This document shows positions 1 through 64,000 of a stretch of DNA of 64,000 bases, in pieces. The notes beneath the pieces are model-generated. The model did not search any database and was not told the origin of the DNA. It saw nothing but the letters and a program-made list of their open reading frames with translations. The translations under genes and the position numbers were made by a program. How positions within the stretch are numbered: position 1 is the first letter of the stretch; every line of letters starts with the position of its first letter. Source of the DNA: an uncultured Acidobacteriaceae bacterium (GTDB lineage: Bacteria > Acidobacteriota > Terriglobia > Terriglobales > Acidobacteriaceae); assembly GCA_963806985.1 (NCBI GenBank), contig CAWDZV010000003.1, positions 611,277-675,276 on the forward strand, written 5' to 3'.

Positions 1-39
1 TTTCCCAGTAGCACAATTTCCCATCTGCAAAAATTCTGG

Positions 40-2574
40 TTGCTCATCCGGCGGCGCCCGGACATCCCTCTGACCCGGCTGCGCACGAGCGTCGCTGCGA
101 CCGCTGCGATTTTTGTTTGTCTGCTTTTTCTGTCGCAGGCCTTCGGACAGACTCCCGTTTTGACACAGCATTACGACAACGCGCGCACTGGTCAAAATAC
201 GAATGAGACGATTTTGACTCCGGCCAATGTCAATCCGGCGCAATTTGGAAAGCTCTTCACGCAACCTCTGGATGGAGTCGATGCGGGGCAGCCTTTGTAT
301 GTTCCGCAGGTTTACATACCCGGGTTGTTTTCCATTCACAACGTCGTCTACGTGGCCACGCTGCACGACGGCGTTTACGCCTTCGATGCTGACAACAATC
401 AGGGCACTAATGCATCGCCACTCTGGTATGTGAGTCTTATCGATCCTCCCAACGGTGTGACCAGCGTTCCCCAGAGCGACGAGGGGTGCAGCGTGGGTTA
501 CACGGAGTTCGGCATCCAGGGAACGCCGGTCATCGACCTAAATCAGAACGCGATTTATCTGCTCGCGATGACGAAGGAGAATGGCGCCTACGTTCACAGG
601 CTCCATGCCCTGGATCTGGGCACCGGCGCGGAACTCTTTGGCGGCCCGGTAACGATCAGCGCATCGGTCACGGTCGACAACCAACTCTATACCTTCATCG
701 ACAAATACCAGCAGCAGCGGCCTGGGCTTTTATTGCAGGACGGCATTATCTACATAGGTTTTGGCAGCCCCGGCTGTAACATCCCTACGGAAAACGGCTG
801 GGTTATGGCGTACAACGAAACCTCGCTCCAGCAAGTTGGCGTGTTCAATACTTCTCCCGGAGTTGACGCCTCCGCAATCTGGGGGTCCGGCGGAGGACTT
901 GTGGGAGATGGAGCGGGCAACATCTACGCTACAACCGGGGATGGTTTGTTCGATGCGAACACTGGCGGGCCCCACTATGGAGATTCCGTTCTTGAACTCA
1001 ACCAAGGCAATGGCGAACTGAATTTGGTGAGTTATTTCACTCCGTACGACCAGCGGTATTTTCAGCTGAACAACCTCGACGTTGGGTCCAGCCCAGCGCT
1101 GCTTTTGCCTGGGGGCGCCTATGTGGCCGCCATCGACAAGAACGGGGCGCTGTATTTGATGAACCAGAATAACCTGGGGGGATACGATCCTCTGGGTGAC
1201 ACCCAGATCCCGCAGGAGCTGGACGTTCCGATACAGCCGCAGGGAGACAGTCCATCCGAGGTTCACGCAGGCCTTACCTACTGGAACAACAATATTTATG
1301 TCGCGGCGTTCACCACGCCGGTTATGGCCTATTCGTTTTCCAACGGTCAGGTTTCTTGGACGCCGACCTCGCAGACCCCGTCGGCAACGTCGAATCCGCA
1401 GGGAGGCATTGTCTCCGCTAACGGCGATGTGAATGCGATCTACTGGTACGTGTCGTCACCCACGAGCAAGCTTTTTGCCTTTGACGCCACCAATCTTGCG
1501 AATCAGTTTTATAACAGCGCCATGGCGGCGAATAGCCGCAACGTCTTAAGCCAGGTGCCGCACTTTCCTATGCCGATCGTGGCAGATGGCCACGTGTATA
1601 TCGACGGAGGCGCGCTGGCGGGTAACAAGAGCAAGACTCCAGCCCAAGTAAACCAATTGATGGTTTATGGGCTATTGCCCACCCTAACGGCTGCGGGCGG
1701 CAATAACCAGAGCGGAGTGGAAGGGACCACTCTGCCTGTACAGTTGCAGGCAGCGCTTCAGGATCCTTACTCCGGCAACCCGATTCCGACTGCGGGCATT
1801 CCAGTGACGTTCGCGGTCAGCGGCAAGGTCGGTTCATTCTCGAATCCGAACGCCAGTACCGACAGCACTGGGACCGCGTATACGTCCTACACTTTGCCCA
1901 GCAAACCCGGCACTTACACGATTACAGCGTCCAGTCCCGGATACGTGAGCGCGACCTTCACAGTGGTAGCAACGACCACCGGTCCTACGTCGTTGTCGAT
2001 CAACTCGGGAAATAATCAAAAAGCTCCTGTGACTTCGCCGTTACCTCTGCCATTGAACGTCAAGGTTAAAGATGCAGCGGGCATCGGACTCGCCGGAATC
2101 CAAGTGAGCTTTTCCGATGGAGGAGTTGGAGGATCGTTCACGTCGCCGGTCGCGACCACAAACTCGGCCGGACTTGCGACCACATCCTATACCACCGGAA
2201 CGCAGGCGGGCGCGGTCTCGATTACAGCGTCCGTGATTGGGGTGACTCCGGTGGTATTCAAGGAAACCGTGGAGGCTGGTCCGGCAGCCGTTGTGAACGT
2301 ATACGCGGGAAACAATCAGACCGCCAAGCTGGGAGCTGTGGTTCCAAAGGAGTTGGAAGTCATCGTACTAGACCAGTATGGCAATGTCGTGCCAAAGGCG
2401 TCAGTAAGCTTCAACGACGGCGGCGCAGGGGGTAGTTTCGCGCCTAATCCAGCGGTAACGGCCGTGAATGGAATCGCCGGAGCGCACTATACAGCTCCTA
2501 TGACGGCTGGGCCAGTCACGGTAACGGCAAGCGTCGGCAGTGTCTACACCTCATTCACGGTCAACGTCAACTGA
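40..2574 (+). CDS. Secreted PQQ-like beta-propeller repeat protein with three C-terminal Big_1-type Ig-like repeats
   Basis: 844-aa ORF with a TTG start and an N-terminal signal-like hydrophobic stretch (AIFVCLLFLSQAFG). The N-terminal 530 aa are collinear with the 2901-4430 paralog (HYDNARTGQNTNETILTP, HNVVYVAT..D.VYAFDAD). The C-terminus carries three repeats of the form GNNQ...V.F....GGSF......T...G.A...YT....G...ITAS. Confidence 0.7.
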   Translation: MLIRRRPDIPLTRLRTSVAATAAIFVCLLFLSQAFGQTPVLTQHYDNARTGQNTNETILTPANVNPAQFGKLFTQPLDGVDAGQPLYVPQVYIPGLFSIHNVVYVATLHDGVYAFDADNNQGTNASPLWYVSLIDPPNGVTSVPQSDEGCSVGYTEFGIQGTPVIDLNQNAIYLLAMTKENGAYVHRLHALDLGTGAELFGGPVTISASVTVDNQLYTFIDKYQQQRPGLLLQDGIIYIGFGSPGCNIPTENGWVMAYNETSLQQVGVFNTSPGVDASAIWGSGGGLVGDGAGNIYATTGDGLFDANTGGPHYGDSVLELNQGNGELNLVSYFTPYDQRYFQLNNLDVGSSPALLLPGGAYVAAIDKNGALYLMNQNNLGGYDPLGDTQIPQELDVPIQPQGDSPSEVHAGLTYWNNNIYVAAFTTPVMAYSFSNGQVSWTPTSQTPSATSNPQGGIVSANGDVNAIYWYVSSPTSKLFAFDATNLANQFYNSAMAANSRNVLSQVPHFPMPIVADGHVYIDGGALAGNKSKTPAQVNQLMVYGLLPTLTAAGGNNQSGVEGTTLPVQLQAALQDPYSGNPIPTAGIPVTFAVSGKVGSFSNPNASTDSTGTAYTSYTLPSKPGTYTITASSPGYVSATFTVVATTTGPTSLSINSGNNQKAPVTSPLPLPLNVKVKDAAGIGLAGIQVSFSDGGVGGSFTSPVATTNSAGLATTSYTTGTQAGAVSITASVIGVTPVVFKETVEAGPAAVVNVYAGNNQTAKLGAVVPKELEVIVLDQYGNVVPKASVSFNDGGAGGSFAPNPAVTAVNGIAGAHYTAPMTAGPVTVTASVGSVYTSFTVNVN

Positions 2575-2620
2575 GGAACGGTTGGAGATAGTGGGTCGTA
2601 CATTCCGTTACCGTAAGCCG

Positions 2621-2656
2621 CGCCGGAATGTCACCTCAGCGGCTAAAGCCGACGCT
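2621..2656. repeat. Dispersed intergenic repeat, copy 1 (CGCC..TGTCACCTCAGCGGCTAAAGCC..GC)
   Basis: About 35 nt nearly identical to 61631-61666 in the same orientation. Both copies are intergenic. Confidence 0.6.
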
Positions 2657-2900
2657 GAAAACAAGCCGGTTATCGCGGCGGTAAACCGCTGCGCCACCCA
2701 AAAACAAGCGCCAGCGCGACCGTTTCCGCAGGCTGTGAAGCGGTCTTTTCAAAGACAACGAAAGCCGCGCTCTTTTGAGACAAAACAGACAAATCAAATA
2801 AGACAGGTCAAATAAAACAAATCAAACCCAACTACACGGTGGCAAAAGCGTCGCGTAAGGCCAGGCAGAAACTGAGATATCTCAATTTTCCAACTCTCTG

Positions 2901-4430
2901 CTAGAGCAAACCGTATACCACGAGGCAGGTGTTTGTTCCGACGTATACCTTGCCATGTGCTACGACTATATTCGCAAAGTGCGGGGGTGTAGGTAACCTG
3001 CCGCTGCCGTAGAGTTTCTTTAGGGTCGTCGCGTCAAACGCACTGATGCTTGAACCGGTGAGCTGCCAGAGAATCCCGTCAGTGGTTCCATTCGCCGAGA
3101 TCACAGGCGAGTGTCCGGAATCTACCTTCGCTGACTGCACGAAGGGCGTCGATGCCAATACCCCGTCCGTTAGCGACCACGCCTTGATTGGCGCTCCGGT
3201 AGCCGTAGTGTAGATGGCATTGTTCCAGTAGACTAACGACCCAGTGAATGGAGCAGCCGCCGTTAGTTCTTGCACAATCTGCGTGTCTGTGATGGTGCAT
3301 GAAGCGCAGAAGTGGCCCAGGCTCTTTTGGTTCAGAATGTAGATCGTGCCTTCTTTTCCAACCGCGGCCAAGAGATTCGGATAACTTCCTGTCTGCGTCG
3401 GCAGCACCAGTACAGGCGCGAACAGATCCATATCGTTGTCATCCAGAAAGAGCTCGTTGAAGGGAGTGAACCAGTCCGCTAATTCCAGCGTACTGCCAAC
3501 CTGCGACAGCTTGAAGACTGACTGCCCGAAATTGAGGCCGGACGCGAACGGCCCATCTGCAGTTGCTCCGTAGATGTTTCCGCTGCTATCGGCGGAAAGT
3601 CCTCCGCCCGACATCCAAACGGCGGCGGCCGATTCACCAGGTTCGTCGTCAAAGACGCCCATCGGTTGGAGCGTCGAAGCCTTGTACGACATCACCCAAC
3701 CCTGTTCCAGGTCGCCGCGACATCCATTGGATCCAAAAGCTATATAAAGATAGCCCTTCTCGAGCATCAGCGCGGGACGGTTGACCTGCATTTTTGGAGC
3801 GAAAACATAGGTCTTACCGTTGACCACGTAACTCGCGGTGATGACGACCGGGCTGCCTGTTTCTTCGATGCCGGTGGCAACGGCAAGGACGTGGAGGCGA
3901 TAGACAAACTCCGAATTCTCGTAAGTCTTCGCCACCACGTAGAGTCTCCCGGCTACGGGATCAATCACCGGAGTAGAAACGATGCCCACCTGGGTCCACT
4001 CCGTGCTTCCCCCGCACCCCTGCAGCTTGATGGGAACGGGAGTGGCGCCATTGATCAGAAAGCTGGTGTGCCATAGTGGAGCCGCGTTTTCCCCGGTCGC
4101 GCTGTCGGCGTCAAAGGCATAGACGCTGTCATTCATGGTAGCGACATAGACGACGTTATGAATTCCGGCCCCGGGAATTGTGATCTGCGGAAGATAAAGC
4201 GCCTGCCCAACAATTGCGCCGTCGACTGGCTGAGAGAAGAGCAGCCCAAATGTCTTGCTGGTCACGTTGAGTGGTGTCAGAATCGTTTCGTTCGTATTTT
4301 GGCCGTCGCGGGAGTTATCGTAATGCCAGGTGGTCACGGGCGTCTGCGCCCAGGCGGCGGTCACGCTGACAAGCACAAAAAGCAGGGCATAAACACTGGC
4401 GGCACGAACGCGCGAAATGGCAGCAGTCAT
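2901..4430 (-). CDS. Secreted PQQ-like beta-propeller repeat protein (paralog of 40-2574 without the Ig-like tail)
   Basis: The ORF runs 2901-4508. ATG at 4430 gives a signal peptide MTAAISRVRAASVYALLFVLVSVTAAWA. It shares WHYDNSRDGQNTNETILTP and HNVVYVATMNDSVYAFDAD blocks with the upstream paralog. Confidence 0.7.
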   Translation of the reverse strand: MTAAISRVRAASVYALLFVLVSVTAAWAQTPVTTWHYDNSRDGQNTNETILTPLNVTSKTFGLLFSQPVDGAIVGQALYLPQITIPGAGIHNVVYVATMNDSVYAFDADSATGENAAPLWHTSFLINGATPVPIKLQGCGGSTEWTQVGIVSTPVIDPVAGRLYVVAKTYENSEFVYRLHVLAVATGIEETGSPVVITASYVVNGKTYVFAPKMQVNRPALMLEKGYLYIAFGSNGCRGDLEQGWVMSYKASTLQPMGVFDDEPGESAAAVWMSGGGLSADSSGNIYGATADGPFASGLNFGQSVFKLSQVGSTLELADWFTPFNELFLDDNDMDLFAPVLVLPTQTGSYPNLLAAVGKEGTIYILNQKSLGHFCASCTITDTQIVQELTAAAPFTGSLVYWNNAIYTTATGAPIKAWSLTDGVLASTPFVQSAKVDSGHSPVISANGTTDGILWQLTGSSISAFDATTLKKLYGSGRLPTPPHFANIVVAHGKVYVGTNTCLVVYGLL

Positions 4431-4783
4431 CAAAAAAGCCTCCAAGATTATTAAACCGACGGTAGCTAAAAACCCCTGCAGAACGTGTGCTTTCGAGGGG
4501 TATGGCAACAGCGGTGGAACCTAGTTACGCCGAAGGATACCGGTAGATTGCAGGCGAGTCAATTTCTTTATCATTTCGTTAACAAAGCAAGTCTTTGCAG
4601 TGCAAATAGTTGCAGCTCTGGACCGCTGCGGGCGCAAACAGCGACGCCGACGCCCTTCTAAACGCAGTTCGGTCGGCTTACTTCTGTAACCGGGCGAATG
4701 AGCAAACACCGAAAATCCGTTTCCAAATGTTCTGCGGCTGGGCGATACTAAGAGAGAATCCTTCGCGGGCGATCCATCGGGGA

Positions 4784-5671
4784 ATGTCAGAGAAAATACT
4801 CAGGAATGTGGTGTCGGTGGACGTGGAAGACTATTTCCACGCCGAATCCTTTTCCGATGTGGTAGATCGCTCTCGCTGGGACAGCTATACCAGCCGAGTG
4901 GAAGCAAACACGCGCCGACTCCTGGTATTGATGGGTGGGCTGAACCTACACGCAACCTTCTTCGTTCTAGGGTGGGTTGCCGAACGCTTTCCGGCGCTTG
5001 TACGTGAGATTGCCGCCGGTGGACATGAATTGGCCTGTCATTCCTATTGGCATCGGTTGATCTATAAGCTGGAACCGGCTGAATTCAGGGAGGATACGCG
5101 GCGCGCCAAAAACACGATTGAGCAAATCTCAGGACAACCGGTCAGTGGATATCGCGCACCTACCTATTCTGTGATCGATCGTTCCGTTTGGGCGCTCGAT
5201 ATCCTGGCCGAGTTGGGATTCAGCTACGACTCCAGTATTTTCCCGATTCATCATGATCGCTATGGAATGCCGGGTGCGCCGCGGGCGCCGTTTCGTTTTC
5301 AAACGCCTTCCGGGCCGATGACTGAGTTTCCCATTACCACCTTTCGCCTGGCAGGACATAATATGCCAGTGGGGGGCGGCGGCTACCTTCGATTGCTGCC
5401 GCGGATGTACACGCGACTGGGATTGAAACGCGTGCAGGAAGAGGGATTGCCTACCGTGATCTACATACATCCCTGGGAGATCGATCCCGAACAGCCGCGA
5501 TTGCCGGGGCGTTTGAGCTCGCGTCTCCGTCACTACACCAACCTGTCGAGCACTCTCGATCGTTTCGAGAGCGTTCTGCGGGCAGGAAATTACACCAGCT
5601 TCCGCGAAAGCGGACTCGCCGATACGGCCAAGGATTTCGATTTTTATGAATGGAACAGCCACAAAAACTAA
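4784..5671 (+). CDS. Polysaccharide deacetylase family protein (PEP-CTERM/XrtA-locus subtype, DUF3473-like C-terminus)
   Basis: Begins MSEKILRNVVSVDVEDYFH, followed by ATFFVLGWVAERFP, HELACHSYWH and YIHPWEID. The ATG at 4784 was chosen over the long ORF-track extension from 4610. Confidence 0.75.
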   Translation: MSEKILRNVVSVDVEDYFHAESFSDVVDRSRWDSYTSRVEANTRRLLVLMGGLNLHATFFVLGWVAERFPALVREIAAGGHELACHSYWHRLIYKLEPAEFREDTRRAKNTIEQISGQPVSGYRAPTYSVIDRSVWALDILAELGFSYDSSIFPIHHDRYGMPGAPRAPFRFQTPSGPMTEFPITTFRLAGHNMPVGGGGYLRLLPRMYTRLGLKRVQEEGLPTVIYIHPWEIDPEQPRLPGRLSSRLRHYTNLSSTLDRFESVLRAGNYTSFRESGLADTAKDFDFYEWNSHKN

Positions 5672-6329
5672 ACCTGACGAAACCGAGCAGATCGCGAAAT
5701 ATTGGAACGACATCGCGAACGATTTCGACGCCATCTATACCGGTAAAAAGGGCCCGATTGGGCGCGGACTTGATAAGTGGCTGCGAAAAGACATTTACCA
5801 GCGTTACGAGTGGGTCATGCGCGAATCGGGTTCAGCTCCCGACTTGAGCGGCATAACGATTTGCGATGTTGGCTGCGGATCGGGGCGCTTTGTCGCGGCT
5901 CTGGCCAAGCGCGGCGCGCAGGTTACAGGCCTCGACTTTGCCCCGGAGATGCTCAGGTTGAGCCAACAACTGGTGGAAAAGGAAGGGGTCGCGGACCGCT
6001 GCAAATTTGTGCTCAGCGATGTGCTCGACTGGAAAACGGAGCAAAAGTTTGATCAGGTGATTGCTATAGGCTTCTGGGATTACGTTGCCGACCCGTTGCC
6101 GAGATTGCAAGTTATTCGCGGGATTACGAAGAAGACGTTCTTGTCGGCGTGGCCGCGCGCCGCAACTTTGCGCGCCTCCATTCGCAAAGTGCGTCTGAAG
6201 GCGGACGGCTGCCCGGTGTATTTCTTCACCCAGGCGCAGGCGGAGGACTATTTGAAACGAGCCGGTTTCCGAGTCGATTCGCACGAGATTCTGGGGCAAC
6301 TGCATTGCATACGGTCGACGGCAATCTAA
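5646..6329 (+). CDS. Class I SAM-dependent methyltransferase
   Basis: Motif I is ICDVGCGSGRF, and an acidic loop GLDFAPEM follows. It overlaps the deacetylase 3' end by 26 nt, which suggests an operon. Confidence 0.7.
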   Translation: MNGTATKTKPDETEQIAKYWNDIANDFDAIYTGKKGPIGRGLDKWLRKDIYQRYEWVMRESGSAPDLSGITICDVGCGSGRFVAALAKRGAQVTGLDFAPEMLRLSQQLVEKEGVADRCKFVLSDVLDWKTEQKFDQVIAIGFWDYVADPLPRLQVIRGITKKTFLSAWPRAATLRASIRKVRLKADGCPVYFFTQAQAEDYLKRAGFRVDSHEILGQLHCIRSTAI

Positions 6330-6351
6330 GTCAGCGCTCGGGGCAGTACTA

Positions 6352-7545
6352 ATGACGACGGCCAGGCTCGTGTTCTGGATCTCATCGGGATTTGTAGTCT
6401 ACGTCTATGTTGGTTACCCGCTGCTGCTGTGGTTCCTGCAAGCCATCTTTCGCTCATCGCCTCAGCGGCAGCCGATTGAGCCTACGGTTTCGCTGCTCGT
6501 GGCGGCCTATAACGAAGCTGCAGTCATCGCGGAGAAAATCCGCAATAGTCTGGCCCTCGACTATCCTGTGGACAAGCTGGAGATTGTGATCGCGTCGGAT
6601 GGCTCCAAGGACGCGACGGCGGAAATTGTCCGGGGATTCTGTAAAAGCGAAGCGTCAAGCGAACCCCAAAGCGAAGCCGGCGGACGGATTCGCCTTCTCG
6701 ACTACGAGAAGAACCGCGGAAAGATGGCGGTTCTGAACGACGCCGTGCGCGAATTGCGCGGAGACGTCGTGGCCTTTTCTGACGCCTCTAGCATGCTGGC
6801 TCCCGATTCTCTCCGCACCCTGGTTCAGAGCTTCGATGACGCGCGGGTGGGCGCTGCCAGCGGCGTTTATCGCCTGCTAAAGAAAGATCAAGCGCAACTT
6901 GGAGCGCAAGAGGATCTGTATTGGAAATACGAAACCTTCCTCAAAGTGCAGGAAGCCAAGCTGGGCGCCTTCACGGGCGCACATGGATCGCTTTATGCCA
7001 TCCGCCGCGCGCTTTATCCCTTTCCGCCGCTAAACACAATCAACGATGACTTCACCATTCCCATGCGGATTCTCGAACGTGGACATCGGGTGGCCTACGA
7101 GCCGGCTGCGGTGGCCTATGAAGAGGCTCATGAAATGGAAGGATTTTCCCGCCGCGTGCGCATTACCGCCGGCAACATTGAGCAGTTGCGAGAGATCAAG
7201 GGGCTGATCTGGCCACCGCGTCCGTTTGTTCTCTTCTGTTTGCTCTCGCATAAGACAGGGCGGCTGCTGGTGCCAGTGTTTATGCTGGTCGCCCTGGGAG
7301 CGAATCTTGCCCTGCGTGGACAATACCCTTACAACTGGTTGCTTCTCGGGCAAATGCTTTTTTATGGCCTCGCAGTGCTGGGCGCTATGACCAGCCTCAA
7401 GCCAAAAGTGCTCCGGCTCCCTTACTACTTCTGCATGATCAATTCGGCATTGTTTGCCTGGGTCTATCAGGCGCTGCGTCACGGGCGCGCGATTCCATCG
7501 CGAGTAGAGCTTGATCGTCTGGGAAATCACCCACCGGTGGGCTAG
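6352..7545 (+). CDS. Membrane-anchored family 2 glycosyltransferase
   Basis: Contains LLVAAYNEAAVI..LEIVIASDGSKD and a DAS (DxD-like) motif. Hydrophobic helices flank the domain at both the N- and C-terminus. Confidence 0.75.
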   Translation: MTTARLVFWISSGFVVYVYVGYPLLLWFLQAIFRSSPQRQPIEPTVSLLVAAYNEAAVIAEKIRNSLALDYPVDKLEIVIASDGSKDATAEIVRGFCKSEASSEPQSEAGGRIRLLDYEKNRGKMAVLNDAVRELRGDVVAFSDASSMLAPDSLRTLVQSFDDARVGAASGVYRLLKKDQAQLGAQEDLYWKYETFLKVQEAKLGAFTGAHGSLYAIRRALYPFPPLNTINDDFTIPMRILERGHRVAYEPAAVAYEEAHEMEGFSRRVRITAGNIEQLREIKGLIWPPRPFVLFCLLSHKTGRLLVPVFMLVALGANLALRGQYPYNWLLLGQMLFYGLAVLGAMTSLKPKVLRLPYYFCMINSALFAWVYQALRHGRAIPSRVELDRLGNHPPVG

Positions 7546-7771
7546 CCGGCGGCCGCGAGGCCAGATGTGGCGCTGAAAAATTCGGATCGCGTCCGTCAGA
7601 GGTGCGTGATAACCGGGTCGTCCCTCCGGGACTGGATTTGCGAGTGCCTTCCCCAGGGAATTCTCCGCAGTGCTCCGCGCGAGAAAAAATGTCCGCGGCA
7701 CGCTGCACAAGAAAAAGGCCCGAGGCGCGCCGCGGACCTTATCTACTATCATCTGCTATCGGGCTTCTACC

Positions 7772-9694
7772 TTATTCGACTCCGGCGAGGGCCTCGTTGA
7801 GTCCGACGATGTCGGCGCCGAGATCCTTGCCGTCGCTGCCGGCATTCTTGTAGGGGCTGTTGGGTGGAAGCTCGTAGTTCCCGCCGTTGCCGTTGTTAAA
7901 GGAAGTGAATTCGGCATTGCTGGGGGTCGGACCAAACATGTTGCCGGCCGGCCAGGTTGACGATCCAAACTCGGGAGTGGTCCCAAGGAAAGCGTTGTAG
8001 TTGAACGTGAAAGTCTTGAAGCAGCTGTTCAGAATTTTGACCGGAACGTCTGAAACTGCGCAACTGGCATCGCCGCCCTCGGCCTCCCACATGGGGTGAA
8101 TGCCGGTGGTGACGATGTTGTTGGTGAAGACGAATCCATACATCTCCGGGTTCGGCTTGTTGTTACCCGTGAACATGAAGCCGCCGGTGACATCTGCGAA
8201 GCCGGTAATATGATTGATGGTGATTGTATTTATGGGATTCGTTGGCCAGTTGTTCGCCAGATAAAACAGCCTGCCCGTACCGTTATAATTGTCGCTACTG
8301 ATATCGTCCATGACGATGTCGTGAATGCTCCAGCGAGTTCCTGCCGCGGCATAGTATTTTTCTTTGCTCGACCCATGGCTTTCAAGTGGAGTCGCCATTA
8401 CGATGCCGCCTCCGGCATGGATCACATGCGTGTACCGGATCGTCACGTCGGTAACCACACAAATTGGACACATGGGAGCATTGGTTTGACTGGGCTGGTT
8501 GATGGGAGTCAGGACGATGGCAAAGCCTCTCTGGCTGAAACCTCCCCAGACGTTTTCCATGAGGTTGGCTTCCGCCAGAACGCGTGAGGCGTTCTTAAGC
8601 TCCAAGTGATTCTTGACAATGAACGGATACCCTGCATACCCGCCCTGGAAGGGCTCACTTCCTGGCATCCATTGCCATGGTTTGAAGAAGTGATTGGAAT
8701 CGATGGTGATGTCGGTTGGAGTCGTGGTGGCTCCGCCGCCGCCGAACAGAATCGCTTCGCCCGATGCCTCGAGGAAGTTGTCCTCGATCAGATAGGGGCC
8801 GTCTTGGTGATCGCCGGTACCACCGCTCACTGCGTGCGCATCTGTGCATGCACCTTTAATGGAGGTGCAGTGAAGATCATTGAGGTAGGAATCCACGACG
8901 GCTACATAGTTTGAGCCGGCGAGATTGAAACCGGTCTTGGTGTCATCGAGCGCCACGCCGTGCACCCAGCTTCGATCGACAACGAGGTATTGGGCAGTGC
9001 CTTTTTGCTCGATCGAGATGAGGGTTGGCGAGGCTTTGACCCCGACCGGTCTGGTTATCTCCAGCCCGAGCAGACGATAGTGATTAGCTCCCGATTCGAA
9101 GATCACCGGGCCGTCGGCGAGTCCTGAAACCACAAGCTTCGCCAGTACATTCTGCGGTTGGTTGCAGGCATATTGCGGACGTCCCACGAGCGAAGCGACT
9201 CCCGCATAGCAGGGCGTCAAGCGCTGACCTTCGGGCGGCAGACTGGCGTCAGCAGAGCTGGTGCGAACGATGATCCAGTGATCGTTGTCGCAGTTCTTGG
9301 CGGGAAACTTGAATACTCCCGAAAACGTCGCCCCAGCCTGCAGTTCAATGGTGTCGCCGCACAGCGCGTTATTCAAGGCCGTTTGCAGACTGCCGCCGGC
9401 ATTGACGCTGATGATGGAGCCGGGAGCCGGTGTATCGGCCATCGAACTAGCAACCGTCGCGATCGGCAATTGCGCCGGACCATCGTAACCGCTGCTGCTG
9501 GTGCCGCCGTTGTTGTTGGTGTCAGTCCCTTGCGAATAGATATCCGTTTCGCGTATCGCAGTTCCGTGCACCGCCGCCGCGGAAAGAGCGGGCAGCAGCG
9601 CGACCGTCAGAAGGATTAGAAAAGTAAGACGCTGCAGGAACGCAGCAGAAAATCTGGAATAGTTCCTTATAAGTACAATTTCCGAAGCAAACAT
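7772..9694 (-). CDS. Secreted right-handed parallel beta-helix repeat protein (possible glycan lyase/hydrolase/epimerase)
   Basis: 640 aa with a signal peptide (LLTVALLPALSAAAVHG). Repeated G/N-rich beta-helix-like segments are present. No catalytic family was recognised. Confidence 0.5.
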   Translation of the reverse strand: MFASEIVLIRNYSRFSAAFLQRLTFLILLTVALLPALSAAAVHGTAIRETDIYSQGTDTNNNGGTSSSGYDGPAQLPIATVASSMADTPAPGSIISVNAGGSLQTALNNALCGDTIELQAGATFSGVFKFPAKNCDNDHWIIVRTSSADASLPPEGQRLTPCYAGVASLVGRPQYACNQPQNVLAKLVVSGLADGPVIFESGANHYRLLGLEITRPVGVKASPTLISIEQKGTAQYLVVDRSWVHGVALDDTKTGFNLAGSNYVAVVDSYLNDLHCTSIKGACTDAHAVSGGTGDHQDGPYLIEDNFLEASGEAILFGGGGATTTPTDITIDSNHFFKPWQWMPGSEPFQGGYAGYPFIVKNHLELKNASRVLAEANLMENVWGGFSQRGFAIVLTPINQPSQTNAPMCPICVVTDVTIRYTHVIHAGGGIVMATPLESHGSSKEKYYAAAGTRWSIHDIVMDDISSDNYNGTGRLFYLANNWPTNPINTITINHITGFADVTGGFMFTGNNKPNPEMYGFVFTNNIVTTGIHPMWEAEGGDASCAVSDVPVKILNSCFKTFTFNYNAFLGTTPEFGSSTWPAGNMFGPTPSNAEFTSFNNGNGGNYELPPNSPYKNAGSDGKDLGADIVGLNEALAGVE

Positions 9695-10042
9695 TATGAG
9701 CCCTCGACCCTACTGAATTGGGGGACAGTCGATGTCCTCAGGCTGAATCTAACGGGGTGGGTGGCATGTTCCTAGATATCGCCGGTGTATGGCAGACACG
9801 TCGGTACAAGTACGGGCGTGATGTACCGATTCGCGCGATCCACTGTCCACCGGTGTTTTACGTTTGAAGTGGCTGAAAACAGGCTCAGGGCAGTCGGTTT
9901 GGGGTGAGAGAGCGAAGAAGCGGAGACCTAGACCGGAGACAGCGCTATAAAAACTGTTGTAACACGATAACGAAGCACTCTTTTATTTACCTGTCTCCGC
10001 TAGTTAACCGGGAACGAGACCGCGATCGCGAATCGGAACGCA

Positions 10043-10867
10043 TCAAGCTTCTTTATCGGCGCCTACGGTTTGCGTGTGGCGGTCGAGCATGGCGAGCAGA
10101 GGAGCGCGCAAAAAGGGGCTTCCCGCCAGCAAGCCGGAGATCAGGGGATTTTTCTGGTTGCAGCGCAATGCAGAATGGTCGAGTTTCAGCACCCAGCCTC
10201 CGGCGCTTTCGACGAGGGCCGCGCCAGCGGCAACGTCCCACTCATTTTTCGGAACCAGGGTGAAGGTGAGATCGGCACGACCGGCAGCGACGAGTCCTAG
10301 TTTGTAGGCGACAGAACCCATGGGGCGAATGTTGAATTCCGCGGACTCGAACTGCTTCCATTCTCCGCGCTTCACCTCGCTGCGGCTGGCGAGCACGAGC
10401 GCGCGGTGCAAATCTTTGCGCTGGCTCGGCTGTGCGGGCTGTCCGTTGTAGGTTACACCGGTATCACGCGAGCCGAGGATGAGTTCGTCGGTTGCGGGAT
10501 TGCAAATTCCGCCGGCGATCGGAATTCCGTTCTCGACCATCGCGATGGAAACGCAAAATTCGGGTATGCCCTGGACGAACTCGCGCGTGCCGTCGAGCGG
10601 GTCGACCACCCAGACACGTTGTTTGTCGAGACGAGTGAAATCGTCCACGGTCTCTTCCGAGAGCCAGCCTTCGCCGGCGCGAAGAAGCGTTTTGCGGAGA
10701 ATGTCATCGACCGCGCGGTCGGCTCCGGTGACCGGATCGTGCCCGACCTTGTATTCGGCTTCGATCGCGCCGGGAGTGAAGCGGTTCAGAACCGCGCGGG
10801 CCGCTTCGAGGGCGGCATGAATGCGTTCAAGAATTTCTGCAGATGAGGTCACTATGATGTTCTCCAC
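10043..10867 (-). CDS. cysQ: Inositol monophosphatase-family phosphatase, probably 3'(2'),5'-bisphosphate nucleotidase (PAP phosphatase)
   Basis: Carries IMPase motifs WVVDPLDGT and WDVAAG and has a GTG start. The CysQ assignment rests on its position beside the PAPS synthase and sulfotransferases. Confidence 0.6.
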   Translation of the reverse strand: MENIIVTSSAEILERIHAALEAARAVLNRFTPGAIEAEYKVGHDPVTGADRAVDDILRKTLLRAGEGWLSEETVDDFTRLDKQRVWVVDPLDGTREFVQGIPEFCVSIAMVENGIPIAGGICNPATDELILGSRDTGVTYNGQPAQPSQRKDLHRALVLASRSEVKRGEWKQFESAEFNIRPMGSVAYKLGLVAAGRADLTFTLVPKNEWDVAAGAALVESAGGWVLKLDHSALRCNQKNPLISGLLAGSPFLRAPLLAMLDRHTQTVGADKEA

Positions 10868-10881
10868 GGATAAGTGTGCTT

Positions 10882-10963
10882 ATTGAATCATTGAGAGATT
10901 GAATCATTGAATCATTGGGACTGTCGATTAATGACTCAATGATTCAATGTCAAAATGAATCAA
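10882..10963. repeat. Low-complexity palindromic intergenic element built from ATTGAATCATTGA oligomers
   Basis: The left arm attgaatcattgag..gaatcattgaatcattggg is complementary to the right arm ctcaatgattcaatg. It lies between the cysQ-like start and the TauE-like stop. Confidence 0.6.
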
Positions 10964-10970
10964 CGCTTCT

Positions 10971-11741
10971 TTACACCCACAGCATGCGCGCTCCGGTGAT
11001 CAGCAAAATTGTGCACAAGATTCGACGCAGCCAGAGTACTGGAACGCGCGTCGTCAAATAGGAACCAAGCATGCCGCCGGGGATCGAACCGAGCAGCAAA
11101 GCGCCGACCAGATGACCGTCGACGTTGCCTGCACGCCAATGCAACAGGCTGGTCATGCCGGTGAGAAGCACGGCGTGGGCAATGTCGGTGCCGACCATGA
11201 TCCTGGGTGGAAACGAATAAAACAAAAGAAGCAACATCATGATGATGCTGCCGGAACCAACCGAAGTGATACCGACCAGAAATCCGCCCGCCAATCCAAT
11301 CACAGCCATGAAGGCAAAAGACTGCATCGTGGGCTGGCGTCCGACGAGATGGTCTTCGATCCGCTTTTGGAAGAGAAGCAGAGCGGGAATGATAACCAGC
11401 AGCAAGCCGACGGCAGACTTGATGAAATCGTTGACGCCCGCGCCATGGACCTGGCGCAGATGCACCAGAAAAGTGACGCCGAAATAAGAGCCGGGAATGC
11501 TGCCGATGGCGAGCGCCACAACGACTTTTCTACGCACCGTGCCTTTGCGCAAGTGGATGAGGCTGGCGGGAATTTTGGTGAAGAAGTTACACAGGGCATC
11601 GCTGCCGACGGCAATGATGGCGGGCACATGCAGTCCAAAGATGAGCATGGGCAGCAGCAATACGCCGCCCCCCAGACCTGTCAACCCGATCAGCGTTCCG
11701 ACTGTGAAGCCGATCAGCACTTTTAGCAGCAAGAAGTCCAT
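10971..11741 (-). CDS. TauE/SafE (DUF81) family anion permease
   Basis: 256-aa polytopic membrane protein. Its two halves have Gly-rich helices (GLTGLGGGVLLLP, GITSVGSGSIIMM) typical of the family. Confidence 0.65.
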   Translation of the reverse strand: MDFLLLKVLIGFTVGTLIGLTGLGGGVLLLPMLIFGLHVPAIIAVGSDALCNFFTKIPASLIHLRKGTVRRKVVVALAIGSIPGSYFGVTFLVHLRQVHGAGVNDFIKSAVGLLLVIIPALLLFQKRIEDHLVGRQPTMQSFAFMAVIGLAGGFLVGITSVGSGSIIMMLLLLFYSFPPRIMVGTDIAHAVLLTGMTSLLHWRAGNVDGHLVGALLLGSIPGGMLGSYLTTRVPVLWLRRILCTILLITGARMLWV

Positions 11742-11756
11742 GCCGTATTTCGAGGA

Positions 11757-11785
11757 GTTCCCGGTTCCCAGTTTTCAGTTCTCAG
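11757..11785. repeat. GTTCCCAG/GTTCTCAG oligomer repeat, arm upstream of the TauE-like gene
   Basis: The sequence gttcccggttcccagttttcagttctcag is the inverted partner of 11997-20. The same family occurs at 50563-50657. Confidence 0.55.
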
Positions 11786-11957
11786 TAAAGGCAAAACCTT
11801 GTTAGCAGAACCTGTTTCGCAAAACCTTGTTTAGCAGAAGCATGTTAAGGAACCGAGAAAGTGAAAATCGGCGCTGAGAGCCGGTTTCCAGAAGACATTA
11901 TCGCATAAAGTCCATCGTAATAATAGGCTTTGTTGACATCATCAGGCACTTACGGCA

Positions 11958-12020
11958 GTTTCCCGGTTCCCAGCCACGCAAAATCGCGCCAAACGACTGA
12001 GAACTGAGAACTGGGAACTG
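11958..12020. repeat. GTTCCCAG/CTGAGAAC palindromic element directly downstream of the PAPS synthase stop
   Basis: gtttcccggttcccag ... ctgagaactgagaactgggaactg forms an imperfect hairpin abutting the stop codon at 12026. Confidence 0.55.
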
Positions 12021-12025
12021 CCTTT

Positions 12026-13903
12026 CTAGCCGTTGCCGTTGGCTGCGACAAAGCCCTCGCGTTCCAGGTGCAAAATAATGGTCTGCGCCGCCTCCTCGGG
12101 ACTCAACTTGGCAGTGTCAATCACCACCTCGGCGTCGGTGGGCGCCTCGTAGGGGTCGGAAATGCCGGTGAATTCCTTTACGATGCCGGCGCGCGCCTTG
12201 GCGTACAGGCCTTTGCGGTCGCGCTGTTCACAGACTTCGATCGAAGTCGCCGCGTGCACGAGGATAAAGCCGCCGAAAGGTTCAATCATCTGCCGCACGG
12301 CTTGCCGCGTCGCCGCATAAGGAGCGATCGGTGCGCAGATCGCGATACCGCCGTTCTTAGTGATTTCGGAGGCGACATAGCCGATGCGGCGAATGTTGAT
12401 GTCGCGATGTTCCTTTGAGAAGCCCAATTCCGACGACAGGTTCTTGCGCACCAGGTCGCCATCGAGCAGCGTGACCGGGCGTCCACCCATTTCCAGGAAT
12501 TTCGTGATCAAAGCGTTGGCGATGGTGGACTTGCCTGAGCCTGAAAGCCCGGTGAAGAAGATCGTGACGCCTTGTTTGTGCCGTGGCGGATAACTGCGGC
12601 GCAATTCCTGCACCACTTCGGGATAAGTGAACCACGCAGGGATGTCGCGGCCTTCGTTCAAGCGCTTCCGCAGTTCGGTACCCGAGATGTCGAGCACCTT
12701 GGCGCCCGGCGGCACTTCATCGGCCGGAACGTAGCGGTCTTCATTCTGCAGATACATCATCATCTGGAAGGGAACCATCTTTAAGCCCGTTTCGGCTTCG
12801 TGCTTCTTGAAGAGTTCCTGCGCGTCATAGGGGCCGTAGAAGTTCTTGCCGTCGGTATCTTTTCCGGGTCCGGCATGATCGCGACCGACGATGAAATGGG
12901 TGCAGCCATGATTCTTGCGGATCAAGCCGTGCCACAGCGCTTCGCGCGGGCCGCCCATGCGCATGGCCAGAGGCAGCATGGAAAGTTTGACGGTGCCGTG
13001 CGGATATTTCGCGAGCAGCAGTTCGTAGCAGCGCGTGCGGACAAAATAATCCACGTCGCCGGGCTTGGTCATGCCGACCGACGGATGGATGAGCAAATTG
13101 GCCTCGACTTGCTTGGCGGCGCGCATGGTCAGTTCGACGTGCGCGCGATGCATGGGATTGCGTGTCTGGAAAGCTACGACGGTGGTCCAGCCCAAACGTC
13201 CGAATTCGGCGCGCAAATCGGCGGGGGTGAGGCGCAGCGCGCGGAAGTCGTAATGGGATGGAGCCTGCAATTCTTCAATGGTCCCACCCACGTACCAGGG
13301 GTTCGATTTGTTGATGGCGTAGTCAGCGCCTGGGTGCGCGGCGCTGGTAGAACCAAACACGCACTGGGCTTCGACCTTCCGGTCAGGCTGCCACACATCT
13401 TCGACGCTAAGGACGGCGAGCATGACGCCTTCGGGATCGCGCAGCGCGATCTTGCTCGATCCGGGCGTGAGCTTCTTGGCTAAATCTTCGCTGACGTCGA
13501 GAGTGATCGGCATGGGCCACAGAGTCCCGTTGGCGAGCCGCATGTTGTGGCACACGCCCTCATAATCGGCGCGGTTCATAAACCCGCGCAGCGGAGAAAA
13601 GCCACCGCTCATCAGCAATTCCAGATCGCAAAGCTGCCGGGCGCTCAGGTCCCATGAGGGCCAGTCTTTCGAGTGCACCTTTAACTCCGCGGCGCGTGCG
13701 GCCGGCACTTGCAGTTGGACAAGCTCTCCCCCATGGGGGGCAATCAGATGGCTGCTTGAGGCGGTCAAGTCCTTATTCCTCCAGGTGTTTACGGCGGTGG
13801 GCACTTCGCTTTTAACTTCCTCGCTCTTAACTTCTTCGCTTTTAACTTCAAGGTTTACTTCAAATTTATGCTTCTGCGGCGTACCAGTATCTTTGGGACT
13901 CAT
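12026..13903 (-). CDS. sat/cysC: Bifunctional sulfate adenylyltransferase / adenylylsulfate kinase (PAPS synthase)
   Basis: ATP sulfurylase motifs QTRNPMHRAH and HPSVGMTKPGD are followed by an APS kinase P-loop FFTGLSGSGKSTIA. The N-terminus carries a 15-nt tandem repeat encoding EVKSEEVKSEEVKSE. Confidence 0.85.
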   Translation of the reverse strand: MSPKDTGTPQKHKFEVNLEVKSEEVKSEEVKSEVPTAVNTWRNKDLTASSSHLIAPHGGELVQLQVPAARAAELKVHSKDWPSWDLSARQLCDLELLMSGGFSPLRGFMNRADYEGVCHNMRLANGTLWPMPITLDVSEDLAKKLTPGSSKIALRDPEGVMLAVLSVEDVWQPDRKVEAQCVFGSTSAAHPGADYAINKSNPWYVGGTIEELQAPSHYDFRALRLTPADLRAEFGRLGWTTVVAFQTRNPMHRAHVELTMRAAKQVEANLLIHPSVGMTKPGDVDYFVRTRCYELLLAKYPHGTVKLSMLPLAMRMGGPREALWHGLIRKNHGCTHFIVGRDHAGPGKDTDGKNFYGPYDAQELFKKHEAETGLKMVPFQMMMYLQNEDRYVPADEVPPGAKVLDISGTELRKRLNEGRDIPAWFTYPEVVQELRRSYPPRHKQGVTIFFTGLSGSGKSTIANALITKFLEMGGRPVTLLDGDLVRKNLSSELGFSKEHRDINIRRIGYVASEITKNGGIAICAPIAPYAATRQAVRQMIEPFGGFILVHAATSIEVCEQRDRKGLYAKARAGIVKEFTGISDPYEAPTDAEVVIDTAKLSPEEAAQTIILHLEREGFVAANGNG

Positions 13904-14600
13904 CCCATGATTCCTTCCTCACCCGTGGACGCGTGGAGATTTTGAGGGGCCGGTCCGATAGGCGAACTACTTTCAAGTTGGACAACAAACGTTGGACTCC
14001 AACCAATAAAAAATCCGTGTCTTGATTTGAGGGAGCAATTCGACTTCCGTATAACGGCAGAGAGGTGTTTGTAAGGCATTGAAGCCATTTAACAATCCTG
14101 TTTACGGAAGCTTTTCGTTGCGTGCAATCTGGGTCGAAGTGAAAAAAGTTGCGCTATTCCACCCTGACAGGGAAATAAAGATGCAAATCCTACTGACTGA
14201 TCGCCCGGATGAAAAAACCCCCATAACGCTTATATTCTGAAACCGTAAGCAGCTCGATTCTAGCAGTTAGCCAATCAGGCAGCAGCATCGGCCGATGGAA
14301 TAGCCAATCATAAGTAACTGCTCGCGGATTTGGGCGGTAGGATGTTGCGCTGTTATAGCGGATTTTGTTTTCGATTTTAATAGCGCGTAGCGGGTGCAAA
14401 ATGGAGAAATAAGTTGGTTAGGCAGATGGCTCATTTTCCTGCACCAGAGTTACTTTCGGAACCCGAGAAGCGCAAAAACCCTGTGCTACAATTTGGTTCT
14501 CCTGCAAAGATTTAGTCGAGAACTTAGCGAAGCCGGTGCGGAAAAAAAGCCAATCGAAGATTAGCCAATTCGAGGCTAGCGAATCCCACGTTTAAATCTT

Positions 14601-15965
14601 ATGGCGAGCAAGAAGATTGTCATTATCGGGGCGGGACCGACCGGACTCGGTGCGGCCTATCGTCTCCACGAACTGGGCTACGATAACTGGGTTCTTTACG
14701 AGAAATCGGATGACGTCGGGGGCCATGCTACCTCGCATGTAGACAAGCACGGGTTTGTCTGGGACGAGGGCGGGCACGTCATCTTTTCGCACTATCCTTA
14801 TTTTGATCGGCTGATCGACAAAGTGCTGGGCAAAGAGGTTCACGAGCGCATTCGCGAAAGCTGGATCGTAAAGGGCGAATCGTGGGTCCCGTATCCTTTT
14901 CAGAGCAATCTGCGCTACCTGCCGAAAGAAGTTCAGGTCAGTTGCCTGATTGGAGCGGCCAAAGCGGCATCTAATGGAAGCGGACGTGAAGCGGGGAACT
15001 TTCGCGACTGGATTCTGGCCACGATGGGCGAGGGCATCGCGGAAGAATTCATGTTTCCCTACAACTCGAAGGTCTGGACGACCCCGCTCGAACAGATGTC
15101 GAAGACCTGGATCGCGGAGCGCGTGGCGGCGATAGATTTCAAACGACTGCTGGAAAACGTTCTCTATGAACGCGACGACGTGGCGTGGGGGCCGAACAGC
15201 AAATTCAAGTTTCCGCTGCATGGTGGAACCGGCGAAATCTACCGCCGCATAGCCGCATTCTTCACCAGGAAGATACAGCCGGGAAAGCAGTTGGCGGAAG
15301 TTGACCTGGCGCAACGCCGGATCTCGTTCGCCGATGGCACAGGCGACAACTACGATGTGCTGATCTCAACCGCGCCCCTGGATCTGCTCACGAAGATGAT
15401 CAAACCGACGGATAACCGGCTACTGGATGCTGCCCAGGGTCTGGAGCACAATAATCTGCTCGTGGTCGGCCTCGGCTTGAAGAAGAAGATCGAGACCGGG
15501 CGGTGCTGGATTTACTTCACCGACGCGCAGATGCCCTGCTATCGCGCCACCTACTTTTCACACTACTCACCCAACAACGTGCCGAACGGCGATATCGAGC
15601 ACTACAGTTCACTGATGTGCGAGATGTCGTTCCCTGTGGGAGAAACGCCCGACCCGGAAAAGGTGCTGGATCAGGTAACGACCGAACTGATTCGGACGCA
15701 TATGCTGGAAGAGTCGGATCGTGGCCGTATCGTTTCCCGCTATCACCGGACGGTTGGTTACTCGTATCCGATTCCCACGCTCGGGCGCGATCGCGCGCTT
15801 GAGGTGCTGCAACCGGCGCTACTGGAAAAGGGCATTTATTCGCGCGGACGTTTTGGCGCCTGGCGATATGAAATTGGAAATATGGACCACTCGGTGCTGA
15901 TGGGTGTGGAAGCGGTCAATCACATCGTGGCGGGTGAGAAGGAGCTGGTTTTTCACAGTTCGTAA
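14601..15965 (+). CDS. UDP-galactopyranose mutase, eukaryote-type flavoenzyme
   Basis: Motifs are IVIIGAGPTGLGAA, GGHVIFSHYPYFD, WVPYPFQSN, WIAERVAA, WGPNSKFKFPLHGGTG, CWIYF..YRATYFSHYSPNN and RGRFGAWRYEIGNMDHSVLMGVEAVNHIV. From memory, these blocks are collinear with fungal/protozoan UGM. Confidence 0.8.
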   Translation: MASKKIVIIGAGPTGLGAAYRLHELGYDNWVLYEKSDDVGGHATSHVDKHGFVWDEGGHVIFSHYPYFDRLIDKVLGKEVHERIRESWIVKGESWVPYPFQSNLRYLPKEVQVSCLIGAAKAASNGSGREAGNFRDWILATMGEGIAEEFMFPYNSKVWTTPLEQMSKTWIAERVAAIDFKRLLENVLYERDDVAWGPNSKFKFPLHGGTGEIYRRIAAFFTRKIQPGKQLAEVDLAQRRISFADGTGDNYDVLISTAPLDLLTKMIKPTDNRLLDAAQGLEHNNLLVVGLGLKKKIETGRCWIYFTDAQMPCYRATYFSHYSPNNVPNGDIEHYSSLMCEMSFPVGETPDPEKVLDQVTTELIRTHMLEESDRGRIVSRYHRTVGYSYPIPTLGRDRALEVLQPALLEKGIYSRGRFGAWRYEIGNMDHSVLMGVEAVNHIVAGEKELVFHSS

Positions 15966-16016
15966 ACATGGTTCTCTTAGCATAAGGAGCCGTGAAGGAG
16001 CACGCTTTTTTGCGAG

Positions 16017-16092
16017 TTGTCATCCTGAGCGAAGCGAGGGATCTGCACTCTGTGGCGAAACTGCAGATCCCTCGCTTCGCTCGGGATGACAA
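16017..16092. repeat. 31-bp-stem perfect-type hairpin repeat (TTGTCATCCTGAGCGAAGCGAGGGATCTGCA / inverse), likely terminator/REP-like
   Basis: Left arm 16017-16047 and right arm 16062-16092 are complementary with one G-U position and a 14-nt loop. It lies 50 nt after the UGM stop. A related half copy is at 57169-57196. Confidence 0.75.
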
Positions 16093-16164
16093 AATCCGGG
16101 AATTGGGGTTAACGAGCTAAGGTCCACGTTCCCCGGACGCTGTAGAGAAAGTTGTTAGATATTC

Positions 16165-17163
16165 ATGGAGTTTGTGGCGACAACCTCGACCAATCCGGCA
16201 CCTAAGGTCAGCGTGATCATCCCCAGCTATAAGACCGCTGATCTGATCGCGGCTTGCCTCGATTCCGTCTTTGCGCAGACCTATTCGGATTTCGAGGCGA
16301 TCGTCGTCAACGACGGCTCTCCGGATACGCCCCAGCTGGAAAAGGCGCTGCAGCCCTACATCTCCCGAGAAAAAGAGCGCCTCGTCTACATCAAACAGGA
16401 GAACAAGCGCGCCGCTGCCGCGCGTAATAACGCCATTCGGCAGGCTCGCGGCGAGTTCGTCGCCTTTCTTGACAGCGATGACAGTTGGTATCCGAATCAC
16501 CTGGCGGCGCAGATGCAAATGATCGCCGACGATCCGTCGCTCGATCTGGTCTATGCCAATGCTCTGCTGGTTGGCGATCCGGCGAATGAGCGGCCGTTTA
16601 TGGATAAGTGCCCGTCTCATGGGCAGGCTACCTTCGAAGCTTTGATTGTGGAGCGCTGCCAGATTCCGATTTCAACCGTGGTCGCTCGCAAGCGCAGTTT
16701 GATGGATGCGGGGTTGTTCGATGAAAAGCTCGCGCGCTGCGACGATTACGATATGTGGGTGCGTACTGCATTCAGCGGCGCGAAAATCGGCTATGGGCGA
16801 GCGCTTCAGGCCCGCCTGTTTATTGGCCGGCCGGGCTCTCTCAGCGTATCCCGCGCCAAGATGGCGGAAGCTTACTGGTGTATTCTGGAGAAGTTCCAGC
16901 GGACTTTGCCGCTGCAAGATGTTGATCGCGCGGTGGTCGAAAAGCGCGCCGCCGAGATTCACGCCCGCTATTTGCTTGAAGAGGGCAAATGCAAGCTGGA
17001 AGAACGCCAGTTTGACAAGGCGCGGGAGTTGATTGCCGAGGCCAACGGCTTTTTGCACAGCGCCGCGCTGAGTCTGGCCGTCGTCGGCTTGGGCATCGCG
17101 CCCGGCGCTACCACCAAGATGATGTCTTTCTGGAGTTGGATTCGGCACGGAGCCACGGCGTGA
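16165..17163 (+). CDS. Family 2 glycosyltransferase
   Basis: Contains VSVIIPSYKTADLIAACLDSVFAQTYSDFEAIVVNDGSPD and the FLDSDD DxD motif. Confidence 0.8.
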   Translation: MEFVATTSTNPAPKVSVIIPSYKTADLIAACLDSVFAQTYSDFEAIVVNDGSPDTPQLEKALQPYISREKERLVYIKQENKRAAAARNNAIRQARGEFVAFLDSDDSWYPNHLAAQMQMIADDPSLDLVYANALLVGDPANERPFMDKCPSHGQATFEALIVERCQIPISTVVARKRSLMDAGLFDEKLARCDDYDMWVRTAFSGAKIGYGRALQARLFIGRPGSLSVSRAKMAEAYWCILEKFQRTLPLQDVDRAVVEKRAAEIHARYLLEEGKCKLEERQFDKARELIAEANGFLHSAALSLAVVGLGIAPGATTKMMSFWSWIRHGATA

Positions 17164-17226
17164 TCGGCTTGCATGGCAAACTGATGCGCAGGGCGGGTTG
17201 GGGTGGGATATTCGGGATTGGGCACA

Positions 17227-18084
17227 ATGATTAAGCGTTTGATCGCAGGAGGAAAATATTTTTTCGGGTTGCATCCGCCCGGCCGCAATGTGCAGGTTTT
17301 TCCCGACGACGTTTTTCTTGTTTCGTATCCCAAGTCGGGCAATACCTGGACGCGGTTTCTGATTGCCAACCTGGTCTACCCGGAAAGGAATCCCGATTTT
17401 TCAAATATTAACGAATTAGTGCCCGACCCGGAGGCGATGGCGAAGAGGGACCTGGAGTGCGCGACGCGCCCTCGCCTGCTCAAAAGCCATCAATACTTCG
17501 ATCCCCGGTATCCGAAAGTGATCTATATCGTTCGCGATCCGCGCGACGTCGTGCTTTCGGAGTTTTACTTCGATATTAAACGGCGGGCCATCCCAGACGA
17601 TTTTCCGCTGCCGGAATTTGTAGCACGGTTTGTTCGCGGGGAGGTGAGCCACCAGTCTGGAACGTGGTTCGAAAATGCGGCTTCGTGGTTTTATACGCGT
17701 CGCGGTGATTCTCGATTTTTGCTGGTGAAATACGAGGCGCTGCAGTCGCAGGCCATGGACGAGATGGAAAGAATCGCAAGTTTTCTCGGGATTTCAACCG
17801 ACCAGGAACGGCTTGCCTTCGCTATCAAGCAGAGTTCCGCGGATCGAATGCGTGAACTGGAAAAGAAGCAGGCGCATCTGTGGTCTTCGACGCGGGAGAC
17901 TCGAAAAGACAAGCCGTTTGTCCGCTCCGCCAAGTCAGGAGGCTGGAAAACCGAGTTATCGGAGTCGAGCGTCGCGGAAATTGAATCGGCCTGGAGCGGA
18001 CTGATGCGCGATATGGGCTATGAATTGGCCGGGTCTAGCCTGGTGGGCGCGAGGCGGGTTCATTCGGGACTGGAGGATTTGTAA
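17227..18084 (+). CDS. PAPS-dependent sulfotransferase (paralog 1)
   Basis: Has the 5'-PSB motif YPKSGNTWTRF and the 3'-PB motif RDPRDVVLSEF. ATG 17227 is preferred over GTG 17203. Confidence 0.8.
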   Translation: MIKRLIAGGKYFFGLHPPGRNVQVFPDDVFLVSYPKSGNTWTRFLIANLVYPERNPDFSNINELVPDPEAMAKRDLECATRPRLLKSHQYFDPRYPKVIYIVRDPRDVVLSEFYFDIKRRAIPDDFPLPEFVARFVRGEVSHQSGTWFENAASWFYTRRGDSRFLLVKYEALQSQAMDEMERIASFLGISTDQERLAFAIKQSSADRMRELEKKQAHLWSSTRETRKDKPFVRSAKSGGWKTELSESSVAEIESAWSGLMRDMGYELAGSSLVGARRVHSGLEDL

Positions 18085-18175
18085 TTGGTGATTTTTAATT
18101 GGTAATTTGAAAATCGCGATTGAAAACCACTAGCGAAGGGGTTGCAATTACAAATTACAAATTACCAATTGCAAA
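18077..18175. repeat. ATTTGTAATTGGTAATTTG / CAAATTACCAATTACAAAT palindromic element, copy 1
   Basis: Imperfect inverted arms at 18077-18114 and 18142-18175. The element covers the stop of sulfotransferase 1 and ends at the SD of sulfotransferase 2. Confidence 0.7.
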
Positions 18176-18188
18176 TGAGGGTTGGAAG

Positions 18189-19061
18189 ATGATCAAGCAC
18201 TTAGTGGCTGGGATACAACGCGGACTTGGGCTGCACCGGCCCGCGCGCAGCCTCCTCATTCTTCCGGATGATATTTTTCTGGTTTCCTTTCCGAAATCGG
18301 GCAATACCTGGACGCGCTTTCTCCTTGCCAATCTCAGATTTCCGGAACAGCCCGCGACCTTTGAGAACATCAATCGGTTGATTCCAGATCCTGAGGGTAC
18401 GGCGAAAAGGGATTTCGAACGCATGCCGCGGCCACGCATTATCAAGAGTCATGAGTGCTTCGATCCTCGCTATCCACGCGTGGTTTACATCGTGCGCGAT
18501 CCGCGCGATGTTGTGGTTTCGCAATACCACTATCATCGCAAGCTTAGAAAAATCGAAGACGATTCGCCCATCGAGAAATTTGTTACGCGCTTTCTTGCTG
18601 GCGAAACCTGTCCGCACGGGTCGTGGGGACAAAACATCGCTACCTGGCTGTATACGAGCGAGGGAAGTCCCCGGTTTCTTTTGCTGCGTTACGAAGATCT
18701 GGTCGCCGATACCGCCCGCGAACTGGGCAAAGTCGTAGAGTTTCTGCATCTCACGGCCGGCCCCGAATTGATTGCTCGAGCGGTGGAGCGAAGCTCGGCC
18801 GATAGCATGCGGAAACTTGAAAAGAAGCAGCCGGACAAGAATGAATTGATGAAAGGCTCGCGCAAGGACCTTTCGTTTATACGGGCTGCCGGCTCTGGCG
18901 GATGGCGTAAGGATTTGCCCGCATCCGAGGCTGCCAGAATCGAGGTGGCATGGGGACCGCTGATGCAACGTCTGGGATATGAGTTGAGTTCAGCTATTTC
19001 TGCCGAAGCGCGAGACGGTGATACGTTCGGAGTGCTCAGCGGCAGCGGTAGACATTTGTAA
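18189..19061 (+). CDS. PAPS-dependent sulfotransferase (paralog 2)
   Basis: Motifs are FPKSGNTWTRF and RDPRDVVVSQY. The ATG at 18189 is preceded by gaggg. The ORF-track extension from 18120 translates the repeat element. Confidence 0.8.
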   Translation: MIKHLVAGIQRGLGLHRPARSLLILPDDIFLVSFPKSGNTWTRFLLANLRFPEQPATFENINRLIPDPEGTAKRDFERMPRPRIIKSHECFDPRYPRVVYIVRDPRDVVVSQYHYHRKLRKIEDDSPIEKFVTRFLAGETCPHGSWGQNIATWLYTSEGSPRFLLLRYEDLVADTARELGKVVEFLHLTAGPELIARAVERSSADSMRKLEKKQPDKNELMKGSRKDLSFIRAAGSGGWRKDLPASEAARIEVAWGPLMQRLGYELSSAISAEARDGDTFGVLSGSGRHL

Positions 19062-19140
19062 TTTGCAATTTGTAATTGGTAATTTGAGATCAAAAGCAAA
19101 GGCGTTCAAATTACCAACTACAAATCGCAAATTACCAATT
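19054..19140. repeat. ATTTGTAATTGGTAATTTG palindromic element, copy 2
   Basis: Arms at 19054-19087 and 19106-19140 are about 34 bp and near-complementary, with an 18-nt loop. It sits between sulfotransferases 2 and 3. Confidence 0.75.
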
Positions 19141-19144
19141 CATC

Positions 19145-20005
19145 ATGCTGGCCCACGTCAAATACGCCGTGAAGTATCTCCTGGGACGCGATCAGGCCGG
19201 GAATGATTTCACTGTTTTTCCCGACGACACCTTTCTCGTGTCGTATCCGAAGTCGGGTAATACATGGGTCCGTTTCCTGCTGGCGAATTTGATCTATCCC
19301 AACGAGACTGTGGGTTTCGCCAATATCAACCGACTCCTGCCCGCGCCGGGGGTTTCGTCCAAGCGATTTCTGAAGGGTCTGCCCCGGCCGCGCATTTTAA
19401 AGAGTCACGAGCCGTTTGACGTTCGATTTCGGAAGGTTATCTACCTGGTCCGCGATCCGCGCGACGTTGCGGTCTCCGAGTATCACTTCGACTTGAAGAA
19501 GCGCTATATCGAGCCGGATGTCACTCTAGAACAATTCGTCGAGCGCTTCATCAAGGGCACAACTTCAGGCTACGGTTCGTGGTGGGAACACACGGCGAGT
19601 TGGATTGGCGCGCGGCACGGTAATCCGGCCTTTCTTTTGGTTCGTTATGAAGACCTGCTCTCAGAGCCCGTCAGCGAAACTGGCAAGATTGCTGAATTCC
19701 TCGGAATTCAGGCCGGACCGGAGCGTCTTGGGGCAGCGGTGCGACGAAGCTCCGCGGATCGCATGCGCAAGCTCGAAAAACAGCAGGCCGACCAGTGGAC
19801 GGGAACCAAGAATACGCGCAAAGAAATTCCCTTTGTCCGCGCTGCGAAATCGGGCGGATGGAAGGAAACTCTGCCTCAACCTTGCGTGCAGGAGATTGAA
19901 ATTGCGTGGGCTCCGCTTTTGAATTTTCTTGGCTACTCGCTGCAGACGCCGGAATTGGACAACAAAACTGTGCCATCGTGGGTCCGGACGGGTCAGCCAC
20001 TCTAA
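19145..20005 (+). CDS. PAPS-dependent sulfotransferase (paralog 3)
   Basis: Motifs are YPKSGNTWVRF and RDPRDVAVSEY. It is collinear with paralogs 1 and 2. Confidence 0.8.
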   Translation: MLAHVKYAVKYLLGRDQAGNDFTVFPDDTFLVSYPKSGNTWVRFLLANLIYPNETVGFANINRLLPAPGVSSKRFLKGLPRPRILKSHEPFDVRFRKVIYLVRDPRDVAVSEYHFDLKKRYIEPDVTLEQFVERFIKGTTSGYGSWWEHTASWIGARHGNPAFLLVRYEDLLSEPVSETGKIAEFLGIQAGPERLGAAVRRSSADRMRKLEKQQADQWTGTKNTRKEIPFVRAAKSGGWKETLPQPCVQEIEIAWAPLLNFLGYSLQTPELDNKTVPSWVRTGQPL

Positions 20006-20109
20006 TGGACGTCTTAATAAACGTCGGCGCCATCATGTTCCAAGTGCAGGGAAGAGCTATCTGCTCCCGATGAATTACTTCCTGAGTTGGGTTCAATGAG
20101 TTGCTTGCC

Positions 20110-21675
20110 ATGAGCACCAACAAACGGCAAATCATGAAGAATGTCGGCTCCAGTTGGTTCTCGCTGGGGGTTGATGTCGTTGTCGGCTTCTTGCTGTACC
20201 CCTTCATCCTGCACAAACTGGGCGATACGGCTTCCGGCATCTGGGTTTTGATCTTCTCGATTACCGGCTACTACGGCCTGTTCGATCTCGGAATTCGTTC
20301 CTCGGTGGTTCGCTACGTTTCGAAATTTACCGCCGTCGACGATATTGAAGACCTGGCCAAGCTGATCAATACTAGCCTTTTCAGCTACAGCTGCATCGGT
20401 GTTCTGAGTTTGATGGTCACCGGGCTTCTCGCGGCCTATGTCGACAATCTATTCAAAATTCCGGCAGGATTCCATTCCACTGCTCGCCTGTTGCTGTGGA
20501 TGGTCGGGGCCGCGATTGCACTCGGCTTCCCCCTGGGCGTAGTCGGCGGTTTCCTGGATGGGCTGCAGAAGTTCTACGTCAACAACTGGACGAGCGTTGC
20601 GGGTAATGCTGTTCGCGTAGTTCTGATCGTGACTGCTCTTACCCACGGTAAGGGATTACTCACCGTGGCGGCGATCACGGTTGTTCTTCCCATCTTTAAC
20701 TCGCTGGTGCGGGGAGCTATCGCCTTCCGCATTCATCCCGTTCCCTTGGGGATGAAATACGTGGACCGCAAGACCTTCCGCCTTATTGCGAACTATAGCG
20801 GGGTCACGCTGATCATCATGATCGCGACCCAGCTCAAGTTTAAGACTGACAACATCGTGATTGGCAGCATGATCTCGGCGGCCGCCGTTACTTACTTCAC
20901 CATCGGCTCGCGGATCGTGAATTACACGCAGCAGGTGGTGATGGCGCTGGCGCAAAACTTTCTTCCTTTGGCCAGCGAGTCTGAGGCGACCGGAAAAATG
21001 GACCGCCTGCGAAAAGTTTTCGTGGCTGGAAACCGCTTGTGCGCCTTCACTTGTTTCCCCATCACGGCGACGCTGCTGATTTTGGGCAAGTCGGTGATCG
21101 AAGTGTGGGTGGGGAAGAGATATATCGCGACGAGCTACCCGGTGCTTGTGATTCTGATTATCCCGGCCACGCTGATGTGGGCGCAGGCGGCGTCGGGACG
21201 CGTGCTCTTTGGAATCAGCAAACACAAGACCTGGGCGTTCGTAACGCTGGCTGAGGGTATTGCCAACCTTGTGCTTAGCATCATTTTGGTGCGTCCGTAT
21301 GGAATCGAGGGCGACGCTTATGGCACGGCCATACCGCTCGCTTGCAGCATGATTCTTTTCATGCCGGGGCATTTGTGCAAGCAACTTGGAATTCGCGTGC
21401 GAACCTACTTGCGCGAAGCGTACACCCTGCCAATTCTCATTACAGTGCCTATGGTGCTCGTGCTTCTCTTGCTGCAACGCTGGTTCATCCCGCACCATTA
21501 TTTCGAATTGGCCTTGCAACTCCTGATCGCCGGGGCGGTCTACGGGTTGGGATTGCTTTGGGTGGTGTTGACGAAGCGGGCTCTGCGTGTTGGCGAGCTT
21601 GCGCCAGAGGAAAATCAAGTTGCAGCGGAGATCGGCCCTCCTGAAGTGATCGAAACCTATCAGCCGGGAGGATAA
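20110..21675 (+). CDS. Polysaccharide biosynthesis protein, Wzx-like MOP-family flippase
   Basis: About 520 aa with roughly 12-14 hydrophobic helices. The N-terminus (KNVGSSWFSLGVDVVVGFLLYPFILHKLG) is typical of oligosaccharide flippases. Confidence 0.7.
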   Translation: MSTNKRQIMKNVGSSWFSLGVDVVVGFLLYPFILHKLGDTASGIWVLIFSITGYYGLFDLGIRSSVVRYVSKFTAVDDIEDLAKLINTSLFSYSCIGVLSLMVTGLLAAYVDNLFKIPAGFHSTARLLLWMVGAAIALGFPLGVVGGFLDGLQKFYVNNWTSVAGNAVRVVLIVTALTHGKGLLTVAAITVVLPIFNSLVRGAIAFRIHPVPLGMKYVDRKTFRLIANYSGVTLIIMIATQLKFKTDNIVIGSMISAAAVTYFTIGSRIVNYTQQVVMALAQNFLPLASESEATGKMDRLRKVFVAGNRLCAFTCFPITATLLILGKSVIEVWVGKRYIATSYPVLVILIIPATLMWAQAASGRVLFGISKHKTWAFVTLAEGIANLVLSIILVRPYGIEGDAYGTAIPLACSMILFMPGHLCKQLGIRVRTYLREAYTLPILITVPMVLVLLLLQRWFIPHHYFELALQLLIAGAVYGLGLLWVVLTKRALRVGELAPEENQVAAEIGPPEVIETYQPGG

Positions 21676-21804
21676 CGTCGCCGGTGCAGCCCACTTCTCG
21701 TTGGCAGTTTGCGCGGGTGACACAAAAGGCCGAACCACAGGGGGCACAGAGAAACACGGGGGAAGGCAAACAACGGACCCGTTTGTTCCTCCCTCTTTGT
21801 GTTC

Positions 21805-23661
21805 TTAGTCGCCATCCGGCGGCGCTGGCGCGGATGTGTCATGCAGAAAATGGTTCGCGTTCACCGGGGCTGCGATCGGCGCGAACACCAGCGGTAACTG
21901 GTTAAAGTTGAAGCAATCCGACAAATCGTCGGAACGCGAGTCGGCATAGCCCACCATGGGGTCAATTTCGGAGAGAGAGAAGGACGATTCCACAAATTTC
22001 AGGATGCTGCCGAAATCGTGGGTTACGTGCGAGATGTAGGCTGGCTTGGCGAAGGCTGAGATCACGATCAGCGGCACACGGAACCCGTATTCGTAGGAAT
22101 CGCGAATGTTTGGCGGCGGTACGTGGTCATACCAACCGCCCCAGTCGTCCCAGGCTACGATGATCGCAGTGTTTCCCCAGTACTGTGGGCTCTGGCCAAT
22201 GGCATTTACGATGGCCGCTACCCATGATGGCCCATCGTCTACGGAGTTATCGGCGTGATCCGAGTTCTGGCCCGCGGGAATCACCCAACTCACGGCGGCA
22301 AGTTGTCCGTTAGAAATATCAGTCAGGATCTGCGCGCCCGATCCTTCAATCACAACATTCGGGTTGGAGGCTGTCCAGTCATTTCCGCTGCACACGGTGT
22401 CGTCGAACATTCCGTCGGCCGAAGTGGGCACGCACATGTGCTGGATCGCATCGGGCGCCGTCCAGATCGAACCCGCCGCGGGTGCGTAATACTTCCAAGT
22501 GAGGCTGCCGGCATCCAAAAGGTCGGTCAAGGTTGGATGTTCATAACACAACTGCGTGATCACGGTAGTGGGTGTTGCCGGACTCGCGTGGCTGGTATCG
22601 ATGGCATCGATTGTCGAGCCGGGAGGCGCAAGGCATCCCGCCCAGTAAGTGCCGTCGGGCCGGGCTATGTTGTTGTTTGGATTGTCGGCAACCGCGACGG
22701 TACTGGTTGCGGAAATCTCAGAGGTGCCCGAAATGATGTACTGATGCGCTGGAAAACTTGGTCCCTGGTTGGTCTGGAACATGTGGTCGCCGAAAGTATA
22801 CGTCTGCGCCATGGCGAGGTAAGGCTGCACGGCTGAGGCTGGCACGTATTGATATTCCGGATTGGGAGGGCAATTCGCGACGGGATTGCAGTTGTTCGTG
22901 TCCGCGCCATCCATTTTGCAAGTATTGGTCGAGGTTTGATAGTCGCAGGACTCGAAGAAAGAATAGTGACCGTGGCCGAGGTCATAGTTGGTTATCAGAC
23001 CGCCGGCGACCGGTGTGAGCGGGATGGTCGCTCCAGAAGACGTTAGTCCGCTGCTGGCAATATCGTACTGCGCAGGATTGACGCCCGTGGGATCGCAGCC
23101 GGGCACACCGCCATTGGCCGCGCATAATCCCTGAAACAGATTGTCGGGCGTTCGGTTCTCCTGGAAAATAATCACCACGTGATCGATCTGCTGCGGCCCG
23201 ATCGTAGTCGGGTCGGATGCCGTGGCACTGGGCGCGCCGCCGCCCGAGACCATTGCCTGGTCGGTGACCGTTCCGGGGGTGGTTCCAACATTTACGGTTA
23301 TGGTGATGTCGGAATAGACGTTGTTGGGCGTAAGCGCGTCCGAACAAGTGCAGGAGAGCGAACTGAGGGTGCAGGTCCATCCGGTGCCTTTGATATTAGT
23401 GGCAGTGAGGCCGGCTGGCACGGTGTCGGTTACGGTGACGGTACCGGAAGTTGGGCTTCCACCGGTGTTCATGATTTGAATGAAATATTCATCGCCGACC
23501 TGGCCCGGTGGGAAGTTGCCGATGTGAAAGAGAGTAATGGTCAGCGCTGGAGGTGGGGGAGGTGGAGCGGTATTGGAGCCGCCTCCGCAGCCAACCAGAA
23601 CCAGCGTGGAGCAAGCGACGAGCGCCAGCGGCAAGCCGAATTCTGCAGTTATGGTGCGCAC
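21805..23661 (-). CDS. Lipoprotein of the phosphoesterase family (phospholipase C / AcpA-like acid phosphatase)
   Basis: Has a lipobox LVGCGG and an N-terminal Ig-like segment. Phosphoesterase motifs IDHVVIIFQENRTPDNLF and WGGWYDHVPPP follow. The start is GTG. Confidence 0.7.
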   Translation of the reverse strand: MRTITAEFGLPLALVACSTLVLVGCGGGSNTAPPPPPPALTITLFHIGNFPPGQVGDEYFIQIMNTGGSPTSGTVTVTDTVPAGLTATNIKGTGWTCTLSSLSCTCSDALTPNNVYSDITITVNVGTTPGTVTDQAMVSGGGAPSATASDPTTIGPQQIDHVVIIFQENRTPDNLFQGLCAANGGVPGCDPTGVNPAQYDIASSGLTSSGATIPLTPVAGGLITNYDLGHGHYSFFESCDYQTSTNTCKMDGADTNNCNPVANCPPNPEYQYVPASAVQPYLAMAQTYTFGDHMFQTNQGPSFPAHQYIISGTSEISATSTVAVADNPNNNIARPDGTYWAGCLAPPGSTIDAIDTSHASPATPTTVITQLCYEHPTLTDLLDAGSLTWKYYAPAAGSIWTAPDAIQHMCVPTSADGMFDDTVCSGNDWTASNPNVVIEGSGAQILTDISNGQLAAVSWVIPAGQNSDHADNSVDDGPSWVAAIVNAIGQSPQYWGNTAIIVAWDDWGGWYDHVPPPNIRDSYEYGFRVPLIVISAFAKPAYISHVTHDFGSILKFVESSFSLSEIDPMVGYADSRSDDLSDCFNFNQLPLVFAPIAAPVNANHFLHDTSAPAPPDGD

Positions 23662-23720
23662 TTTTTGCCCTTCCGAGGGGCCAGTCTACCGAAGGGCGCG
23701 CGCTCACGCCAGCCGACGGA

Positions 23721-24687
23721 ATGAATCGCCCTGATGTCCAACTCGCCGGCATCGTTGAGCCCGACGAAAAGCCTTTCGAATCCTATGCGCAGCGCTATTA
23801 TCTCCCCGCAAGCTTGCACTTTCGCAACATTCAGGAAATGGTTGAGCATGCGCACCCTCGCGCAGTGCTGGTCTTCCGGCTCCGAGTGACCACAGGCGGG
23901 GTCATCGAGGAATCCGCCGCCCGCGTCCACGTAATGGTGGAGAAGCCGCTGACCATAAGTTATAGAGACGCGTTGGCCATCCAAGATGCGGCGCAACACG
24001 GCAAGATCCATGTGCTCGTCAACCTGGAAACATCGTGGTACGCGAGCAATTCGGAAGCTTTCCGTTTACTGAAGCAGGGCGCTCTGGGACCGATGGTAAA
24101 GACTGCCATTCGTGACGGGCATCCCGGGCCCAAACAGATCTGGGTTGGACCCGAGTTCCTCTCCTTCTTAACGGATCCGAAGCAGAACGGAGCCGCAGCT
24201 CTTTTTGACTTCGGCTGCTATGGGCCGAACCTCATGACCTGGCTGATGGATGGCGAGATGCCTTTGTCCGTAACTGCGGTTACCAAGCAATGGCAACCGG
24301 ATGTGTATCCGGAAGTGGATGACGAAGCGGAGATCATTCTCAACTCCAAAAATGCGGTCGCCATCGTTCAGGCGTCGTGGAACTGGCCTTTCAATCTGAA
24401 GCAAATGGATGTCTATGGCCGGACCGGCTATGCCAAGGCAACCGACCCCGATCGAATCGAGGTTCGAAAGGCAGAATGAGTCCGAAGGCCGGGTGATGAC
24501 GGGAACAAGACCGACCGCTCCGTATGGCGATCCGTTGCACCATATGGCTGCAGTTCTCAATGGAGAGATTCAAGAGGGGAGCGCGCCGTCCTCGCTGCAG
24601 ACTAACATGACCGTGTCAGAGATCCTGGATGCAGCGAAACAGTCCGCCCAGAGCGGCAAGACGGTAGGCTTACCCCTGGCGAAGTGA
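23721..24687 (+). pseudogene. Gfo/Idh/MocA-family oxidoreductase remnant (N-terminally truncated and frameshifted)
   Basis: The EKPL motif and C-terminal domain are recognisable, but no GxGxxG Rossmann start precedes PDVQLAGIV. The reading frame switches near 24470: ORF 23553-24479 continues as ORF 24409-24687 in another frame. Confidence 0.5.
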
Positions 24688-24844
24688 GGCTGCATCAATT
24701 CCGGGGACCGGCAATCCCATAATGTCCTTGGCAAATAAATCTTCTTCTTACGCCACCGACGGCGTGTCAATCCATATGGTCCAAACCCCTTCAAGGTGAT
24801 ATAGACTCCTTAGCTGTGTAGGAAAACAGACCGGAGTTCTTCCG

Positions 24845-26038
24845 ATGGCCTCTACCTTTTTTCGATCAGTACGATCGCTCGAAGCCGACAACTCGCAGCG
24901 TTCTTATTTGGGTCTCGCTCTGGCTGCCTGCTTGCTGGCGGCGTGGATACTGTGGTTTTTTCTAGCGCGAGTATCGGTTTACGCGGTCACGGACAAGGCC
25001 GATTTGGAAGTGGATCGGGCGGCGCATCCGGTGGAATCGGTGGTCAGCGGCCGAGTCGTGGCGACCGATATGACGCTTGACCAGGAAGTAAAGGCTGGGG
25101 ATGTTCTGGTTGAGCTTGACTCTGGTGCTCAGCAGTTTCAGCTCACTGAAGAGAAGACGCAATTAGCAGGCGCGAATCCACAAATCCGTTCCCGCGAAGA
25201 AGAGATCGTCTCGGAAGGGCAGGCGCTGGAGCAGGATCAGAAATCGGCCAAGGATGCGCTGGAGGAAGCGCGGGCGCACTACCGGGAGGCCGAGGCGGCG
25301 GCGCAATTTGCGCAAGCGGAAGCAGATCGATTGAGCAAGATGTACAACGCCGGGGTAGTGGCGGAACTGGATCTGAACCGGAGCGTCGCCGATGCACAGC
25401 AGCGCCGTGCCGCTGCGGACAGTTTGAAGTATGCGGTGGAGCGACTGGAAGGCGAGCAACGCACGCGTACCAACGAGAGACGTGCACACATCGAACAAAT
25501 GACAAGCGAACTCAACAGGCTGCGCGGCGACCAGGCTACGGCGGGCGTGACTCTGCAGCGCCTGGAAGAAGAAGTAGATCGCCGGTATATACGCGCGCCG
25601 ATTGATGGGAAGTTGGGCGAAGTGGCGCCCTTGAGGGTGGGAGCGGTGGTCCACGAAGGCGATAAACTCGCCGCCGTCATTCCGTCGGGGAAGCTGCGAG
25701 TGGTGGCGAACTTCGATCCACCAGCGGCTTTGGGGCGCATACGGCCGGGGCAGCATGCACGGCTGCGGCTGGAAGGGTTTCCGTGGGCGCAGTATGGAAG
25801 CGTAGGCGCGACCATCACTAGTGTGGCCAGCGAGATTCGCGATGGCAGCATACGAGTGGAGATGGCGATCGATCCGAATTCCTCGTCTCGTATTCCCCTG
25901 CAACACGGGCTGCCTGGGTCGGTGGAAGTTCAGATTGAAACCGTCTCGCCCGCGAATCTCGTGCTGCGTACGGCGGGAAGCTTAGTGGCCAGCCCTAAGA
26001 ACAATTTCACAAATCTCGGCGTGGTGACGGCGCGATGA
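24845..26038 (+). CDS. HlyD-family membrane fusion / secretion protein
   Basis: One N-terminal TM helix, a long coiled-coil (EEARAHYREAEAAAQFAQAEADRL...) and a C-terminal beta-barrel segment. Its stop overlaps the next start as ATGA. Confidence 0.8.
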   Translation: MASTFFRSVRSLEADNSQRSYLGLALAACLLAAWILWFFLARVSVYAVTDKADLEVDRAAHPVESVVSGRVVATDMTLDQEVKAGDVLVELDSGAQQFQLTEEKTQLAGANPQIRSREEEIVSEGQALEQDQKSAKDALEEARAHYREAEAAAQFAQAEADRLSKMYNAGVVAELDLNRSVADAQQRRAAADSLKYAVERLEGEQRTRTNERRAHIEQMTSELNRLRGDQATAGVTLQRLEEEVDRRYIRAPIDGKLGEVAPLRVGAVVHEGDKLAAVIPSGKLRVVANFDPPAALGRIRPGQHARLRLEGFPWAQYGSVGATITSVASEIRDGSIRVEMAIDPNSSSRIPLQHGLPGSVEVQIETVSPANLVLRTAGSLVASPKNNFTNLGVVTAR

Positions 26039-28797
26039 ATCTGGGCCGGCGCCGCATATTTGTTCCGGAGGTGGTGCAGACGTTGGTGATGGATTGCGGA
26101 CCGGCATCGCTGAAGTGTCTGGCGGAGGGATTCGGCATACCTGTCAGCTACGGGCGCTTGCGGGAAGCCTGCCAGACCGATGTCGATGGGACTTCGATCG
26201 ACACGATGGAAGAGGTTGCGAAGCAGTTGGGACTGGAAGCAGAACAGATTATGGCACCAGCGGATTTTGTGCTGCTTCCGGAAGCGAACCTGTTGCCCGC
26301 GATCGCAGTGGTTATTCGCGCCAGCAAGTTAACCCACTTCGTGGTCGCATGGCGGAGCCACGGCGCTCTGCTGCAAGTCATGGATCCCGCGCTAGGCCGC
26401 CAATGGGAGCCGAGGGCGCAATTTGTTTCCAGTCTTTACATCCACACGCTGCCAGTTAGCGCTCAAGGTTGGAGAGAGTGGGCGGAGTCGGAGGAGTTCA
26501 CGCTACCGGTGCGACGGAAGTTGGATGACCTGGGCATTTCGGGGAAGGCTGCGACGGGCTTGATTGAAAACGCGGTCAATGCTCCCGGCTGGCGAGGTCT
26601 GGCTCGACTCGATGCTGGTGCGCGAAGCATGGGCGCAATTGTCAGATCCGGAGGATTGCGGAGAGGAAAGGAAGCGGAGCGGGTGCTGGAACGGCTGCTC
26701 GTTTCGAGCCGGGATGAACGGAGTCAGGGTGAACGGAGTCAGGATGAACAAGCCAGCGGAAGCGCGAAAGAAGAGTACGGCGTAATCCCATCCAATTATT
26801 GGTCAGCATGGTCGGCGCCTCCCGATGAGGAAAACGGAGAGGAGCGCGTTTTCTTTAAGGGCGCGGTGCTGGTGCATGTGAAGGGACGCCGCGCCGAATC
26901 AGCGGCGGTGGAAACTGAGAAGCTTCCGCCGGAGGTGGCTGCCGCACTGCAAGAGAAGTCGAGCGAGCCTGGCCGAGAACTCCTGCGCATGCTAAAGGCG
27001 GACGGGCTCCTTGCGCCTGCGGCGGCGGTGACCGCTCTTTTTCTTGCGACCCTCGGAGTATTGATCGAGGCAGTCTTGTTTCGCAGCTTGCTCGATATGC
27101 CGCGTCAGTTCGGATTGTATGGACAGCGGCTGGGGGTGATGGCAGCCCTATTGATTTTTTTGACCGCCTTGATGCTTCTTGAGTTGCCAATCGCATCGGG
27201 CGTTCTGCGAATTGGCAGGCATCTCGAGGCGCGGCTGCGAACCACGTTTCTCGAAAAAATTCCCAAGCTCGGAGATCGATATTTTCATAGCCGCTTGACC
27301 TCCGATATGGCGGAGCGCAGTCATAGTACGCACCGCATACGGCTGCTGCCGGGATTGGGCGGTCAGGTTCTTCGTTCGACGTTTGAACTCATAGCTACGG
27401 TTGCGGGAATCATCTGGCTGGACGCTCGCCTCGCGGTGCCGGCTCTGATCGCCGCGGCGCTGGCGGTGGGCTTGCCTTTGGCCGTGCAGCCCATGCTCAC
27501 CGAAAGAGACCTCCGAGTGCGCAATCACATGGGAGCGCTGAGCCGTTTCTATCTTGACGCGTTGTTAGGTCTGGTTCCTGTACTCACGCACAGAGCCGAA
27601 CGCGCCTTGCGACGGGAACATGAAAGCTTGTTGGTGGAATGGGCTCATGCATCGTTTGGATTGCAAAGCCTGGCAGTTTGGGTCGAAGCGTTGCAGGGGT
27701 TGACTGGATTTGGCTTGGCTGCCTGGCTGATGCTCGACCACATCAGCCGCGCGGGCGAGGCCGGAGGCGCACTGCTGCTTGTCTACTGGGCGCTCAATCT
27801 GCCGGGGCTGGGTGAGGAGATTGCGCAGGTCGCGCGCCAATATCCTTCCTACCGGAACGTCACGCTTCGACTGCTGGAGCCGATTGGCGCGCTCGAAGAT
27901 GAAGGTGGCGTTGAAAGTAAGGAGAATGCAAACGAATTTGAATCAGCGCCTCGAATTGAGGATTTATCGCTGGAAGGATCCGGCGGCGCATCCATCGAGC
28001 TGACCAAAGTAAACGTGCACGCCGCAGGACACACCATTCTGGAAGAGATCAATTTAAAGATTGATCCGGGCGATCATGTGGCTATTGTTGGCGTCTCGGG
28101 TGCGGGAAAATCGAGCCTGCTGGGCCTGCTTCTGGGTTGGTATCGAGCGGCCGAGGGAAGCGTGCTGGTCGATGGTGCCGCGCTGGAGGGCGTGCATCTG
28201 GACCAGTTGCGTCAGCAGACTGCGTGGATTGATCCGGCAGTGCAGCTGTGGAATCGCTCTCTGTTTTCAAATCTCTGCTACGGCAATCCGGACGCTATGC
28301 CAACCGCAGAGTTGTTGGAACAAATTGAACTGCGCCAGTTGCTCGAAAAATTGCCGGAGGGAATGCAAACGAAACTCGGGGAAAGCGGTGGCCTGATTTC
28401 TGGTGGTGAGGGGCAGCGGGTTCGACTGGGACGCGCTCTGCTAAAACGCGGAGTGCGCCTCGCTCTGCTCGACGAACCCTTTCGGGGACTTGATCGGCAG
28501 GCGCGGCGAGAGTTGCTGGCGCGCGCCCGCCGGCACTGGGCGAGCACGACATTGTTGTGCGTCACCCACGATGTGGGCGAGACACTGACATTTCCTCGCA
28601 CGCTGGTGATTGAGAACGGACGCATTGTCGAGGATGGGAACCCGGCAGAGCTTGCTCGAAGAATGAATTCGCGTTATCGAGCGCTGCTTGAGGCGGAGGA
28701 GAGTGTGCGGGAAAGTTCGTGGTCGGGCGGCGCCTGGCGACACCTCCGGCTGGAAGGTGGCCGCCTGATCGAAGAGTTGCAACGGGCCCGGGCATGA
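26035..28797 (+). CDS. Bacteriocin-type ABC transporter with N-terminal C39 cysteine peptidase domain
   Basis: C39 residues are present (MDCGPASLKCL, HFVVAW, DP). An insert of about 190 aa precedes the TMD. Other motifs are Walker A GVSGAGKSS, signature ISGGEGQRV and Walker B LALLDEP. Confidence 0.8.
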   Translation: MNLGRRRIFVPEVVQTLVMDCGPASLKCLAEGFGIPVSYGRLREACQTDVDGTSIDTMEEVAKQLGLEAEQIMAPADFVLLPEANLLPAIAVVIRASKLTHFVVAWRSHGALLQVMDPALGRQWEPRAQFVSSLYIHTLPVSAQGWREWAESEEFTLPVRRKLDDLGISGKAATGLIENAVNAPGWRGLARLDAGARSMGAIVRSGGLRRGKEAERVLERLLVSSRDERSQGERSQDEQASGSAKEEYGVIPSNYWSAWSAPPDEENGEERVFFKGAVLVHVKGRRAESAAVETEKLPPEVAAALQEKSSEPGRELLRMLKADGLLAPAAAVTALFLATLGVLIEAVLFRSLLDMPRQFGLYGQRLGVMAALLIFLTALMLLELPIASGVLRIGRHLEARLRTTFLEKIPKLGDRYFHSRLTSDMAERSHSTHRIRLLPGLGGQVLRSTFELIATVAGIIWLDARLAVPALIAAALAVGLPLAVQPMLTERDLRVRNHMGALSRFYLDALLGLVPVLTHRAERALRREHESLLVEWAHASFGLQSLAVWVEALQGLTGFGLAAWLMLDHISRAGEAGGALLLVYWALNLPGLGEEIAQVARQYPSYRNVTLRLLEPIGALEDEGGVESKENANEFESAPRIEDLSLEGSGGASIELTKVNVHAAGHTILEEINLKIDPGDHVAIVGVSGAGKSSLLGLLLGWYRAAEGSVLVDGAALEGVHLDQLRQQTAWIDPAVQLWNRSLFSNLCYGNPDAMPTAELLEQIELRQLLEKLPEGMQTKLGESGGLISGGEGQRVRLGRALLKRGVRLALLDEPFRGLDRQARRELLARARRHWASTTLLCVTHDVGETLTFPRTLVIENGRIVEDGNPAELARRMNSRYRALLEAEESVRESSWSGGAWRHLRLEGGRLIEELQRARA

Positions 28798-28843
28798 AAA
28801 ACCCGGGCATGAAAAATGACGACGTGAAAGACGCGGGGAAAAT

Positions 28844-31054
28844 ATGAAAGAAGATTTGCCCTCGCTTTTCTGGTCGTCTTCCGAGCTAGGCTCTGGTCTC
28901 GAAGCTCTGGCACGCAAGAGCGAACTGCGGCCCTCTTCTGTGCAGGTCCCGAACCCTCCAAGCTCGGTTGCTTCGCTGGATAATACGGCCGCGAGCCGTG
29001 ATGCATTGAGCCAATGGATCGAGTCGGCGGCCAGTTGGCTGGGCTTGGAAGCAGAGCCTTCGGCTGTGCCCTACGAGGGGCTGGAGCAAGTTATAGAGAA
29101 TGCCGGATTGGCGGTGCTGCAAGTGCCAGGAGACGGTTCGGCAAAATTCCTCTTTCTTTTCCCACGACCTGTACCCCGAAAAATTTCTGCTCGAAGAAGG
29201 GGACATATATCGGTGCTTGCTCCCGATCTGCGGACGGTCTCACTGCGGCTAGACGCAGTTCGCACACTGCTCTGTAGCGCATTGGAAGAGACGGTCGCGC
29301 CGGAAGTTGACCGCCTGCTCGACGATGCCGGCATTCCCGAGTCGCGACGTGGGGATGCGCGGGCGGCACTCTTGCTCGAACGTCTGAGGGGCAAGGACGT
29401 GGGCGGCTGCTGGCTGCTTCGTCAGTCACCGGGTGCTCCGTTTTGGAGCCAGGCAAATCGAGCCCACTTGCCGAGACGTTTGGGCACGCTACTGGCGGCC
29501 CATGCAGCCGAATATTTTCTGTTGGTTGTTTCCTGGTGGCTTATCGGGCGTGCTGCGCTTTCAGGACATCTGGACCATGGCTGGTTGCTGGCATGGGCGC
29601 TGATTCTGCTAACCCTGGTTCCTTTTCGAGTATTGAGCACGTGGTTGCAGGGCGTGCTGGCGATCAACGGCGGAATTCTCTTCAAACAGCGACTTCTCTT
29701 TGGCGCACTTCGACTGAGACCCGAGGAAATCCGGCACAAGGGTGTAGGGCAGTTTCTGGGCGAGGTCATGGAGTCGGAAGCCGTCGAGTCACTGGCGCTA
29801 AGTGTCGGGTTTCAGGGCTTGACGGGAGCCATCGAATTGATTGCCGCGGAATTCGTTCTCTCGCGAGGCGTGGGGCGCGGGCTGGAGCTGATTTTATTAC
29901 CGGCGTGGTTTGCGCTTACGCTGCTGCTCGGCGTCCGTTATTTTCGGCAACGGCAGCGGTGGACGGAATCGCGGCTCTCGATGACCAACGATCTGACCGA
30001 ACGAATGGTCGGGCATCGCACACGCCTCGCTCAGGAAGCTCGCCAGAACTGGCACGATGGTGAAGATGAGGAACTGGAGCGCTACCTGGAGATGTCGAGA
30101 AAGATGGACGGCGCGGCCGCGCTGCTTATGGCTCTCGCTCCGCGCGGCTGGCTGCTGCTCGGGATGCTTGGTTTGACCGGAGCATTTGCCGCCAGCCAAG
30201 GTCTAAACATTAGACTCGCAATTTCTCTTGGCGGAATCCTGCTGGCGTATCGCGCGCTGAAAAGACTTTCCTTAGGCCTGATTGCTCTCGCCGACGCTAT
30301 TATTTCGTGGCAACAGGTTGCTCCACTGTTTCAGGCAGCGGGCAGAACGCAATTGCAGGGGTCTCCCGCAGTCGCTCTTACGCCTGCCGCTGGCGAGGAT
30401 GACGTCCGAAACGATGCCGTCAGAAATGCTGAGCGCGGAAACCAGGCGGTGATGGAGGCTCACGATCTTGTTTTTCGCTATCAGGAGCGGGGCGAGCCAG
30501 TGTTGAAAGGATGCAGCCTGAGGGTTTGTCCCGGCGACAGGCTTCTGTTGGAGGGGTCGTCGGGCGGAGGTAAATCCACATTGGCGTCGCTGCTTGTCGG
30601 CTTACGAGTGCCGCAATCAGGCCTGCTCTTGCTTCGTGGGCTGGACCGGCAAACGCTTGGTGACGAAGGCTGGCGTCAGCGCGTTGTCTCCGCGCCCCAA
30701 TTCCATGAGAACCATGTGCTCACAGAAACCTTCGCCTTCAACCTTTTAATGGGCCGCCGCTGGCCGCCGCACGAAGAGGATATGCGGGAAGCGTCGGCGA
30801 TTTGCCGCGAACTCGGTCTTGAGCCCCTGCTCAGCAAGATGCCGGCGGGAATGTTGCAAATGGTTGGGGAGACAGGCTGGCAGCTCTCGCACGGGGAACG
30901 CAGCCGGGTTTACATCGCCCGGGCGCTGCTCCAGCGCGCGGAGGTGGTGATTTTCGACGAGAGCTTTGCCGCGCTCGATCCGGAAAATGTTAAGCTGGCA
31001 CTCGGCTGTGTGCTGCGCCGGGCGCGGACTTTGCTCGTGGTGGCACATCCGTGA
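28844..31054 (+). CDS. ABC transporter permease/ATPase without peptidase residues (second subunit of the exporter)
   Basis: Has a 200-aa N-terminal domain of unknown type, then a TMD. Motifs are Walker A GSSGGGKST, signature LSHGERSRV and Walker B VVIFDES. Confidence 0.75.
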   Translation: MKEDLPSLFWSSSELGSGLEALARKSELRPSSVQVPNPPSSVASLDNTAASRDALSQWIESAASWLGLEAEPSAVPYEGLEQVIENAGLAVLQVPGDGSAKFLFLFPRPVPRKISARRRGHISVLAPDLRTVSLRLDAVRTLLCSALEETVAPEVDRLLDDAGIPESRRGDARAALLLERLRGKDVGGCWLLRQSPGAPFWSQANRAHLPRRLGTLLAAHAAEYFLLVVSWWLIGRAALSGHLDHGWLLAWALILLTLVPFRVLSTWLQGVLAINGGILFKQRLLFGALRLRPEEIRHKGVGQFLGEVMESEAVESLALSVGFQGLTGAIELIAAEFVLSRGVGRGLELILLPAWFALTLLLGVRYFRQRQRWTESRLSMTNDLTERMVGHRTRLAQEARQNWHDGEDEELERYLEMSRKMDGAAALLMALAPRGWLLLGMLGLTGAFAASQGLNIRLAISLGGILLAYRALKRLSLGLIALADAIISWQQVAPLFQAAGRTQLQGSPAVALTPAAGEDDVRNDAVRNAERGNQAVMEAHDLVFRYQERGEPVLKGCSLRVCPGDRLLLEGSSGGGKSTLASLLVGLRVPQSGLLLLRGLDRQTLGDEGWRQRVVSAPQFHENHVLTETFAFNLLMGRRWPPHEEDMREASAICRELGLEPLLSKMPAGMLQMVGETGWQLSHGERSRVYIARALLQRAEVVIFDESFAALDPENVKLALGCVLRRARTLLVVAHP

Positions 31055-31144
31055 GAGCTTTCTTCAAAAGTAGATTAGAATTGCAGCCCTCACAGGTTGG
31101 CCGTTAAGAGGCTATCTAAAGACGTTTATCCAAGAGGTTCAAAC

Positions 31145-33721
31145 ATGGTCGGCAAGACACTTCGCTCCTATCGCATTGAGTCGAAACTCGGTGCCGGTGG
31201 AATGGGTGTCGTTTATAAGGCCGTGGACTCGCGCCTCGACCGGATGGCCGCCATCAAGGTGCTGGTCGCCTCCGCAGTCAGCGCCGACCGGGAAAAACGA
31301 TTCACTCAGGAAGCTAAGACTGCATCTTCGCTGAACCACGCGAACATCGTCACCATCTATGACATCGACACACAGGAGATAGATGGCAAGCCGGTTCACT
31401 ACATCGCCATGGAGTACGTGGCCGGCGAAACGCTCGATCATTTGATCGGGCGCAAAGGGCTGCGCGTGCGTACCGCGCTGAAGTATGCGGCGCAGATTGC
31501 CGATGCGCTGGCCGCTGCACACGCCGCAGGCATCGTCCACCGCGATCTGAAGCCCTCGAATGTGATGGTGACGCCGCAAGAGGTGGTGAAGGTTCTTGAT
31601 TTCGGCCTGGCCAAGTTGAACGAAGAGACCGAAGCCGATGCTTTTGCGGAAACGATCCATGGCGATGGCGCTCCTCTTACGGAAGAGGGGACGATTCTTG
31701 GCACGGTCGCCTATATGTCGCCGGAGCAGGCGGAAGGCAAGAAAGTTGATGCCCGTTCGGACATTTTTTCGTTCGGCTCGATGCTTTACGAAATGCTGAC
31801 AGGGCAGCGTGCCTTCACGGGCGGGTCTAAACTGGCGTCTCTTTCGGCAGTCTTGCATCAGGAGCCGCAACCTGCTTCGCAGACGGTTGCAGACCTTCCG
31901 CCGGAATTGGAACGGATCATCGCGCGGTGCATGAAGAAGGACCCAGCGCGCCGATGGCAGAGCATGGCCGACGTGAAGGTCGCTTTGGAGGAGTTGCGGG
32001 AGGAGACGGAATCAAGCAGCGTCGACCAAACGAGACCCAGTTTAGCGACTGGGGGAAAGCGTACGGCGCTCCCGGCCAAACGCTGGCTGGTCCTAGCCGT
32101 TGTGGGTCTGCTTCTGGTGGGACTTGTCGTTGGTGCATACTCGGCGCGAAGGTACTTGCGCGCAGAGCCACTCACGTTCCAACGGGTAACCTTTCGGCGA
32201 GGCGACGTCACGGCAGCGAGGTTTGGTCCGGGCGATGAAATTATTTATAGCGCCAAGTGGGACGGAGGTCCATCGACGCTATTCTCCACCCAGCCGGGAA
32301 ATCGTGAAGCCCGGCCGTTAGGCCTTCCGACGAGTCAGATTTTAGCAATCTCCCACACCGGCGAAATGGCGATTCTGCTGGGCGATGAAGATATAGGGAC
32401 ACTGGCGCGTGTGCCCTTCAGCGGAGGCGCGCCTCGTGAAATGCTGGAGAATGTCAGCGGGGCGGACTGGAGTCCCAGTGGAGACACATTGGCGGTGGTG
32501 CGATCGATCAGGGGAAAAAATCGGCTCGAATATCCCATAGGGACTGTGCTGTATGAAAACGATGCGCGCCCGCCACTTGCGCCACGAGTGTCCGCCGACG
32601 GCAAACTTGTGGCTTTTTTCGACTTCGATGTGGAGGTGGGAGATTACTCGTTATGCGTGGTTGGTTCTAATCGGCCGAAGCAGGTTCTTTCCCGGGGATG
32701 GCGGACGGTGAGTCACTCGCTGAGTTGGTCTCCGAGCGGAGATGAGATCTGGTTTGCCGCCGGCCAGCCGGGCAGCGATCCCGCGCTCTACGCGGTGACT
32801 CTTTCAGGCAAGCAGCGGCTTCTGGCTCAGACTCCTGGCGTGATTGTGATGCAGGATTTGGCCGCCGATGGCCGCGTGCTGCTGAGCACGGTCAACTCTC
32901 GACTTGGCATTCGTTATGTCGACTTCGAACATTCCACCGAGCGCGATCTCGCATGGCTGGACGCTTCCATGCTCTTTGAGATGTCCAATGACGGGAAGAG
33001 CCTGGTGTTTGTGGAGCTCTCTTACGGCGAAGGGCGCAATGCAGCAATCTATTTGCGTAAGACCGATGGGTCCCCCGCGGTAAGACTGGGGTATGGCAAC
33101 CGGCCTTCGCTCTCGCCGGATGGAAAGTGGGTAGTGTGCATCCGTCGCGATGCCGCGCGCGCACGCTTGATGCTGCTGCCGACGGGGCCGGGGGAATCGC
33201 GCTTTCTGAACGTCGAGGGAGTGTACTTCGAGTCGCTCGGGTGGTTCCCGGATAGCAAGCGGGTTGTCTTTACCGGGAATGAGCAGGGACATCCGGTTCG
33301 GACGTGGATCTACGATCTGGACTCCGACAAAGCCACGCCACTTACGACGGAGGGGACGAGAGGCGGCCCAGTTTCTCCGGACGGCCGCTGGTTCGTGATT
33401 GCCGATGTGCATCAGTTATCGCTCGCGCCGGTTACGGGGGGAGCGCCGCGCAAGATAGCCCAGTTGCAGAATGGCGAGGAGGTGGTGAGGTGGAGCGGGG
33501 ATGGACGCTATCTTTTTCTGCGGCAGCCGGAAGAGGATACAGAGAAGATCAGCCGGCTCGAGGTCGCCAATGGGCGCAAAGAACCCTGGCGGACGCTGAA
33601 GGTTCCCGAGCCGGGCGCCGAATTTCTAGGACTCCTCGCACTGTCGGAGGATGGGAAGGAATGCGCTTTCTCCTTTCAGCATGATCTGGCTAACCTCTAT
33701 CTGGTAAAGGGACTGCAGTGA
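31145..33721 (+). CDS. Hanks-type Ser/Thr protein kinase with one TM helix and a periplasmic TolB-like (PD40) beta-propeller
   Basis: Kinase motifs are GAGGMGVVYKA, HRDLKPSN, DFGLA and TVAYMSPEQ. The TM helix is WLVLAVVGLLLVGLVVGAY. Repeated SPDGK/SADGK/SGDGR PD40-like blocks follow. Confidence 0.85.
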   Translation: MVGKTLRSYRIESKLGAGGMGVVYKAVDSRLDRMAAIKVLVASAVSADREKRFTQEAKTASSLNHANIVTIYDIDTQEIDGKPVHYIAMEYVAGETLDHLIGRKGLRVRTALKYAAQIADALAAAHAAGIVHRDLKPSNVMVTPQEVVKVLDFGLAKLNEETEADAFAETIHGDGAPLTEEGTILGTVAYMSPEQAEGKKVDARSDIFSFGSMLYEMLTGQRAFTGGSKLASLSAVLHQEPQPASQTVADLPPELERIIARCMKKDPARRWQSMADVKVALEELREETESSSVDQTRPSLATGGKRTALPAKRWLVLAVVGLLLVGLVVGAYSARRYLRAEPLTFQRVTFRRGDVTAARFGPGDEIIYSAKWDGGPSTLFSTQPGNREARPLGLPTSQILAISHTGEMAILLGDEDIGTLARVPFSGGAPREMLENVSGADWSPSGDTLAVVRSIRGKNRLEYPIGTVLYENDARPPLAPRVSADGKLVAFFDFDVEVGDYSLCVVGSNRPKQVLSRGWRTVSHSLSWSPSGDEIWFAAGQPGSDPALYAVTLSGKQRLLAQTPGVIVMQDLAADGRVLLSTVNSRLGIRYVDFEHSTERDLAWLDASMLFEMSNDGKSLVFVELSYGEGRNAAIYLRKTDGSPAVRLGYGNRPSLSPDGKWVVCIRRDAARARLMLLPTGPGESRFLNVEGVYFESLGWFPDSKRVVFTGNEQGHPVRTWIYDLDSDKATPLTTEGTRGGPVSPDGRWFVIADVHQLSLAPVTGGAPRKIAQLQNGEEVVRWSGDGRYLFLRQPEEDTEKISRLEVANGRKEPWRTLKVPEPGAEFLGLLALSEDGKECAFSFQHDLANLYLVKGLQ

Positions 33722-33817
33722 GTCATGAATCAATGAAAGCGGTGCGTTCTCGCGCAGCCAGAGATATGCTCGCCGCAGCGGGGCGAGGACGCCCGGCGCT
33801 CCATTGCGGGAGTCGGT

Positions 33818-35770
33818 TTATGCGCGACGCTGGCGCTTGGGCGTGAGATTCAGGGTCCGGATCAGACGGAACAGATGGTTGGGATGCACGCCGAGGATGC
33901 CAGCCGCGTCCGTATAGTTGCCATCGGCCTGCTCGATCGCCTGCTCGATGAGTTTCTTCTTGGCCTCGCGGATGCCGTCGTGCAGCGCCGTAATTGGCTC
34001 GCCGGAAGAAGATGCTGTTTCTTCCAGGATCGAATCGGGCAGGTCTTCGGGCAGGATCAATTCCGTCGAACCCAATACCACCGCTCGTTCGATGGCATTT
34101 TCGAGTTCGCGCACGTTGCCCGGCCAAGGATAGCGCAGCAGGCAGGCCCGCGCCTTCGGAGATATGCCGGCGACGCGGCGCTTTACTCTTTCGCTATAGC
34201 GAGCCGTGAAGAAGGCTGCCAGCATCGGGATATCTTCGGTACGTTCCCGCAAGGGAGGAATCTTGATGGAGACCACGTTGAGCCGGTAATAAAGGTCTTG
34301 CCGAAATTTTCCGTTGCGTGACGCTTCGTTGAGGTCCACATTGGTGGCGGTAATCAGCCGGATATCGAGTTTAATTGGGCGCGTGCCGCCTACGCGTTCG
34401 AACTCGCGCTCCTGCAAAACCCGCAATAGCTTGGCTTGCAGGGAATGGGCGAGCTCGCCGATCTCATCGAGAAACACTGTGCCACCCTCGGCGGTTTCCA
34501 GCTTTCCTTTTTTCTGGCCAACGGCGCCGGTGAATGCCCCTTTCTCGTGGCCAAAGAGTTCACTCTCCAGCAGAGTATCGACTATAGCCGCACAATTGAT
34601 GGCCACAAATGGCCGGTCGGCACGGCCGCTGTTGCTATGAATGGCACGGGCAACCAGTTCTTTTCCCGTGCCGCTCTCGCCATGGATGAGGATGGTCGAT
34701 TCGCGCGGCGCCACCCGCGAGACAAACTGATAGACCTCGCGCATGGGCTGGCTTTCGCCAACCATGCTGTGTTGTATGTTAAGTTCCTGCTGCAGGCGGC
34801 GATTCTCATCTCCGAGCCGTTCCAGGTGGCTCGCGTTTTCGATCGCGAGCGCGGCCACGTTTCCGAGCGCGGTCACCAATTGCAACAGAGCCGAATCGAA
34901 AGGAGCGGCGTGCGAAGTGGTATCCAGATAGAGCGCGCCCAGGATTTTGTCCTGCACCTCGAGTGGAACGGCTAGCACGGCATGCACCTGAGGTTCGATC
35001 AGGCTCTCCGCCACACGAAACGCCTCGTCGCCTGGAACATCGTTGCAGAGCACCGCCAGATTCTCTTTGATGACCTGGTTCAGAATTGTTTGGCTGACTT
35101 GAATCGGTTGATTCGGGCCCAGTCGCCGGTCCCAACCGACTACGGAGGTGAATCCTTCAGCTCCCTCTTCGGTCAACAGTATGGCGGCTCGGTCGGCGGA
35201 AGAGATTTCGAGGACCGCTTCCAGGGCTTTCTGCTGAAGCGCAGCTAAGCCACGGACCGAGTTCAGACTGGTGCTGAAGTTGAGAAGAACGTTCAAATCG
35301 CGAACCGTGCGCTCGGTGGCCCCCAGCGTGCGGAGCCGTGCGGGCTGCAGATAAATGGCATCCTGCTTGCGCAATATCACTGTGGCTCCGCCGGGCGTTG
35401 GGGCGGAATTAAACTCCACCGAGGAATTATCGTGAGAATTTTCCAGAGACAAACCCTGGAATACCAAAATTGATTTACCGATCCGTATCTGGTCGCCGTT
35501 CGTCAGCCGTCTCTCTTTGACGGGCACATCGTTCACGAAAGTACTATTTCTGCTGTCCAAATCCTCGAGCAGAAAGCCTTCGCCGTCCCTGCGAATCACG
35601 CAATGCCGCCGCGATGCCAGCGAGTCCAGCAGCGAAATCTGGTTGGAGGGATCACGACCGATCGATAATTCATCGTCGGTGAGGGGAAAAGTTCGGCCAT
35701 GGAGTGGTCCAGCCACTGCTTCGAGCCGGGCAGGGCTCGAGGAAACCCCCTCTGAATCGTGATTTGTCAC
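33818..35770 (-). CDS. Sigma54-dependent enhancer-binding protein with FHA-GAF-AAA+-HTH architecture
   Basis: The FHA block is [23 protein letters not shown]...NSTFVN, followed by a GAF segment. AAA+ motifs are GESGTGKE and the sigma54-contact GAFTGA. A C-terminal Fis-type HTH is present. The start is GTG. Confidence 0.85.
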
Positions 35771-35799
35771 TCGATGAGTATACCAACCGTCGATTTCGT

Positions 35800-35820
35800 G
35801 CGCTTTCTAACATAGATGCG
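35800..35820. promoter_or_regulatory. Candidate upstream activator site, box 1 (GCGCTTTCTAACATAGATGCG)
   Basis: A 21-nt box about 140 bp upstream of sigma54 promoter 1. It matches a box at 36496-36516 about 150 bp upstream of promoter 2 at 18 of 21 positions. Confidence 0.4.
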
Positions 35821-35949
35821 TGATCGCGAAGCGGAAGCGCTAGGTTTTCACGAATAGAGCGGCGCTCACCAAAGAACCGACCATCGTTTTCTCCCGTGGT
35901 TTCAATAAGAAAAACAGACGATGCCAGGAAGGAACTCAGTGGTTACTTT

Positions 35950-35965
35950 TGGCACACAGCTTGCA
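35950..35965 (+). promoter_or_regulatory. Sigma54 (-24/-12) promoter 1
   Basis: The sequence TGGCACacagcTTGCA matches TGGCAC-N5-TTGCW exactly. It is divergent from the EBP gene and lies about 65 nt upstream of micro-ORF 1. Confidence 0.8.
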
Positions 35966-36028
35966 TTACTTAAGTGCGTTACCGCAACTTGAAAGGCCAA
36001 ACAAAGTCCGAAAGAAAGGAGCACTCCG

Positions 36029-36079
36029 ATGAAAGTCAAGACGAACATGAAGGCTGGCAGCGCACTGTGGGGCAGCTAG
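36029..36079 (+). CDS. Micro-ORF 1, 16 aa: MKVKTNMKAGSALWGS
   Basis: AAGGAG lies 7 nt upstream of the ATG and the stop is TAG. It is one of five conserved copies whose differences are mostly synonymous. Confidence 0.65.
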   Translation: MKVKTNMKAGSALWGS

Positions 36080-36148
36080 AAGTCCGAAAAGATCGACCAT
36101 TAAACAAAGGCTTTAGGAAGCGAAAATCTCAGGAAAGGAGCAACCCCT

Positions 36149-36199
36149 ATGAAGGTTAAAACGAATGCAAGAGCGGGCAACGCGTTGTGGGGCGGCTAA
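36149..36199 (+). CDS. Micro-ORF 2, 16 aa: MKVKTNARAGNALWGG
   Basis: AAGGAG SD, ATG start and TAA stop. Against micro-ORF 1 it shows 7 synonymous and 4 conservative replacement differences. Confidence 0.65.
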   Translation: MKVKTNARAGNALWGG

Positions 36200-36267
36200 T
36201 GCTGAAAGTTTTTTTAAACAATCGAAAACTGACAGGCTCATTTAAGAACTCGCTAGCAACAAGAGAA

Positions 36268-36341
36268 GGACGCTCCAAAGGTTGGTGAACACTGGGCTTC
36301 GCAATACCCAGCATCGCCTTTTGGAGTGTCCTCTATTTTTT
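36268..36341 (+). terminator. Probable intrinsic terminator of micro-ORF module 1
   Basis: ggacgctccaaagg pairs with ccttttggagtgtcc and encloses the inner hairpin ctgggc..cccag. The tract tctaTTTTTTg follows. Confidence 0.55.
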
Positions 36342-36495
36342 GCTGCTCTAACGTTCTAACGGGTGCCATTCGAGCGAACTTATCTTCGTGGCCAAAGTCA
36401 CCCATAAGAGATCCCAAGGGTGTCTCGTTCCCCTAGCAGCCCGCCTTTCAGGGTGGTCTGGCTGCGCGCGGCGAGCGCAAGCAACCAGCGGTCTC

Positions 36496-36516
36496 GCGCT
36501 ACCTAACATAAATGCG
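36496..36516. promoter_or_regulatory. Candidate upstream activator site, box 2 (GCGCTACCTAACATAAATGCG)
   Basis: Matches box 1 and occupies a comparable position relative to sigma54 promoter 2. Extra TCTAAC/GTTAGA words occur at about 36345-36362, 36534-36540 and 36634-36640. Confidence 0.4.
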
Positions 36517-36656
36517 AGTTCAGCAAGCCGAATTGTTAGATCGTCTGGCGAGGGGGGACGATGAAGGCCAGAGGCTGAGTAGCCTGACGCTGTGTATCTC
36601 TTTTGTTTTCAATGCGGGAGCAGGTGTCGATATTGTTAGAAACCCGCTGTTACTTT

Positions 36657-36672
36657 TGGCACACCGCATGCA
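36657..36672 (+). promoter_or_regulatory. Sigma54 (-24/-12) promoter 2
   Basis: The sequence is TGGCACaccgcATGCA, with the same GG-to-GC spacing as promoter 1. The flanks are conserved (ttacttt upstream and ttact downstream). Confidence 0.75.
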
Positions 36673-36732
36673 TTACTAAAGTGCATGAAGGCAAGTGGAA
36701 AACAAAAAAATTCAGAAGAAAGGAGCAATCCG

Positions 36733-36783
36733 ATGAAAGTCAAGACGAACATGAAGGCCGGCAGCGCACTGTGGGGCAGCTAA
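36733..36783 (+). CDS. Micro-ORF 3, 16 aa: MKVKTNMKAGSALWGS
   Basis: AAGGAG SD, ATG start and TAA stop. It differs from micro-ORF 1 by one synonymous change (GCT to GCC). Confidence 0.65.
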   Translation: MKVKTNMKAGSALWGS

Positions 36784-36860
36784 TTCAAGGGTTCCCAAAA
36801 ACCGTGAATTGAGTTTAGAAGCAACTGAGCACGGAAAAATCCCACGAAAGGAGCAATCCG

Positions 36861-36911
36861 ATGAAAGTCAAGACGAACATGAAGGCTGGCAGCGCACTGT
36901 GGGGCAGCTAA
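36861..36911 (+). CDS. Micro-ORF 4, 16 aa: MKVKTNMKAGSALWGS
   Basis: AAGGAG SD, ATG start and TAA stop. Its coding sequence is identical to micro-ORF 1. Confidence 0.65.
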   Translation: MKVKTNMKAGSALWGS

Positions 36912-36993
36912 CTTAACAGTTTATAACGAGTTGATAGCTAGAGAAACAGGCAGCGAAGCGATCTAACAAATCCCCGGATAAGGAGCCAGTCCA

Positions 36994-37044
36994 ATGAAAG
37001 TTAAGACGAACACGAAAGCGGGCAACGCATTGTGGGGGAGCTAA
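36994..37044 (+). CDS. Micro-ORF 5, 16 aa: MKVKTNTKAGNALWGS
   Basis: AAGGAG SD, ATG start and TAA stop. Against micro-ORF 1 it shows 5 synonymous and 2 replacement differences. Confidence 0.65.
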   Translation: MKVKTNTKAGNALWGS

Positions 37045-37117
37045 GTTCAACGGCTTACCTGAACCGAACAAAATCAGTATCGCGTATCGAGAAGTTTCAA
37101 GAATTAGAAGCATAAGG

Positions 37118-37180
37118 GTGCTTCAAAGGTTAAAACTGGGCTTCGAACACCCAGCGTCCCCCCTTCGGAGCATCTTTTTG
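37118..37180 (+). terminator. Probable intrinsic terminator of micro-ORF module 2
   Basis: Homologous to 36268-36341, with the inner hairpin ctgggcttcgaacacccag, the outer arm cccttcggagcat, and then cTTTTTg. Confidence 0.5.
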
Positions 37181-37372
37181 CTTGATGGCCGACCCCGTCC
37201 TCACTGAGCATCCCTGTCGCGATGTCCAATTCAGCGCGATTCTGAAAACCACAACTGCCAAGTCCCACGGCGTTCGCCGAATCTCGTTCCTGGCTGCGGC
37301 GGTTTGAGATCCGGAATGGGCGATCTTTGTCCTGATTATCTTCGGCGTGATCCCGTTTAGCATTACAGAGGT

Positions 37373-38170
37373 ATGAATCAGAGAAGAGTGGGACTGGCCC
37401 GAGCGCTTTCGAAAATGGGTTATTGCTCGCGATCTCAGGCGGCTGCTTTGATTCGCGGCGGACGTGTCAGTTTGAATGGGCGCATTGCTCGAGACGTAGA
37501 GAGTCCGGTGCGAATGCCTGGAGATCATATTGGGGTCGACGGTTCGCCGCTCGACAAGGCGCCGCCGCTTTACCTTGTCATGAATAAACCGCGCGGAGTG
37601 GTAACGACCGCATCGGACGAGCAAGGGCGCGAGACGATCTACGATCTGCTGGAGCCATGGTCGTCATGGGTTGGTCCGGTAGGAAGGTTGGATAAGGCGA
37701 GCGAAGGTTTGCTGTTGTTGACCAATGATTCGGAGTGGGCGGCTGCAATCACAGAGCCCTCCAGTCATGTGGACAAGAAATATCACGTGCAAATAGACTG
37801 CGTGGCGGACGGCGATTTGCTGGCGAGAATTGTTCGAAGTACCGCTGAGGGCGGCTTGTTTGCGGATACTTCGATCGCGAAAAAACGAAGGGCGGATGAC
37901 TCGGAACGATGCCTAAGCGCGAAGGTGGCGCGCTTGCTTCGGCATGGAGATAAAAATAGTTGGTTGGAGATTACGTTAGATGAAGGTAAGAATCGGCAAA
38001 TTCGACGATTGCTGGAAGGGTTGAATATTCGAGTTCTGCGACTCGTTCGAGTGTCGATTGGGCCGCTCGAACTGGGCGATCTGAAAAAGGGCTCAACGCG
38101 GCGGTTGACGCCAGCGGAAAAGACTGCGATCGATCGGACGCTAGGAAAGCGATACCCGACTGTGCTGTAG
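37373..38170 (+). CDS. Pseudouridine synthase, RsuA/RluB family, with N-terminal S4 domain
   Basis: The S4-like start is RVGLARALSKMGYCSRSQAAALIRGGRVSLNG. The catalytic motif is GRLDKASEGLLLLTND. Confidence 0.8.
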   Translation: MNQRRVGLARALSKMGYCSRSQAAALIRGGRVSLNGRIARDVESPVRMPGDHIGVDGSPLDKAPPLYLVMNKPRGVVTTASDEQGRETIYDLLEPWSSWVGPVGRLDKASEGLLLLTNDSEWAAAITEPSSHVDKKYHVQIDCVADGDLLARIVRSTAEGGLFADTSIAKKRRADDSERCLSAKVARLLRHGDKNSWLEITLDEGKNRQIRRLLEGLNIRVLRLVRVSIGPLELGDLKKGSTRRLTPAEKTAIDRTLGKRYPTVL

Positions 38171-38194
38171 AGACGCGGCTTGCCGCGTCTCTGC
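38167..38194. repeat. GTAGAGACGCGGCTTGCCGCGTCTC hairpin repeat, copy 1
   Basis: A stem of about 10 bp overlapping the rsuA-like stop codon. A near-identical copy in inverse orientation lies at 53299-53324. Confidence 0.65.
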
Positions 38195-38246
38195 TGCGGA
38201 GGGTGACCCGGCGAGCGGCTCGCACCTCAATTGCTCCTACGATGTC

Positions 38247-38780
38247 CTAGACTGATAGGCTTTTTTGCTCCAGATAGTCCTGGGCCTGGCGAAGCACTTT
38301 GCGCTCGTTTCCGTAGGCAAGTTGGCTGGGCGCATAGGCCAGCGGCACCCAGAGAGCTCGCGTGACCTCTATGCGCATGTCAGGAGCCAGGTTGTCGATT
38401 TCGCCGGACACGTATCGCATCAAATAAAAGGTCACAATCTTGAAGACTCGGGCGCCGTCTCCCCATCGGCGGACGTAGACGTACTTATTATCGGCGAGTT
38501 TAGTAACTGGTTCGGCTATGATTCCGGTTTCTTCAAATACTTCGCGCACGGCGGCGGCTTGTGGTTTTTCGCCGGGATCCACCAAACCTTTGGGCAGAGT
38601 TAATACGGTGCGGGTGCGCTTGCGCGGCGCTCTTGGCGGCGGGGCGGCTTCCTCCGGTGGTGCATTTTTCTGCGCTTCGTTTTTCTGTGGCTCGTTTTTT
38701 TGTGGTTCAATCAGGGCGACGTGCCACACTCCCGAGATCTGCCGAAGCACAACGCCGCCTGCTGAAATTTCCCGGGTCAT
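38247..38780 (-). CDS. NUDIX hydrolase
   Basis: The Nudix box is GLVDPGEKPQAAAVREVFEETGI. ATG 38780 (MTREISAGGVV) is preferred because the longer ORF overlaps the decarboxylase. A 15-nt tandem repeat encodes EPQKNEPQKNEAQKN. Confidence 0.7.
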   Translation of the reverse strand: MTREISAGGVVLRQISGVWHVALIEPQKNEPQKNEAQKNAPPEEAAPPPRAPRKRTRTVLTLPKGLVDPGEKPQAAAVREVFEETGIIAEPVTKLADNKYVYVRRWGDGARVFKIVTFYLMRYVSGEIDNLAPDMRIEVTRALWVPLAYAPSQLAYGNERKVLRQAQDYLEQKSLSV

Positions 38781-38805
38781 AGCGCACAGTCTCGAAGACA
38801 CGCCA

Positions 38806-40251
38806 TCAGAAATCGCCGAGTTTCCCAGTCTCTTGTTGAATGCGTTGCCAGGCGCGTTCCACATGCTGCGCCTGAGTGTTGGTTTGGCCGACGCACAGTC
38901 GAAGCGTGACCTTGCCGTCGAGCTTGGTGTGAGTAAGGTAAAGGTCGCCGCTGCTATTCAACCGGTCCATCAGTACTTGATTGGCCTGATCTCCGGCGCG
39001 GAGCCGGAAGCAGACGAGGTTGAGCTGAACGGGCGCGGCGAGTTCAAAGCGATCATCTTTTCGGAGCCAGATGGCAAACTCCTGCGCAAGGCGCACATGC
39101 TCTCGAATGTGGTGTTGCAGGCCTTCGATTCCGTAATATCGGATTACGAACCAAAGTTTGAGAGAACGAAAGCGGCGCCCGAGCTGGATGTGCCAGTCGC
39201 GATAGTCGATAACGGCGCCGGATTCAGTGGCCTGGTTGCGTAGATATTCCGGCAAGATCGAAAGCGTCTGGATCAAGTGCTTGCGGTCGGCAACGTAAAA
39301 GCAATTGCAATCGAAGTTCGTGAACATCCATTTGTGAGGATTGAAGGTGTAGCTGTCTGCAAACTCCACGCCATCGTTGATGAAGCGAAATTCCGGGCAG
39401 AGCGCGGCCGTGCCGCTCATGGCGGAATCGACGTGCAGCCAGAGTTTGTGCTCGTGGCAGATGCGGGCAACTTCGCGGATGGGATCGATCGCGTTCGAAG
39501 ATGTGGTCCCCACGGTGGCGCAGACGAAGCAGGGAATCAGAGCGGCGCTGAGGTCGGATTTGATCTGGCGCTCGAGCGCGTCGGGGCGCATGGCGAAGTT
39601 TTCGTCCACTTCGATATGGCACAGGTTTTCCGAACCCATGCCCGCGATCTTCATTGCCTTTTCAATGGAGGAGTGGGTTTGCGTGGAGCAGTAGGCAGAC
39701 AGCCGTCCATTGCAGCCTTTGCGATTGCTGGTGAATTCGGTGGTACGCTCGCGAGCGGCTAGCAAGGCGCATAACGAGGCGCTCGACGCCGTGTCCTGAA
39801 TCACGCCGCCGCCGGCGCTGCTTGTCGAAAGAAACTTCTCGGGCAGACCAAGCATCGAGACCAGCCAATCGAGCACGTGCGTTTCAAGCTCGGTGCATGC
39901 TGGACTGGTGGACCAGAGCATGCCTTGCACCCCCAGTCCGGAGGACAAGAGATCACCGAGGATGGCCGGGCCGGAGGCGTTCGCCGGGAAGTAGGCGTAA
40001 AAATTTGGCGACTGCCAGTGGGTGATGCCAGGAAGGATGATGCGTTCGATGTCATCAAGAATCTGCTCGAAGGCTTCACCATGTTCAGGCGCGGCTGGCG
40101 ACAACTTCGAACGAATTTCTCCCGGATTCACGCGCGCGAGAACGGGAAAGCTTTCGACGCGGGAGTGGTAGTCGGCGATCCAATCGACCATGGCGTGGCC
40201 GTGGCGGCGGAACTCCTCCGGCGACATGTGGAAAGATTTAGGTTCAGACAT
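38806..40251 (-). CDS. PLP-dependent group II decarboxylase (aromatic-L-amino-acid/tyrosine decarboxylase-like)
   Basis: Contains the FNPHKWMFTNFDCNCFYV lysine motif, HWQSPNFYAYFP and DYRDWHIQLGRRFRSLKLW. ATG 40251 was chosen because the TTG at 40263 lies inside a repeat. Confidence 0.8.
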   Translation of the reverse strand: MSEPKSFHMSPEEFRRHGHAMVDWIADYHSRVESFPVLARVNPGEIRSKLSPAAPEHGEAFEQILDDIERIILPGITHWQSPNFYAYFPANASGPAILGDLLSSGLGVQGMLWSTSPACTELETHVLDWLVSMLGLPEKFLSTSSAGGGVIQDTASSASLCALLAARERTTEFTSNRKGCNGRLSAYCSTQTHSSIEKAMKIAGMGSENLCHIEVDENFAMRPDALERQIKSDLSAALIPCFVCATVGTTSSNAIDPIREVARICHEHKLWLHVDSAMSGTAALCPEFRFINDGVEFADSYTFNPHKWMFTNFDCNCFYVADRKHLIQTLSILPEYLRNQATESGAVIDYRDWHIQLGRRFRSLKLWFVIRYYGIEGLQHHIREHVRLAQEFAIWLRKDDRFELAAPVQLNLVCFRLRAGDQANQVLMDRLNSSGDLYLTHTKLDGKVTLRLCVGQTNTQAQHVERAWQRIQQETGKLGDF

Positions 40252-40255
40252 GGGG

Positions 40256-40342
40256 ATTTGCAATTTGTAATTTGCGATTTGTAATTGGTAATTTGAAATG
40301 GGCTGCTCTTAAATTGCCAATTACAAATTATCAATTACAAAT
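40256..40342. repeat. ATTTGTAATTGGTAATTTG palindromic element, copy 3
   Basis: Arms at 40256-40299 and 40309-40342. It spans from the decarboxylase start to the methyltransferase stop codon. Confidence 0.7.
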
Positions 40343-41093
40343 GCCCGTAATACACTCTCGTCTTGTATTTGAATTCGACCCTATTATTCATAGCATGGGC
40401 GTGAAAGATCCGCTGCAGTTCCTGCATCATCGGCGCGTGGTTGGGATGGCCTTCGAGCGGCGCGTATGAAGACGACAGCAACCGTCCGGCGGCGCCTTCG
40501 TAACCAAACGGCTGGCGGAGGCTGAAGACACGTTCCTGGTATGGCGCGGGCGCAAAGAATTCATGGATGATTGCAGTCGTGCGTTCGTGGCGCACTTCTT
40601 TGTAGTCTGTGCCGTACGACAACAAAAGTTGCTCGTAGTCGCAGAGGAATGGCGTGCTAGCAGTGTCGCGCTCATTCCAGATCAACACGCACCATCCCTC
40701 GGGTTTCAGAATGCGGGCGAATTCGGCGCGCGTGCGAGGCAGGTCAAACCAGTGCGCCGCCTGGGCAGCGGTTACGAAGTCGACGGAAGCGGATCGCAGC
40801 GTCGTTTCGTCCGCTGTGCCGGCGACCGACACCAGTCGGGGATAGTCTTCGAGTTCGTGCATGCCCATATTGCGCATTTCTGTGTTGGGCTCGACGGCAA
40901 GGACGGAATTTCCGTTTTCCAGAAGAAGGCGGGTAAATACACCCGTGCCCGAGGCGATGTCGGCGACGATGTGACTGGACTGCAATCCGCATTCGGCGCG
41001 GAGAAGGTCGAGAACTTCGGGCGGATATCCGGGACGATAGCGGACGTAGTTTTCCACGCGATCGGAGAAACGTGTGGTTGAGGACTTGGCCAT
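40335..41093 (-). CDS. Class I SAM-dependent methyltransferase
   Basis: Motif I is VADIASGTGVFTRLLLENG, followed by an acidic post-I residue (AVEPN). Confidence 0.7.
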   Translation of the reverse strand: MAKSSTTRFSDRVENYVRYRPGYPPEVLDLLRAECGLQSSHIVADIASGTGVFTRLLLENGNSVLAVEPNTEMRNMGMHELEDYPRLVSVAGTADETTLRSASVDFVTAAQAAHWFDLPRTRAEFARILKPEGWCVLIWNERDTASTPFLCDYEQLLLSYGTDYKEVRHERTTAIIHEFFAPAPYQERVFSLRQPFGYEGAAGRLLSSSYAPLEGHPNHAPMMQELQRIFHAHAMNNRVEFKYKTRVYYGHL

Positions 41094-41211
41094 GGGTCTT
41101 CAGTGTAAGTGTAACGCGTCCCAACGGCGATGCTCTCCACACGGTACAATCTTCAGTTTGTGGCAAGAGCTGTTCTGGTTGATTGCATTTGCCGTTTTCT
41201 CAAGGAGCTTC

Positions 41212-43374
41212 ATGAGATTTCTCTCGGGTGCATTCCTTTTTTTCTTGCTGATTGGTTCGAACCAACCGGTTAATCAGGCCGGCAAGGAGCAATATCAGGC
41301 CGACAACAGTCCGGTCACCGGTTTCCGCGACACTGCCACCGAGCGACAAGTGGAGGCGAAATTTCTGGCGGCGCCCGATCCTAAGCTAGCCGAAGAACAT
41401 CTTCGAGTTTTGACGCAGGCTCCGCATATCGCCGGCTCTCCTGAAGATAAAGCGACTGCCGACTATGTGGCACAGAAGTTTCGCGATGCGGGACTGGACA
41501 CAGAAATTGTCGAATATAAGGTGTGGTTTAACTATCCAGCAGAAATCCGTGTGAATATGACCTCGCCGCCTGGAGTTGAGATGCATGGGCCGCGCCGCGA
41601 GCACGTTGACGGAGACCCGTATCAGGACGATCCGCGGGTTGTGACTCCTTATAACGGTATGTCTCCGTCAGGCGATGCAGAGGCGGAAGTTGTCTATGCG
41701 AACTACGGCTCGCCCGATGATTTCGACAAGCTGAAGCAGATGAACGTCGATGTGCGCGGCAAGATCGTTATTGTCCGTTATGGTCAGAATTTTCGTGGCG
41801 TGAAAGCGTTTGTGGCGCAGGAACACGGCGCCGCCGGAGTCATCATTTATTCCGACCCGAAGGATGACGGCTATTATCGCGGCGACGCCTATCCGAAAGG
41901 GCCGTGGCGCCCGGCCAGCGGCGTGCAGCGTGGATCGGTCGGGTTCATGTTCCAGTTTCCGGGGGACCCTACCACGCCGGGTGTAGCGTCGATTCCGACG
42001 CTGCCGGACTCTAAGCGGGTGTCACCCGCGGAATCTGAACAGATGCCGAAGATTCCCGTGACTCCGCTGTCTTATGCCGATGCCTCGCCGATTTTGGAGC
42101 ATCTCGGCGGACCGGCTTCGCCGCGTGAATGGCAGGGCGCGCTGCCGTTTACTTATCACGTGGGCCCCGGCCCTGCGAAAGTCAGGATGGACCTTAAGCA
42201 GGATTACCAGTTCCGCACCATTTGGGACGTCATTGGCAAAATTCACGGTGCGTCGTCGCCCGATGAATGGGTAGTGGCGGGCAATCATCGCGATGCGTGG
42301 GTCTATGGGGCTGTGGACCCCAACAGCGGCACCGCGGCGATGCTGGAGTCGGTGCACGGATTGGGCGAGCTTCTGAAGTCGGGCTGGAAGCCCAAGCGCA
42401 CCATCGTGATCGGAAGCTGGGATGCGGAAGAAGAGGGGCTGATCGGTTCGACCGAATGGGGCGAGGACCACGCACAGGAACTGGAAAGTGCCGATGCCTA
42501 TTTCAATATGGATGTTGGCGTGTCGGGCAAGAAATTCGGAGCGTCTGGAGTCCCCACGCTAAAGGAGTTTATTCGCGAGATTGCCAAGGCCGTGCCCTCG
42601 CCCCAAGGTGCGACCGTGTACGATGCATGGAAAAAAGCAACCGCACTCACGGCGGAAGGTAACCATCCACAGGAAACGGCGAGCTTTCGTTCGCTGCCGA
42701 ACGCGGTGCAAAACGATGTGCCCGTCGGCGATCTGGGCAGTGGCTCGGACTACTCTGTTTTTCTCCAGCATCTGGGCGTGCCTTCAACCGACATCAGTTC
42801 GACCGGCGATTATGGTGTATATCATTCGACATTCGACGACTTCGCGTGGTTCAAGAAATTCGGCGATCCTGATTTCCGCTACGAGCAGGAAATGGCTCGC
42901 ATCTACGGCTTGGAAATTGTACGTATGTCGAGCGCCAACGTCCTGCCCTACGATTACGAGAACTACGGGAAAGAGATTGTGGTGTACCTCGAAGGCGCCA
43001 GGTCGAAGAGTAAAGACCGGTTCGGAGACAAGAGTCCCGACTTTTCGGCGGCCCTTGAAGGCGCCCGCCGCCTGCAGGAAGCGGGCGCAAAAATGCTGCA
43101 AAAACAACGCAAAATGCCGGTACAGCCGGATCGAATCAATGTTAAACTTCGCGATGCAGAACGGGCACTGCTGATCCCAGAGGGGCTTCCGAACCGTCCT
43201 TGGTTTCACCATGCCATTTACGCTCCGGGACAGTACACCGGTTACGCAGCTGTGGTGATCCCTGGAGTGAACGAGGCGATTGATCGTAATGATCTTCGCC
43301 GGACCGAACAACAGATTGCAACTCTGGCAGCGGTGTTAAACCGTGCCACGCAAGTGTTGGAGCAATACCGCTAA
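41212..43374 (+). CDS. M28-family metallopeptidase, glutamate carboxypeptidase II/PSMA-like (PA domain plus TfR-like dimerisation domain)
   Basis: Contains GNHRDAWVYGAVDPNSGTAAMLE, SWDAEEEGLIGSTEW and YHSTFDDF. AAGGAG precedes ATG 41212, and a signal peptide follows. Confidence 0.8.
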   Translation: MRFLSGAFLFFLLIGSNQPVNQAGKEQYQADNSPVTGFRDTATERQVEAKFLAAPDPKLAEEHLRVLTQAPHIAGSPEDKATADYVAQKFRDAGLDTEIVEYKVWFNYPAEIRVNMTSPPGVEMHGPRREHVDGDPYQDDPRVVTPYNGMSPSGDAEAEVVYANYGSPDDFDKLKQMNVDVRGKIVIVRYGQNFRGVKAFVAQEHGAAGVIIYSDPKDDGYYRGDAYPKGPWRPASGVQRGSVGFMFQFPGDPTTPGVASIPTLPDSKRVSPAESEQMPKIPVTPLSYADASPILEHLGGPASPREWQGALPFTYHVGPGPAKVRMDLKQDYQFRTIWDVIGKIHGASSPDEWVVAGNHRDAWVYGAVDPNSGTAAMLESVHGLGELLKSGWKPKRTIVIGSWDAEEEGLIGSTEWGEDHAQELESADAYFNMDVGVSGKKFGASGVPTLKEFIREIAKAVPSPQGATVYDAWKKATALTAEGNHPQETASFRSLPNAVQNDVPVGDLGSGSDYSVFLQHLGVPSTDISSTGDYGVYHSTFDDFAWFKKFGDPDFRYEQEMARIYGLEIVRMSSANVLPYDYENYGKEIVVYLEGARSKSKDRFGDKSPDFSAALEGARRLQEAGAKMLQKQRKMPVQPDRINVKLRDAERALLIPEGLPNRPWFHHAIYAPGQYTGYAAVVIPGVNEAIDRNDLRRTEQQIATLAAVLNRATQVLEQYR

Positions 43375-43447
43375 TTACGGCGCAAGAATCTAACCTCAAT
43401 CGTGCGGCAAAGTGATGTGACGCGGTTAAGGCCGAGGTGCATCAGTT

Positions 43448-44482
43448 ATGCCACTGGCAAGAATCATTACGTGGTCCGAGACATGCGGTCAACAGCTCGC
43501 GCTGGATCTCGTTGCTCGCGGGTACGCCGTCGAAGTCGTCGCTCCTGACTCGGTGCCGGACAACTTCGCCGATTTGGTGTTGCGAGTCGGAGAGGATTCC
43601 GGAAAACTGGTCGCGAGTGTGGAAGCGCACAACGGCGGGCGTACGGCTTCTCTTGATTTTGTGCATCACTTGCGAGTCCCGCTGGCAGATTCTAGGATGC
43701 CGGCAAACGTTGAGGTGGTTTGTCTTTCGGGGGGACCAGCCAGCTTAGAGGCGGGATCGAGCACAGAACAGGTGCCCTTGTCGGCGGACGTTCCGCCACT
43801 GGGGATCAAAGCAGCGTCTCCCCAGCAGCCGAGTTTAAGCGCCGCACGTCCGGACTCGGACGACCCAGTTCCAGCCATTTCGGAGCGCTCGCGATTGGTT
43901 GAAACAGCTTCGCTAGCCCGAACGTCCGTGGCGTCCGTAAAAGGCCCGACCATCTCGCCGAGGCAAGCTGTGCGACTCAACCGGCCTTCAGCGTGGCAAT
44001 GGCGGGCGGCTCTGGCTACTGCCTGCATGGTGTCGCTGGCTCTGGCGCTCGCACTCGGGGGACGCCGCTTCGAAAAAACTCCCGTTGCGGTTCCGCAGGT
44101 AGATTCAGAAGAACTCGCGTTTCCATCGATCGATTCGTACTCGCCGGCCGCTGCTTTTGAGAATGATCCGCAGAAAGGTCGGACGAATGTACCGAAAGCT
44201 ATTTTCGGTTTGCCGGCACTCCCTTCGGTCGCGCAACGGGGAGGGGTTGCCGATCACATGTCAAAGAATTCAGCGGCTACTACTGCCGGAGACTCAGTTG
44301 TCAGAGCGTCTATAGTCGATAGAACGGAACGTTCCCGCCGGCACGATGGTTTGATAGCGCGCGACACCGTTATTTATCTGGACGGGAGGGGCCGACCTGC
44401 GCGGAAAGCGCGCGTAGCGAAGGGTATCGCCGCGAACACCGTCACCTATCTCAGCAAGCCGATTCCGAAACCGGCAAAATAA
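43448..44482 (+). CDS. Hypothetical protein with one central TM helix
   Basis: 344-aa ORF with coding-like composition and the hydrophobic segment AALATACMVSLALALALGG. No family was recognised. Confidence 0.4.
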   Translation: MPLARIITWSETCGQQLALDLVARGYAVEVVAPDSVPDNFADLVLRVGEDSGKLVASVEAHNGGRTASLDFVHHLRVPLADSRMPANVEVVCLSGGPASLEAGSSTEQVPLSADVPPLGIKAASPQQPSLSAARPDSDDPVPAISERSRLVETASLARTSVASVKGPTISPRQAVRLNRPSAWQWRAALATACMVSLALALALGGRRFEKTPVAVPQVDSEELAFPSIDSYSPAAAFENDPQKGRTNVPKAIFGLPALPSVAQRGGVADHMSKNSAATTAGDSVVRASIVDRTERSRRHDGLIARDTVIYLDGRGRPARKARVAKGIAANTVTYLSKPIPKPAK

Positions 44483-44742
44483 ATCCTCGTAGCTTCGCCG
44501 GCGCAACCTACCTGCCGAAGGACGTGGTTCCCGGCGCGTTACGCCGCGGCCGGGGTCAAACCCTGACCAAAAAGGCACGAAGGTCCACGAAGGGAAAAAA
44601 CTTTAAAACCACTAGGACTGAGCTACTGCTCGGTTCAACTTGCAACGTTTTGCTTCCTATTAGTACTAATAGCGATGCGGGTTATACGTACACGCTGGCG
44701 CATTGGTTACTCATCACGCGCACTTACCTGGGAGGTCTGTTT

Positions 44743-45774
44743 ATGCGGTATGGCTTCTTACTTTTGCTTTTGGCGGGCCTCGTGCTTCAGGCGAACGCGC
44801 AAGATGAGGTGGGTGGTCCCGCTAACGAGAAAGCCCGGAAGACGTATAAAGAGGGTCTGAACTATCTGCAGCACCACATGACCTCCGCCGCCTTGGATAG
44901 CTTTAAGAAGGCGGATAAGCAGGATGACCGACACTGCCTGGCCTGCCAGAAGAAGATGATCAAATATGGAACCGAGCTTGGAGATTGGAAGACTGCTGAA
45001 ACGGCTGGCGAAGAGACTCTGGCCGAGGCCCAGGGATCTAAAGAGATCGCACTCTCGCATTATGAGCTCGGAATGATCCTGCGGGATGAAGGGATCGAAA
45101 AACATAAAGATGAAATTCTTAGTCGGGCGCACGAGGAAATCGTCAAGGCATTAGCGGTCGCGCCAAATTTTCCAGACGCGGTTTTTGTCGACGGACTGAT
45201 CCTCGCTCACCTGAAGCAGGACGACGCGGCCAAGAAGCAGTTTGAGCAGTTTGTGAAGATGAGACCAGAGGATGATCCGAATCGGCAGCGCGCGCTGCGA
45301 TACATCGGCGTTCCCGAGCTGGCGCGGGCGAGAATGGCACCTTCATTTGCGATAACCACGATGGATGGGCAGAGGGTTTCTCTCGACGACCTTAAAGGGA
45401 AGGCCGTACTGATCGACTTCTGGGCTACCTGGTGCGAACCTTGCCGTGAGGCTCTGCCCCATATGCGGGAGATCGCGAAAAAGTTTGCCGGCCAGCCGCT
45501 GGTCGTACTGAGCGTAAGCCTCGACGACAATGACCAGAGGTGGAAGGACTTTGTGGCCAAAAATGAGATGACCTGGCCGCAATGTTGTGACGGCGGATTC
45601 AACGGACCCATCGCCACCAAGTTTGCCGTGCGAGCGATTCCGCAAACGTTCACCATCGATGCGGATGGAGTGCTGCAGGATCAGCACATCGGGGACGCGT
45701 CGATTGAAGGCAAACTGAAAAAACTCGTAGGACGGGTGCGGGATTTACGGGCCGCGGAGACGCCGAGGCAATAA
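44743..45774 (+). CDS. Secreted TPR-repeat / TlpA-like thioredoxin-fold thiol-disulfide oxidoreductase
   Basis: GGAGG precedes ATG 44743. The signal peptide is MRYGFLLLLLAGLVLQANA, and the redox motif is WATWCEPC. Confidence 0.75.
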   Translation: MRYGFLLLLLAGLVLQANAQDEVGGPANEKARKTYKEGLNYLQHHMTSAALDSFKKADKQDDRHCLACQKKMIKYGTELGDWKTAETAGEETLAEAQGSKEIALSHYELGMILRDEGIEKHKDEILSRAHEEIVKALAVAPNFPDAVFVDGLILAHLKQDDAAKKQFEQFVKMRPEDDPNRQRALRYIGVPELARARMAPSFAITTMDGQRVSLDDLKGKAVLIDFWATWCEPCREALPHMREIAKKFAGQPLVVLSVSLDDNDQRWKDFVAKNEMTWPQCCDGGFNGPIATKFAVRAIPQTFTIDADGVLQDQHIGDASIEGKLKKLVGRVRDLRAAETPRQ

Positions 45775-45858
45775 CCACTTCCCGACCGGCACGGGATGGC
45801 GAGTCGACGTTCCACGCTCGGTGGTGTGTTAATCCAGCTGGCTCTAGAATAGACGGGT

Positions 45859-46302
45859 ATGAGGAAGAGCTTTCTGGTCCTGCATGCAGTGGTCATCCTG
45901 TTCGGATTTGGCCTGGTGAATGTCAATGTGGCGGCTCAGGATGATTATGAAGGGCCGCTGGCGGATTTGCGCTTTGTTGTGGTGAAGGACTACAACGGCA
46001 AGCCGGTGCGGAATGCGGCCGTGGTGCTGCATCCGGTGAGCAAGGGCAAGCAGGCGCGTGGTGGAATGGAGTTGAAGACCGACAACGACGGGCGGACGAA
46101 TATCGATGGAATTCCTTATGGTCCACTGCGGGTGCAGGTGTTGGCGCAGGGTTTCCAGACTTTTGGGGAAGATTACGAAATCAACAAGCCGGAACTGGAA
46201 ATTACGGTGAAGCTGAAGCGCCCTGGGGGACAGTACTCGACCTACACCGGAAGTACGACGAATCCGGATGACAAGAAACCGCCGCAGCAGAAACCGCAAT
46301 AG
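45859..46302 (+). CDS. Small secreted carboxypeptidase-regulatory-like (Ig-fold) domain protein, paralog A
   Basis: Has a signal peptide and the blocks KPVRNAAVVLHP...GIPYGPLRVQVLAQGFQTFGEDYEINK. It is closely similar to 46471-46887. Confidence 0.6.
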   Translation: MRKSFLVLHAVVILFGFGLVNVNVAAQDDYEGPLADLRFVVVKDYNGKPVRNAAVVLHPVSKGKQARGGMELKTDNDGRTNIDGIPYGPLRVQVLAQGFQTFGEDYEINKPELEITVKLKRPGGQYSTYTGSTTNPDDKKPPQQKPQ

Positions 46303-46470
46303 CCTGGCCGGTGAACTCTATCGGCTTTTGTTGTAACGACGTTGGTTTGCCATCTCGGCTGGTACGCTATTAGTCCCGCAAAAATCGCGTACTGGTCGCT
46401 ACTAATCGCGCACTATTCGCCGACCATTCGCGCACTGAGGCGCGCCGTTTTTAGAGAGGATGGAATCTTT

Positions 46471-46887
46471 ATGAAAAACAATTGTTTTCGAACGATCACG
46501 ATGGCGGTAGCTTTGGGACTTGCATTGACTGGGTTGACGTGGGCTCAGGATGATGAAGGGCCTACGGCGAAGCTGCTCTTTCTGGTGGTGCGCGATACTG
46601 ATGGGAAGCCGGTGAGGAACGCGGAGGTAGTGCTGCATCCGGTTAAGCGCAAGGGCAAACAGGATAAGGGAGAGATGGACTTCAAGACGGATGCGCAAGG
46701 GAAGACGAGCGCGGATGACATTCCGTATGGACAGTTGCGAGTGCAGGTGCTGGCGCCGCATTTCCAGACGTTTGGGGAAGACTACGAGATCAATAAGGCG
46801 GAGATGGAAATTACGGTGAAGCTGAAGCATCCGGGGGAACAGTACTCTGTTTACGACAATCACGGAGACGATAAGAAACCGCAGTAA
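46471..46887 (+). CDS. Small secreted carboxypeptidase-regulatory-like domain protein, paralog B
   Basis: The ATG at 46471 follows gagagga. It is collinear with paralog A (KPVRNAEVVLHP...IPYGQLRVQVLAPHFQTFGEDYEINK). Confidence 0.6.
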   Translation: MKNNCFRTITMAVALGLALTGLTWAQDDEGPTAKLLFLVVRDTDGKPVRNAEVVLHPVKRKGKQDKGEMDFKTDAQGKTSADDIPYGQLRVQVLAPHFQTFGEDYEINKAEMEITVKLKHPGEQYSVYDNHGDDKKPQ

Positions 46888-46975
46888 GGCAGTAAGACTG
46901 AGAAAGAGATCTGGAGAAGAATCAATTAGTGGGGATGACAGCAAGAGCCGGTTGACCTACAATCTGAGGGCTGCC

Positions 46976-47338
46976 ATGGCAATACAGGAACTCACGGTTG
47001 AGCGCTATGAGGGAGTCGCGGACGATCAGCGCATTCTGTTGCTGCGCGGCCCTATTACCATGGAGACCGCTCCGCAATTCGAGCGTGCCGTGCGCCACGA
47101 GTGCGCCGAGACGATGATTCTGGATTTGTCCGATGTGCCTTACATCGATTCGGTTGGGTTGGGGTCGTTAGTAGCGACGTACGTGTCGCACCAGAAAATG
47201 GGCCGGTGCCTGGTGCTGACGGGGGTCAAGCCGCGGGTGCGCAAGATTATGGAAATTACAAAGGTGACCGATTTCTTCGTAACCTTTAGCACGACGTGGG
47301 AAGCGGTGGAAGCGCTGGCTAACACTGGGACTGCATGA
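46976..47338 (+). CDS. STAS-domain anti-sigma-factor antagonist (SpoIIAA-like)
   Basis: Contains the phosphorylatable-serine context DLSDVPYIDSVGLGSLV. Confidence 0.7.
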   Translation: MAIQELTVERYEGVADDQRILLLRGPITMETAPQFERAVRHECAETMILDLSDVPYIDSVGLGSLVATYVSHQKMGRCLVLTGVKPRVRKIMEITKVTDFFVTFSTTWEAVEALANTGTA

Positions 47339-47447
47339 AAATTGGATAGACGACTCGCATACCGGTTGGAAATCATCTGAGAACAATCATCTGGGCACGA
47401 CTGGCGCTCCCCAACCGGACCGACACACGTCTCTAAAACAAGCTTGT

Positions 47448-48296
47448 TTAGCGGGCTAAAGACTCTATTGCTTGCACGGCTTCGCCCGGCAGAACTAGAC
47501 CGCGGCTGGCTAGGTCCTGTTTCATGTGGTCGACGTCGGAAGTGCCGGTAAGAGGCAGAATTCCGATTTTGCGAGCGAAGCTGAACACTACCTGGGCCGG
47601 CGTTGCCTTGGCGCTCGCCGCCAGACTGGCAATCAGAGGATGGTGCAGCACCTCCTGATTTGCGGTTAAAAGCGAAAATCCCTGATAGATGATTTTGTGC
47701 TCGCGGCAGAACTGGCGAACGGCGCGGTCCCAGCCGAGGTGTGCATAACATCGGTTTTGCACGAAGGCCGGAAGCTCGGTGTGGGCGGCCGAAATTTGCT
47801 GCAGGTGTTGCAGCGACACATTGCTTACGGCGATGAGACGGGTACGGCCGCCATCGCGCTCTTTTTGCATAGCCTCCCAGACTTCGGACTCGGAGGCGGT
47901 CCAGTCATAGTTTGACAGCGGCCCGTGCAGTACGTAACTGTCGACATGGTCGGTTCCGAGATGATCGAGCGAACTAGACATCGACTGCTCAACCTGACGA
48001 GCGAGCGTTGCTGAGGGATCGTAAGGAAGGTGGTGGTCCTGACCTTGCCGGTAGGTAAATTTCGTTTGCAGAAAGAGATCGTCGCGCGTGATGACACCCG
48101 CGCGATAAGCCGCTGCTAATCCCGCGCCAACTCCGGCCTCGAAGTAATGCCGTCGCTGGTTCGCTGTATCGATAGCGCGAAAACCCATGCGGAGCGCTAG
48201 TTCGGTGAGCGCCGGGGTACGATCTTCCTTCCAGGCGGTGCCGTAGATAAAGTCGGGGATGCCACTTGGTGACTGACTTGGCGTTCCATTATTCAT
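47448..48296 (-). CDS. Aldo/keto reductase
   Basis: Motifs are GFRAIDTA..Y, LDHLGTDHVDSYVLH and IAVSN. The length is typical of the AKR family. Confidence 0.75.
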   Translation of the reverse strand: MNNGTPSQSPSGIPDFIYGTAWKEDRTPALTELALRMGFRAIDTANQRRHYFEAGVGAGLAAAYRAGVITRDDLFLQTKFTYRQGQDHHLPYDPSATLARQVEQSMSSSLDHLGTDHVDSYVLHGPLSNYDWTASESEVWEAMQKERDGGRTRLIAVSNVSLQHLQQISAAHTELPAFVQNRCYAHLGWDRAVRQFCREHKIIYQGFSLLTANQEVLHHPLIASLAASAKATPAQVVFSFARKIGILPLTGTSDVDHMKQDLASRGLVLPGEAVQAIESLAR

Positions 48297-49678
48297 GTAA
48301 TTACAGGAATGTTGGTAAGTCCCGTGGTGCCGAATACGCGGCAGTAGCGTTCGATTTCTGACGGAGGACCGAGTGCCTTAGCATAGTTGTCGGAGAGCTT
48401 TACGGCGGGCTTGCCTTCTACCGTAGTTACCTTGCAGATCAAGCTGATAGGGTCAAAGTCGCCGCCGCTAGCGGGATCACAGCCGCGGAAATCGTTGGTC
48501 AGCAAGGTGCCCCAACCGGCGCTGAAACGAATGCGGCGGCTGGGAGTCCATTTTTGTGAATCCTGGAAATCGGCGGCGTAACGAAAGTCTGAGCGGCGCG
48601 CTCCGCGGGCGAACGTCCCGCCAAAATAAGCGTGCAAGCCGAGAATGTCATCGACGTCGAGTGCGTCGGAAGCGATGATGAGTTTGTCATGCGGATCCCG
48701 GCCACGGGCTTTAAGCCATTGGATGTATTCGTCGCCTCCAACGTAGGGATCTTTGCTGTCGATGCGCTGGCCCGTCCAATCTGCCACCCAGTCGGGAGCA
48801 TTTTCCAGGAATTGCGTGGTTCCAAAAGTATCGGGAAGGAGGATCCGAAGAGCGCCCTCATAGGTGGCTTGCCACAACTCGAGGACGCGGTACTGAGAGG
48901 CTTTCAGCGCATCGTCGTCGGTCGTCAATGCAGCGAGGACCATGGGAATTTCGTGCGCGTTGGTTCCGATGGCTTCCAAATCATGCTTATGGGCAATGAA
49001 GGCATTGGAAGTTCCGGTGAAGGAGCTGCCGAGATTTGCCGCCATCGCATTCACAACGTACTCCTGCCAGAGAAAGCTATGACGGCGGCGAGTGCCGAAG
49101 TCGGCGACAGCCAGACCGGGAACCCCGCGCAGGCGCTCGATCTTGCCCCAGAGTTTGGTCTTCGCCCTCGCGTACAAAATGTCGAGACCGAACTCGCGCA
49201 GTTTTTTTAGTCCGGCTCGGGTTTTGAGTTCGCCAATTATGGAGAGCGCGTAGAGTTCCCACATGGTGGTCTCAGTCCAAAGGCCGTCGAACGCAAGATG
49301 GAATTGTCCGTCTTTGATCGACAGCTCATAATCCGACAACCGGAAGTCGCGCTCCAGCCATTCCAGAAAGGCGGGCTCAAAGATTCCGCGGCGGCCGTAG
49401 AAGGTGTTGCCTGCCAGCCACACGAGTTCCGATCGGCGAAAGCGAAGTTGGCGAGCATGTTCCATCTGGTGGATGAGCTCTTCGCGCGGAAACATCTCCG
49501 CGAGGGGCACAGAAGTGGAGCGATTGAATACAGAGAACGAAACACGCGTCGTTGGATAATGCTTCCAGATGAACTGGAGCATTAGGAGTTTGTAGAAATC
49601 GGTGTCAAGCAAAGATCGGGTGACCGGGTCGAGCTCCCAATTGTGGTTGTGCGCCCGCTCGGCGAAGTTGACGATCAT
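48293..49678 (-). CDS. pncB: Nicotinate phosphoribosyltransferase
   Basis: Motifs are LLDTDFYKLLM, FGTRRR and GTSN. ATG 49678 was chosen over the upstream extension. Confidence 0.8.
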   Translation of the reverse strand: MIVNFAERAHNHNWELDPVTRSLLDTDFYKLLMLQFIWKHYPTTRVSFSVFNRSTSVPLAEMFPREELIHQMEHARQLRFRRSELVWLAGNTFYGRRGIFEPAFLEWLERDFRLSDYELSIKDGQFHLAFDGLWTETTMWELYALSIIGELKTRAGLKKLREFGLDILYARAKTKLWGKIERLRGVPGLAVADFGTRRRHSFLWQEYVVNAMAANLGSSFTGTSNAFIAHKHDLEAIGTNAHEIPMVLAALTTDDDALKASQYRVLELWQATYEGALRILLPDTFGTTQFLENAPDWVADWTGQRIDSKDPYVGGDEYIQWLKARGRDPHDKLIIASDALDVDDILGLHAYFGGTFARGARRSDFRYAADFQDSQKWTPSRRIRFSAGWGTLLTNDFRGCDPASGGDFDPISLICKVTTVEGKPAVKLSDNYAKALGPPSEIERYCRVFGTTGLTNIPVIT

Positions 49679-49845
49679 CGTTGGCGATCTCGCATGGTGT
49701 CTTGTGTGCTTTCTCGGGTACGTTCTCTCGGGTACTATCCTCTTTGAGCATACGGAGAAAATCAACCGTAGTTACCGGCGGGGTGCGTTTTCTTGCAGGC
49801 TGGCTGACTTGGGGAAGGCAAACACGGTACTATCAAATTTTGTTC

Positions 49846-50208
49846 ATGAGATTACCTCGGCCCTTGATCAACGACTCCCAGGCTTGTGCATCGTTATTTT
49901 TTGCCATCGGACGGGTCCATGGCTGGGCCGATTTCGCTGAGCGGGCGCTTGCCGTCGGAGTTCTGCCGGCAATGTTCCTGGCCAGAAGCGGCCGCGAGGA
50001 AATCTACAACGTTCTTTGGACGTTGGTGTTTGGTTTCGCCACGCTGAACATTCTGAGCCTAGGCGCACGGCACTTTGAACCGGGGAAATCTGGCCTGAGC
50101 TTTGGCGAGACTCTGGCGATTCTGGTGGTGCTGGTTTCGATCGCGCTGTTGGGTTGGGAGATGCTGTATGTGTTCCATATTCTGCCGATTCGGCTAAACC
50201 CGCAGTGA
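49846..50208 (+). CDS. Small hypothetical membrane protein
   Basis: About 120 aa with 3-4 hydrophobic helices. The start is uncertain. Confidence 0.35.
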   Translation: MRLPRPLINDSQACASLFFAIGRVHGWADFAERALAVGVLPAMFLARSGREEIYNVLWTLVFGFATLNILSLGARHFEPGKSGLSFGETLAILVVLVSIALLGWEMLYVFHILPIRLNPQ

Positions 50209-50214
50209 CGCGGA

Positions 50215-50556
50215 TTGCGGTATGATCGCGGTGTGGCGAAACGCGGATCCTATGTACGTGAATCGAATTTTGAAGTGACCTGCCCCTGCTGCGGTGCGGT
50301 CATGAAAATTGACGTGGCAACTCGCAGCATTATTGCGCATACCGCTCCGGTAAAGCCGAAAACCTTCAACGATATGGAAGAAGCGGCTCGTGCGATGAAG
50401 GAGCACGATAGCCGGCGCGACTCCATCTTCCAACAATCGATGGAAGCGCAAAAGCATGCTGCGGAACTGCTGGAGAAGAAATTCCAGGAGGCGGTAAAGA
50501 AGGCCAAAGAAACCCCGGACACGGGAAGGCCGCTTCGGGATTTCGACTTGGACTGA
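50215..50556 (+). CDS. Hypothetical small protein with CPCC zinc-ribbon-like motif and charged helical tail
   Basis: 113-aa ORF with coding-like composition. No family was recognised. Confidence 0.35.
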   Translation: MRYDRGVAKRGSYVRESNFEVTCPCCGAVMKIDVATRSIIAHTAPVKPKTFNDMEEAARAMKEHDSRRDSIFQQSMEAQKHAAELLEKKFQEAVKKAKETPDTGRPLRDFDLD

Positions 50557-50562
50557 TAAACA

Positions 50563-50657
50563 GGTTCTCAGTTCCCGGTTCTCAGTTCTCAGTCTGAGGC
50601 GCGGGAGGTTGCTGGGAACTGAGAATTGAGAACTCCTGACCGGAACTGAGAACTTCC
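50563..50657. repeat. GTTCTCAGTTCCC / GGGAACTGAGAAC palindromic element (same family as 11757-12020)
   Basis: Arms at 50563-50592 and 50612-50657. It ends directly at the ATG of the GDPD gene. Confidence 0.7.
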
Positions 50658-51305
50658 ATGGCACCTCTTCTTTTGGGGCATCGCGGTGCTCGGGCTTTCC
50701 GCAACATTCCTGAAAATACTTTGGCATCGTTCGAGCTTTGTTTGCGGCATGGCTGCGACGGGTTCGAATTTGACTTGCGGCGGTCCGCCGATGAGCAGGC
50801 GGTGATTTGCCACGACGCGACTTTCGAGGGACGGCAGATTGCTGCTACGGCTTCGAAAAGCCTGCGTTTGCCCGGGCTGGAGGATGTTTTGCGGGAATTT
50901 GCCGGCCGGGCTTTTCTTGATATCGAGTTGAAGGTGGCGGGACTGGAGACGCAGACGCTCGCGGTGTTGCGCAGTCATCCGGCGCAAAGGGGGTATGTGG
51001 TTTCGTCGTTTCTTCCCGATGTGCTCAAGACAATTTACGAATTCGACCAGGCGATTCCCCTGGGATTTCTTTGCGAGTCTGCGCATCAGCTTCTGGATTG
51101 GCGACAAATGCCGGCGCCGTGGGTGATTCCCGAATTCAGACTGGTTGACAGAGCATTGATCGAGCGGGTTCATGATGCAGAAAAGCGCATCATGGTTTGG
51201 ACGGTCAATGACATTGCGCGCATGGGTGAGTTCGCCGCGTGGGGCGTGGACGCGATCATTTCCGATGAGACGGAATTGCTGGTTCGCTCGTTGCGGTCGT
51301 TTTAG
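50658..51305 (+). CDS. Glycerophosphodiester phosphodiesterase
   Basis: Has the GDPD N-terminal motif LLGHRGA..ENTLASF..GCDGFEFDLR, and the C-terminal block is VWTVND. Confidence 0.75.
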   Translation: MAPLLLGHRGARAFRNIPENTLASFELCLRHGCDGFEFDLRRSADEQAVICHDATFEGRQIAATASKSLRLPGLEDVLREFAGRAFLDIELKVAGLETQTLAVLRSHPAQRGYVVSSFLPDVLKTIYEFDQAIPLGFLCESAHQLLDWRQMPAPWVIPEFRLVDRALIERVHDAEKRIMVWTVNDIARMGEFAAWGVDAIISDETELLVRSLRSF

Positions 51306-51384
51306 CTGCGGAAAAGCGGACAATGGATCCGGAACTCCTGTGTCATCATTGCTCCCGGTATTCTCGTCATTTACATTGATCAGG

Positions 51385-52362
51385 ATGGCCACTACTGGCG
51401 AACGATTCGAGCGAGCGGTTCAGATCATGGAGCGATTGCGGGCTCCGGGTGGGTGCCCGTGGGACCGCGAACAGACCTTCGATACCATCAAGCCGTACAC
51501 GCTGGAAGAGGCTTACGAAGTCCTCGAAGCGATTGACAATCGCGATTGGCCGGAACTGACCGGTGAATTGGGCGACCTGCTGCTGCAGGTGCTGTTCTAT
51601 TCGGAGATGGCGCGCGAGGCAGGCCATTTCTCGGTCGATGACGTGCTGGACCGGCTTTCCAATAAGTTGGTGGATCGGCATCCGCACGTGTTTGGCGACG
51701 TGAAGGCGGATACTTCCGCCGAGGTTCTGCGCAACTGGGAGGAGCTCAAGGCGCGAGAGAAAGAGAAAACGAAACGGCTGGCGGCAGTTGACGAGACGAC
51801 CAGACAGACTGATGACGCCGACGCCCGCCCCTTGCAAAAAGCGCAAGGAGCGGGGCTCGCCTCGGAACACTCCGCGGACCATTCTGCCGACCATGCACAA
51901 TCTGTGCTGGCGGGCGTGTCTTCGAAGATGCCCGCGCTGATGGAGGCTTATAAGCTCAGTTCGCGCGCGGCACGTGTTGGATTTGACTGGCAGGAAATTG
52001 AAGGATTGTTCGAAAAGCTTGCAGAGGAAACCGCCGAACTGCGCGAGGAACTGAAGGTCACGCCCGTCCGTGGGCAGCCGGGAACTGGGGTTGCAGGGTC
52101 GGGAAAGACGCAGGTTTCTCCGGAACTGCGCGAGCGTTTGGAAGATGAGGTGGGGGATCTCTTCTTTGTTCTGGTGAACATTGCTCGCTTTCTGTCGCTT
52201 GATCCCGAGTCGGCATTGCGGAGGACGAATCGCAAATTCAAGCGCCGCTTTCAATGGATGGAGGAGCGGCTCGCCGCCGGCGGGCGAGCGCCGCAGCAGG
52301 CGTCGATGGATGAACTGGAAGCATTATGGCAAGAGTCGAAGAGGCAGGAAAAACAGACATGA
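51385..52362 (+). CDS. mazG: Nucleoside triphosphate pyrophosphohydrolase MazG (tandem MazG domains)
   Basis: Contains GCPWDREQTF..TLEEAYEV.EAI and a second EE..EL.EE...E.GDLFF repeat. ATG 51385 was chosen. Confidence 0.8.
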   Translation: MATTGERFERAVQIMERLRAPGGCPWDREQTFDTIKPYTLEEAYEVLEAIDNRDWPELTGELGDLLLQVLFYSEMAREAGHFSVDDVLDRLSNKLVDRHPHVFGDVKADTSAEVLRNWEELKAREKEKTKRLAAVDETTRQTDDADARPLQKAQGAGLASEHSADHSADHAQSVLAGVSSKMPALMEAYKLSSRAARVGFDWQEIEGLFEKLAEETAELREELKVTPVRGQPGTGVAGSGKTQVSPELRERLEDEVGDLFFVLVNIARFLSLDPESALRRTNRKFKRRFQWMEERLAAGGRAPQQASMDELEALWQESKRQEKQT

Positions 52363-53231
52363 CCGGCGCGGGACCTAGGCAATCGTCCGGAATCGTATCA
52401 ACTGACAGAGGGTCGGCCAAAGAAGTGGCCCTCCGAAAGTGTGAAGCGCTGGCGGATATGCAGGCGTGTTTTGAGCTGCAGAAAGAAGTATGGAAGTTTT
52501 CGGATGCGGAGTTGGTTCCGGTGCGGTTGTTCGTGGTGGCGGCGAAAATAGGCGGTCAGGTGATGGGGGCGTTTGTTCCGAAGAGCAAGCAAAGTTACGA
52601 CGACCGGAACGACGACCGGGACGCTGAAAGCAGCATCGAAAGCGAATTGATCGGCTTTGCGCTGGCGATTCCGGGGATGCGGAATGGGCATAGTTACTTG
52701 CACTCGCAGATGCTGGCGGTTCGCCAGCAATATCGCGATGGTGGATTGGGACGGCGGCTGAAGTTCTATCAGCGAGACGACGCTTTGGCGCGCGGTTTCG
52801 AATTGATGGAATGGACGTTCGATCCGCTGGAGATCAAGAACGCGTATCTGAATATCGAAAAGCTGGGAGCGATTGCGCGCCGCTACAATGTAAATCAGTA
52901 TGGGACTACCTCTTCGCCGCTGCAGGGCGGATTGCCGAGCGACCGATTGGTGGCAGAGTGGTGGATGAAGTCGAAACGGGTTGATGCGGCGCTGGCGGGC
53001 GCTGCGCGTGCGGAGTTCGAGTGCCGTGCGCGAGTTGAAGTTCCAGCTGAGATCAGCGAATGGAAGGCCGACGCTGGCATGCGAGGGAGGGCGCTGACCG
53101 TGCAAGAACACTGTCGGCAGCAGCTCCAGCGGGCATTTGCCGACGGATTGAGCGTGCTTGGCTACGAACGCGATCAGCGCGGAAATGGAAGTTTTAAGCT
53201 GGGACAATGGGACGAAAGCTGGCGCTACTAG
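52359..53231 (+). CDS. GNAT-fold acyltransferase-like protein
   Basis: A motif-A-like RDGGLGRRLK is present. Its ATG overlaps the mazG stop as ATGA, and it lies directly upstream of the OSBS/NSAR-family gene. Confidence 0.45.
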   Translation: MTGAGPRQSSGIVSTDRGSAKEVALRKCEALADMQACFELQKEVWKFSDAELVPVRLFVVAAKIGGQVMGAFVPKSKQSYDDRNDDRDAESSIESELIGFALAIPGMRNGHSYLHSQMLAVRQQYRDGGLGRRLKFYQRDDALARGFELMEWTFDPLEIKNAYLNIEKLGAIARRYNVNQYGTTSSPLQGGLPSDRLVAEWWMKSKRVDAALAGAARAEFECRARVEVPAEISEWKADAGMRGRALTVQEHCRQQLQRAFADGLSVLGYERDQRGNGSFKLGQWDESWRY

Positions 53232-53298
53232 CGGCACCCAAATTCCCGTAGAGACCGGCTTGCCCTGTTCCACGCGCCCGCGAATTTTGTGGAAGGTT

Positions 53299-53324
53299 CG
53301 AGACGCGGCAAGCCACGTCTCTAC
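53299..53324. repeat. GAGACGCGGCAAGCCACGTCTCTAC hairpin repeat, copy 2 (inverse orientation of 38167-38194)
   Basis: Its reverse complement matches copy 1 at all but one of the shared positions. It lies about 70 nt after the GNAT-like stop. Confidence 0.6.
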
Positions 53325-53368
53325 AGGCCGGCATCGCTAAACGGTGCCCGACGCGAGTGCAACTCATT

Positions 53369-54487
53369 ATGAGAATCGATTCCGTAAGTCTGCGTGAAAT
53401 TCATATGCCGCTCGTGCATTTTTTTGAAACGAGCTTTGGCCGCGTCTACAGCCGCAAGATTTTGCTGGTGAGTGTCGAGGCGGATGGAGTGCGCGGCTGG
53501 GGAGAGTGCGTGGCCGGAGAGGATCCGTATTACAGCCCGGAATGGACGGAAACCGCGTGGCCTACGATCAAGAATTATCTGGCGCCTTTACTACTACAAC
53601 GCGAATTGGACGCCGGTAGAGATTGTGCGGCGCGGTTTGCTCGGGTCCGCGGGCATCGTATGGCTAAAGCGGCCCTCGAAAATGCGGTATGGGATGCCGA
53701 GGCGAAACAGAAGCAAGTGCCACTCTGGAAACTCCTAGGAGGAACTCGGCGCGAGATTGCCTGTGGCGTTTCGATCGGCATTCAAGATTCGCCAGGGCAA
53801 CTTCTAGAGAAGATAGAAACGGAACTGGCGGCGGGTTACCGGCGGATCAAGATCAAGGTGAAGCCGGGATGGGATTTGAATGTGCTGGAGAAGATTCGGG
53901 CGCGCTGGGCACACATTGTTCTCAGCGTGGACGCGAATTCGGCCTACACGCTGGACGAGGTTGAGCATCTACGCAAATTCGATGCGTTCAATTTGCTGAT
54001 GATCGAGCAGCCGCTGTGGAACGATGAAATCTACCTGCACGCGCGGCTGCAGAAATCTATACGGACGGCGATTTGCCTGGACGAATCGATTTTGAATGCG
54101 CGCGACGCCGATTTTGCGCTGGAAATAGGCGCCTGCCGTATTCTCAACATCAAGGTCGGGCGGGTGGGCGGCTTCGGCGAGGCAAAAAAAATACATGATG
54201 TCGCCGCGCGGCACAACGTTCCGGTATGGTGCGGAGGGATGCTGGAATCTGGAATCGGACGAGCGCACAACATTGCCTTATCGACGCTCGAAAATTTTCG
54301 CTTGCCGGGAGATGTGTCTGCTTCGAAGCGTTATTGGAAAGAGGACATCATCGAGCCGGAAGTGGAAGTGCGGCCCGATGGAATGATCGCCGTCAGTGAT
54401 CTGCCTGGGACAGGTTATCAAGTGCGCGAGGAGTTGGTGCGCAAGGTCACGGTGCGGGAGGAGACATTTCGCGCGGGGAAACCGTAA
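53369..54487 (+). CDS. Enolase-superfamily o-succinylbenzoate synthase / N-succinylamino-acid racemase family enzyme
   Basis: Has the KIKVKPGWD (KxK) motif, metal ligands in DANSAY, IEQPL and LDES, the second lysine in NIKVGRVGG, and MLESGIGRA. Confidence 0.75.
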   Translation: MRIDSVSLREIHMPLVHFFETSFGRVYSRKILLVSVEADGVRGWGECVAGEDPYYSPEWTETAWPTIKNYLAPLLLQRELDAGRDCAARFARVRGHRMAKAALENAVWDAEAKQKQVPLWKLLGGTRREIACGVSIGIQDSPGQLLEKIETELAAGYRRIKIKVKPGWDLNVLEKIRARWAHIVLSVDANSAYTLDEVEHLRKFDAFNLLMIEQPLWNDEIYLHARLQKSIRTAICLDESILNARDADFALEIGACRILNIKVGRVGGFGEAKKIHDVAARHNVPVWCGGMLESGIGRAHNIALSTLENFRLPGDVSASKRYWKEDIIEPEVEVRPDGMIAVSDLPGTGYQVREELVRKVTVREETFRAGKP

Positions 54488-54579
54488 CGCGTATCCAAAG
54501 TCGCTGTGGTCGCTGGCGACTGCCGAGTTGTGCTCGGCTGGACAGCCGAGGGCGGCTGTCCCTACATGAGAAACTTCAC

Positions 54580-55560
54580 TTATATGCGAGTTTGCAGGCA
54601 GCGGGGCTTTCCGCTAACGAAGATTCTTCCTTTTTCAGCAGTTCCAGGGCCTGGGCGAATGTGAGGTTTGAAGGCACTGGCCTGAAGCCGCTGAAAACTT
54701 CCGTCGAGCTGATGTTGAGACTTTTCACCAGCAAAATTCTCCCTGTGAATTTCAAGGTCATGCTTGAAATTTCCCAGAAGATTGTCTCCAACCTCCTGCT
54801 GCTGAACCATAAAACGTCCGCCGCGATCGAGGTGTCCGAGGATTCCCCAGCCAAAGCTCACTTCCTTGACAAGCGTGCCGTCGATGCTGGCGATGCGGTA
54901 ACGGGCGGAGTCCAGCAGAACGTAGCCTTGCATGCCAGTCAACACTTCTTCTACGTGCGAGGGCGGTTGGTAGTTGGGGTTCGGCCGGAAATTCAATTTG
55001 ACCAGCGCATCACCGGCGCGCCCAACGCCTTCCCGGCCTTGCTCTTGCCCTGCGTATTCAAACAGGAACGCGTCGGGCATGGCGCGCATTATGCGCAGGG
55101 TGCGTTCGGCGTATTCGTGCTCCAGTTCACGCTTCTTTTTAAGTTCTTCGGGATTATCGATGAATCGTTTGACGCGCGCTTGCTCAGACTGTCGTTGCTC
55201 CGGAGTTAAAGGTTTGCCGTTGTAGGCGATTACCAACCCGGCAGTAGCTTCTTTCGTCTCTACGTAGAGTCTGGTGGTCGACCCCTGAGGGGTGGTCTTG
55301 ATTCCGCGAAACAGATAGTGAGTGCTGTCTTCATTGGACGCCTTGACTTCGTTTTGCACGGCCTTGCGCATCAGGTCGGCGGGATCCTGGGAAGAAGAAA
55401 CTGTTGCCGACTGCGACGCCAGGGTGGCAGCTGTGAGCACGAGAATGCAAATGCCGGCGTGTGCGAGTGTGCATGCCAGGTTGCGTGCGAAGACGCGAGT
55501 CCAATTGTGAGTTGAACATTGGCGTAGGATCTGGCGTGGGATGAGGTTGACAATTCCCAT
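54580..55560 (-). CDS. Hypothetical secreted protein
   Basis: 326-aa ORF with a signal-like segment ICILVLTAATLASQSA. No family was recognised. Confidence 0.4.
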   Translation of the reverse strand: MGIVNLIPRQILRQCSTHNWTRVFARNLACTLAHAGICILVLTAATLASQSATVSSSQDPADLMRKAVQNEVKASNEDSTHYLFRGIKTTPQGSTTRLYVETKEATAGLVIAYNGKPLTPEQRQSEQARVKRFIDNPEELKKKRELEHEYAERTLRIMRAMPDAFLFEYAGQEQGREGVGRAGDALVKLNFRPNPNYQPPSHVEEVLTGMQGYVLLDSARYRIASIDGTLVKEVSFGWGILGHLDRGGRFMVQQQEVGDNLLGNFKHDLEIHRENFAGEKSQHQLDGSFQRLQASAFKPHIRPGPGTAEKGRIFVSGKPRCLQTRI

Positions 55561-55754
55561 GGCTGAACCGGGCTGGGTAGCCCGTTACGATGATGGTAGC
55601 AAAACGGCAGCGACAGTCGATCAGGCTTTCGTGCCGGTTCGCTAAGTACATGATGGAGAATGGTTTCCGGCATCGTTTCGAGCCGCAAGAGGAGGAATGA
55701 TTTACAATCGGTTCATTCGCGCTGATTCAAGCGCGACGGATTTGGAGGCTCAGC

Positions 55755-56120
55755 ATGGATGTTTCGCAGGCCGGCGACGGCGCCCACATCGGCAAGTCTG
55801 TGGTTATTAAAGGAGAGCTGTCGGGCTCCGAAGACTTGTATGTGGATGGCAACGTTGAGGGGAAAATTGAGCTGCGCGACCACCGCCTGACCGTGGGGCC
55901 GAACGGAAATGTCAAGGCCAACGTCACCGCCAAGGCGGTTGTAATTCAGGGCAAGTTGGAGGGGAGCCTGAATGCCTCCGAGCGCGTGGAATTGTCAAAG
56001 TCGGCAGTGGTGACGGGGGATGTGATCACGCAACGCATCGCTATTGAAGAAGGCGCCTTCCTGAAAGGGAAGGTTGATATTAAAAAAGAGGCTGCAAAGG
56101 CGACGCCTGCGTCTGCTTGA
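55755..56120 (+). CDS. Bactofilin (polymer-forming cytoskeletal protein)
   Basis: Repetitive beta-helix pattern: G.VVIKGEL.G.EDLYVDG.VEG.I......L.VG..G.V.A.V.A..VVI.G.L.G. Confidence 0.8.
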   Translation: MDVSQAGDGAHIGKSVVIKGELSGSEDLYVDGNVEGKIELRDHRLTVGPNGNVKANVTAKAVVIQGKLEGSLNASERVELSKSAVVTGDVITQRIAIEEGAFLKGKVDIKKEAAKATPASA

Positions 56121-56154
56121 GAATAACATCAGTCGTTATCGACATTTATCGAAG

Positions 56155-56844
56155 ATGGCATCTGTTTCTGACAACGTAATGAAACTTTTTCGAAGTTCTT
56201 CTAAGCAGGCAACGCCCGAATCGCAGCGAAAGCTAACCCGGCGGTCGAGCGGGATGGGCGAGGTGGCGCGGATACTGAACTCGCAGGAGGGTCTGTGCGT
56301 GCTCGACATGGGCGCGACATCGCCTGGCAATATCCGATTTCTTACCGATAGGGGACACAAGAATTACAGCGAAGATCTGCTGCGCTCGTCGCTCGACCCG
56401 GCGCTTCGCGTCAAGGACGATGCGGGTAGTCTGGTCGTAGATAGCAAAAAATTTCTGGACGAGAACCTGGGATATCCTAATGCTCACTTCGATGTGGTGC
56501 TGTGCTGGAACCTGCCCGATTACATGGAAGAGAGTCTGGTGAAGCCCACCATCGACCGTTTGTGGTCGGTGATGAAGCCGGGCGGAGTATTGCTGGCGTT
56601 CTTTCACACGCGCGATGCCGGGCCGGACTCGACCTGCTATCGCTATCACGTGACTGAGAGCGACATGCTGGAAATGCAGGAAGTAAAGTTCGCGCCCCCT
56701 GGGCGCCCCGCGTCTGAAAAGCAGTCTCCGCGGCTGCAGAGGGTGTTCAACAACCGGCATATTGAAAATCTGTTCCGGGACTTTGCTTCGATCAAGTTCT
56801 TCCTGGCGCGCGATGCCATGCGTGAAGTGCTGGTGGTGCGTTGA
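56155..56844 (+). CDS. Class I SAM-dependent methyltransferase
   Basis: Motif I is VLDMGATSPGN, followed by FDVVLCWN and GGVLLAFF. ATG 56155 was chosen. Confidence 0.6.
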   Translation: MASVSDNVMKLFRSSSKQATPESQRKLTRRSSGMGEVARILNSQEGLCVLDMGATSPGNIRFLTDRGHKNYSEDLLRSSLDPALRVKDDAGSLVVDSKKFLDENLGYPNAHFDVVLCWNLPDYMEESLVKPTIDRLWSVMKPGGVLLAFFHTRDAGPDSTCYRYHVTESDMLEMQEVKFAPPGRPASEKQSPRLQRVFNNRHIENLFRDFASIKFFLARDAMREVLVVR

Positions 56845-56856
56845 AGATTCCTTGTT

Positions 56857-57081
56857 TTAGGCGCTGCTTCCTTTGCAGATCGGGCATGTCTTTTCGTGAG
56901 TCAGGCGCGCTTTGTGAGCTTGCTCATACGCTTCCATATCTTCTTTCTGATGCTTCCGCTTTGCTTTCTCCGAGGGCCTCGGTTTGACTTCGTTGCGGAA
57001 GAGATAAGACGTCCATGCCGCGTGGGCGCGGGTTTCGCGGTCTTTTAGCTTTTTGTAGGTGGGACATTCTGACTCGGCCAT
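56857..57081 (-). CDS. Small hypothetical basic protein (74 aa) with terminal CPxC
   Basis: The ORF from ATG 57081 was used. The longer ORF-track version translates a repeat half-element (CHPEQSEGPAL). Confidence 0.3.
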   Translation of the reverse strand: MAESECPTYKKLKDRETRAHAAWTSYLFRNEVKPRPSEKAKRKHQKEDMEAYEQAHKARLTHEKTCPICKGSSA

Positions 57082-57168
57082 AAAGTAATTCGATGATAGA
57101 CGAAAGCTCTTGGTAGTGTCGCACTTTGAAAAGGAAGCGAGGCAAGCGTGTGATTGGTGCGGCAAAGC

Positions 57169-57196
57169 AGGTCCTTCGCTTTGCTCAGGATGACAA
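57169..57196. repeat. Solo half-copy of the GATCCCTCGCTTCGCTCGGGATGACAA repeat family
   Basis: aggtccttcgctttgctcaggatgacaa is roughly 80 percent identical to the right arm at 16062-16092. No partner arm lies nearby. Confidence 0.5.
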
Positions 57197-57280
57197 TACT
57201 TTGTGATGTCCGCCAAACTGAGACATTACCAAGCTCTTACGGGCATTCCTGTTTTCTGCGATCTCTTGCTAAGATGTAGA

Positions 57281-57386
57281 GTCAGGCATCGGTTCCGCGC
57301 GACGTTTTCCCGCCAACCCCGCCAGGTCCGGAAGGAAGCAACGGTAACGGGCTCTTTCGTGTGCAGTGGAGCACCGGTGCCTGGCT
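57281..57386 (+). ncRNA. ffs: Signal recognition particle RNA (small 4.5S type)
   Basis: Contains the universally conserved domain IV core CCAGGTCCGGAAGGAAGCAACGGTAA. The 5' caggcatcggttcc pairs with the 3' ggagcaccggtgcctg. A T-run follows at 57386-57391. Confidence 0.85.
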
Positions 57387-57474
57387 TTTTTATTTGACTT
57401 GTGGAATTGCCCAGGCTAGCGCCCAAAGGTGCGGCGCGAACCCGGGGCATCAAGCCCGTCATTGTGCTTTCGTT

Positions 57475-58743
57475 ATGACCAAACGTCTTTATTACGACAG
57501 TTCTGAAATTCATGAATTCGATTCGGTTGTCGAAGACGTTGCACTGACTACATCCGCGGAATCGCGGCCGGCGATCATCTTGCGAGAGACGGCGTTTTAT
57601 CCGACCAGCGGGGGACAGGTTCACGACACCGGTTGGCTCACTCTTACTGGACCTGAGGGAGGCGACGCACGCCTCCGAGTTTCGGAAGTTGCGGAAGCGG
57701 AAGACGGCAGGATCGTTCACTACCTGGAAGCGCCGGTGCGGTTGCCGGCGGCTGGCGCGGCCGTGCATGGCAGTATCGATGCCGAGAGGCGACGCGACCA
57801 TATGCAGCAGCATACGGGGCAGCATGTTCTCTCGGCGGCTTTTTTGGAGCTTTATCAGATGCCGACGGTTTCATTCCACATGGGTGATGAATATTGCTCG
57901 ATTCATCTGGCCGTTCCGTCGGTGAGTTCGGAGCAGATTGTTGGGGCTGAGAAGCGGGCCAATCAGATTGTGTTTGAGAATCGGGCGGTGCGGGTTCGGT
58001 ATGTTTCGCGGACGGAGGCGGAGAAGCTTGGCCTACGCAAACTGCCGCCAGCGGAGCGGGATGAGTTGCGTCTGATTGAGGTTGCGGATTTCGATCTCTC
58101 GGCGTGTGGCGGAACTCATGTCGGCGCGAGCGGTCAGATCGGCTCGATCATTCTTCGGAAAAGCGAAAAAGTGCAGCAGGGAACGCGCGTGGAATTTGTC
58201 TGTGGCGATCGTGCCGTGCGCATGGCTCGGCGCGATTATAGCGCGCTCAGCGAGGCGGCTGCGTTGTTCTCTGCGCAACTTTGGGATGTGCCGGAGCAGA
58301 TCCGCAAGAGTGTTGAAGAGAGCAAGCTGTTGCGCAAACAGAAGAATGATGCGCTTGATGAACTCGCCGGCCTGATGGCTTTGGCTGATCTGCAAGCGCA
58401 TTCGGAGTCGAACGGGCGGAAGATCGTTGTGAGGGTATTTGCCGATCGCGATATTAATTTTGCCAAGTTGTTTGCGCAGAAAGTAACGCGAACGGGAACG
58501 GCGGCGATTGCGCTGGCGGCGAGTACGGTTGACCCGCCGGGATTGGTGTTTTGTCAGACGTCGACTCAGACTAGGGCTCTGGGTTTCACCGCTGATATGG
58601 GGGCGTTGCTGAAGCAGGTTCTGTCTTCCGTCGGAGGGCGGGGTGGTGGGGGGCGCGATTTTGCACAGGGCGGACTTCCGCCGGGCTCGAAGATTAATGT
58701 TGAGCAGCTTTTGCGGCAGGCGGCGGCTACAATCGAAAGCTGA
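57475..58743 (+). CDS. Alanyl-tRNA editing protein (AlaX-L-like, editing domain plus DHHA1-like C-terminus)
   Basis: Zinc and editing motifs are HTGQHVLS and CGGTHV. ATG 57475 was chosen because the upstream ORF extension overlaps the SRP RNA. Confidence 0.75.
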   Translation: MTKRLYYDSSEIHEFDSVVEDVALTTSAESRPAIILRETAFYPTSGGQVHDTGWLTLTGPEGGDARLRVSEVAEAEDGRIVHYLEAPVRLPAAGAAVHGSIDAERRRDHMQQHTGQHVLSAAFLELYQMPTVSFHMGDEYCSIHLAVPSVSSEQIVGAEKRANQIVFENRAVRVRYVSRTEAEKLGLRKLPPAERDELRLIEVADFDLSACGGTHVGASGQIGSIILRKSEKVQQGTRVEFVCGDRAVRMARRDYSALSEAAALFSAQLWDVPEQIRKSVEESKLLRKQKNDALDELAGLMALADLQAHSESNGRKIVVRVFADRDINFAKLFAQKVTRTGTAAIALAASTVDPPGLVFCQTSTQTRALGFTADMGALLKQVLSSVGGRGGGGRDFAQGGLPPGSKINVEQLLRQAAATIES

Positions 58744-58782
58744 TCCCGACAGTGCTGGGCGCTAGAGTGTAACTCCCAAATA

Positions 58783-58980
58783 GGTCGTCCCTCCGGGACT
58801 TGATTTTTGTTTCGGACGCTTACCCAGCGCCAAGGCGCTGGGCTAAGGTGGGTCGTCCCTTCGGGACTGGAGTTATTGTGCCGTTCTTCCCAGCGCTGAA
58901 GCGCTGGGCTAAGTTCGGCCGTTCTTCCGGGACTGACGTTTTTTAACAAGGGACTGACGTTTTTTAATGCGGGACTGAAG
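58783..58980. repeat. Tandem array of small stem-loop modules (GTCGTCCCTYCGGGACT and CCCAGCGC-N4-GCGCTGGGCTAAG)
   Basis: There are two full units of about 66 nt (58783-58847 and 58850-58913). Degenerate GGGACTGACGTTTTTTAA repeats follow. Confidence 0.7.
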
Positions 58981-58987
58981 TCTTTGA

Positions 58988-60397
58988 ATGCTGGAATCCA
59001 CGCTTATACTCGTTAATCTGCTGATCAAGCTGGGCGTGGCGGCGGCCTTGTCGAGCGCGCTGGTGCGCTCGATGGAGTTCAAGCGTCTACTCTTTCGCGA
59101 GCACCGGGCGACCCGCCACAAAATTTATCTGGCATTGTGGATGGCAATCCCCATCGCGCTCGGCGTCTGGATTCGATCCAGCGTGAAGAGCTTCTTCGCC
59201 GGAGATTTGTCGCTCGAAACCTCACTGCTGTTGGGCGTGATCGGCGGACGCTTGTCGGGCGGCGTAGGGGGAGCATTGATGGCGATCCCCGCGGTGTTCC
59301 ATGGCGAATGGGCGGCCATGCCATTGAATGTGTTTGCCGGGATTGTCGCCGGCCAGCTGCGCCGCGCCGCGCCCGAGCAGGAAGACATTTGGTCGTTCTC
59401 ACCCTTCATCGATCTCACTCTGTATCGCATTATTCGCCGCAATCTGCCGCGGCCGCGCGTGTTCGATTGGCAAGTGGCTTTTTTTGTCACGATTGTGAGC
59501 TTGCGTTTTCTGCAGACCGAAATCTGGCGGATCTTACCGACCTCGATCTTCAGCCTGGAGAGCCCGAACTTGTGGATGCCGGGCAGGCGCGAAACTCTGA
59601 ATGCCTATCTGGTGGAAAGCGCGATCTACCTGAGCGTGGTTATGGTGGTGGGTATCGAGCTGAAAATCTTTAACAGCGTCCGCATACAGATCAAGCTGGA
59701 AGAGCAGGAGCGGTTGCTGCTGCAGGCGCGCATGGTGGCTTTGCAGAATCAGATTAATCCGCACTTTCTCTTCAATACGCTGAATTCCATTTCATCGCTG
59801 GTGCGCTTCGATCCGGATATGGCGCGGGAGATGATTTTGAAGCTCGCCACCATTCTTCGCCGGCTGCTGCAGAGCTCGGAGTCGTTCGTTGCGCTGCGCG
59901 AGGAGGTGGAGTTTATAGACAATTATCTTGACATCGAAGTTGTGCGCTTTGGACGTGACAAACTGAAGGTGGTTAAAGATCTCGATCCAGCGTCGCTCGA
60001 AGCAATGGTTCCGAGCATGCTCTTGCAGCCGCTGGTGGAAAACTGCATCAAACACGGGCTTGCTCCAAAGGTTGAAGGCGGCAGCATCACCTTGCGCAGC
60101 CGCGTGATCAAGTCGCGGCTGGTGGTGGAAGTAGAGGATGACGGCGTGGGTATGGGAGCTGCGCAACTGGTTGCGCAACCTGATGGTTTTGGTGGTGGCG
60201 GCATCGGCATGGCGAATGTCGCCGAACGGCTGAAAGTGCTCTACGGCGACACGGCGAAAATGATCATTGAAAACCGCGAGGGCGGCGGCACGCTGATCCG
60301 CTTGCGGCTGCCGATTTTGCCTAACCCCGAAGAGCTAATGACAACTTCGACGATTGCTCAAGCACCTTTTGGTAAAAGTCTTCGTAAAGCGGAATGA
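58988..60397 (+). CDS. LytS/YehU-family sensor histidine kinase
   Basis: The N-terminus is multi-TM. The His_kinase motif is NPHFLFNTLNSISSLV, and the HATPase_c blocks are N (LQPLVENCIKHG) and G (DDGVGMG, GGGIGMANV). Confidence 0.8.
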   Translation: MLESTLILVNLLIKLGVAAALSSALVRSMEFKRLLFREHRATRHKIYLALWMAIPIALGVWIRSSVKSFFAGDLSLETSLLLGVIGGRLSGGVGGALMAIPAVFHGEWAAMPLNVFAGIVAGQLRRAAPEQEDIWSFSPFIDLTLYRIIRRNLPRPRVFDWQVAFFVTIVSLRFLQTEIWRILPTSIFSLESPNLWMPGRRETLNAYLVESAIYLSVVMVVGIELKIFNSVRIQIKLEEQERLLLQARMVALQNQINPHFLFNTLNSISSLVRFDPDMAREMILKLATILRRLLQSSESFVALREEVEFIDNYLDIEVVRFGRDKLKVVKDLDPASLEAMVPSMLLQPLVENCIKHGLAPKVEGGSITLRSRVIKSRLVVEVEDDGVGMGAAQLVAQPDGFGGGGIGMANVAERLKVLYGDTAKMIIENREGGGTLIRLRLPILPNPEELMTTSTIAQAPFGKSLRKAE

Positions 60398-61487
60398 TCC
60401 TGCTGGAACAGTATTTCGCCTGGGCAGCGGCGCGGGCACGTTTCCCCATAGCGCGGAGAACGGATTCGTCACCGAGCAAATCAATGGCGTAGTGCGCCAT
60501 GGTGTCCACGTCGCCGACATCGGCCAAAAATCCGCTCACGCCATGCTCGATTACCTCCGGCACGCCCCCGGTACGCGTGGCAATGGGAACAACTTCACAG
60601 GCCATTGCTTCGAGCGCTGCGAGCCCGAAAGACTCAAGTTCGCTGGGCATTAACATCAAGTCGGAGAGGGCCAGTTTTTCGCGAACCTGATCCTGCTTGC
60701 CCAGAAACAACACGTGCTCGTGGATGCCTTTCTGCACCGCCAGCCATTCCGCCTGGGAGCGATCGGGGCCGTCGCCAATCAGCAATAGCTTGGAAGGAAT
60801 TTTCTTGCGCACACGGTCGAAGATTTCGATTGCATCGAGGACGCGTTTCACCGGGCGGAAATTCGAAAGATGCACCAGCAGCCGTTCGTCGTTGGAGACG
60901 TACTCGCTCCGCTTTTCGAGCCATTCCGGCTTGCGCAGGTAGTCGTCGCAGTTCACGAAGTTGGGGATGACCTCGATGTGGTTCTTGATGTCGAACATAT
61001 TCAGAGTGCGGTTGCGCAAATACTGTGAGACCGCGGTTACGCCGTCGCTCTGCTCGATGGAGAAACGCGTAATCGGGAGATAGGAGCGATCGAGGCCTAC
61101 CAGCGTTATATCGGTGCCGTGGAGGGTGGTGACAAAAGGCAGATTGCGCCGCGGCGGAGTTGCGGCCAGCATCTGCTTGGCCAGCATCGCACTCACCGAG
61201 TGCGGTATCGCGTAGTGCACGTGCAGCAAGTCGAGTTCGTAGAGTTGCGAGACCTCGGCCATTCGCGTGGCCAGCGCCAGATCGTAGGGAGGGTATTCAA
61301 AGAGCGGATAACGCGTGACCTCGACCTCATGATAATGAATGTTGGGTTCGGGACCGGTGAGGCGGATGGGTTGCGAGTAGGAGATGAAATGAATTTCGTG
61401 TCCGCGGCGAGCCAGTTCGAGGCCGAGTTCGGTGGCAACGACTCCGCTGCCACCGTAGGTTGGATAACAGGTTATGCCGACTTTCAT
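60321..61487 (-). CDS. bshA: N-acetyl-alpha-D-glucosaminyl L-malate synthase (bacillithiol biosynthesis GT4)
   Basis: The N-terminus MKVGITCYPTYGGSGVVATELGLELARRGHEIHFISYSQPIRL and the block TTLHGTDITL match BshA as I recall it. ATG 61487 was chosen. Confidence 0.75.
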   Translation of the reverse strand: MKVGITCYPTYGGSGVVATELGLELARRGHEIHFISYSQPIRLTGPEPNIHYHEVEVTRYPLFEYPPYDLALATRMAEVSQLYELDLLHVHYAIPHSVSAMLAKQMLAATPPRRNLPFVTTLHGTDITLVGLDRSYLPITRFSIEQSDGVTAVSQYLRNRTLNMFDIKNHIEVIPNFVNCDDYLRKPEWLEKRSEYVSNDERLLVHLSNFRPVKRVLDAIEIFDRVRKKIPSKLLLIGDGPDRSQAEWLAVQKGIHEHVLFLGKQDQVREKLALSDLMLMPSELESFGLAALEAMACEVVPIATRTGGVPEVIEHGVSGFLADVGDVDTMAHYAIDLLGDESVLRAMGKRARAAAQAKYCSSRIIPLYEDFYQKVLEQSSKLSLALRG

Positions 61488-61630
61488 GCGACTCCGGATG
61501 CCGGTCCAACGATACCATCGTTGGACACCATCATTGGATTCGCGGGGAGGGCTGGCGGTGCAGGGCCGGACTTCCAAATAAAACAGGCTTTGGATAATTG
61601 ACTAGCAGGCTGCGGAAAAAGTGTTTTCCG

Positions 61631-61666
61631 CGCCAGAGTGTCACCTCAGCGGCTAAAGCCAGCGCC
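61631..61666. repeat. Dispersed intergenic repeat, copy 2 (CGCC..TGTCACCTCAGCGGCTAAAGCC..GC)
   Basis: Matches 2621-2656. Confidence 0.6.
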
Positions 61667-61978
61667 GTTTCTTACCGTTAGGAAGAAAATCCCGCCAAAT
61701 CAATGGTTTTAAAGCACTTATTAGTAAACTATTGTGGAATAAGGACTTAAGGAAATCGGTTGGATAATTCGGACAAAACAAAAAGGGGTGCGGAGTGAAC
61801 CGCAATCCTTTAGTTTTTCTATACTCTGTCCTAACTCCATTATACCAAGTTCAGTGGGGCTGGTTGGACATCCGATCTGGGTTTATTTTCCCTGCCACTT
61901 CATAGGCTTGCGGGGAAGTCCGCCGAAAAGGGGGCTTGACACGGTGTAGAGGCGGTCGATTTCATGAGTCTTCATGGT

Positions 61979-62218
61979 TTACTGTTGGCTGAGCCGCACA
62001 TTGACTCCGGCGCCAAAGCGAAGGTTGTCCTGGCGGTTATTGAGGCCGTTGGGGATTTTGGTCATGAAGTACTCGGTCTGCGCGGGACGAACGGAAACGT
62101 GCCGGGAGACTTTGACATCGATGCCGCCGCCAGCGGTCATGGCAAAATTATTTTCGGACGCCGACTGGCCAATTCCTTTGGTTGTCCAAACGCCTCCCAA
62201 GAGAGTTTGGACGGGCAA
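61979..62218 (-). pseudogene. C-terminal fragment of an outer-membrane beta-barrel (OmpA-like/porin family) protein
   Basis: 79 aa with alternating beta-strand pattern and the terminal NLRFGAGVNVRL. An in-frame stop lies just upstream of the TTG, and there is no room for an N-terminal barrel half. Confidence 0.35.
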
Positions 62219-62299
62219 GCTACAATCCTCGAGTTTTTACCGTCTCCAGCTCGCCCTTACGCGCTACTTGTTAGTCCTTAATAGAATCCCTAGTCCTTA

Positions 62300-62947
62300 C
62301 TAGTCCTTGCTTGGCTTTTTCGGTGTCAGGTCGCAGGCTTGTTTGACGCGATCGAAATTCAGGCCGCTGGGAGAAAATTCCGCGATCTGGCGGCCGCTGC
62401 GTGTTGGGAGCGCGATGTTGAAGACGTTGGCGCCGATCATTCCCCGAACCGTGCCTTTGTCCATGGAGAGGAAGTGGTCGCGCATCCAGTTCCATCCCTT
62501 GTGGTCGTGCGTATCGTCGGTGCGCACTTCCACTTCCAACTGAGGCTGCCCCCAGAAGCCGGGTCGATTCGGCGGAACCAGTCGCATTCCTGGATTGAAC
62601 TCTGCCCACTTGTACTTGCCGTTGCTGCAAAAAATATTGACTCGGGGCTTGTAGTCGTTGTCTTCGCGAAAATAGTTATTGGACTGGAGCTGAAAGCGGA
62701 CTTTTTTCTCGCCTGTCATCTTGTCGGTGGAGTCGAACTCGAGCCAGTTGCCACCGGCGCTGACGCCATCCTGTTCGCCCTGGTAAGGAGACATGGCGCC
62801 AGTCTGAGCCGAAGCCACGGCTGACGCGCTAAACCAAAAAGATAAAACAGCAAAAGATAAAAGAATGGCTCTCGTGGTTAATCCAAAACCGATAGCCTTG
62901 CCAAACCGGCGCGATGCTTTCACGATCTCCTCCTGACAGTCACACAT
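62300..62947 (-). CDS. Hypothetical secreted protein
   Basis: 215-aa ORF with the signal peptide ILLSFAVLSFWFSASAVASA. No family was recognised. Confidence 0.45.
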   Translation of the reverse strand: MCDCQEEIVKASRRFGKAIGFGLTTRAILLSFAVLSFWFSASAVASAQTGAMSPYQGEQDGVSAGGNWLEFDSTDKMTGEKKVRFQLQSNNYFREDNDYKPRVNIFCSNGKYKWAEFNPGMRLVPPNRPGFWGQPQLEVEVRTDDTHDHKGWNWMRDHFLSMDKGTVRGMIGANVFNIALPTRSGRQIAEFSPSGLNFDRVKQACDLTPKKPSKD

Positions 62948-63219
62948 CTACATATTATTGAACCCTAAAACGAAGAAAAAGTTGTATCCGAGATCCCGAG
63001 GAAGGCCCCAGGCAATTTGTGCCACCGATTATACTTACGAAACTATACAAACCAAAAGTGCGCTAACGAGCGCTGCCAACGCGCCGACGCACGATCTTCG
63101 GAAGTGTCCTACTTTGGCAGGTTGCCGCCGACGTAGCAGCGCCACCCACGCCGCCGGACGGCGGCGCTACAATTGCCGCACGAATTGGGACACCGCCCGA
63201 TCTTGGAGGATGCGCTCTG

Positions 63220-64000
63220 ATGAATGGAATCGAGAAAGACTGGCCCGCGTTACCGCTGGACGAATGGGAAGCAACCTATCGCACGGTTCATATGTGGACT
63301 CAGATCGTCGGAAAGATTCGTCTCGCTCTTACGCCGCTTGTGAATCACTGGTGGAATTGCGCTCTCTATGTGAATACACGCGGCCTGACGACTTTGCCGA
63401 TACCCTATCGTGGGAGCGCCTTTGAAATCCAGTTTGATTTTGTTGAGCATCGCCTGGAGCTGCGAACTTCAGATGCAGACCGAGCCTTTCCACTGACACC
63501 AATGTCGGTGGCAGCCTTTTATCGGGAGTTATTTTCCATGTTGCGAGGGGCAGGGATCGAGGTCGAAATCAATCGCAAACCACAGGAGATTCCCAATCCG
63601 ATTCCTTTCGATGAGGATGACACGCACGCCTCCTATGATCCGGAATATACGAATCGGTTGGGGCGCATCCTGCTTTCCGCAAATAACGTGCTGCAGGAAT
63701 TTCGCGCTCGATTTATCGGCAAGACCAGTCCTGTCCATTTTTTCTGGGGAAGCTTCGACTTGTGCTGTACACGCTTTAACGGTCGCCGAGCTCCGGTGCG
63801 GAAGGGCATTATCACCGCGGAAGCATATTCGCATGAATGCAGCAGCGTTGGCTGGTGGCCGGGTGGCGGAGAAGTGAGCGGACCAGCGTTCTATGCCTAC
63901 ACGGCTCCGGAGCCGCCTGGCCTTGCCGCGCAACCGGTTCGGCCGGCGAGAGGTTCTTATCGGAGCAAGCTGCACGAATTCCTGCTGATGTATGACGAGG
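63220..64000 (+). CDS. Conserved hypothetical protein, DUF5996-like (3' end outside the window)
   Basis: An open frame runs from ATG 63220 (GGAGGA 10 nt upstream) to the window end and is absent from the ORF track. It begins MNGIEKDWPALPLDEWEATYRTVHMWTQIVGKIRLAL. Confidence 0.55.
   Translation, partial: MNGIEKDWPALPLDEWEATYRTVHMWTQIVGKIRLALTPLVNHWWNCALYVNTRGLTTLPIPYRGSAFEIQFDFVEHRLELRTSDADRAFPLTPMSVAAFYRELFSMLRGAGIEVEINRKPQEIPNPIPFDEDDTHASYDPEYTNRLGRILLSANNVLQEFRARFIGKTSPVHFFWGSFDLCCTRFNGRRAPVRKGIITAEAYSHECSSVGWWPGGGEVSGPAFYAYTAPEPPGLAAQPVRPARGSYRSKLHEFLLMYDE

Follow-up and report, generated by a model that had tools for sequence, protein, structure and literature searches.

Sulfated surface sugar polymers are, to our knowledge, barely known in bacteria outside the cyanobacteria. 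The activated sulfate donor PAPS is made from sulfate and ATP by the bifunctional ATP sulfurylase/APS kinase (Sat/CysC). Two bacterial systems invite comparison with the locus described here: the RaxST-RaxAB-RaxPQ genes of Xanthomonas, which form a tyrosine-sulfation system, and the Nod-factor genes, from which the locus differs in having a UDP-galactopyranose mutase (UGM) and a Wzx-like flippase, and in having no NodA-like acyltransferase. Sulfate uptake has been shown or proposed for members of the TauE family of permeases (PMC11535334; PMC5840216), and there is experimental precedent for TauE homologues in assimilatory sulfate uptake (PMC11535334).

The locus is chromosomal, and its host is an uncultured bacterium of the Terriglobales (Acidobacteriota). 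It was analysed in a window of 64 kb (the whole stretch of DNA under study), of which the gene set spans 4.6–21.7 kb. Judged from homology and gene neighbourhood, the locus probably makes a sulfated cell-surface glycan that contains galactofuranose (Galf), using a lipid-linked pathway that depends on Wzx.

Genes of the locus and their conservation

The following features were identified (positions are those of the window):

4811–5671, + strand: polysaccharide deacetylase of the XrtA/PEP-CTERM-locus type, cytoplasmic (TIGR03006; PF01522, Polysacc_deac_1; PF11959, DUF3473)
5646–6329, + strand: SAM-dependent methyltransferase (Methyltransf_31, _25 and _11)
6352–7545, + strand: membrane-anchored GT2 glycosyltransferase, GT2a (PF00535, PF13641)
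7772–9694, − strand: right-handed beta-helix protein, membrane-anchored or secreted, of an uncharacterised Terriglobales family (AlphaFold model)
10043–10867, − strand: IMPase-family phosphatase (PF00459, 164 bits)
10971–11741, − strand: TauE/SafE (TSUP) family anion permease (PF01925, 155 bits; 8 hydrophobic segments)
12026–13903, − strand: Sat/CysC (NF004040, PUA_2, ATP-sulfurylase, APS_kinase)
14449–14492, + strand: promoter-like block between the two divergent gene sets (box GTTACTTTCGGAAC, 14449–14462; extended −10-like TGCTACAAT, 14484–14492)
14601–15965, + strand: UGM of the long eukaryote-like type, 454 aa (PDB 4dsg)
16165–17163, + strand: GT2 glycosyltransferase, GT2b (PF00535, 102 bits)
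17203–18084, + strand: PAPS-dependent sulfotransferase ST1 (PF00685, Sulfotransfer_1, 129 bits)
18120–19061, + strand: PAPS-dependent sulfotransferase ST2 (PF00685, Sulfotransfer_1, 131 bits)
19145–20005, + strand: PAPS-dependent sulfotransferase ST3 (PF00685, Sulfotransfer_1, 144 bits)
20101–21675, + strand: Wzx-like MOP-family flippase (PF01943, PF13440)
21805–23661, − strand: secreted phosphoesterase with a DUF11 domain (PF04185)

The six genes from UGM to Wzx are co-directional, with gaps of 36–200 bp, and the Sat/CysC, TauE, phosphatase and beta-helix genes diverge from them across a 697-bp intergenic region. Relatives were sought with UGM as the anchor, accepting only those with at least 75% identity, and the comparison set comprised 51 species-level relatives with full 10-kb flanks; the carriers found were all metagenome-assembled genomes. 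Many uncultured Acidobacteria of peat and soil carry the glycan gene cluster in conserved form: UGM adjoins at least one sulfotransferase in 50 of the 51 related loci, and all seven core functions occur together in 22. Dozens of species-level genomes share the arrangement, so chance falls far short of explaining why these genes occur together. What is conserved is the set UGM-GT2b-sulfotransferases-Wzx together with a PAPS triad (Sat/CysC, TauE and phosphatase), often joined by the beta-helix protein.

The initial annotation had placed the deacetylase, methyltransferase, two GT2 enzymes, Sat/CysC, TauE permease, three sulfotransferases and Wzx in one 17-kb block, and had proposed a comparative search for the same gene set. 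Profile matches find every named gene class about where it had been put. As a single locus the block holds in part: the UGM-to-Wzx genes and the triad are conserved, whereas the deacetylase (4/51), methyltransferase (5/51) and GT2a (7/51) are rare lineage-specific accessories. The deacetylase reading frame is open from 4610 (called start, 4811), its exact sequence is on record as a 286-aa gene call, and it scores 350.6 bits against TIGR03006, “XrtA system polysaccharide deacetylase” (cutoff 276.2). For the methyltransferase, no NCBIfam equivalog was matched at or above its cutoff. GT2a has a single hydrophobic segment near the N-terminus and one or more near the C-terminus, and its PgaC/NodC-like matches are weak, far under the cutoffs.

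By Pfam and NCBIfam, the UGM is merely a generic FAD oxidoreductase: Pfam gives only Amino_oxidase and NAD_binding_8, with no match to GLF. Comparison with solved structures bears out its earlier naming as a UGM, though of the long eukaryote-like type: it matches Trypanosoma cruzi UGM (PDB 4dsg) with E=1.5e-111 over residues 3–444 and Aspergillus UGMs with E of about 1e-103 over the full length, and the motifs GGHVIFSH and RGRFGAWRYExGNxDHS are conserved in the alignment with solved UGMs. By this homology it is a long-type UGM, the predicted supplier of UDP-Galf. GT2b, found in 45/51 loci and immediately 3′ (<400 bp) of UGM in 39/51, is a putative galactofuranosyltransferase, its donor specificity being suggested only by this adjacency. 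The promoter-like block lies some 110 nt before the UGM start. Its columns hardly vary when 11 loci are aligned, although the surrounding sequence is otherwise unalignable, and its pattern has one match only in the window; it is a candidate promoter. At the other end of the operon, the Wzx-like protein has 12 hydrophobic segments (about 12 transmembrane) and scores 50.6 bits against NF041503 (WZX_like), below its cutoff. It is present in 39/51 loci at 27–90% identity and is the fastest-evolving gene of the cluster; fast evolution is typical of substrate-specific flippases.

The beta-helix protein has no sequence match in Pfam, NCBIfam or the PDB. The fold proposed for it earlier is nevertheless upheld by an AF2 model (pLDDT 80.9, pTM 0.82, from a 42-sequence alignment), with which Foldseek retrieved exclusively beta-helix carbohydrate enzymes (GH136, PL6, PL9, RbmB, tailspikes). 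With an N-terminal helix at residues 17–38, it may act on the polymer outside the cytoplasm, as a glycanase, a lyase or a modifying enzyme. In 19/51 loci its gene is found within 10 kb of UGM, often as two tandem copies.

Several neighbours accompany the cluster. The PF04185 phosphoesterase gene often lies next to Wzx and converges on it (21/51 related loci); it is an uncertain member of the glycan system. Genes for large surface proteins with Ig-like domains (Big_1, Big_3_5) are found repeatedly beside the locus. In the window, genes for an HlyD adaptor and an ABC exporter with a C39 peptidase are found 3–9 kb downstream, and five tiny peptide genes lie at 36–37 kb.

Sulfate activation and the sulfotransferases

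Sat/CysC scores 928.5 bits against NF004040 (cutoff 669) and is better conserved than any other gene of the region, lying within 10 kb of UGM in 35/51 loci at 81–93% identity. TauE, whose place in the middle of the triad is conserved, is a putative sulfate importer feeding PAPS synthesis, the direction of transport being presumed. The phosphatase is the third gene in 36/36 loci. It had been read as CysQ: an IMPase-family phosphatase is indeed present, but CysQ is not assignable by sequence (132 bits against TIGR01331, whose cutoff is 229), and among solved structures SuhB/IMPase and CysQ are equally near to it. A CysQ-like role as a phosphatase of 3′-phosphoadenosine-5′-phosphate (PAP) is thus putative.

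At least one triad gene lies within 10 kb in 39/51 loci. The internal order is kept in 36/36 loci, while the position relative to the UGM operon varies: upstream and divergent (24), upstream and co-directional (4) or downstream of Wzx (7). The same inner order in three different positions implies that linkage has been maintained through rearrangement. In 12/51 loci the 10 kb on either side of UGM contain no PAPS gene; there, a copy farther away can evidently supply PAPS.

The three sulfotransferases score far above the Sulfotransfer_1 cutoff of 22 bits. ST1 has the motifs PKSGNTW (5′-PSB), KSH (catalytic His) and RSAKSGGWK (3′-PB); the same motifs are intact in ST2 and ST3, and all three lack signal peptides and transmembrane segments. 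Orthologues at 65% identity or more occur in 22/51 (ST1), 30/51 (ST2) and 24/51 (ST3) loci, and ST3 has more than 120 protein clusters at 77–94% identity from Terriglobales metagenomes. The three are mutually about 51% identical and each has 65–92% orthologues, which indicates, at the level of sequence, old paralogues retained for distinct jobs. A fourth sulfotransferase (Sulfotransfer_3), adjoined by a beta-helix paralogue (37% identical), lies just past the left edge of the window. Thus, of the self-contained sulfation cassette claimed earlier, the linked PAPS supply stands but the self-containment is incomplete.

The product and its destination

The core idea, a glycan locus that brings its own supply of PAPS and is predicted to yield a sulfated Galf polymer, is supported because the sulfotransferase motifs are canonical, the UGM is close to characterised UGMs, and triad linkage is kept despite rearrangements. 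The initial annotation had gone further and named an exopolysaccharide; O-antigen, capsule or another lipid-linked glycoconjugate would fit equally. It is possible, if on balance doubtful, that the sulfated Galf unit is not released but decorates LPS O-antigen or core, a capsule, or a protein or S-layer glycan. As had been noted, Wzy, priming transferase and Wza/Wzc (OPX, PCP) genes are absent from all 64 kb, which encode no polytopic membrane proteins besides TauE, Wzx and two ABC exporters; Wza/Wzc-type export genes are also absent from the recurrent neighbours of related loci. The sole polymerase/ligase-type gene in those loci is of the Wzy_C family (O-antigen ligase/polymerase), inside the cluster in two of them, and GT-C/PMT_2 transferases account for five genes over four loci. 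The absence of Wza/Wzc-type export genes, Wzy_C and the recurrent Ig-like proteins favour such a destination; the XrtA-type deacetylase, tied by its NCBIfam definition to EPS loci of PEP-CTERM organisms, speaks against it, and sequence alone cannot discriminate between glycan fates. Separate points against the glycan reading are that the window lacks a priming transferase, Wzy, PCP and OPX, and that a single glycosyltransferase is conserved with the core, which is few for a heteropolysaccharide.

The triad could also be a general sulfate-activation module, serving assimilation via PAPS, that is merely a neighbour, the sulfotransferases drawing on a common PAPS pool with no dedicated supply. 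This is unlikely: housekeeping-like conservation of Sat/CysC (81–93% identity), its absence within 10 kb in 12/51 loci and the assimilatory role of TauE homologues (PMC11535334) are set against a triad that follows the UGM-sulfotransferase operon into three relative positions, the lack of any sulfite or PAPS reductase gene among recurrent neighbour families, and a PAP phosphatase-like gene, needed mainly where PAPS is a sulfuryl donor. There is only a slight chance that the sulfotransferases act on a small molecule, a lipid or, by analogy with RaxST-RaxAB-RaxPQ, a peptide secreted by the neighbouring exporter. Their nearest solved relatives are cytosolic small-molecule SULTs and the glycopeptide-antibiotic sulfotransferases Teg12/14 and StaL, with no carbohydrate sulfotransferases among the closest, and the HlyD/C39-ABC and tiny peptide genes are at hand; but in relatives the sulfotransferases lie between GT2 and Wzx, 3′ of UGM and co-directional, and HlyD/ABC genes adjoin the locus in no other genome examined, including the closest (L004). 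Least credible, to the point of being negligible, is a Nod-factor-like sulfated chito-oligosaccharide, with GT2a as NodC, deacetylase as NodB, methyltransferase as NodS, a sulfotransferase as NodH and Sat/CysC as NodPQ. The enzymes lack signal peptides and have weak NCBIfam matches to NodC (43 bits), NodB (47) and NodS (25), but these are far under the cutoffs (550, 240 and 300 bits), it is the XrtA-type model whose cutoff the deacetylase exceeds, the sulfation core is retained in loci that lack the three accessories (found in 4–7/51), and the scheme, besides wanting a NodA-like acyltransferase, has no place for UGM or Wzx.

For the preferred sulfated Galf glycan we infer the following route, together with all substrates, the sequence of events and the polymer's final form (EPS, capsule or O-antigen). 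TauE would bring in sulfate, which Sat/CysC would convert with ATP to APS and then PAPS, while UGM would convert UDP-Galp to UDP-Galf. GT2b (here also GT2a) would add sugars, Galf among them, to an undecaprenyl-diphosphate-linked repeat unit, primed by a transferase encoded elsewhere. The three paralogous cytoplasmic sulfotransferases would place sulfate esters at distinct positions, the cytoplasmic deacetylase and methyltransferase would make further modifications in this lineage, and the phosphatase would clear PAP, an inhibitory by-product. The Wzx-like protein would flip the finished sulfated unit outward, polymerisation or ligation and export would rely on genes outside the window, and the membrane-anchored beta-helix enzyme may trim or process the polymer outside the cytoplasm. 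If this is true, Acidobacteria would have a locus that builds a sulfated Galf glycan with its own supply of activated sulfate.

Gene content and layout of the locus

The region from approximately 4.6 to 21.7 kb of the window had been read in the initial annotation as a locus for a sulfated, galactofuranose (Galf)-containing exopolysaccharide with its own PAPS supply, and the genes listed for it there are borne out by an ORF listing and by profile searches (Pfam profiles were run on the ~40 longest ORFs of the window). The ORF listing reveals three transcriptional blocks: A (+), B (-) and C (+). Blocks B and C are divergent across a 697-bp intergenic region, and the intergenic gaps in block C are 36-200 bp. 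The remaining genes of the window are unrelated to the locus (a peptide exporter, a kinase, a sigma-54 activator and housekeeping genes).

Genes of the locus (window coordinates, strand, block, description)
ORF open from 4610, called start 4811, end 5671, +, A: polysaccharide deacetylase (TIGR03006, 350.6 bits, cutoff 276.2)
5646-6329, +, A: SAM methyltransferase (profile search)
6352-7545, +, A: GT2a, a GT2 enzyme with hydrophobic segments at N- and C-terminus
7772-9694, -, B: 640-aa protein (beta-helix), without sequence-family match
10043-10867, -, B: IMPase-family phosphatase (profile search)
10971-11741, -, B: TauE/SafE permease (profile search)
12026-13903, -, B: bifunctional ATP sulfurylase/APS kinase, Sat/CysC (NF004040, 928.5 bits, cutoff 669)
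14601-15965, +, C: 454-aa flavoprotein, UDP-galactopyranose mutase (UGM), by alignment to solved UGMs
16165-17163, +, C: GT2b, a second GT2 enzyme (profile search)
17203-18084; 18120-19061; 19145-20005, +, C: Sulfotransfer_1 proteins ST1, ST2 and ST3 (PF00685)
20101-21675, +, C: Wzx-like MOP flippase (PF01943, 49.6 bits against 28.2; PF13440)

The Wzx-like protein has 12 hydrophobic segments and scores only 50.6 bits against NF041503 (cutoff 300). Convergent to its gene is one for a secreted PF04185 phosphoesterase (phospholipase C/acid phosphatase family) with DUF11 (21805-23661, -), and 21 of the 51 related loci have a homologue no more than 10 kb away from UGM. On the other side of the locus are genes for a large Big_1/invasin-like surface protein (40-2574) and for a secreted 535-aa protein (2901-4508, -) which has no family matches and appears beta-propeller-like by eye. 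Homologues of these two proteins occur beside the UGM locus in about 10 of the 51 relatives, and both might partner the glycan at the surface or carry it.

The identification of the 454-aa flavoprotein as a UGM was right, and mutase activity is predicted; alignment to solved UGMs places the enzyme in the long "eukaryote-like" type. The protein does not match Pfam GLF. It aligns with the UGM of T. cruzi (PDB 4dsg) over residues 3-444 (E=1.5e-111) and end-to-end with that of Aspergillus fumigatus (PDB 3ute; ~1e-103), and the flavin-binding N-terminus (IIGAGPTG), the GGH loop (GGHVIFSH) and the C-terminal RxxxxWRYExGNxDH are kept. With these two enzymes it therefore shares full-length homology and motifs, whereas they are 484-513 aa long and the locus UGM is bacterial and of ~454 aa. 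The family comprises at least 965 clusters at 50% identity (E<=1e-30), many of them ~450 aa long; as judged from these sequences it is a large, mostly unannotated prokaryotic branch, and the long type is not rare in prokaryotes. A rare inter-domain transfer of a eukaryote-type UGM, which had been considered, is weakened by this number of clusters, many of a length read as bacterial. A taxonomy look-up of the clusters returned almost no names, the single one being an Actinomycetota MAG. In Pfam, NCBIfam and at least one public annotation the UGM appears as a generic FAD oxidoreductase only. Thus, with a family so large and so generically annotated, the capacity for Galf may be under-called in bacterial genomes.

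The motifs of PAPS-dependent sulfotransferases can be read from the sequences of ST1-3: PKSGNTW (5'-PSB), KSH (catalytic His) and (R/K)xAxSGGW(K/R) (3'-PB). The three proteins, which are ~51% identical to each other, are devoid of signal and transmembrane segments. Their closest solved relatives are cytosolic SULTs and glycopeptide sulfotransferases, so that the acceptor is not readable from sequence; it is the operon context with UGM, GT2 and Wzx that favours a carbohydrate. The ATP sulfurylase and APS kinase needed for PAPS-dependent sulfation are both provided by Sat/CysC (NF004040). The IMPase-family phosphatase of the initial annotation does have the IMPase fold (164 bits). Against the CysQ model TIGR01331 it scores 132 bits (cutoff 229), and its matches to HisN and SuhB are similar; gene context is what points to a CysQ-like role as PAP phosphatase, the sequence being equally SuhB/HisN-like. 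Within the TauE family, a Pseudomonas homologue has been shown by complementation to take up sulfate, and CysZ of C. glutamicum belongs to the same family (PMC11535334, PMC5840216).

The 640-aa protein has an N-terminal membrane helix and no Pfam family. An AF2 model built from 26 close homologues was poor (pLDDT 51); a second, for which a paralogue subfamily of 37% identity was added to the alignment, reached pLDDT 80.9 and pTM 0.82. The latter matches solely right-handed beta-helix carbohydrate enzymes: GH136, PL6 and PL9 lyases, RbmB and phage tailspikes (TM-scores 0.3-0.5, <=0.66 when normalised to the shorter target; identity 9-13%). The model and its matches thereby lend support to the "beta-helix protein" of the initial annotation. 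What it would have in common with GH136, PL6/PL9 and RbmB of Vibrio cholerae is a right-handed parallel beta-helix, an extracytoplasmic location and a gene in a polysaccharide locus; it differs from them in its low identity (9-13%) and in TM-scores mostly of 0.3-0.5. Catalytic residues could not be mapped on the model, and the protein may be a hydrolase, lyase or epimerase.

On the same contig, ~0.8-3.9 kb beyond the left end of the window (L084:1299-4422, L084 being the ENA version of the source region), a fourth sulfotransferase (Sulfotransfer_3, 341 aa) is encoded, adjoined by the gene for a 627-aa beta-helix paralogue with 37% identity to the window protein. The sulfation system therefore reaches past the window. 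The description of the cassette as "self-contained" does not wholly apply, since the Sulfotransfer_3 gene and this paralogue are outside the window. The beta-helix family is paired with sulfation genes twice in the source genome. In the ENA assembly of this region (L084:7482-7958; L001:3170-5094), the beta-helix gene is split into three calls and the Big_1 gene into two, and an rve integrase-fragment gene call lies near the Big_1 gene, unlike in the window; these differences are probably long-read frameshift errors rather than biology.

Upstream of UGM, at 14449-14492, is a conserved block composed of GTTACTTTCGGAAC, a ~22-nt spacer and TGCTACAAT. It is shared by 11 loci that cannot otherwise be aligned in their flanking sequence, and it resembles a promoter of the extended -10 type preceded by a further site. 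Control of the UGM operon by a sigma-54 promoter was considered and rejected: TGG..TGC at 14427 has the wrong spacing, and the GG-N10-GC register of the GGAAC box is not maintained from locus to locus. Between 4.3 and 24 kb, sites resembling the sigma-70 consensus were no commoner than in shuffled sequences, and terminator-like sites numbered 34 (22±4.8 in shuffles), none of which marks an operon boundary. An Rfam scan gave nothing in the locus; elsewhere in the window it gave a bacterial small SRP RNA (57286-57383, 66.7 bits) and two tandem Acido-Lenti-1 sRNAs (58823-58934, 46.5 and 50.1 bits), which are consistent with an acidobacterial origin. A tRNA scan found none in the window.

The box GTTACTTTCGGAAC (14449-14462) shares its first eight bases (GTTACTTT) with the starts of sigma-54 promoter repeats at 35942 and 36649, which may be a coincidence or a common upstream element. 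These repeats belong to a region (35942-37044, +) with five tandem tiny genes (36029-36079, 36149-36199, 36733-36783, 36861-36911 and 36994-37044), each with an AAGGAG ribosome-binding site and encoding the 16-aa peptide MKVKTNMKAGSALWGS or its variants MKVKTNARAGNALWGG and MKVKTNTKAGNALWGS; the copies differ mainly by synonymous changes. Near-perfect sigma-54 promoters precede the gene groups (TTGGCACACAGCTTGCAT at ~35948 and TTGGCACACCGCATGCAT at ~36655), and the divergent neighbour encodes a sigma-54 activator with FHA and GAF domains (33818-35770). The region resembles a small-peptide system under sigma-54 control. At 24845-33721 are the genes for a HlyD-family adaptor, for two ABC exporters (one of 920 aa with a C39 peptidase, the other of 736 aa with weak matches, far below cutoff, to bacteriocin exporters of the NHLP type) and for a PD40-repeat Ser/Thr kinase; this set may export the 16-aa peptides encoded 5 kb downstream.

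Conservation among uncultured Acidobacteriota

The search for the same gene set that the initial annotation had proposed was carried out, and the core recurs in dozens of species-level genomes. A UGM scan of the genome collection gave 436 relatives, the best 80 of which are all from uncultured Acidobacteriota (labelled Terriglobales, Acidobacteriaceae or "Ca. Sulfotelmatobacter") of palsa, bog, SPRUCE peat and Danish soils. Homologues of ST3 form more than 120 clusters at 77-94% identity, and those that are named are Terriglobales.

The window proteins were mapped onto the best 80 loci by tblastn, and counts were made over the 51 loci with full 10-kb flanks. At least one sulfotransferase is present in 50/51 loci and three are present in 27; GT2b is present in 45 (directly after UGM in 39) and Wzx in 39. 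At least one gene of the PAPS triad (Sat/CysC, TauE and the phosphatase) is present in 39 loci (35, 35 and 33, respectively), and all seven core functions are found together in 22. The beta-helix protein occurs in 19/51, frequently as two tandem copies, and the genes of block A are scarcer (deacetylase 4, methyltransferase 5, GT2a 7). Orthologues of ST1, ST2 and ST3 at >=65% identity were found in 22, 30 and 24 loci, with all three together in 20. The loci without the triad, and more distant loci, have AMP-ligase, MBOAT, extra deacetylases and GT4s, and eight of them have a Sulfotransfer_3 enzyme. Such a variable pattern of decoration genes is typical of variable surface-glycan loci.

Proposed pathway and alternative explanations

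Taken together, the sequences make it probable that the locus directs synthesis of a sulfated, Galf-containing glycan. From the gene homology and linkage observed here, the other steps of the mechanism can be inferred as follows. Sulfate would be imported by TauE and converted to PAPS by Sat/CysC, while UGM would make UDP-Galf. GT2b would transfer Galf onto a lipid-linked unit, the priming enzyme for which would be encoded outside the locus, and the cytoplasmic ST1-3 would place sulfate esters at different positions, with further elaboration by the deacetylase, methyltransferase and GT2a in the source lineage. The PAP formed would be removed by the IMPase-family phosphatase. The unit would then be flipped by Wzx, polymerised or ligated and exported via distant genes, and the polymer processed outside the cell membrane by the anchored beta-helix enzyme.

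The reliance on distant genes concerns machinery which the initial annotation had already reported as missing (Wzy, priming transferase and Wza/Wzc), and its absence was confirmed across all 64 kb of the window. The polytopic proteins of the window are TauE, Wzx and the two ABC exporters only, leaving no polytopic membrane protein unassigned. The 64-kb window contains no Wzy polymerase or WaaL ligase; a Wzy_C-family gene is found inside two related loci (L019 and L038), and five genes for GT-C/PMT_2 transferases are spread over four. No initiating polyprenyl-phosphate sugar-phosphate transferase (WbaP/WecA type) was matched by Pfam among the ~40 longest ORFs, and no PCP/OPX pair (Wzc/Wza) was matched in the window or among the recurrent neighbour families read or scanned. 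The deacetylase passes the XrtA-system model TIGR03006; the window has no exosortase-like polytopic protein, and no ORF of >=80 aa in it has a PEP-CTERM-like C-terminus. The product may be an O-antigen, a capsule or a protein-linked glycan instead of a free exopolysaccharide.

The triad may also be a general system for sulfate activation, as would fit its high conservation and the 12 loci that do not have it nearby. Against this are the absence of reductase genes nearby and the persistence of its linkage: the order Sat/CysC-TauE-phosphatase on one strand is found in 36 of 36 loci, whereas the position relative to UGM varies (24 loci have the triad upstream in divergent orientation, four have it upstream and co-directional, and seven have it downstream of Wzx). 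As the linkage has been kept through rearrangement, functional coupling is favoured over inherited synteny. Action of the sulfotransferases on a peptide or small molecule is disfavoured by their operon context and by the HlyD/C39-ABC exporter genes, which are unlinked to the sulfation locus in every relative; for this latter reason, RaxST-like sulfation of a peptide exported by the neighbouring system was rejected. The deacetylase, methyltransferase and GT2a were also considered as a Nod-factor-like set; this was rejected, since their scores fall well short of the cutoffs, NodA is missing and the three genes are accessory.

Relation to described systems and significance

Among described systems, the xss (synechan) cluster of Synechocystis sp. 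PCC 6803 comes closest (Maeda et al. 2021, PMC8205485). It is likewise of the Wzx/Wzy type with sulfotransferase genes among glycosyltransferase genes; sulfation of the lipid-linked repeat unit is presumed cytoplasmic there, and an export component is encoded elsewhere. Compared by description, the xss cluster encodes eight GTs together with Wzy and PCP, with no mention in the paper of PAPS-synthesis, PAP-phosphatase, sulfate-permease or UGM genes (PMC8205485), whereas the present locus has one conserved GT, three Sulfotransfer_1 paralogues, its own triad, UGM and a beta-helix enzyme, lacks Wzy and PCP, and belongs to Acidobacteriota of acid peat and soil. Sulfotransferase genes also occur in Wzx/Wzy-type or GT-rich exopolysaccharide clusters of Actinoplanes missouriensis (wps-1; PMC13390465) and Pontiella sulfatireligans (PMC7356697), with a sulfated product predicted or partly shown. 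Those sulfotransferases are of other families (heparan-sulfate/Gal-GlcNAc type, PF13469), no PAPS module or UGM is reported, and each cluster is described in one strain, whereas the present locus is conserved over dozens of species-level genomes. The embedded set for PAPS synthesis, PAPS recycling and sulfate permeation, the UGM and the beta-helix family are undescribed in the synechan, Actinoplanes and Pontiella clusters.

A linkage of PAPS-synthesis genes to a sulfotransferase is also known from rhizobial NodH/NodPQ (and LpsS), where a dedicated copy of ATP sulfurylase/APS kinase is linked to a glycan sulfotransferase and PAPS is made for a glycoconjugate that is secreted or on the surface. 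The CysDN-CysC type is represented by NodPQ; NodH is from a different sulfotransferase family than ST1-3 and has a lipo-chito-oligosaccharide as acceptor. That system is not known to include a UGM, Wzx, TauE or CysQ-like gene. The enzymology of the locus is conventional; its novelty lies in how the genes are combined, in the phylum and in how broadly the set is conserved.

According to recent papers, cyanobacteria are the sole, or nearly the sole, bacteria from which sulfated polysaccharides are known (PMC8205485, 2021; PMC13390465, 2026). In full-text literature searches, no paper came up that connects Acidobacteria with sulfotransferases, PAPS or sulfated glycans. In acidic soils and peat, Acidobacteria rank with the most abundant bacterial groups. 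Among the gene products of the locus are candidates for making designer sulfated glycans: the three sulfotransferase paralogues, the compact UGM, GT2b as a candidate Galf transferase, and the beta-helix proteins as a new glycan-active family. The conserved, PAPS-equipped cassette is also a testable genetic basis for a sulfated extracellular matrix in soils, for some of the organic ester-sulfate pool being biological in origin, and for a polyanion suited to low pH and metal binding. A far broader proposal, which we regard as tentative and rather unlikely, is that Terriglobales of peat and soil (including MAGs labelled "Ca. Sulfotelmatobacter") widely make an unrecognised class of multiply sulfated, Galf-containing surface polymers, tailored in a serotype-like manner by variable sulfotransferase paralogues and processed by a new beta-helix glycanase family tied to sulfation genes, and that these polymers could be a substantial microbial source of soil and peat ester-sulfate. 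If so, such a polyanion would retain its charge at the pH of bogs, at which carboxylates become protonated.

Follow-up and report, generated by a model that had tools for sequence, protein, structure and literature searches.

Most of the described systems closest to the locus considered here couple a C39-type peptidase to an ABC transporter (PCAT), and differ in their substrates and in the proteins that accompany the pump. The NHLP/Nif11 bacteriocin export module consists of a HlyD-like adaptor (TIGR03794), an ABC protein with a peptidase (TIGR03796) and an ABC protein without one (TIGR03797), and its precursors, of roughly 80-100 aa, occur in paralogous arrays that are often adjacent to the transporter (Haft et al. 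2010, PMC2887384). In the Gram-positive double-glycine pheromone systems (ComC-ComAB-ComDE and BlpC-BlpAB-BlpHR), a small precursor with a leader of about 24 aa ending in Gly-Gly is processed and exported by a PCAT to give a product of 17 aa or more, and the peptide gene, exporter, membrane histidine kinase and response regulator are clustered. PatS of Nostoc is a 13-17-aa morphogen precursor that is thought to be processed to a C-terminal penta- to octapeptide signal in a Gram-negative, and HetC is a PCAT with active C39 residues and an additional N-terminal cyclic-nucleotide-binding domain, although its substrate is still unproven (PMC10986499). The structurally defined leader recognition of PCAT1-CtA and LahT150 uses hydrophobic residues at -4, -7 and -12 and needs at least 13 leader residues (PMC6363468). 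Finally, in multi-core precursors such as cyanobactin PatE and yeast alpha-factor, variable cores alternate with a repeated recognition or spacer sequence.

Architecture of the exporter

We analyzed a stretch of 64,000 nucleotides (hereafter the window) from an uncultured Acidobacteriaceae bacterium (GCA_963806985.1, contig CAWDZV010000003.1, positions 611,277 to 675,276 of the forward strand). A sequence-only reading had singled out a three-gene exporter at 24845-31054 in it, and the observation itself holds at every sequence-level point. The components are as follows:

24845..26038 (+). HlyD-type membrane-fusion (periplasmic adaptor) protein (MFP), 397 aa.
26035..28797 (+). Peptidase-C39 ABC transporter, 920 aa; C39 domain at residues 13-132, family-specific insert at 133-322, TMD from residue 323, NBD at 650-880.
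26431..27000 (+). Insert domain between C39 and TMD: a predicted helical bundle (residues 143-235) plus a beta-hairpin (258-285), with the DERSQGERSQDEQ stretch as a variable linker inside it.
28844..31054 (+). Second ABC half-transporter, 736 aa, with a degenerate C39-like N-terminal domain, an LSHGE signature motif and an end exactly at the H-loop (AHP*).

Pfam searches recovered HlyD_3 and Biotin_lipoyl_2 in the adaptor, Peptidase_C39 (69.4 bits against a cut-off of 22), ABC_membrane and ABC_tran in the second protein, and only ABC_tran in the third; the stop of the first gene overlaps the start of the next as ATGA at 26035-26038. The residues Gln15, Cys21, His101 and Asp117 align with the catalytic residues of PCAT1 and ComA, and are invariant in 19 peptide-linked homologues. 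An AF2 model of residues 1-325 (pLDDT 91.6) confirms the C39 fold, with Foldseek matching this part to ComA PEP at TM 0.80, and to LahT150 and PCAT1. The TMD begins at residue 323, which corresponds to residue 162 of PCAT1, so that about 160-190 extra residues lie between it and the C39 domain. This insert is gap-free in the 19 homologues except for residues 221-250, the DERSQ low-complexity stretch, and has 566 representatives at 50% clustering with E<=1e-3, nearly always at residues ~115-330 of the full-length (~850-950 aa) proteins listed. No Pfam family reaches its cut-off in the insert, and no PDB match extends beyond the C39 part. In the second ABC protein, hhalign matches residues 59-135 to C39 residues 58-126 with a probability of 86%, with the catalytic His replaced by Lys, and the LSHGE(R/K)SR signature and the AHP* end are conserved in 44 of 46 homologues.

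Thus, the trio has the three-part architecture of the NHLP/Nif11 module, as the sequence-only reading had claimed, along with its intact C39 residues and unusual insert. However, membership of the NHLM families is not supported, as the three NCBIfam scores are far below the equivalog cut-offs (39 vs 156, 156 vs 853, and 106 vs 709); type_I_hlyD, EmrA and NHLM_micro_HlyD all score below their cut-offs for the adaptor. The locus further departs from that module in the insert, in the H-loop end and LSHGE signature of the partner ABC, in substrates of 12-25 aa with a 10-aa leader, and in the absence of TOMM or lanthionine enzymes. Consistent with the earlier reading, no typical RiPP modification enzyme lies between 19 and 43 kb, where the Pfam hits include only a generic methyltransferase, a sulfotransferase and a PLP decarboxylase; likewise, no NHLP/Nif11-type precursor was seen, albeit without a scan of the small ORFs of the whole window with those models.

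Micro-ORFs and their regulatory neighborhood

The interpretation offered by the sequence-only reading is only partly supported, and its coordinates are too narrow. The system runs to about 37190, and between the exporter and the peptides lie a receptor kinase, a sigma-54 activator and sigma-54 promoter elements that it had missed:

31097..33721 (+). Receptor-type Ser/Thr protein kinase (STK) with a cytoplasmic kinase domain, one TM helix (residues 331-349) and an extracytoplasmic PD40/TolB-like beta-propeller; the likely true start is the ATG at 31145.
33818..35770 (-). FHA-GAF-AAA+ sigma-54 enhancer-binding protein (EBP) with an HTH_8 domain, divergent from the peptide genes.
35806..35845 (.). 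Candidate upstream activator site 1 (left arm CTAACA; right arm degenerate).
35950..35965 (+). Sigma-54 promoter 1 (TGGCACACAGCTTGCA), 79 nt before the first micro-ORF ATG.
36029..36079 (+). Micro-ORF 1, MKVKTNMKAG|SALWGS, with an AAAGGAG Shine-Dalgarno sequence 8 nt upstream.
36149..36199 (+). Micro-ORF 2, MKVKTNARAG|NALWGG, with mostly synonymous differences from copy 1.
36264..36342 (+). Terminator-like hairpin with a U-run after cluster 1 (-36.6 kcal/mol, z = -5.2).
36502..36541 (.). Candidate upstream activator site 2 (CCTAACA ... TGTTAG).
36657..36672 (+). Sigma-54 promoter 2 (TGGCACACCGCATGCA, one mismatch), part of a 53-nt repeat shared with promoter 1.
36733..36783 (+). Micro-ORF 3, MKVKTNMKAG|SALWGS.
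36861..36911 (+). Micro-ORF 4, MKVKTNMKAG|SALWGS.
36994..37044 (+). Micro-ORF 5, MKVKTNTKAG|NALWGS.
37108..37183 (+). Hairpin after cluster 2 (-31.8 kcal/mol, z = -3.6), sharing the 18-nt repeat D4 with the first hairpin.

The five 16-codon ORFs thus lie 5 kb downstream of the exporter. To examine whether the two belong together, a co-occurrence test that the earlier reading had itself suggested, we scanned genomes for the N-terminal pattern MK[VI]K[TS]NxKAG and recovered at least 120 stretches, against about 2 expected by chance for a 39-bit pattern in 1.2e12 positions; 60 of the 80 listed are Acidobacteriota. The recurrent neighbors are ABC proteins (40 loci), MFPs (34), sigma-54 EBPs (24) and STKs (22), with no recurrent modifying enzyme. 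In 20 of 47 loci with 16-mers of the same class (the W class, with an invariant Trp14), these lie 24-507 nt upstream of the MFP gene of homologues of this trio, on the same strand. Conversely, a metagenome scan anchored on the exporter gave 117 leader matches in 922 kb, against 0 in the reversed-sequence control, and 24 of 34 loci of 12 kb or more carry such peptides. In contrast, 5 of these 34 long loci have no peptide gene within 10 kb, and many peptide arrays are orphans. The co-occurrence is positive in both directions and across phyla, and close relatives keep the exact layout of the window. Precursors in paralogous arrays that are often adjacent to the transporter are a feature shared with the NHLP/Nif11 module. 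This matches the option of a new substrate logic, which the sequence-only reading had listed beside export of uncleaved micro-peptides and substrates encoded elsewhere.

Several lines of evidence indicate that the micro-ORFs are translated: 201 of 215 distinct family members have a Shine-Dalgarno core, against an 11% background, their third-codon positions vary while the residues stay fixed, and the ORF length is fixed at 16 codons. Across 281 distinct family members the constant element is the N-terminal 10-mer ending in Ala-Gly, whose positions are near-invariant; this conservation is partly built in by the search patterns, but position 7 is hydrophobic even though the search left it unconstrained. 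Positions 11 onward are hypervariable, spanning 2-60 aa. Moreover, 27 multi-module precursors repeat KVKTxVKAG before each variable segment, and one related locus (L101) places CAVWGG between KAG and the NHNET linker. This alternation (…NHNQTxxRGLKVKTxVKAG…) parallels PatE and alpha-factor, although here no PatA/PatG-type or Kex2-type protease is present, the repeated element is the same tag that begins the single-core peptides, and the window itself has only single-core genes. No Pfam or NCBIfam model and no paper was found for these peptides.

As for regulation, promoter 1 is an exact match to the consensus, and the same element sits at -74 to -98 in orthologous loci. The two promoters occupy equivalent positions, and the inverted repeat CCTAACA-N~24-TGTTAGG is conserved about 110-190 nt upstream of the -24 element in 15 distinct promoter regions. 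The exporter operon itself has no sigma-54 promoter. The EBP shows Pfam FHA, GAF, Sigma54_activat (242 bits), AAA_lid_14 and HTH_8 domains, with the GAFTGA loop and Walker A present. The kinase (Pfam Pkinase, 175 bits, and PD40; TM helix by hydropathy) begins 43 nt after the stop of the second ABC gene, a position kept in the orthologous loci L002, L021, L065, L072, L129 and L132-134. In unrelated lineages, peptide arrays pair with receptor STKs plus STK-adjacent ECF sigma factors, and such sigma factors are known to be activated by STPK phosphorylation (PMC8999054). Nevertheless, STKs and EBPs are abundant in Acidobacteria, and part of their linkage could be chance or inherited synteny.

A proposed leader-dependent secretion and signaling system

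We propose, with a probability of roughly 0.6, that the trio is a dedicated secretion machine for a widespread and so far unnamed family of micro-peptides, comprising a periplasmic adaptor and a probably heterodimeric ABC exporter with an active C39 peptidase in one subunit and a dead C39-like domain in the other. In this view, the five micro-ORFs encode its substrates, their first ten residues, MK(V/I)K(T/S)N-x-KAG, act as a minimal leader that the exporter recognizes, and the C39 domain most likely cuts after Ala9-Gly10, to release the C-terminal hexapeptide (SALWGS, NALWGG or NALWGS) outside the cell. The two sigma-54 promoters would be controlled by the adjacent EBP, which is most likely switched by the neighboring STK, with phospho-threonine read by the FHA domain. 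Together, these components would give a peptide-signaling loop, possibly autoinducing. The gene content, catalytic residues, promoters, family-wide leader/core structure and reciprocal co-occurrence are shown by our analysis, whereas the cleavage site and export, the heterodimer, the link from kinase to activator, and the sensing of the peptide by the kinase are inferences from sequence.

The Gly at -1 and hydrophobic residue at -4 of the candidate leader fit the C39 binding mode described for LahT150 (PMC6363468), and the C39 fold and catalytic residues are shared with it and PCAT1. However, the leader has Ala-Gly rather than Gly-Gly/Ala/Ser at -2/-1 and Lys rather than a hydrophobic residue at -7, and at 10 aa it is shorter than the 13-residue minimal substrate tested for LahT150. 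Some family cores are only 2-4 aa long (RI, HRK, RRR, IQIR), making it questionable that the released fragment is the active part in those cases, and cleavage after every KAG in multi-module precursors would leave the next leader attached to internal cores. The clustering of peptide genes, exporter, sensor kinase and activator, with the peptide genes apparently under the control of that activator, recalls the Com and Blp systems, but the host is a diderm with an MFP, the leader and the predicted product of about 6 aa are shorter, the sensor is a Hanks-type STK with a beta-propeller ectodomain, and the activator is an FHA-GAF sigma-54 EBP. With PatS/HetC the locus shares a tiny gene product and a PCAT with a non-canonical extra domain; yet here this domain is an insert placed after the C39 domain, and PatS has no MKxKTNxKAG leader, tandem arrays, second ABC or STK/sigma-54 circuit.

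Other readings of the peptides appear less likely. That the exporter moves the 13-25-aa peptides out whole, with the 10-mer serving only as an address tag or being itself the functional part, and the C39 domain acting as a receptor or cutting something else, is suggested by the deviations of the leader, the very small cores, and the tendency of the conserved part to be the functional one in non-leader peptides. We consider this unlikely because the invariant catalytic residues argue for real proteolysis, Gly10 is invariant, and the tag recurs internally as cleavage/recognition sites do in multi-core precursors. Even less probable is the earlier proposal that the terminal WGG/WGS is the cleavage motif with no cargo beyond it, in which case the 16-mers would be leader-only peptides acting as decoys or regulators of the C39 domain, or the true substrates would be encoded elsewhere. 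The C-terminal Phi-W-G-(S/A/G/T) of the W class does resemble a double-glycine motif (hydrophobic at -4, Gly at -2, small residue at -1), WGG is followed by further residues in L101 and another related locus (L174), and the rest of this genome was beyond inspection; hence, this reading is not strictly excluded. Yet it is not supported: most family members end quite differently (…PRWIGR, …AAILD, IQIR, …DPNG) while keeping the same 10-mer and exporter, the last residue of W-class peptides varies widely (A, S, T, G, Q, K, I, V, C, N, L, D), and no NHLP/Nif11-like precursor was seen near any of about 200 related loci. The most doubtful alternative is that the micro-ORFs are unrelated cis-regulatory upstream ORFs, repeats or an sRNA locus. 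Their distance of 5 kb here, and the occurrence elsewhere of a micro-ORF about 100 nt upstream of the MFP gene that could pass for a regulatory uORF, are outweighed by arrays of up to 9 copies on either side and either strand with their own promoters and terminators, by protein-level selection and strong Shine-Dalgarno sequences, by the lack of an Rfam match, and by the reciprocal co-occurrence.

With respect to the fate of the product, the leader/core architecture, multi-copy arrays, hypervariable cores, invariant Trp14 and occasional Cys-rich cores (as in the related locus L022) are reminiscent of RiPPs, and modification of the core by enzymes encoded elsewhere would not exclude the export model; however, it seems improbable, as no modifying-enzyme family recurs in about 120 loci, the genes flanking the system differ in orthologous loci, and a 10-aa leader leaves little room for a second recognition element. 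Somewhat more credible, though still unlikely, is that the peptides are weapons or public goods (very small bacteriocin-like, or metal- or surface-active peptides), with the kinase and activator merely regulating their production in response to other cues: PCATs commonly export bacteriocins, hypervariable multi-copy cores are also typical of competition loci, and the GAF domain of the EBP suggests an additional intracellular input. Against this, cores of 2-13 aa are shorter than known unmodified bacteriocins, no immunity-like gene recurs, and receptor-type STKs repeatedly pair with individual peptide arrays. One related locus (L155) has four full-length receptor-type STK genes, a fifth partial STK ORF at the contig end, and peptide arrays around one exporter, a pattern that looks like ligand-receptor pairing. 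The recurrence of the ten-residue tag beside the same kind of pump in many soil bacteria points to an undescribed family of very small secreted peptides that may be signals read by neighboring receptor kinases.

Gene content of the locus and its micro-ORFs

The locus comprises a trio of co-directional exporter genes, two putative regulatory genes and two clusters of micro-ORFs, each cluster with its own candidate promoter:

24845-26038, HlyD-type adaptor, co-directional with the next two genes
26035-28797, 920-aa ABC protein with an N-terminal Peptidase_C39 domain
28844-31054, 736-aa ABC protein without a recognizable peptidase
31097-33721, Ser/Thr protein kinase with one transmembrane helix (residues 331-349) and a C-terminal PD40/TolB-like beta-propeller
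33818-35770, minus strand, FHA-GAF-AAA+ sigma-54 activator with a GAFTGA loop and an HTH_8 domain
35950, sigma-54 -24/-12 element, TGGCACACAGCTTGCA
36657, sigma-54 -24/-12 element, TGGCACACCGCATGCA
36029-37044, five 16-codon ORFs, MKVKTN(M/A/T)(K/R)AG(S/N)ALWG(S/G), in two clusters

The first two genes overlap in ATGA, and the second displays the organization of a peptidase-containing ABC transporter (PCAT/AMS), viz., a C39 domain (Pfam, 69.4 bits against a cut-off of 22) followed by a type I exporter TMD and NBD. In alignments with PCAT1 and ComA, Gln15, Cys21, His101 and Asp117 of the C39 domain match the catalytic residues, and they are invariant in 19 homologues drawn from peptide-linked loci. 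The transmembrane domain starts at residue 323, which aligns with PCAT1 residue 162. The insert of roughly 190 aa recognized in the sequence-only reading is therefore real; it is conserved without gaps in the family, and only the DERSQ-rich stretch (about 221-250) is variable. Thus, what that reading observed in the sequence is confirmed. However, it ended the system at 31054, whereas the next two genes also matter: the kinase has a receptor-kinase topology, and the activator is accompanied by sigma-54 elements in front of the micro-ORFs.

These elements, of which the first matches the -24 GG/-12 GC consensus (TGGCAC-N5-TTGCW) exactly and the second with one mismatch, lie about 79 nt before the first ATG of each micro-ORF cluster. 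While the number of consensus matches in the window is not by itself above chance (3 against 2.5 expected), the two sites lie inside a 53-nt repeat, are conserved at the same distance in orthologous loci, and sit about 110-190 nt downstream of a conserved inverted repeat, CCTAACA-N~24-TGTTAGG, which is a plausible activator-binding site. The evidence lies in their position and conservation. Each cluster ends in a strong hairpin. A scan of 24300-37400 for sigma-70 promoters found none. In other clades, a pattern for the -24/-12 element (TGG[CT]A-N7-8-TGC[ATC]) found no such promoter upstream of the micro-ORFs that directly precede the exporter, indicating that the sigma-54 control is clade-specific.

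The micro-ORFs show the marks of genes. The five copies differ mostly at synonymous positions. Across the family, 201 of 215 distinct micro-ORFs have a Shine-Dalgarno core 4-18 nt upstream, against 11% for random 15-mers from the same loci. In 90 distinct 16-codon ORFs, the codons for Gly10, Trp14 and Gly15 keep the residue while the third base varies, and the stop codon is always at codon 17. An Rfam search of the whole window and a permissive search of 35700-37400 found no RNA family at the micro-ORFs. Elsewhere, the former recovered two tandem Acido-Lenti-1 sRNA matches (RF01687; 46.5 and 50.1 bits against a gathering score of 37) at 58823-58868 and 58889-58934 (+), just upstream of the ORF at 58988-60397, and a bacterial small SRP RNA at 57286-57383 (+), both of which fit an acidobacterial origin for the window.

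Co-occurrence of the micro-peptides and the exporter

To test the proposal that the micro-ORFs and this exporter co-occur, we approached the association from both sides. A back-translated pattern for MK[VI]K[TS]NxKAG, run against one genome per GTDB species, recovered at least 120 stretches, against about 2 that we calculate to be expected by chance. Of the 80 stretches listed, 60 are from Acidobacteriota, and the rest come from Myxococcota, Pirellulaceae, Anaerolineae, Verrucomicrobiota and a few Proteobacteria. Clustering of all neighboring ORFs gave four recurrent families and nothing else of note: ABC exporters (40 loci), HlyD-type adaptors (34), sigma-54 activators (24) and Ser/Thr kinases (22). 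In 20 of 47 loci with 16-mers of the window's class (xxΦWGx after KAG), the micro-ORFs lie 24-507 nt upstream of the adaptor gene on the same strand, and that gene belongs to a trio 40-55% identical to that of the window. This is the classical arrangement of a structural gene followed by its transporter.

Conversely, a metagenome scan anchored on the C39-ABC protein returned 80 loci, which hold 117 leader matches in 922 kb, against 0 in the reversed sequences. Of the 34 loci of at least 12 kb, 24 carry micro-ORFs. Among the ten without, four are cut off where the array is expected or within the exporter itself, and one (L200 in our numbering of related loci, denoted by L below) has a divergent form, the only one recovered with relaxed leader patterns and a search for paralogous small ORFs. 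The remaining five (L152, L158, L164, L169 and L203), whose trios are 51-59% identical to that of the window, have neither leader-bearing micro-ORFs nor any other obvious precursor within 10 kb, and their substrates are presumably encoded elsewhere. Close relatives keep the exact order seen in the window, namely trio, kinase, activator, promoter and array. We regard the link between peptide and exporter as established at the level that genomics can give.

In close relatives (L002, at 17826-17882 on the minus strand, L015, L021, L065 and L072), a sixth peptide type with the same leader, MKVKSN(L/V)KAGQS(S/T)(A/V)A(I/V)LD, sits between the kinase and activator genes, and in at least some of them (L002, L065, L072 and L021) a sigma-54-like element lies 60-170 nt upstream of it. 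It is absent from the window, where that gap is only 96 nt.

The predicted leader and core, and the transport machinery

Among 281 distinct peptides, residues 1-10 are near-invariant (M, K, V/I/T, K, T/S, N, Φ, K, A, G), whereas from residue 11 on no residue exceeds about 25%. Position 7 was left free in the DNA pattern and is nevertheless V/I/L/T in 97% of the 176 peptides from the genome scan. Thr (125) or Ser (48) occupies position 5 in 173 of these 176 leaders, but as the search patterns constrained this position to T/S/A, its conservation is largely built in. The C-terminal parts fall into many classes: xxΦWGx, xGxxxDPxG, LNPQPLPP…, SYRVxGxxGGF, Cys-rich cores and cores of only 2-4 residues. 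Twenty-seven members (e.g., in L009, L017, L025, L030, L043, L046, L097, L101 and L166) are multi-module, with the form M[KVKTxVKAG]-core-NHN(Q/E)TxxRGL[KVKTxVKAG]-core…. One of them, in L101, places CAVWGG between KAG and the NHNET linker, which ties the window's hexapeptide to a discrete module. The NHNQT element could be a second processing site, an N-x-T sequon or part of the product; if the C39 domain cuts after every KAG, internal cores would keep this linker plus the next leader.

The conserved leader and hypervariable core, the invariant Gly10, the hydrophobic residue at -4 and the invariant catalytic residues together make cleavage after Ala9-Gly10 the most economical reading. For peptides such as MKVKTNMKAGSALWGS and its paralogs in the window, the product would be SALWGS (three genes), NALWGG or NALWGS. 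The proposed leader differs in part from canonical double-glycine leaders, which have G-G/A/S at -2/-1 and hydrophobic residues at -4, -7 and -12: it has V/I/L/T at -4, but A-G at -2/-1 and Lys at -7, and is only 10 aa long. Hence, cleavage here is an inference from sequence.

The three proteins share with the NHLP/Nif11 bacteriocin export module (TIGR03794/03796/03797) the complement and order of an HlyD-like adaptor, an ABC protein with a C39 peptidase and an ABC protein without it. However, their scores are far below the curated equivalog cut-offs (39.0 vs 156.2, 156.1 vs 853.3 and 105.7 vs 709.4 bits, respectively), and CydC/CydD and generic type I models score as well or better. In our view, the system works like that module (PMC2887384) but is not a member of it. 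No NHLP (TIGR03793) or Nif11-type (TIGR03798) precursor was seen next to the trio, either here or in about 200 related loci, where the adjacent small genes are MKxKTNxKAG micro-peptides.

An AF2 model of the full 920-aa C39-ABC protein from a shallow alignment was unusable (pLDDT 47), but one of residues 1-325 built on a 66-sequence alignment is confident (pLDDT 91.6, pTM 0.88). Its C39 part superposes on the peptidase domains of ComA (TM 0.80), LahT150 and PCAT1 (TM up to 0.80, rmsd about 2 Å). The insert is predicted to form a helical bundle (143-235) and a beta-hairpin (258-285), for which a Foldseek search returned no PDB match beyond the C39 part. Neither the insert nor the N-terminus of the second ABC protein reaches the cut-off of any Pfam family. 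The insert defines a subfamily, with 566 cluster representatives at 50% identity with E<=1e-3; in the full-length ~850-950-aa proteins listed, the match nearly always falls at residues ~115-330.

In the second ABC protein, N-terminal residues 59-135 match the C-terminal half of the C39 domain (hhalign probability 86%), with the catalytic His replaced by Lys. Its signature motif is LSHGE(R/K)SR instead of LSGGQ, and it and 44 of 46 homologues end exactly at the H-loop (…VVAHP*), thus lacking the roughly 75 C-terminal residues present in the C39-ABC partner. Their conserved co-occurrence and these complementary oddities suggest an obligate heterodimer with one live and one dead peptidase domain and asymmetric ATP sites, though this too is an inference.

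Regulatory context and possible roles

No modifying enzyme recurs next to the peptides, in contrast to what is expected of a RiPP biosynthetic gene cluster. The genes flanking the system in the window encode a sulfotransferase, a flippase-like protein, a phosphoesterase, an oxidoreductase, a pseudouridine synthase, a NUDIX protein, a decarboxylase, a methyltransferase and an M28 peptidase, and they are not kept in orthologous loci. These include the phospholipase-C-like phosphoesterase with a DUF11 repeat at 21805-23661 (-), which lies upstream and is preceded by the sulfotransferase and polysaccharide-flippase-like genes.

What does recur, in several distinct architectures, are receptor-type Ser/Thr kinases and kinase-responsive transcription factors. 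The clade of the window combines a PD40-bearing kinase with an FHA-GAF activator and sigma-54 promoters. A clade with MKTKTN leaders has kinase-TM-TPR or kinase-TM-PD40 proteins encoded divergently or in tandem with individual peptide arrays. One contig of this kind (L155, metagenome contig Ga0208188_1000438, 1-20487) carries four full-length receptor-type kinase genes (TM plus PD40 or TPR ectodomain) among separate arrays around a single exporter trio, and a fifth, partial ORF (243 aa), provisionally a Ser/Thr kinase, at the contig end; the layout looks like multiple ligand/receptor pairs sharing one exporter. Blastocatellia-like loci have an ECF sigma factor (PF07638) and a Ser/Thr kinase divergent from the peptide gene. 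Operons of an ECF sigma factor (PF07638) and a TPR-bearing kinase, an alternative to the FHA-activator/sigma-54 arrangement of the window, lie next to micro-peptide genes divergently in L022, L030 and L092 and convergently in L009; ECF sigma factors encoded next to STPKs are known to be activated by phosphorylation (PMC8999054). A further clade has a GAF-only activator and no kinase.

This repeated pairing, the receptor topology of the kinases and the placement of the activator's target promoters directly in front of the peptide genes resemble a ligand/receptor-kinase/autoinduction loop. It would be analogous in logic to ComC-ComAB-ComDE but built from different parts, as the candidate sensor is a Hanks-type Ser/Thr kinase and the candidate regulator an FHA-GAF activator rather than a histidine kinase and a response regulator. 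However, acidobacterial genomes are rich in Ser/Thr kinases and sigma-54 activators, the loop is suggested by gene arrangement alone, and the same layout would also serve the regulated production of a competition factor. The sequence-only reading took the terminal WGG/WGS as the cleavage motif, with no cargo beyond it; this does not fit the family, as other classes end in unrelated sequences but keep the same N-terminus and exporter, and the last residue of the W class is itself variable. Nevertheless, Φ-W-G-(small) does resemble a double-glycine motif, and this alternative keeps a small probability. An attenuator-type upstream-ORF function and a type I toxin were considered and set aside, the latter because the peptides are hydrophilic. 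Phosphorylation of leader Thr5 as an FHA ligand is suggested by a phospho-acceptor next to a kinase and an FHA protein, but with Ser in 27% of members it was likewise set aside and remains pure speculation.

Taken together, the interpretation offered from the sequence alone is partly supported: the link between exporter and micro-peptides holds, but neither the absence of cargo with a terminal GG nor membership in the NHLP-type families does. The gene content, the conserved catalytic residues and promoters, the leader/core pattern and the two-way co-occurrence rest on direct sequence evidence, whereas cleavage and its coupling to export, the heterodimer, and activation of the peptide promoters through the kinase are inferred. 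We consider it very likely that the micro-peptides are the substrates of the exporter and assign a probability of about 0.6 to their being cut after Gly10, while we rate a peptide-sensing loop formed by the kinase and activator at somewhat below even odds. More speculatively, and less likely than not, Acidobacteria, and some Myxococcota, Planctomycetota and others, may possess a previously unrecognized peptide-pheromone system. In this view, genes of 12-25 codons would encode a 10-residue leader plus a hypervariable core of 2-13 residues, which a heterodimeric PCAT with one live and one dead peptidase domain would cut and export. Single-pass receptor Ser/Thr kinases would sense the core outside the cell and relay to sigma-54 activators through FHA domains, or to ECF sigma factors, to re-induce the peptide genes, a eukaryote-like ligand/receptor-kinase logic for bacterial cell-cell signaling.

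Leader-directed peptide export by a PCAT with an adaptor is known; what is new is the micro-precursor family with a 10-residue Ala-Gly leader, the insert-bearing PCAT with its degenerate partner, and the coupling to receptor Ser/Thr kinases and sigma-54 or ECF regulators. Pfam and NCBIfam scans of longer family peptides and of a concatenated 16-mer gave no meaningful hit. The longer forms, unlike the 16-mers, which are too short for such a look-up, have at least 1,367 relatives in the protein collection; none carries an informative name (nearly all are 'hypothetical protein' or unnamed), and essentially none has a Pfam domain. Thus, gene callers and family databases miss an abundant class of genes. 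Within the open-access literature, to which our searches were confined such that description elsewhere cannot be excluded, the leader strings occur in no paper and searches on the concept found no description of the family.

Peptide-based communication is textbook for Gram-positive bacteria but almost unknown in diderm soil phyla, and how Acidobacteria communicate is essentially undescribed. This locus offers a concrete candidate system, with predicted hexapeptides, a defined protease/exporter, defined promoters and a candidate receptor kinase. It would push the lower limit for leader-directed PCAT substrates to a 10-residue leader, and it delineates a PCAT subfamily with a new insert domain and an inferred obligate, degenerate partner. 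More generally, it offers a natural ligand candidate for the very large and mostly orphan families of bacterial receptor Ser/Thr kinases and FHA-type sigma-54 activators.

Follow-up and report, generated by a model that had tools for sequence, protein, structure and literature searches.

The interval at positions 31145-35770 of the window, the whole 64,000-nucleotide stretch that was analysed, runs exactly from the ATG of a Ser/Thr kinase gene (31145) to the GTG start of a transcriptional activator gene (35770, minus strand); the two genes are convergent and 96 nt separate their stop codons. It is probable that these two genes supply sensor and transcription factor to a conserved signalling cassette of the Terriglobales (Acidobacteriota). 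Three exporter genes (24845-31054) lie directly upstream of the kinase on the same strand, and the activator gene is divergent from the first of two sigma-54 promoters, each of which precedes an array of micro-ORFs. The features are as follows.

24845-26038, plus strand: HlyD-type periplasmic adaptor that opens the exporter-kinase string (Pfam HlyD_3, E 1.9e-12)
26035-28797, plus strand: ABC exporter with N-terminal C39 peptidase, 920 aa (Peptidase_C39 3.5e-19, ABC_membrane, ABC_tran)
28844-31054, plus strand: second ABC permease/ATPase without peptidase domain, 736 aa (ABC_tran 5.3e-19)
31145-33721, plus strand: Hanks-type Ser/Thr kinase, single TM helix, periplasmic tandem beta-propeller of PD40/TolB type (Pfam, motifs, AlphaFold/Foldseek); catalytic domain about 31169-31963, TM helix 32084-32146, sensor 32177-33718
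33818-35770, minus strand: sigma-54 enhancer-binding protein without receiver (Pfam, motifs); FHA 35456-35713, GAF 34835-35248, AAA+ with GAFTGA 34007-34765, HTH_8 33872-33970
35777-35785, minus strand: conserved TGG-TATACT box (extended -10-like), 6 nt before the activator start codon
35805-35847, no strand assigned: upstream activating sequence 1, CTAACAT half-site and distal (C)TAGG half-site
35950-35965, plus strand: sigma-54 promoter 1 (TGGCACacagcTTGCA), exact consensus match
36029-36079, plus strand: micro-ORF 1, MKVKTNMKAGSALWGS, Shine-Dalgarno GAAAGGAGC 7 nt upstream
36149-36199, plus strand: micro-ORF 2, MKVKTNARAGNALWGG
36264-36341, plus strand: intrinsic terminator of array 1, long hairpin and U-tract (dG -36.6 kcal/mol, z -5.18)
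36501-36541, no strand assigned: upstream activating sequence 2 (CCTAACATAAATG ... ATTGTTAG)
36657-36672, plus strand: sigma-54 promoter 2 (TGGCACaccgcATGCA), exact consensus match
36733-36783, plus strand: micro-ORF 3, MKVKTNMKAGSALWGS
36861-36911, plus strand: micro-ORF 4, MKVKTNMKAGSALWGS
36994-37044, plus strand: micro-ORF 5, MKVKTNTKAGNALWGS
37108-37183, plus strand: intrinsic terminator of array 2, hairpin and U-tract (dG -31.3 kcal/mol, z -4.38)

The first-pass annotation had read the convergent neighbour of the activator as a Hanks-type kinase with extracytoplasmic PD40/TolB-like repeats, and both parts of this reading are borne out. The protein (858 aa; orthologs 849-869 aa) matches Pfam Pkinase with E 2.4e-51, the motifs GAGGMG, AAIK, HRDLKPSN, DFG and SPE are intact, and across 76 orthologs the catalytic motifs and four activation-loop threonines are invariant. 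Orthologs with 70-90% identity are abundant in Terriglobales metagenomes. There is a single TM helix (residues 314-334), and the C-terminal ~515 residues give PD40 matches (7e-10), with TolB as the best solved-structure sequence match (1e-8). The AlphaFold model of the sensor is all-beta with ~48 strands (pLDDT 69), and its Foldseek matches are propellers and tandem propellers. The juxtamembrane linker of kinases is a common FHA docking site; here it is weakly conserved and in some orthologs has no Thr.

The activator (650 aa) is an enhancer-binding protein without a receiver domain, as had been proposed: the Pfam search gave no Response_reg match, and the N-terminal FHA and GAF domains named before are found with E 1.1e-19 (residues 36-98) and E 9.6e-15 (residues 177-310). 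Matches to Sigma54_activat (E 3.5e-72, residues 336-502), AAA_lid_14 (7e-27) and HTH_8 (6.7e-6) complete the protein, in which GAFTGA, Walker A (GESGTGKE) and Walker B (FLDEIG) motifs can be read. The phospho-Thr-binding residues of the FHA domain (G38-R39, S53-x-x-H56, S73/N75/T77) are intact and at least 95% conserved in 68 orthologs, and the GAF domain implies a further or alternative small-molecule input. Public records offer just two names for it, 'Nif-specific regulatory protein' and 'sigma 54-interacting regulator'. Its top NCBIfam match is NifA, but identification as NifA was rejected because the score (422.8 bits) is below the NifA cut-off of 528.85, there is an extra N-terminal FHA domain and no nif genes lie nearby; the public NifA-type name is misleading. 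The GAF-AAA+-HTH core is shared with the GAF sigma-54 activators NifA, NorR and FhlA, from which the extra FHA domain sets this protein apart.

Conservation of the gene neighbourhood had been named as a check on the pairing of the two genes, and this check was run. One genome per species was scanned with the sensor domain alone, which yielded 80 Terriglobales loci, all comparator genomes being metagenome-assembled; linkage was counted over the 71 loci whose downstream flank measures 4.5 kb or more. An ortholog of the FHA-GAF activator, with 53-85% identity over the N-terminal 330 aa, lies within 10 kb of the kinase ortholog in 66 of these 71 species-level genomes and is convergent with it in 64 of the 66. 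The activator is absent within 10 kb in the other five, although in one of these apparent exceptions, a 67th locus, it is ~10.3 kb away. The nine other genes that flank the module in the window are missing from all 80 loci, so residual synteny does not explain the linkage, which is also seen in independently looked-up contigs. A second PD40-sensor kinase lies directly downstream of the activator in locus L059 (same strand, 33-nt gap), and L067 and L068 have a kinase-domain match in the same position; these second kinases count as extra support for the pairing. The cassette of propeller-sensor membrane Ser/Thr kinase and receiver-less FHA-GAF sigma-54 activator is thus kept as a unit in dozens of soil-dwelling Terriglobales.

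This adjacency could lack signalling meaning, with the activator run by its GAF domain or its FHA domain reading another kinase, and with the kinase serving another pathway such as envelope surveillance or phospho-regulation of the co-transcribed ABC exporter. The genes are convergent and therefore not co-transcribed, unrelated genes of 0.3-6.5 kb are inserted between them in 37 of 66 loci, the activator is missing nearby in the five loci above, and the exporter string of the window's clade ends with the kinase. Moreover, the genomes surveyed carry many Ser/Thr kinases, and in some loci others lie near the activator, so the FHA domain could read a different one. We consider this reading unlikely, however, because the same two orthologs stay within ~10 kb of each other in at least 67 of 71 genomes, with every other neighbour exchanged, and because an intact FHA domain, whose residues are strongly constrained, needs a Thr kinase. 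The kinase also accompanies the activator in 46 loci without the exporter, so its conserved partner must be something other than the exporter. That this kinase is the FHA partner of the activator is what we infer from the linkage and the conserved residues; the sign of the regulation is putative too.

The sequence TGGCAC-N5-TTGCA has only two exact matches in 64 kb, promoters 1 and 2, against 0.15 expected by chance. Upstream activating sequence 1, some 100-145 bp ahead of the -24 element, is a degenerate version of CCTAACATAAATGTTAGG-N~12-TTGTTAGG, the consensus of the family. Alignment of 68 intergenic regions shows at least 90% conservation of the enhancer palindrome, with the -24 GG in 68/68 and the -12 TGC in 67/68 related loci; relative to the activator start, the promoter keeps a fixed position at ~+190 to +215 nt. 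The layout is the classical one of activator, enhancer and promoter, as the first-pass annotation had read from the divergence of the activator gene from promoter 1. The GAGTATAC column block of the TGG-TATACT box is at least 90% conserved in the same regions, and there is no Shine-Dalgarno upstream of the activator start; the box probably acts as a sigma-70 promoter, from which the activator mRNA would start without a leader.

Two 16-codon ORFs follow promoter 1 and three follow promoter 2, each with a GAAAGGAGC Shine-Dalgarno. The peptides are of a type, here called type A, with the consensus MKVKTN-x-K-A-G-[S/N]-A-[L/M/V]-W-G-[S/G] (16 aa). A sigma-54 promoter and a small peptide gene lie beyond the activator in all but two loci; where 16-mer arrays are missing, the output is a Sec-type peptide of ~57 aa with a C-x6-C loop. 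The tandem micro-peptides proposed as output by the first-pass annotation therefore hold for the window's clade only, while the family-wide output is the Sec-type Cys-loop peptide.

The HlyD/C39-ABC/ABC genes, absent from that annotation, form part of the system. The HlyD gene overlaps the C39-ABC gene by 4 nt, and the latter has the catalytic motifs Q..DCG, THFVV and MDPA; the Cys, His and Asp motifs are legible in 17 ortholog N-termini, except that L012, whose first ~40 residues come out of frame on translation, is left out for the Cys motif. In the surveyed loci the second ABC gene always accompanies the C39-ABC gene, and the exporter is present in 16/16 loci with 16-mer arrays versus 0/46 without them. 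The 16-mers are most likely the cargo of the exporter, and cleavage is probably after the invariant Ala9-Gly10, although this site is uncertain because the putative 10-residue leader, by eye, does not have the usual amphipathic double-glycine pattern. The best-named NCBIfam relatives of the exporter genes are those of the trio, reportedly for NHLP/Nif11 export, called 'NHLM' (TIGR03794, TIGR03796, TIGR03797), which has the same layout of HlyD-type adaptor, C39-ABC and second ABC without peptidase. All three scores are far below the cut-offs (39 vs 156 bits for NHLM_micro_HlyD, 156 vs 853 for the C39-ABC, and 105.7 vs 709 for NHLM_micro_ABC2), so that the adaptor is related to NHLM_micro_HlyD but no member of it; furthermore, neither an NHLP nor a Nif11 leader is present in the cargo, and nearby genes include no maturation enzymes.

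Three-component peptide-pheromone and class II bacteriocin systems include ComC/ComAB/ComDE and the Pln and Sak loci. As in these, clustered small ribosomal peptides occur here with a C39-ABC exporter and accessory protein, a membrane sensor and a dedicated transcription factor. However, a Hanks kinase takes the place of the histidine kinase as sensor and an FHA sigma-54 activator that of the LytTR response regulator, the putative leader has only 10 residues, and the host belongs to a Gram-negative phylum. By this parallel, with kinase and FHA activator replacing histidine kinase and response regulator, the exported peptide would be the ligand of the propeller in a quorum-sensing-like positive feedback, an option that the first-pass annotation had raised. 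All the parts lie in the cassette. Peptide binding is common among propellers of the TolB, prolyl-oligopeptidase and tricorn type, and the nearest solved relatives of the sensor are the propellers of TolB and S9 peptidases. Autoinduction is nevertheless improbable, as the peptide class switches within the sensor tree: in L005, L007 and L008 the sensor is 81-82% identical to that of the window, yet the peptides are of the Sec-type Cys-loop class and the exporter is missing, while in L080 a sensor only 58% identical pairs with 16-mers. Both classes lie behind a single promoter in L012 and L019. The 16-mers are near-identical between species, with no pherotype-like diversification. An enhancer or sigma-54 promoter is found upstream of the kinase in 0/75 loci and of hlyD in 0/16, so sensor and exporter, unlike those of the pheromone systems, are not visibly autoinduced.

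That the sigma-54 units yield untranslated, repeat-containing small RNAs is very improbable: the units are short, terminator-bounded and contain repeated modules, and the 1.7-kb region is empty in public gene calls, but all 70 type-A copies have a length of exactly 16 codons, with ATG and stop kept and a strong Shine-Dalgarno correctly spaced, variation amounts to 86, 79 and 250 at first, second and third codon positions and is thus concentrated at the third, no conservation is seen in the spacers between ORFs, and other clades have at the homologous position an obvious signal-peptide protein that starts, like the 16-mers, with MKVKTNAK. The micro-ORFs are under protein-level selection.

The circuit from kinase to FHA activator to sigma-54 to peptides, as the first-pass annotation had drawn it, is likely and well supported by comparison (linkage, residues, promoter). 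In such a circuit the single-pass membrane kinase would sense a periplasmic cue via its tandem propeller and autophosphorylate on the activation-loop threonines T170, T179, T183 and T187. The phospho-threonine would be read by the FHA domain of the adjacent activator, which may dock on the kinase or may itself be phosphorylated, with the invariant T130 (TVIL) and T155 (TVRD) of the FHA-GAF linker as candidate sites; the AlphaFold model of the activator (pLDDT 40) is too poor to place these two residues. The AAA+ assembly would be switched on at the conserved palindromic enhancer ~125 bp upstream of the -24/-12 promoter, and sigma-54 RNA polymerase would transcribe short terminator-bounded units with small peptides as their only coded products, in the window's clade tandem 16-residue peptides exported by the co-located genes. 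The cleavage site and export of the peptides, like their biological role, are likewise putative.

FHA-domain sigma-54 enhancer-binding proteins are reportedly present in Myxococcus xanthus, where FHA likewise replaces the receiver as N-terminal input, which implies input from a Ser/Thr kinase. The present activator differs in having GAF between FHA and AAA+, in its genomic linkage to a specific propeller-sensor kinase, in an adjacent defined promoter that drives only small peptides and not developmental genes, and in its phylum (Acidobacteriota). Hanks kinase/FHA pairs include PknH-EmbR (Mycobacterium tuberculosis), PknB-GarA and PpkA-Fha1 of type VI secretion; the FHA partner in PknH-EmbR-type pairs docks on kinase phospho-threonines, and EmbR is a transcription factor. 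PknH-EmbR and its kin resemble the present cassette in that the gene of the FHA partner lies beside that of a membrane Hanks kinase whose sensor is extracytoplasmic. EmbR, however, is of SARP/OmpR type and works with sigma-70 polymerase, whereas an AAA+ sigma-54 activator is found here, and the three pairs have other sensor domains and no peptide output. The PpkA-Fha1 pathway has been reviewed (PMC10482370). The cassette described here points to a largely unstudied wiring of eukaryote-like kinases to sigma-54 transcription.

The kinase and the FHA-type activator of the window are convergently transcribed, their stop codons lying 96 nt apart, and they are flanked by exporter genes on one side and by a duplicated peptide unit on the other. 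The features are as follows.

24845-26038, same strand as the kinase and upstream of it: HlyD-type adaptor
26035-28797, same strand as the kinase: ABC exporter of 920 aa with an N-terminal C39 peptidase domain, catalytic Gln/Cys/His/Asp present
28844-31054, same strand as the kinase: second ABC protein, without a peptidase
31145-33721, plus strand: Hanks kinase with sensor, 858 aa (Pfam: kinase domain PF00069, E 2.4e-51; PD40 repeats, 7e-10)
33818-35770, minus strand: sigma-54 activator, 650 aa (Pfam, in order: FHA, PF00498, E 1.1e-19; GAF, 9.6e-15; Sigma54_activat, PF00158, 3.5e-72; AAA lid; HTH_8, 6.7e-6)
35800-36345 and 36495-37185: enhancer-promoter-peptide-terminator units, a tandem duplication

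The first-pass annotation had described a Hanks kinase with a PD40/TolB-like part, convergent to a receiver-less sigma-54 activator with FHA and GAF domains. Its coordinates and domain calls are correct, because both genes, their domains and motifs and their convergence were confirmed.

Relatives of the kinase at 70-90% identity number in the hundreds in soil and peat metagenomes, and the named ones are Terriglobales. Four relatives (71-82% identity) all had the activator convergent to the kinase, in contexts otherwise unrelated. One genome per species was then scanned with the sensor domain alone, the comparators all being metagenome-assembled genomes (MAGs), which gave 80 loci (here numbered L) with 58-84% sensor identity, nearly all titled Terriglobales, Acidobacteriaceae or Ca. 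Sulfotelmatobacter MAGs. An activator ortholog lay within 10 kb of the kinase in 66 of the 71 loci with at least 4.5 kb of downstream flank and was convergent in 64; in one of the five exceptions the distance was about 10.3 kb. Nine other window genes flanking the module were found in none of the same 80 loci. Kinase and activator therefore travel together while their surroundings change, and residual synteny is rejected as the cause of their linkage, since none of these nine flanking genes is shared with a related locus. The proposed circuit thus passes the test of neighbourhood conservation that the first-pass annotation had attached to it.

The convergent junction is a hot-spot for insertions. 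The two stop codons are 1-185 nt apart in 29 loci, and in the other 37 a stretch of 0.3-6.5 kb with unrelated genes stands between them, for example a GH3 glycosidase in L004; L020 has an insert of about 10 kb. In L059, the gene that immediately follows the activator on the same strand, after a gap of 33 nt, encodes a second, paralogous PD40-sensor kinase (12088-14784, minus strand; catalytic domains 44-46% identical), and L067 and L068 have a kinase-domain match at that position. These second kinases adjoining the activator hint at independent support for the kinase-activator model. Elsewhere, L018 carries a paralogous PD40-sensor kinase (14929-17610, minus strand) just beyond the micro-ORF array, and in six other loci a kinase-domain match follows the peptide gene at a distance of 1-1.5 kb; of these, L035 was scanned and has a BON-domain kinase.

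Direct reading of the kinase gave a GAGGMG Gly-rich loop, AAIK, HRDLKPSN, DFG and SPE, and with these catalytic motifs and its activation-loop Thr residues the window protein belongs to the Hanks-type Ser/Thr kinases. Three activation-loop threonines (T170, T179, T187) do not vary among 76 kinase orthologs, and a fourth, T183, is found in 71 of the 76. The juxtamembrane linker, checked as a phospho-Thr docking site, is poorly conserved and holds 0-9 Thr. A single hydrophobic helix (residues 314-334) stands between the kinase domain and about 515 C-terminal residues, whose closest solved relative in a profile search is TolB (E 1e-8). An AlphaFold model of this sensor (pLDDT 69) is built of beta structure throughout, its roughly 48 strands being about twice the count of one TolB propeller, and it matched generic and tandem propellers only, at TM-scores of 0.25-0.46 (0.44-0.46 for TolB, normalised to TolB). 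Identity with TolB itself was rejected: TIGR02800 scored 46.1 bits against a cut-off of 343.15, propeller blades alone align, and the region is fused to a kinase. The sensor is TolB-like in fold only. One of the three assemblies that carry the exact L090 locus (5050-7627) has the kinase split into two called ORFs (451 and 364 aa), and either an indel from assembly or a natural frameshift variant would account for the split.

Identification of the activator as an NtrC-type response regulator was rejected, as Pfam returned no Response_reg match and the N-terminus consists of FHA and GAF domains. Walker A (residue 364), GAFTGA (411) and Walker B (433) were read directly and are all intact. With this AAA+ domain, a C-terminal Fis-type HTH and a predicted enhancer upstream of a -24/-12 promoter, the protein has the attributes of a sigma-54 enhancer-binding protein. 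Public records name it 'Nif-specific regulatory protein', which is misleading; NifA identity was rejected at 422.8 bits against the TIGR01817 cut-off of 528.85, and no nif genes were present among the window ORFs scanned. The phospho-Thr-binding residues of the FHA domain (G38-R39, S53/H56, S73/N75/T77) are kept in 95-100% of 68 activator orthologs, and the N-terminal module belongs, by its sequence, to the FHA phospho-threonine-binding family. T130 (TVIL) and T155 (TVRD) in the FHA-GAF linker are about invariant, have FHA-friendly +3 residues, and are candidate phospho-acceptors. The AlphaFold model of the full activator (28-sequence alignment, at least 82% identity) reached a pLDDT of 40, the FHA and HTH parts alone being of modest quality, and is too poor to place either residue. 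A TGG-TATACT extended -10-like box (35777-35785, minus strand), at least 90% conserved across 68 loci, stops 6-8 nt short of the activator start codon; the start has no Shine-Dalgarno, and the transcript of the activator may lack a leader.

A unit of enhancer, promoter, micro-ORFs and a long hairpin with a U-tract occurs twice in the window, divergent from the activator gene. The enhancers are half-palindromic (CTAACAT ... TGTTAG/TAGG). In the whole 64 kb the TGGCAC-N5-WTGCA promoter is matched exactly at 35950 and 36657 and nowhere else (expected number 0.15), and the activator does diverge from the first of these two promoters, as had been claimed. Two micro-ORFs follow in the first unit and three in the second, each of 16 codons with a GAAAGGAGC Shine-Dalgarno, and the closing hairpins have dG of -36.6 and -31.3 kcal/mol (z -5.2 and -4.4). 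The unit was also duplicated independently in two distant relatives, L076 and L078.

This layout is conserved in an alignment of 68 distinct activator-proximal intergenic regions, which have in common, at fixed spacing, the palindrome CCTAACATAAATGTTAGG, which precedes a GG-N10-GC promoter by about 100-145 bp, a second TTGTTAGG half-site, the promoter itself, TTTGGCAC-N5-TTGCATTAC (-24 GG in 68/68, -12 TGC in 67/68), and a AAGGAGCA Shine-Dalgarno with ATG. As read from the alignment, the arrangement matches the textbook picture of an enhancer-binding protein with its target. Midway between enhancer and -24 element, a TCTCC...TATCAAT box (about 35895-35915 in the window) forms a conserved column in the 68 loci; a DNA-bending protein, for instance IHF or HU, could bind there, the fit of the box to the IHF consensus being only partial. 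Compared with shuffled sequences, the region between the convergent stop codons (33722-33817) shows no better folding (z -1.36). A sigma-54-like site with one mismatch, TGGCATAACTGATGCA, lies at 43438-43453 (minus strand); no gene is evident downstream of it on that strand, and it is probably a chance match, since such sites number four where 4.5 would be expected.

The window also holds a cluster unrelated to the cassette, at 12026-21675, which looks like a sulfated-polysaccharide locus.

12026-13903: fused ATP-sulfurylase/APS kinase
within 12026-21675: amine oxidase-like flavoprotein
19145-20005: sulfotransferase
20101-21675: polysaccharide flippase-type gene

The large ORFs at 2901-4508 (minus strand), 7772-9694 (minus strand) and 43448-44482 (plus strand), of 535, 640 and 344 aa, gave no Pfam match at E 1e-5.

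In all but two loci the promoter is followed by small peptide genes, which fall into two classes. In public gene calls the micro-ORF region of the window contig is empty, the 16-codon genes being missed entirely. The peptides of the window clade (type A) were found in 70 copies in 18 loci, every one exactly 16 codons long, with the consensus M-K-V-K-T-N-[T/A/M]-K-A-G-[N/S]-A-[L/M/V]-W-G-[S/G]. Four residues never vary (Thr5, Ala9, Trp14, Gly15), and 69 of the 70 copies have Gly10. Variation among them is concentrated in the third codon position (250 against 86 and 79), and the ORFs are therefore under selection as protein.

The three tightly spaced exporter genes upstream of the kinase are found in 16/16 loci with type-A peptides and are absent in 46/46 loci without them. 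Because of this strict gain-and-loss coupling, the 16-mers are the likely cargo of the HlyD/C39-ABC/ABC exporter. At domain level the C39-ABC exporter is a probable member of the C39-ABC family, and the C39 catalytic motifs are readable in the N-termini of its orthologs. Membership in the NHLM (NHLP/Nif11) export family was rejected, since the exporter scores of 39, 156.1 and 105.7 bits for TIGR03794, TIGR03796 and TIGR03797 are far below the cut-offs (156.2, 853.3 and 709.4) and the precursors are of 16 aa and match no NCBIfam family. The sole Gly-Gly-like site in the 16-mers is Ala9-Gly10 (69-70 of 70 copies), which follows on a 10-residue leader without the usual pattern. If used, cleavage after this site would give a hexapeptide such as SALWGS, from an atypically short leader. 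No maturation enzyme recurred near the module among the loci inspected, and its upstream neighbours differ between loci.

Other clades have Sec-type Cys-loop peptides (type B), found in 48 loci. Their products are of 44-83 aa, or 121-122 aa in multi-repeat forms, with a signal-peptide-like N-terminus and the conserved tail ...A-A-D-G-G-P-L-x-x-C-P-P-x-x-x-x-C..., the Cys spacing being C-x6-C in 41/48. Some type-B genes have the same MKVKTNAK start as type A, and in two loci (L012, L019) both classes stand behind one promoter. A protein-database search with type B returned 168 clusters, all 'hypothetical' and with no Pfam domain, and neither class, nor a concatenated pair of 16-mers, matched any NCBIfam family. 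Multi-core type-B precursors occur in L004 (16855-17223), L027 (about 15.8-16.2 kb) and L042 (about 20.2-20.5 kb), where the signal peptide is followed by 2-4 tandem units of about 22 residues (ADGGPIITCGPKDKACMNNLPV), each with its own Cys-x6-Cys pair; this architecture suggests that processing releases several small disulfide-looped peptides from one precursor. The micro-peptide output that had been proposed for the window accordingly holds in the window clade and does not extend to the family, where other loci have type B, and the proposal had omitted the exporter.

As far as comparative genomics reaches, the interpretation that the kinase acts through the FHA activator and sigma-54 on the peptide genes is supported. 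A periplasmic cue would reach the kinase propeller, and the kinase would autophosphorylate on its activation loop. The FHA domain of the activator would then dock on phospho-Thr, possibly with phosphorylation of the activator, the AAA+ assembly at the enhancer would change, sigma-54 would form an open complex, and peptide would be synthesised. In the window clade the peptide would afterwards be processed and exported by the C39-ABC system. The regulation may be by activation or by membrane sequestration, both of which are compatible with the sequence.

In gene content the cassette is like a ComC/ComAB/ComDE-type peptide circuit, and the first-pass annotation had added, conditionally, that the propeller senses the exported peptide, which would make the circuit autoinducing. 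The comparison lends this no support, and we consider it unlikely. Peptide class does not follow the sensor-domain tree: L005, L007 and L008, which have Sec-type peptides, no exporter and sensors 81-82% identical to that of the window, nest among type-A loci, whereas L080, with a sensor of 58% identity, goes with type A. Neither the kinase (0/75) nor hlyD of the exporter operon (0/16) has an enhancer or sigma-54 promoter upstream in the related loci, nor have they in the window, and the 16-mers are without pherotype-like diversification. Autoinducing quorum-sensing systems have the sensor and exporter genes under the induced promoter and co-diversified receptors and peptides, neither of which was seen in the loci examined. 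It is similarly doubtful that the cassette is a third ribosomal-peptide signalling architecture in Acidobacteria, in which a secreted hexapeptide or 16-mer (in sister clades a disulfide-looped peptide of about 23 residues) would signal through propeller, phospho-Thr/FHA and sigma-54 to the peptide genes. If true, this would be a Gram-negative peptide quorum-sensing loop that is neither two-component nor RRNPP (cytoplasmic-receptor type).

The kinase-to-sigma-54 reading involves members of the enhancer-binding protein, FHA and Hanks kinase families and no categorically new mechanism. The cassette would work like the FHA-type sigma-54 activators that were reportedly described in Myxococcus xanthus in 2005, and like PknH-EmbR and similar pairs of a Hanks kinase and an FHA protein. 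To our knowledge, the feeding kinase and the controlled promoter of any FHA-type sigma-54 activator have rarely been pinned down, and a full-text literature search combining FHA, GAF, sigma-54, Acidobacteria and Ser/Thr kinase with peptide found no description of the cassette. Here a single kinase is grouped with a single FHA activator, enhancer and promoter and with a minimal output, and the set recurs in dozens of species, so that the link between Hanks kinase and sigma-54 is directly testable in a reconstituted system. Acidobacteriota are an abundant and poorly studied phylum, and Terriglobales and Ca. Sulfotelmatobacter are abundant in peat and soil with almost no genetics. In these organisms the cassette offers a connection from a Hanks kinase to sigma-54 that is compact, recurrent and tractable by experiment, and it brings to light two families of small secreted peptides that had no annotation.
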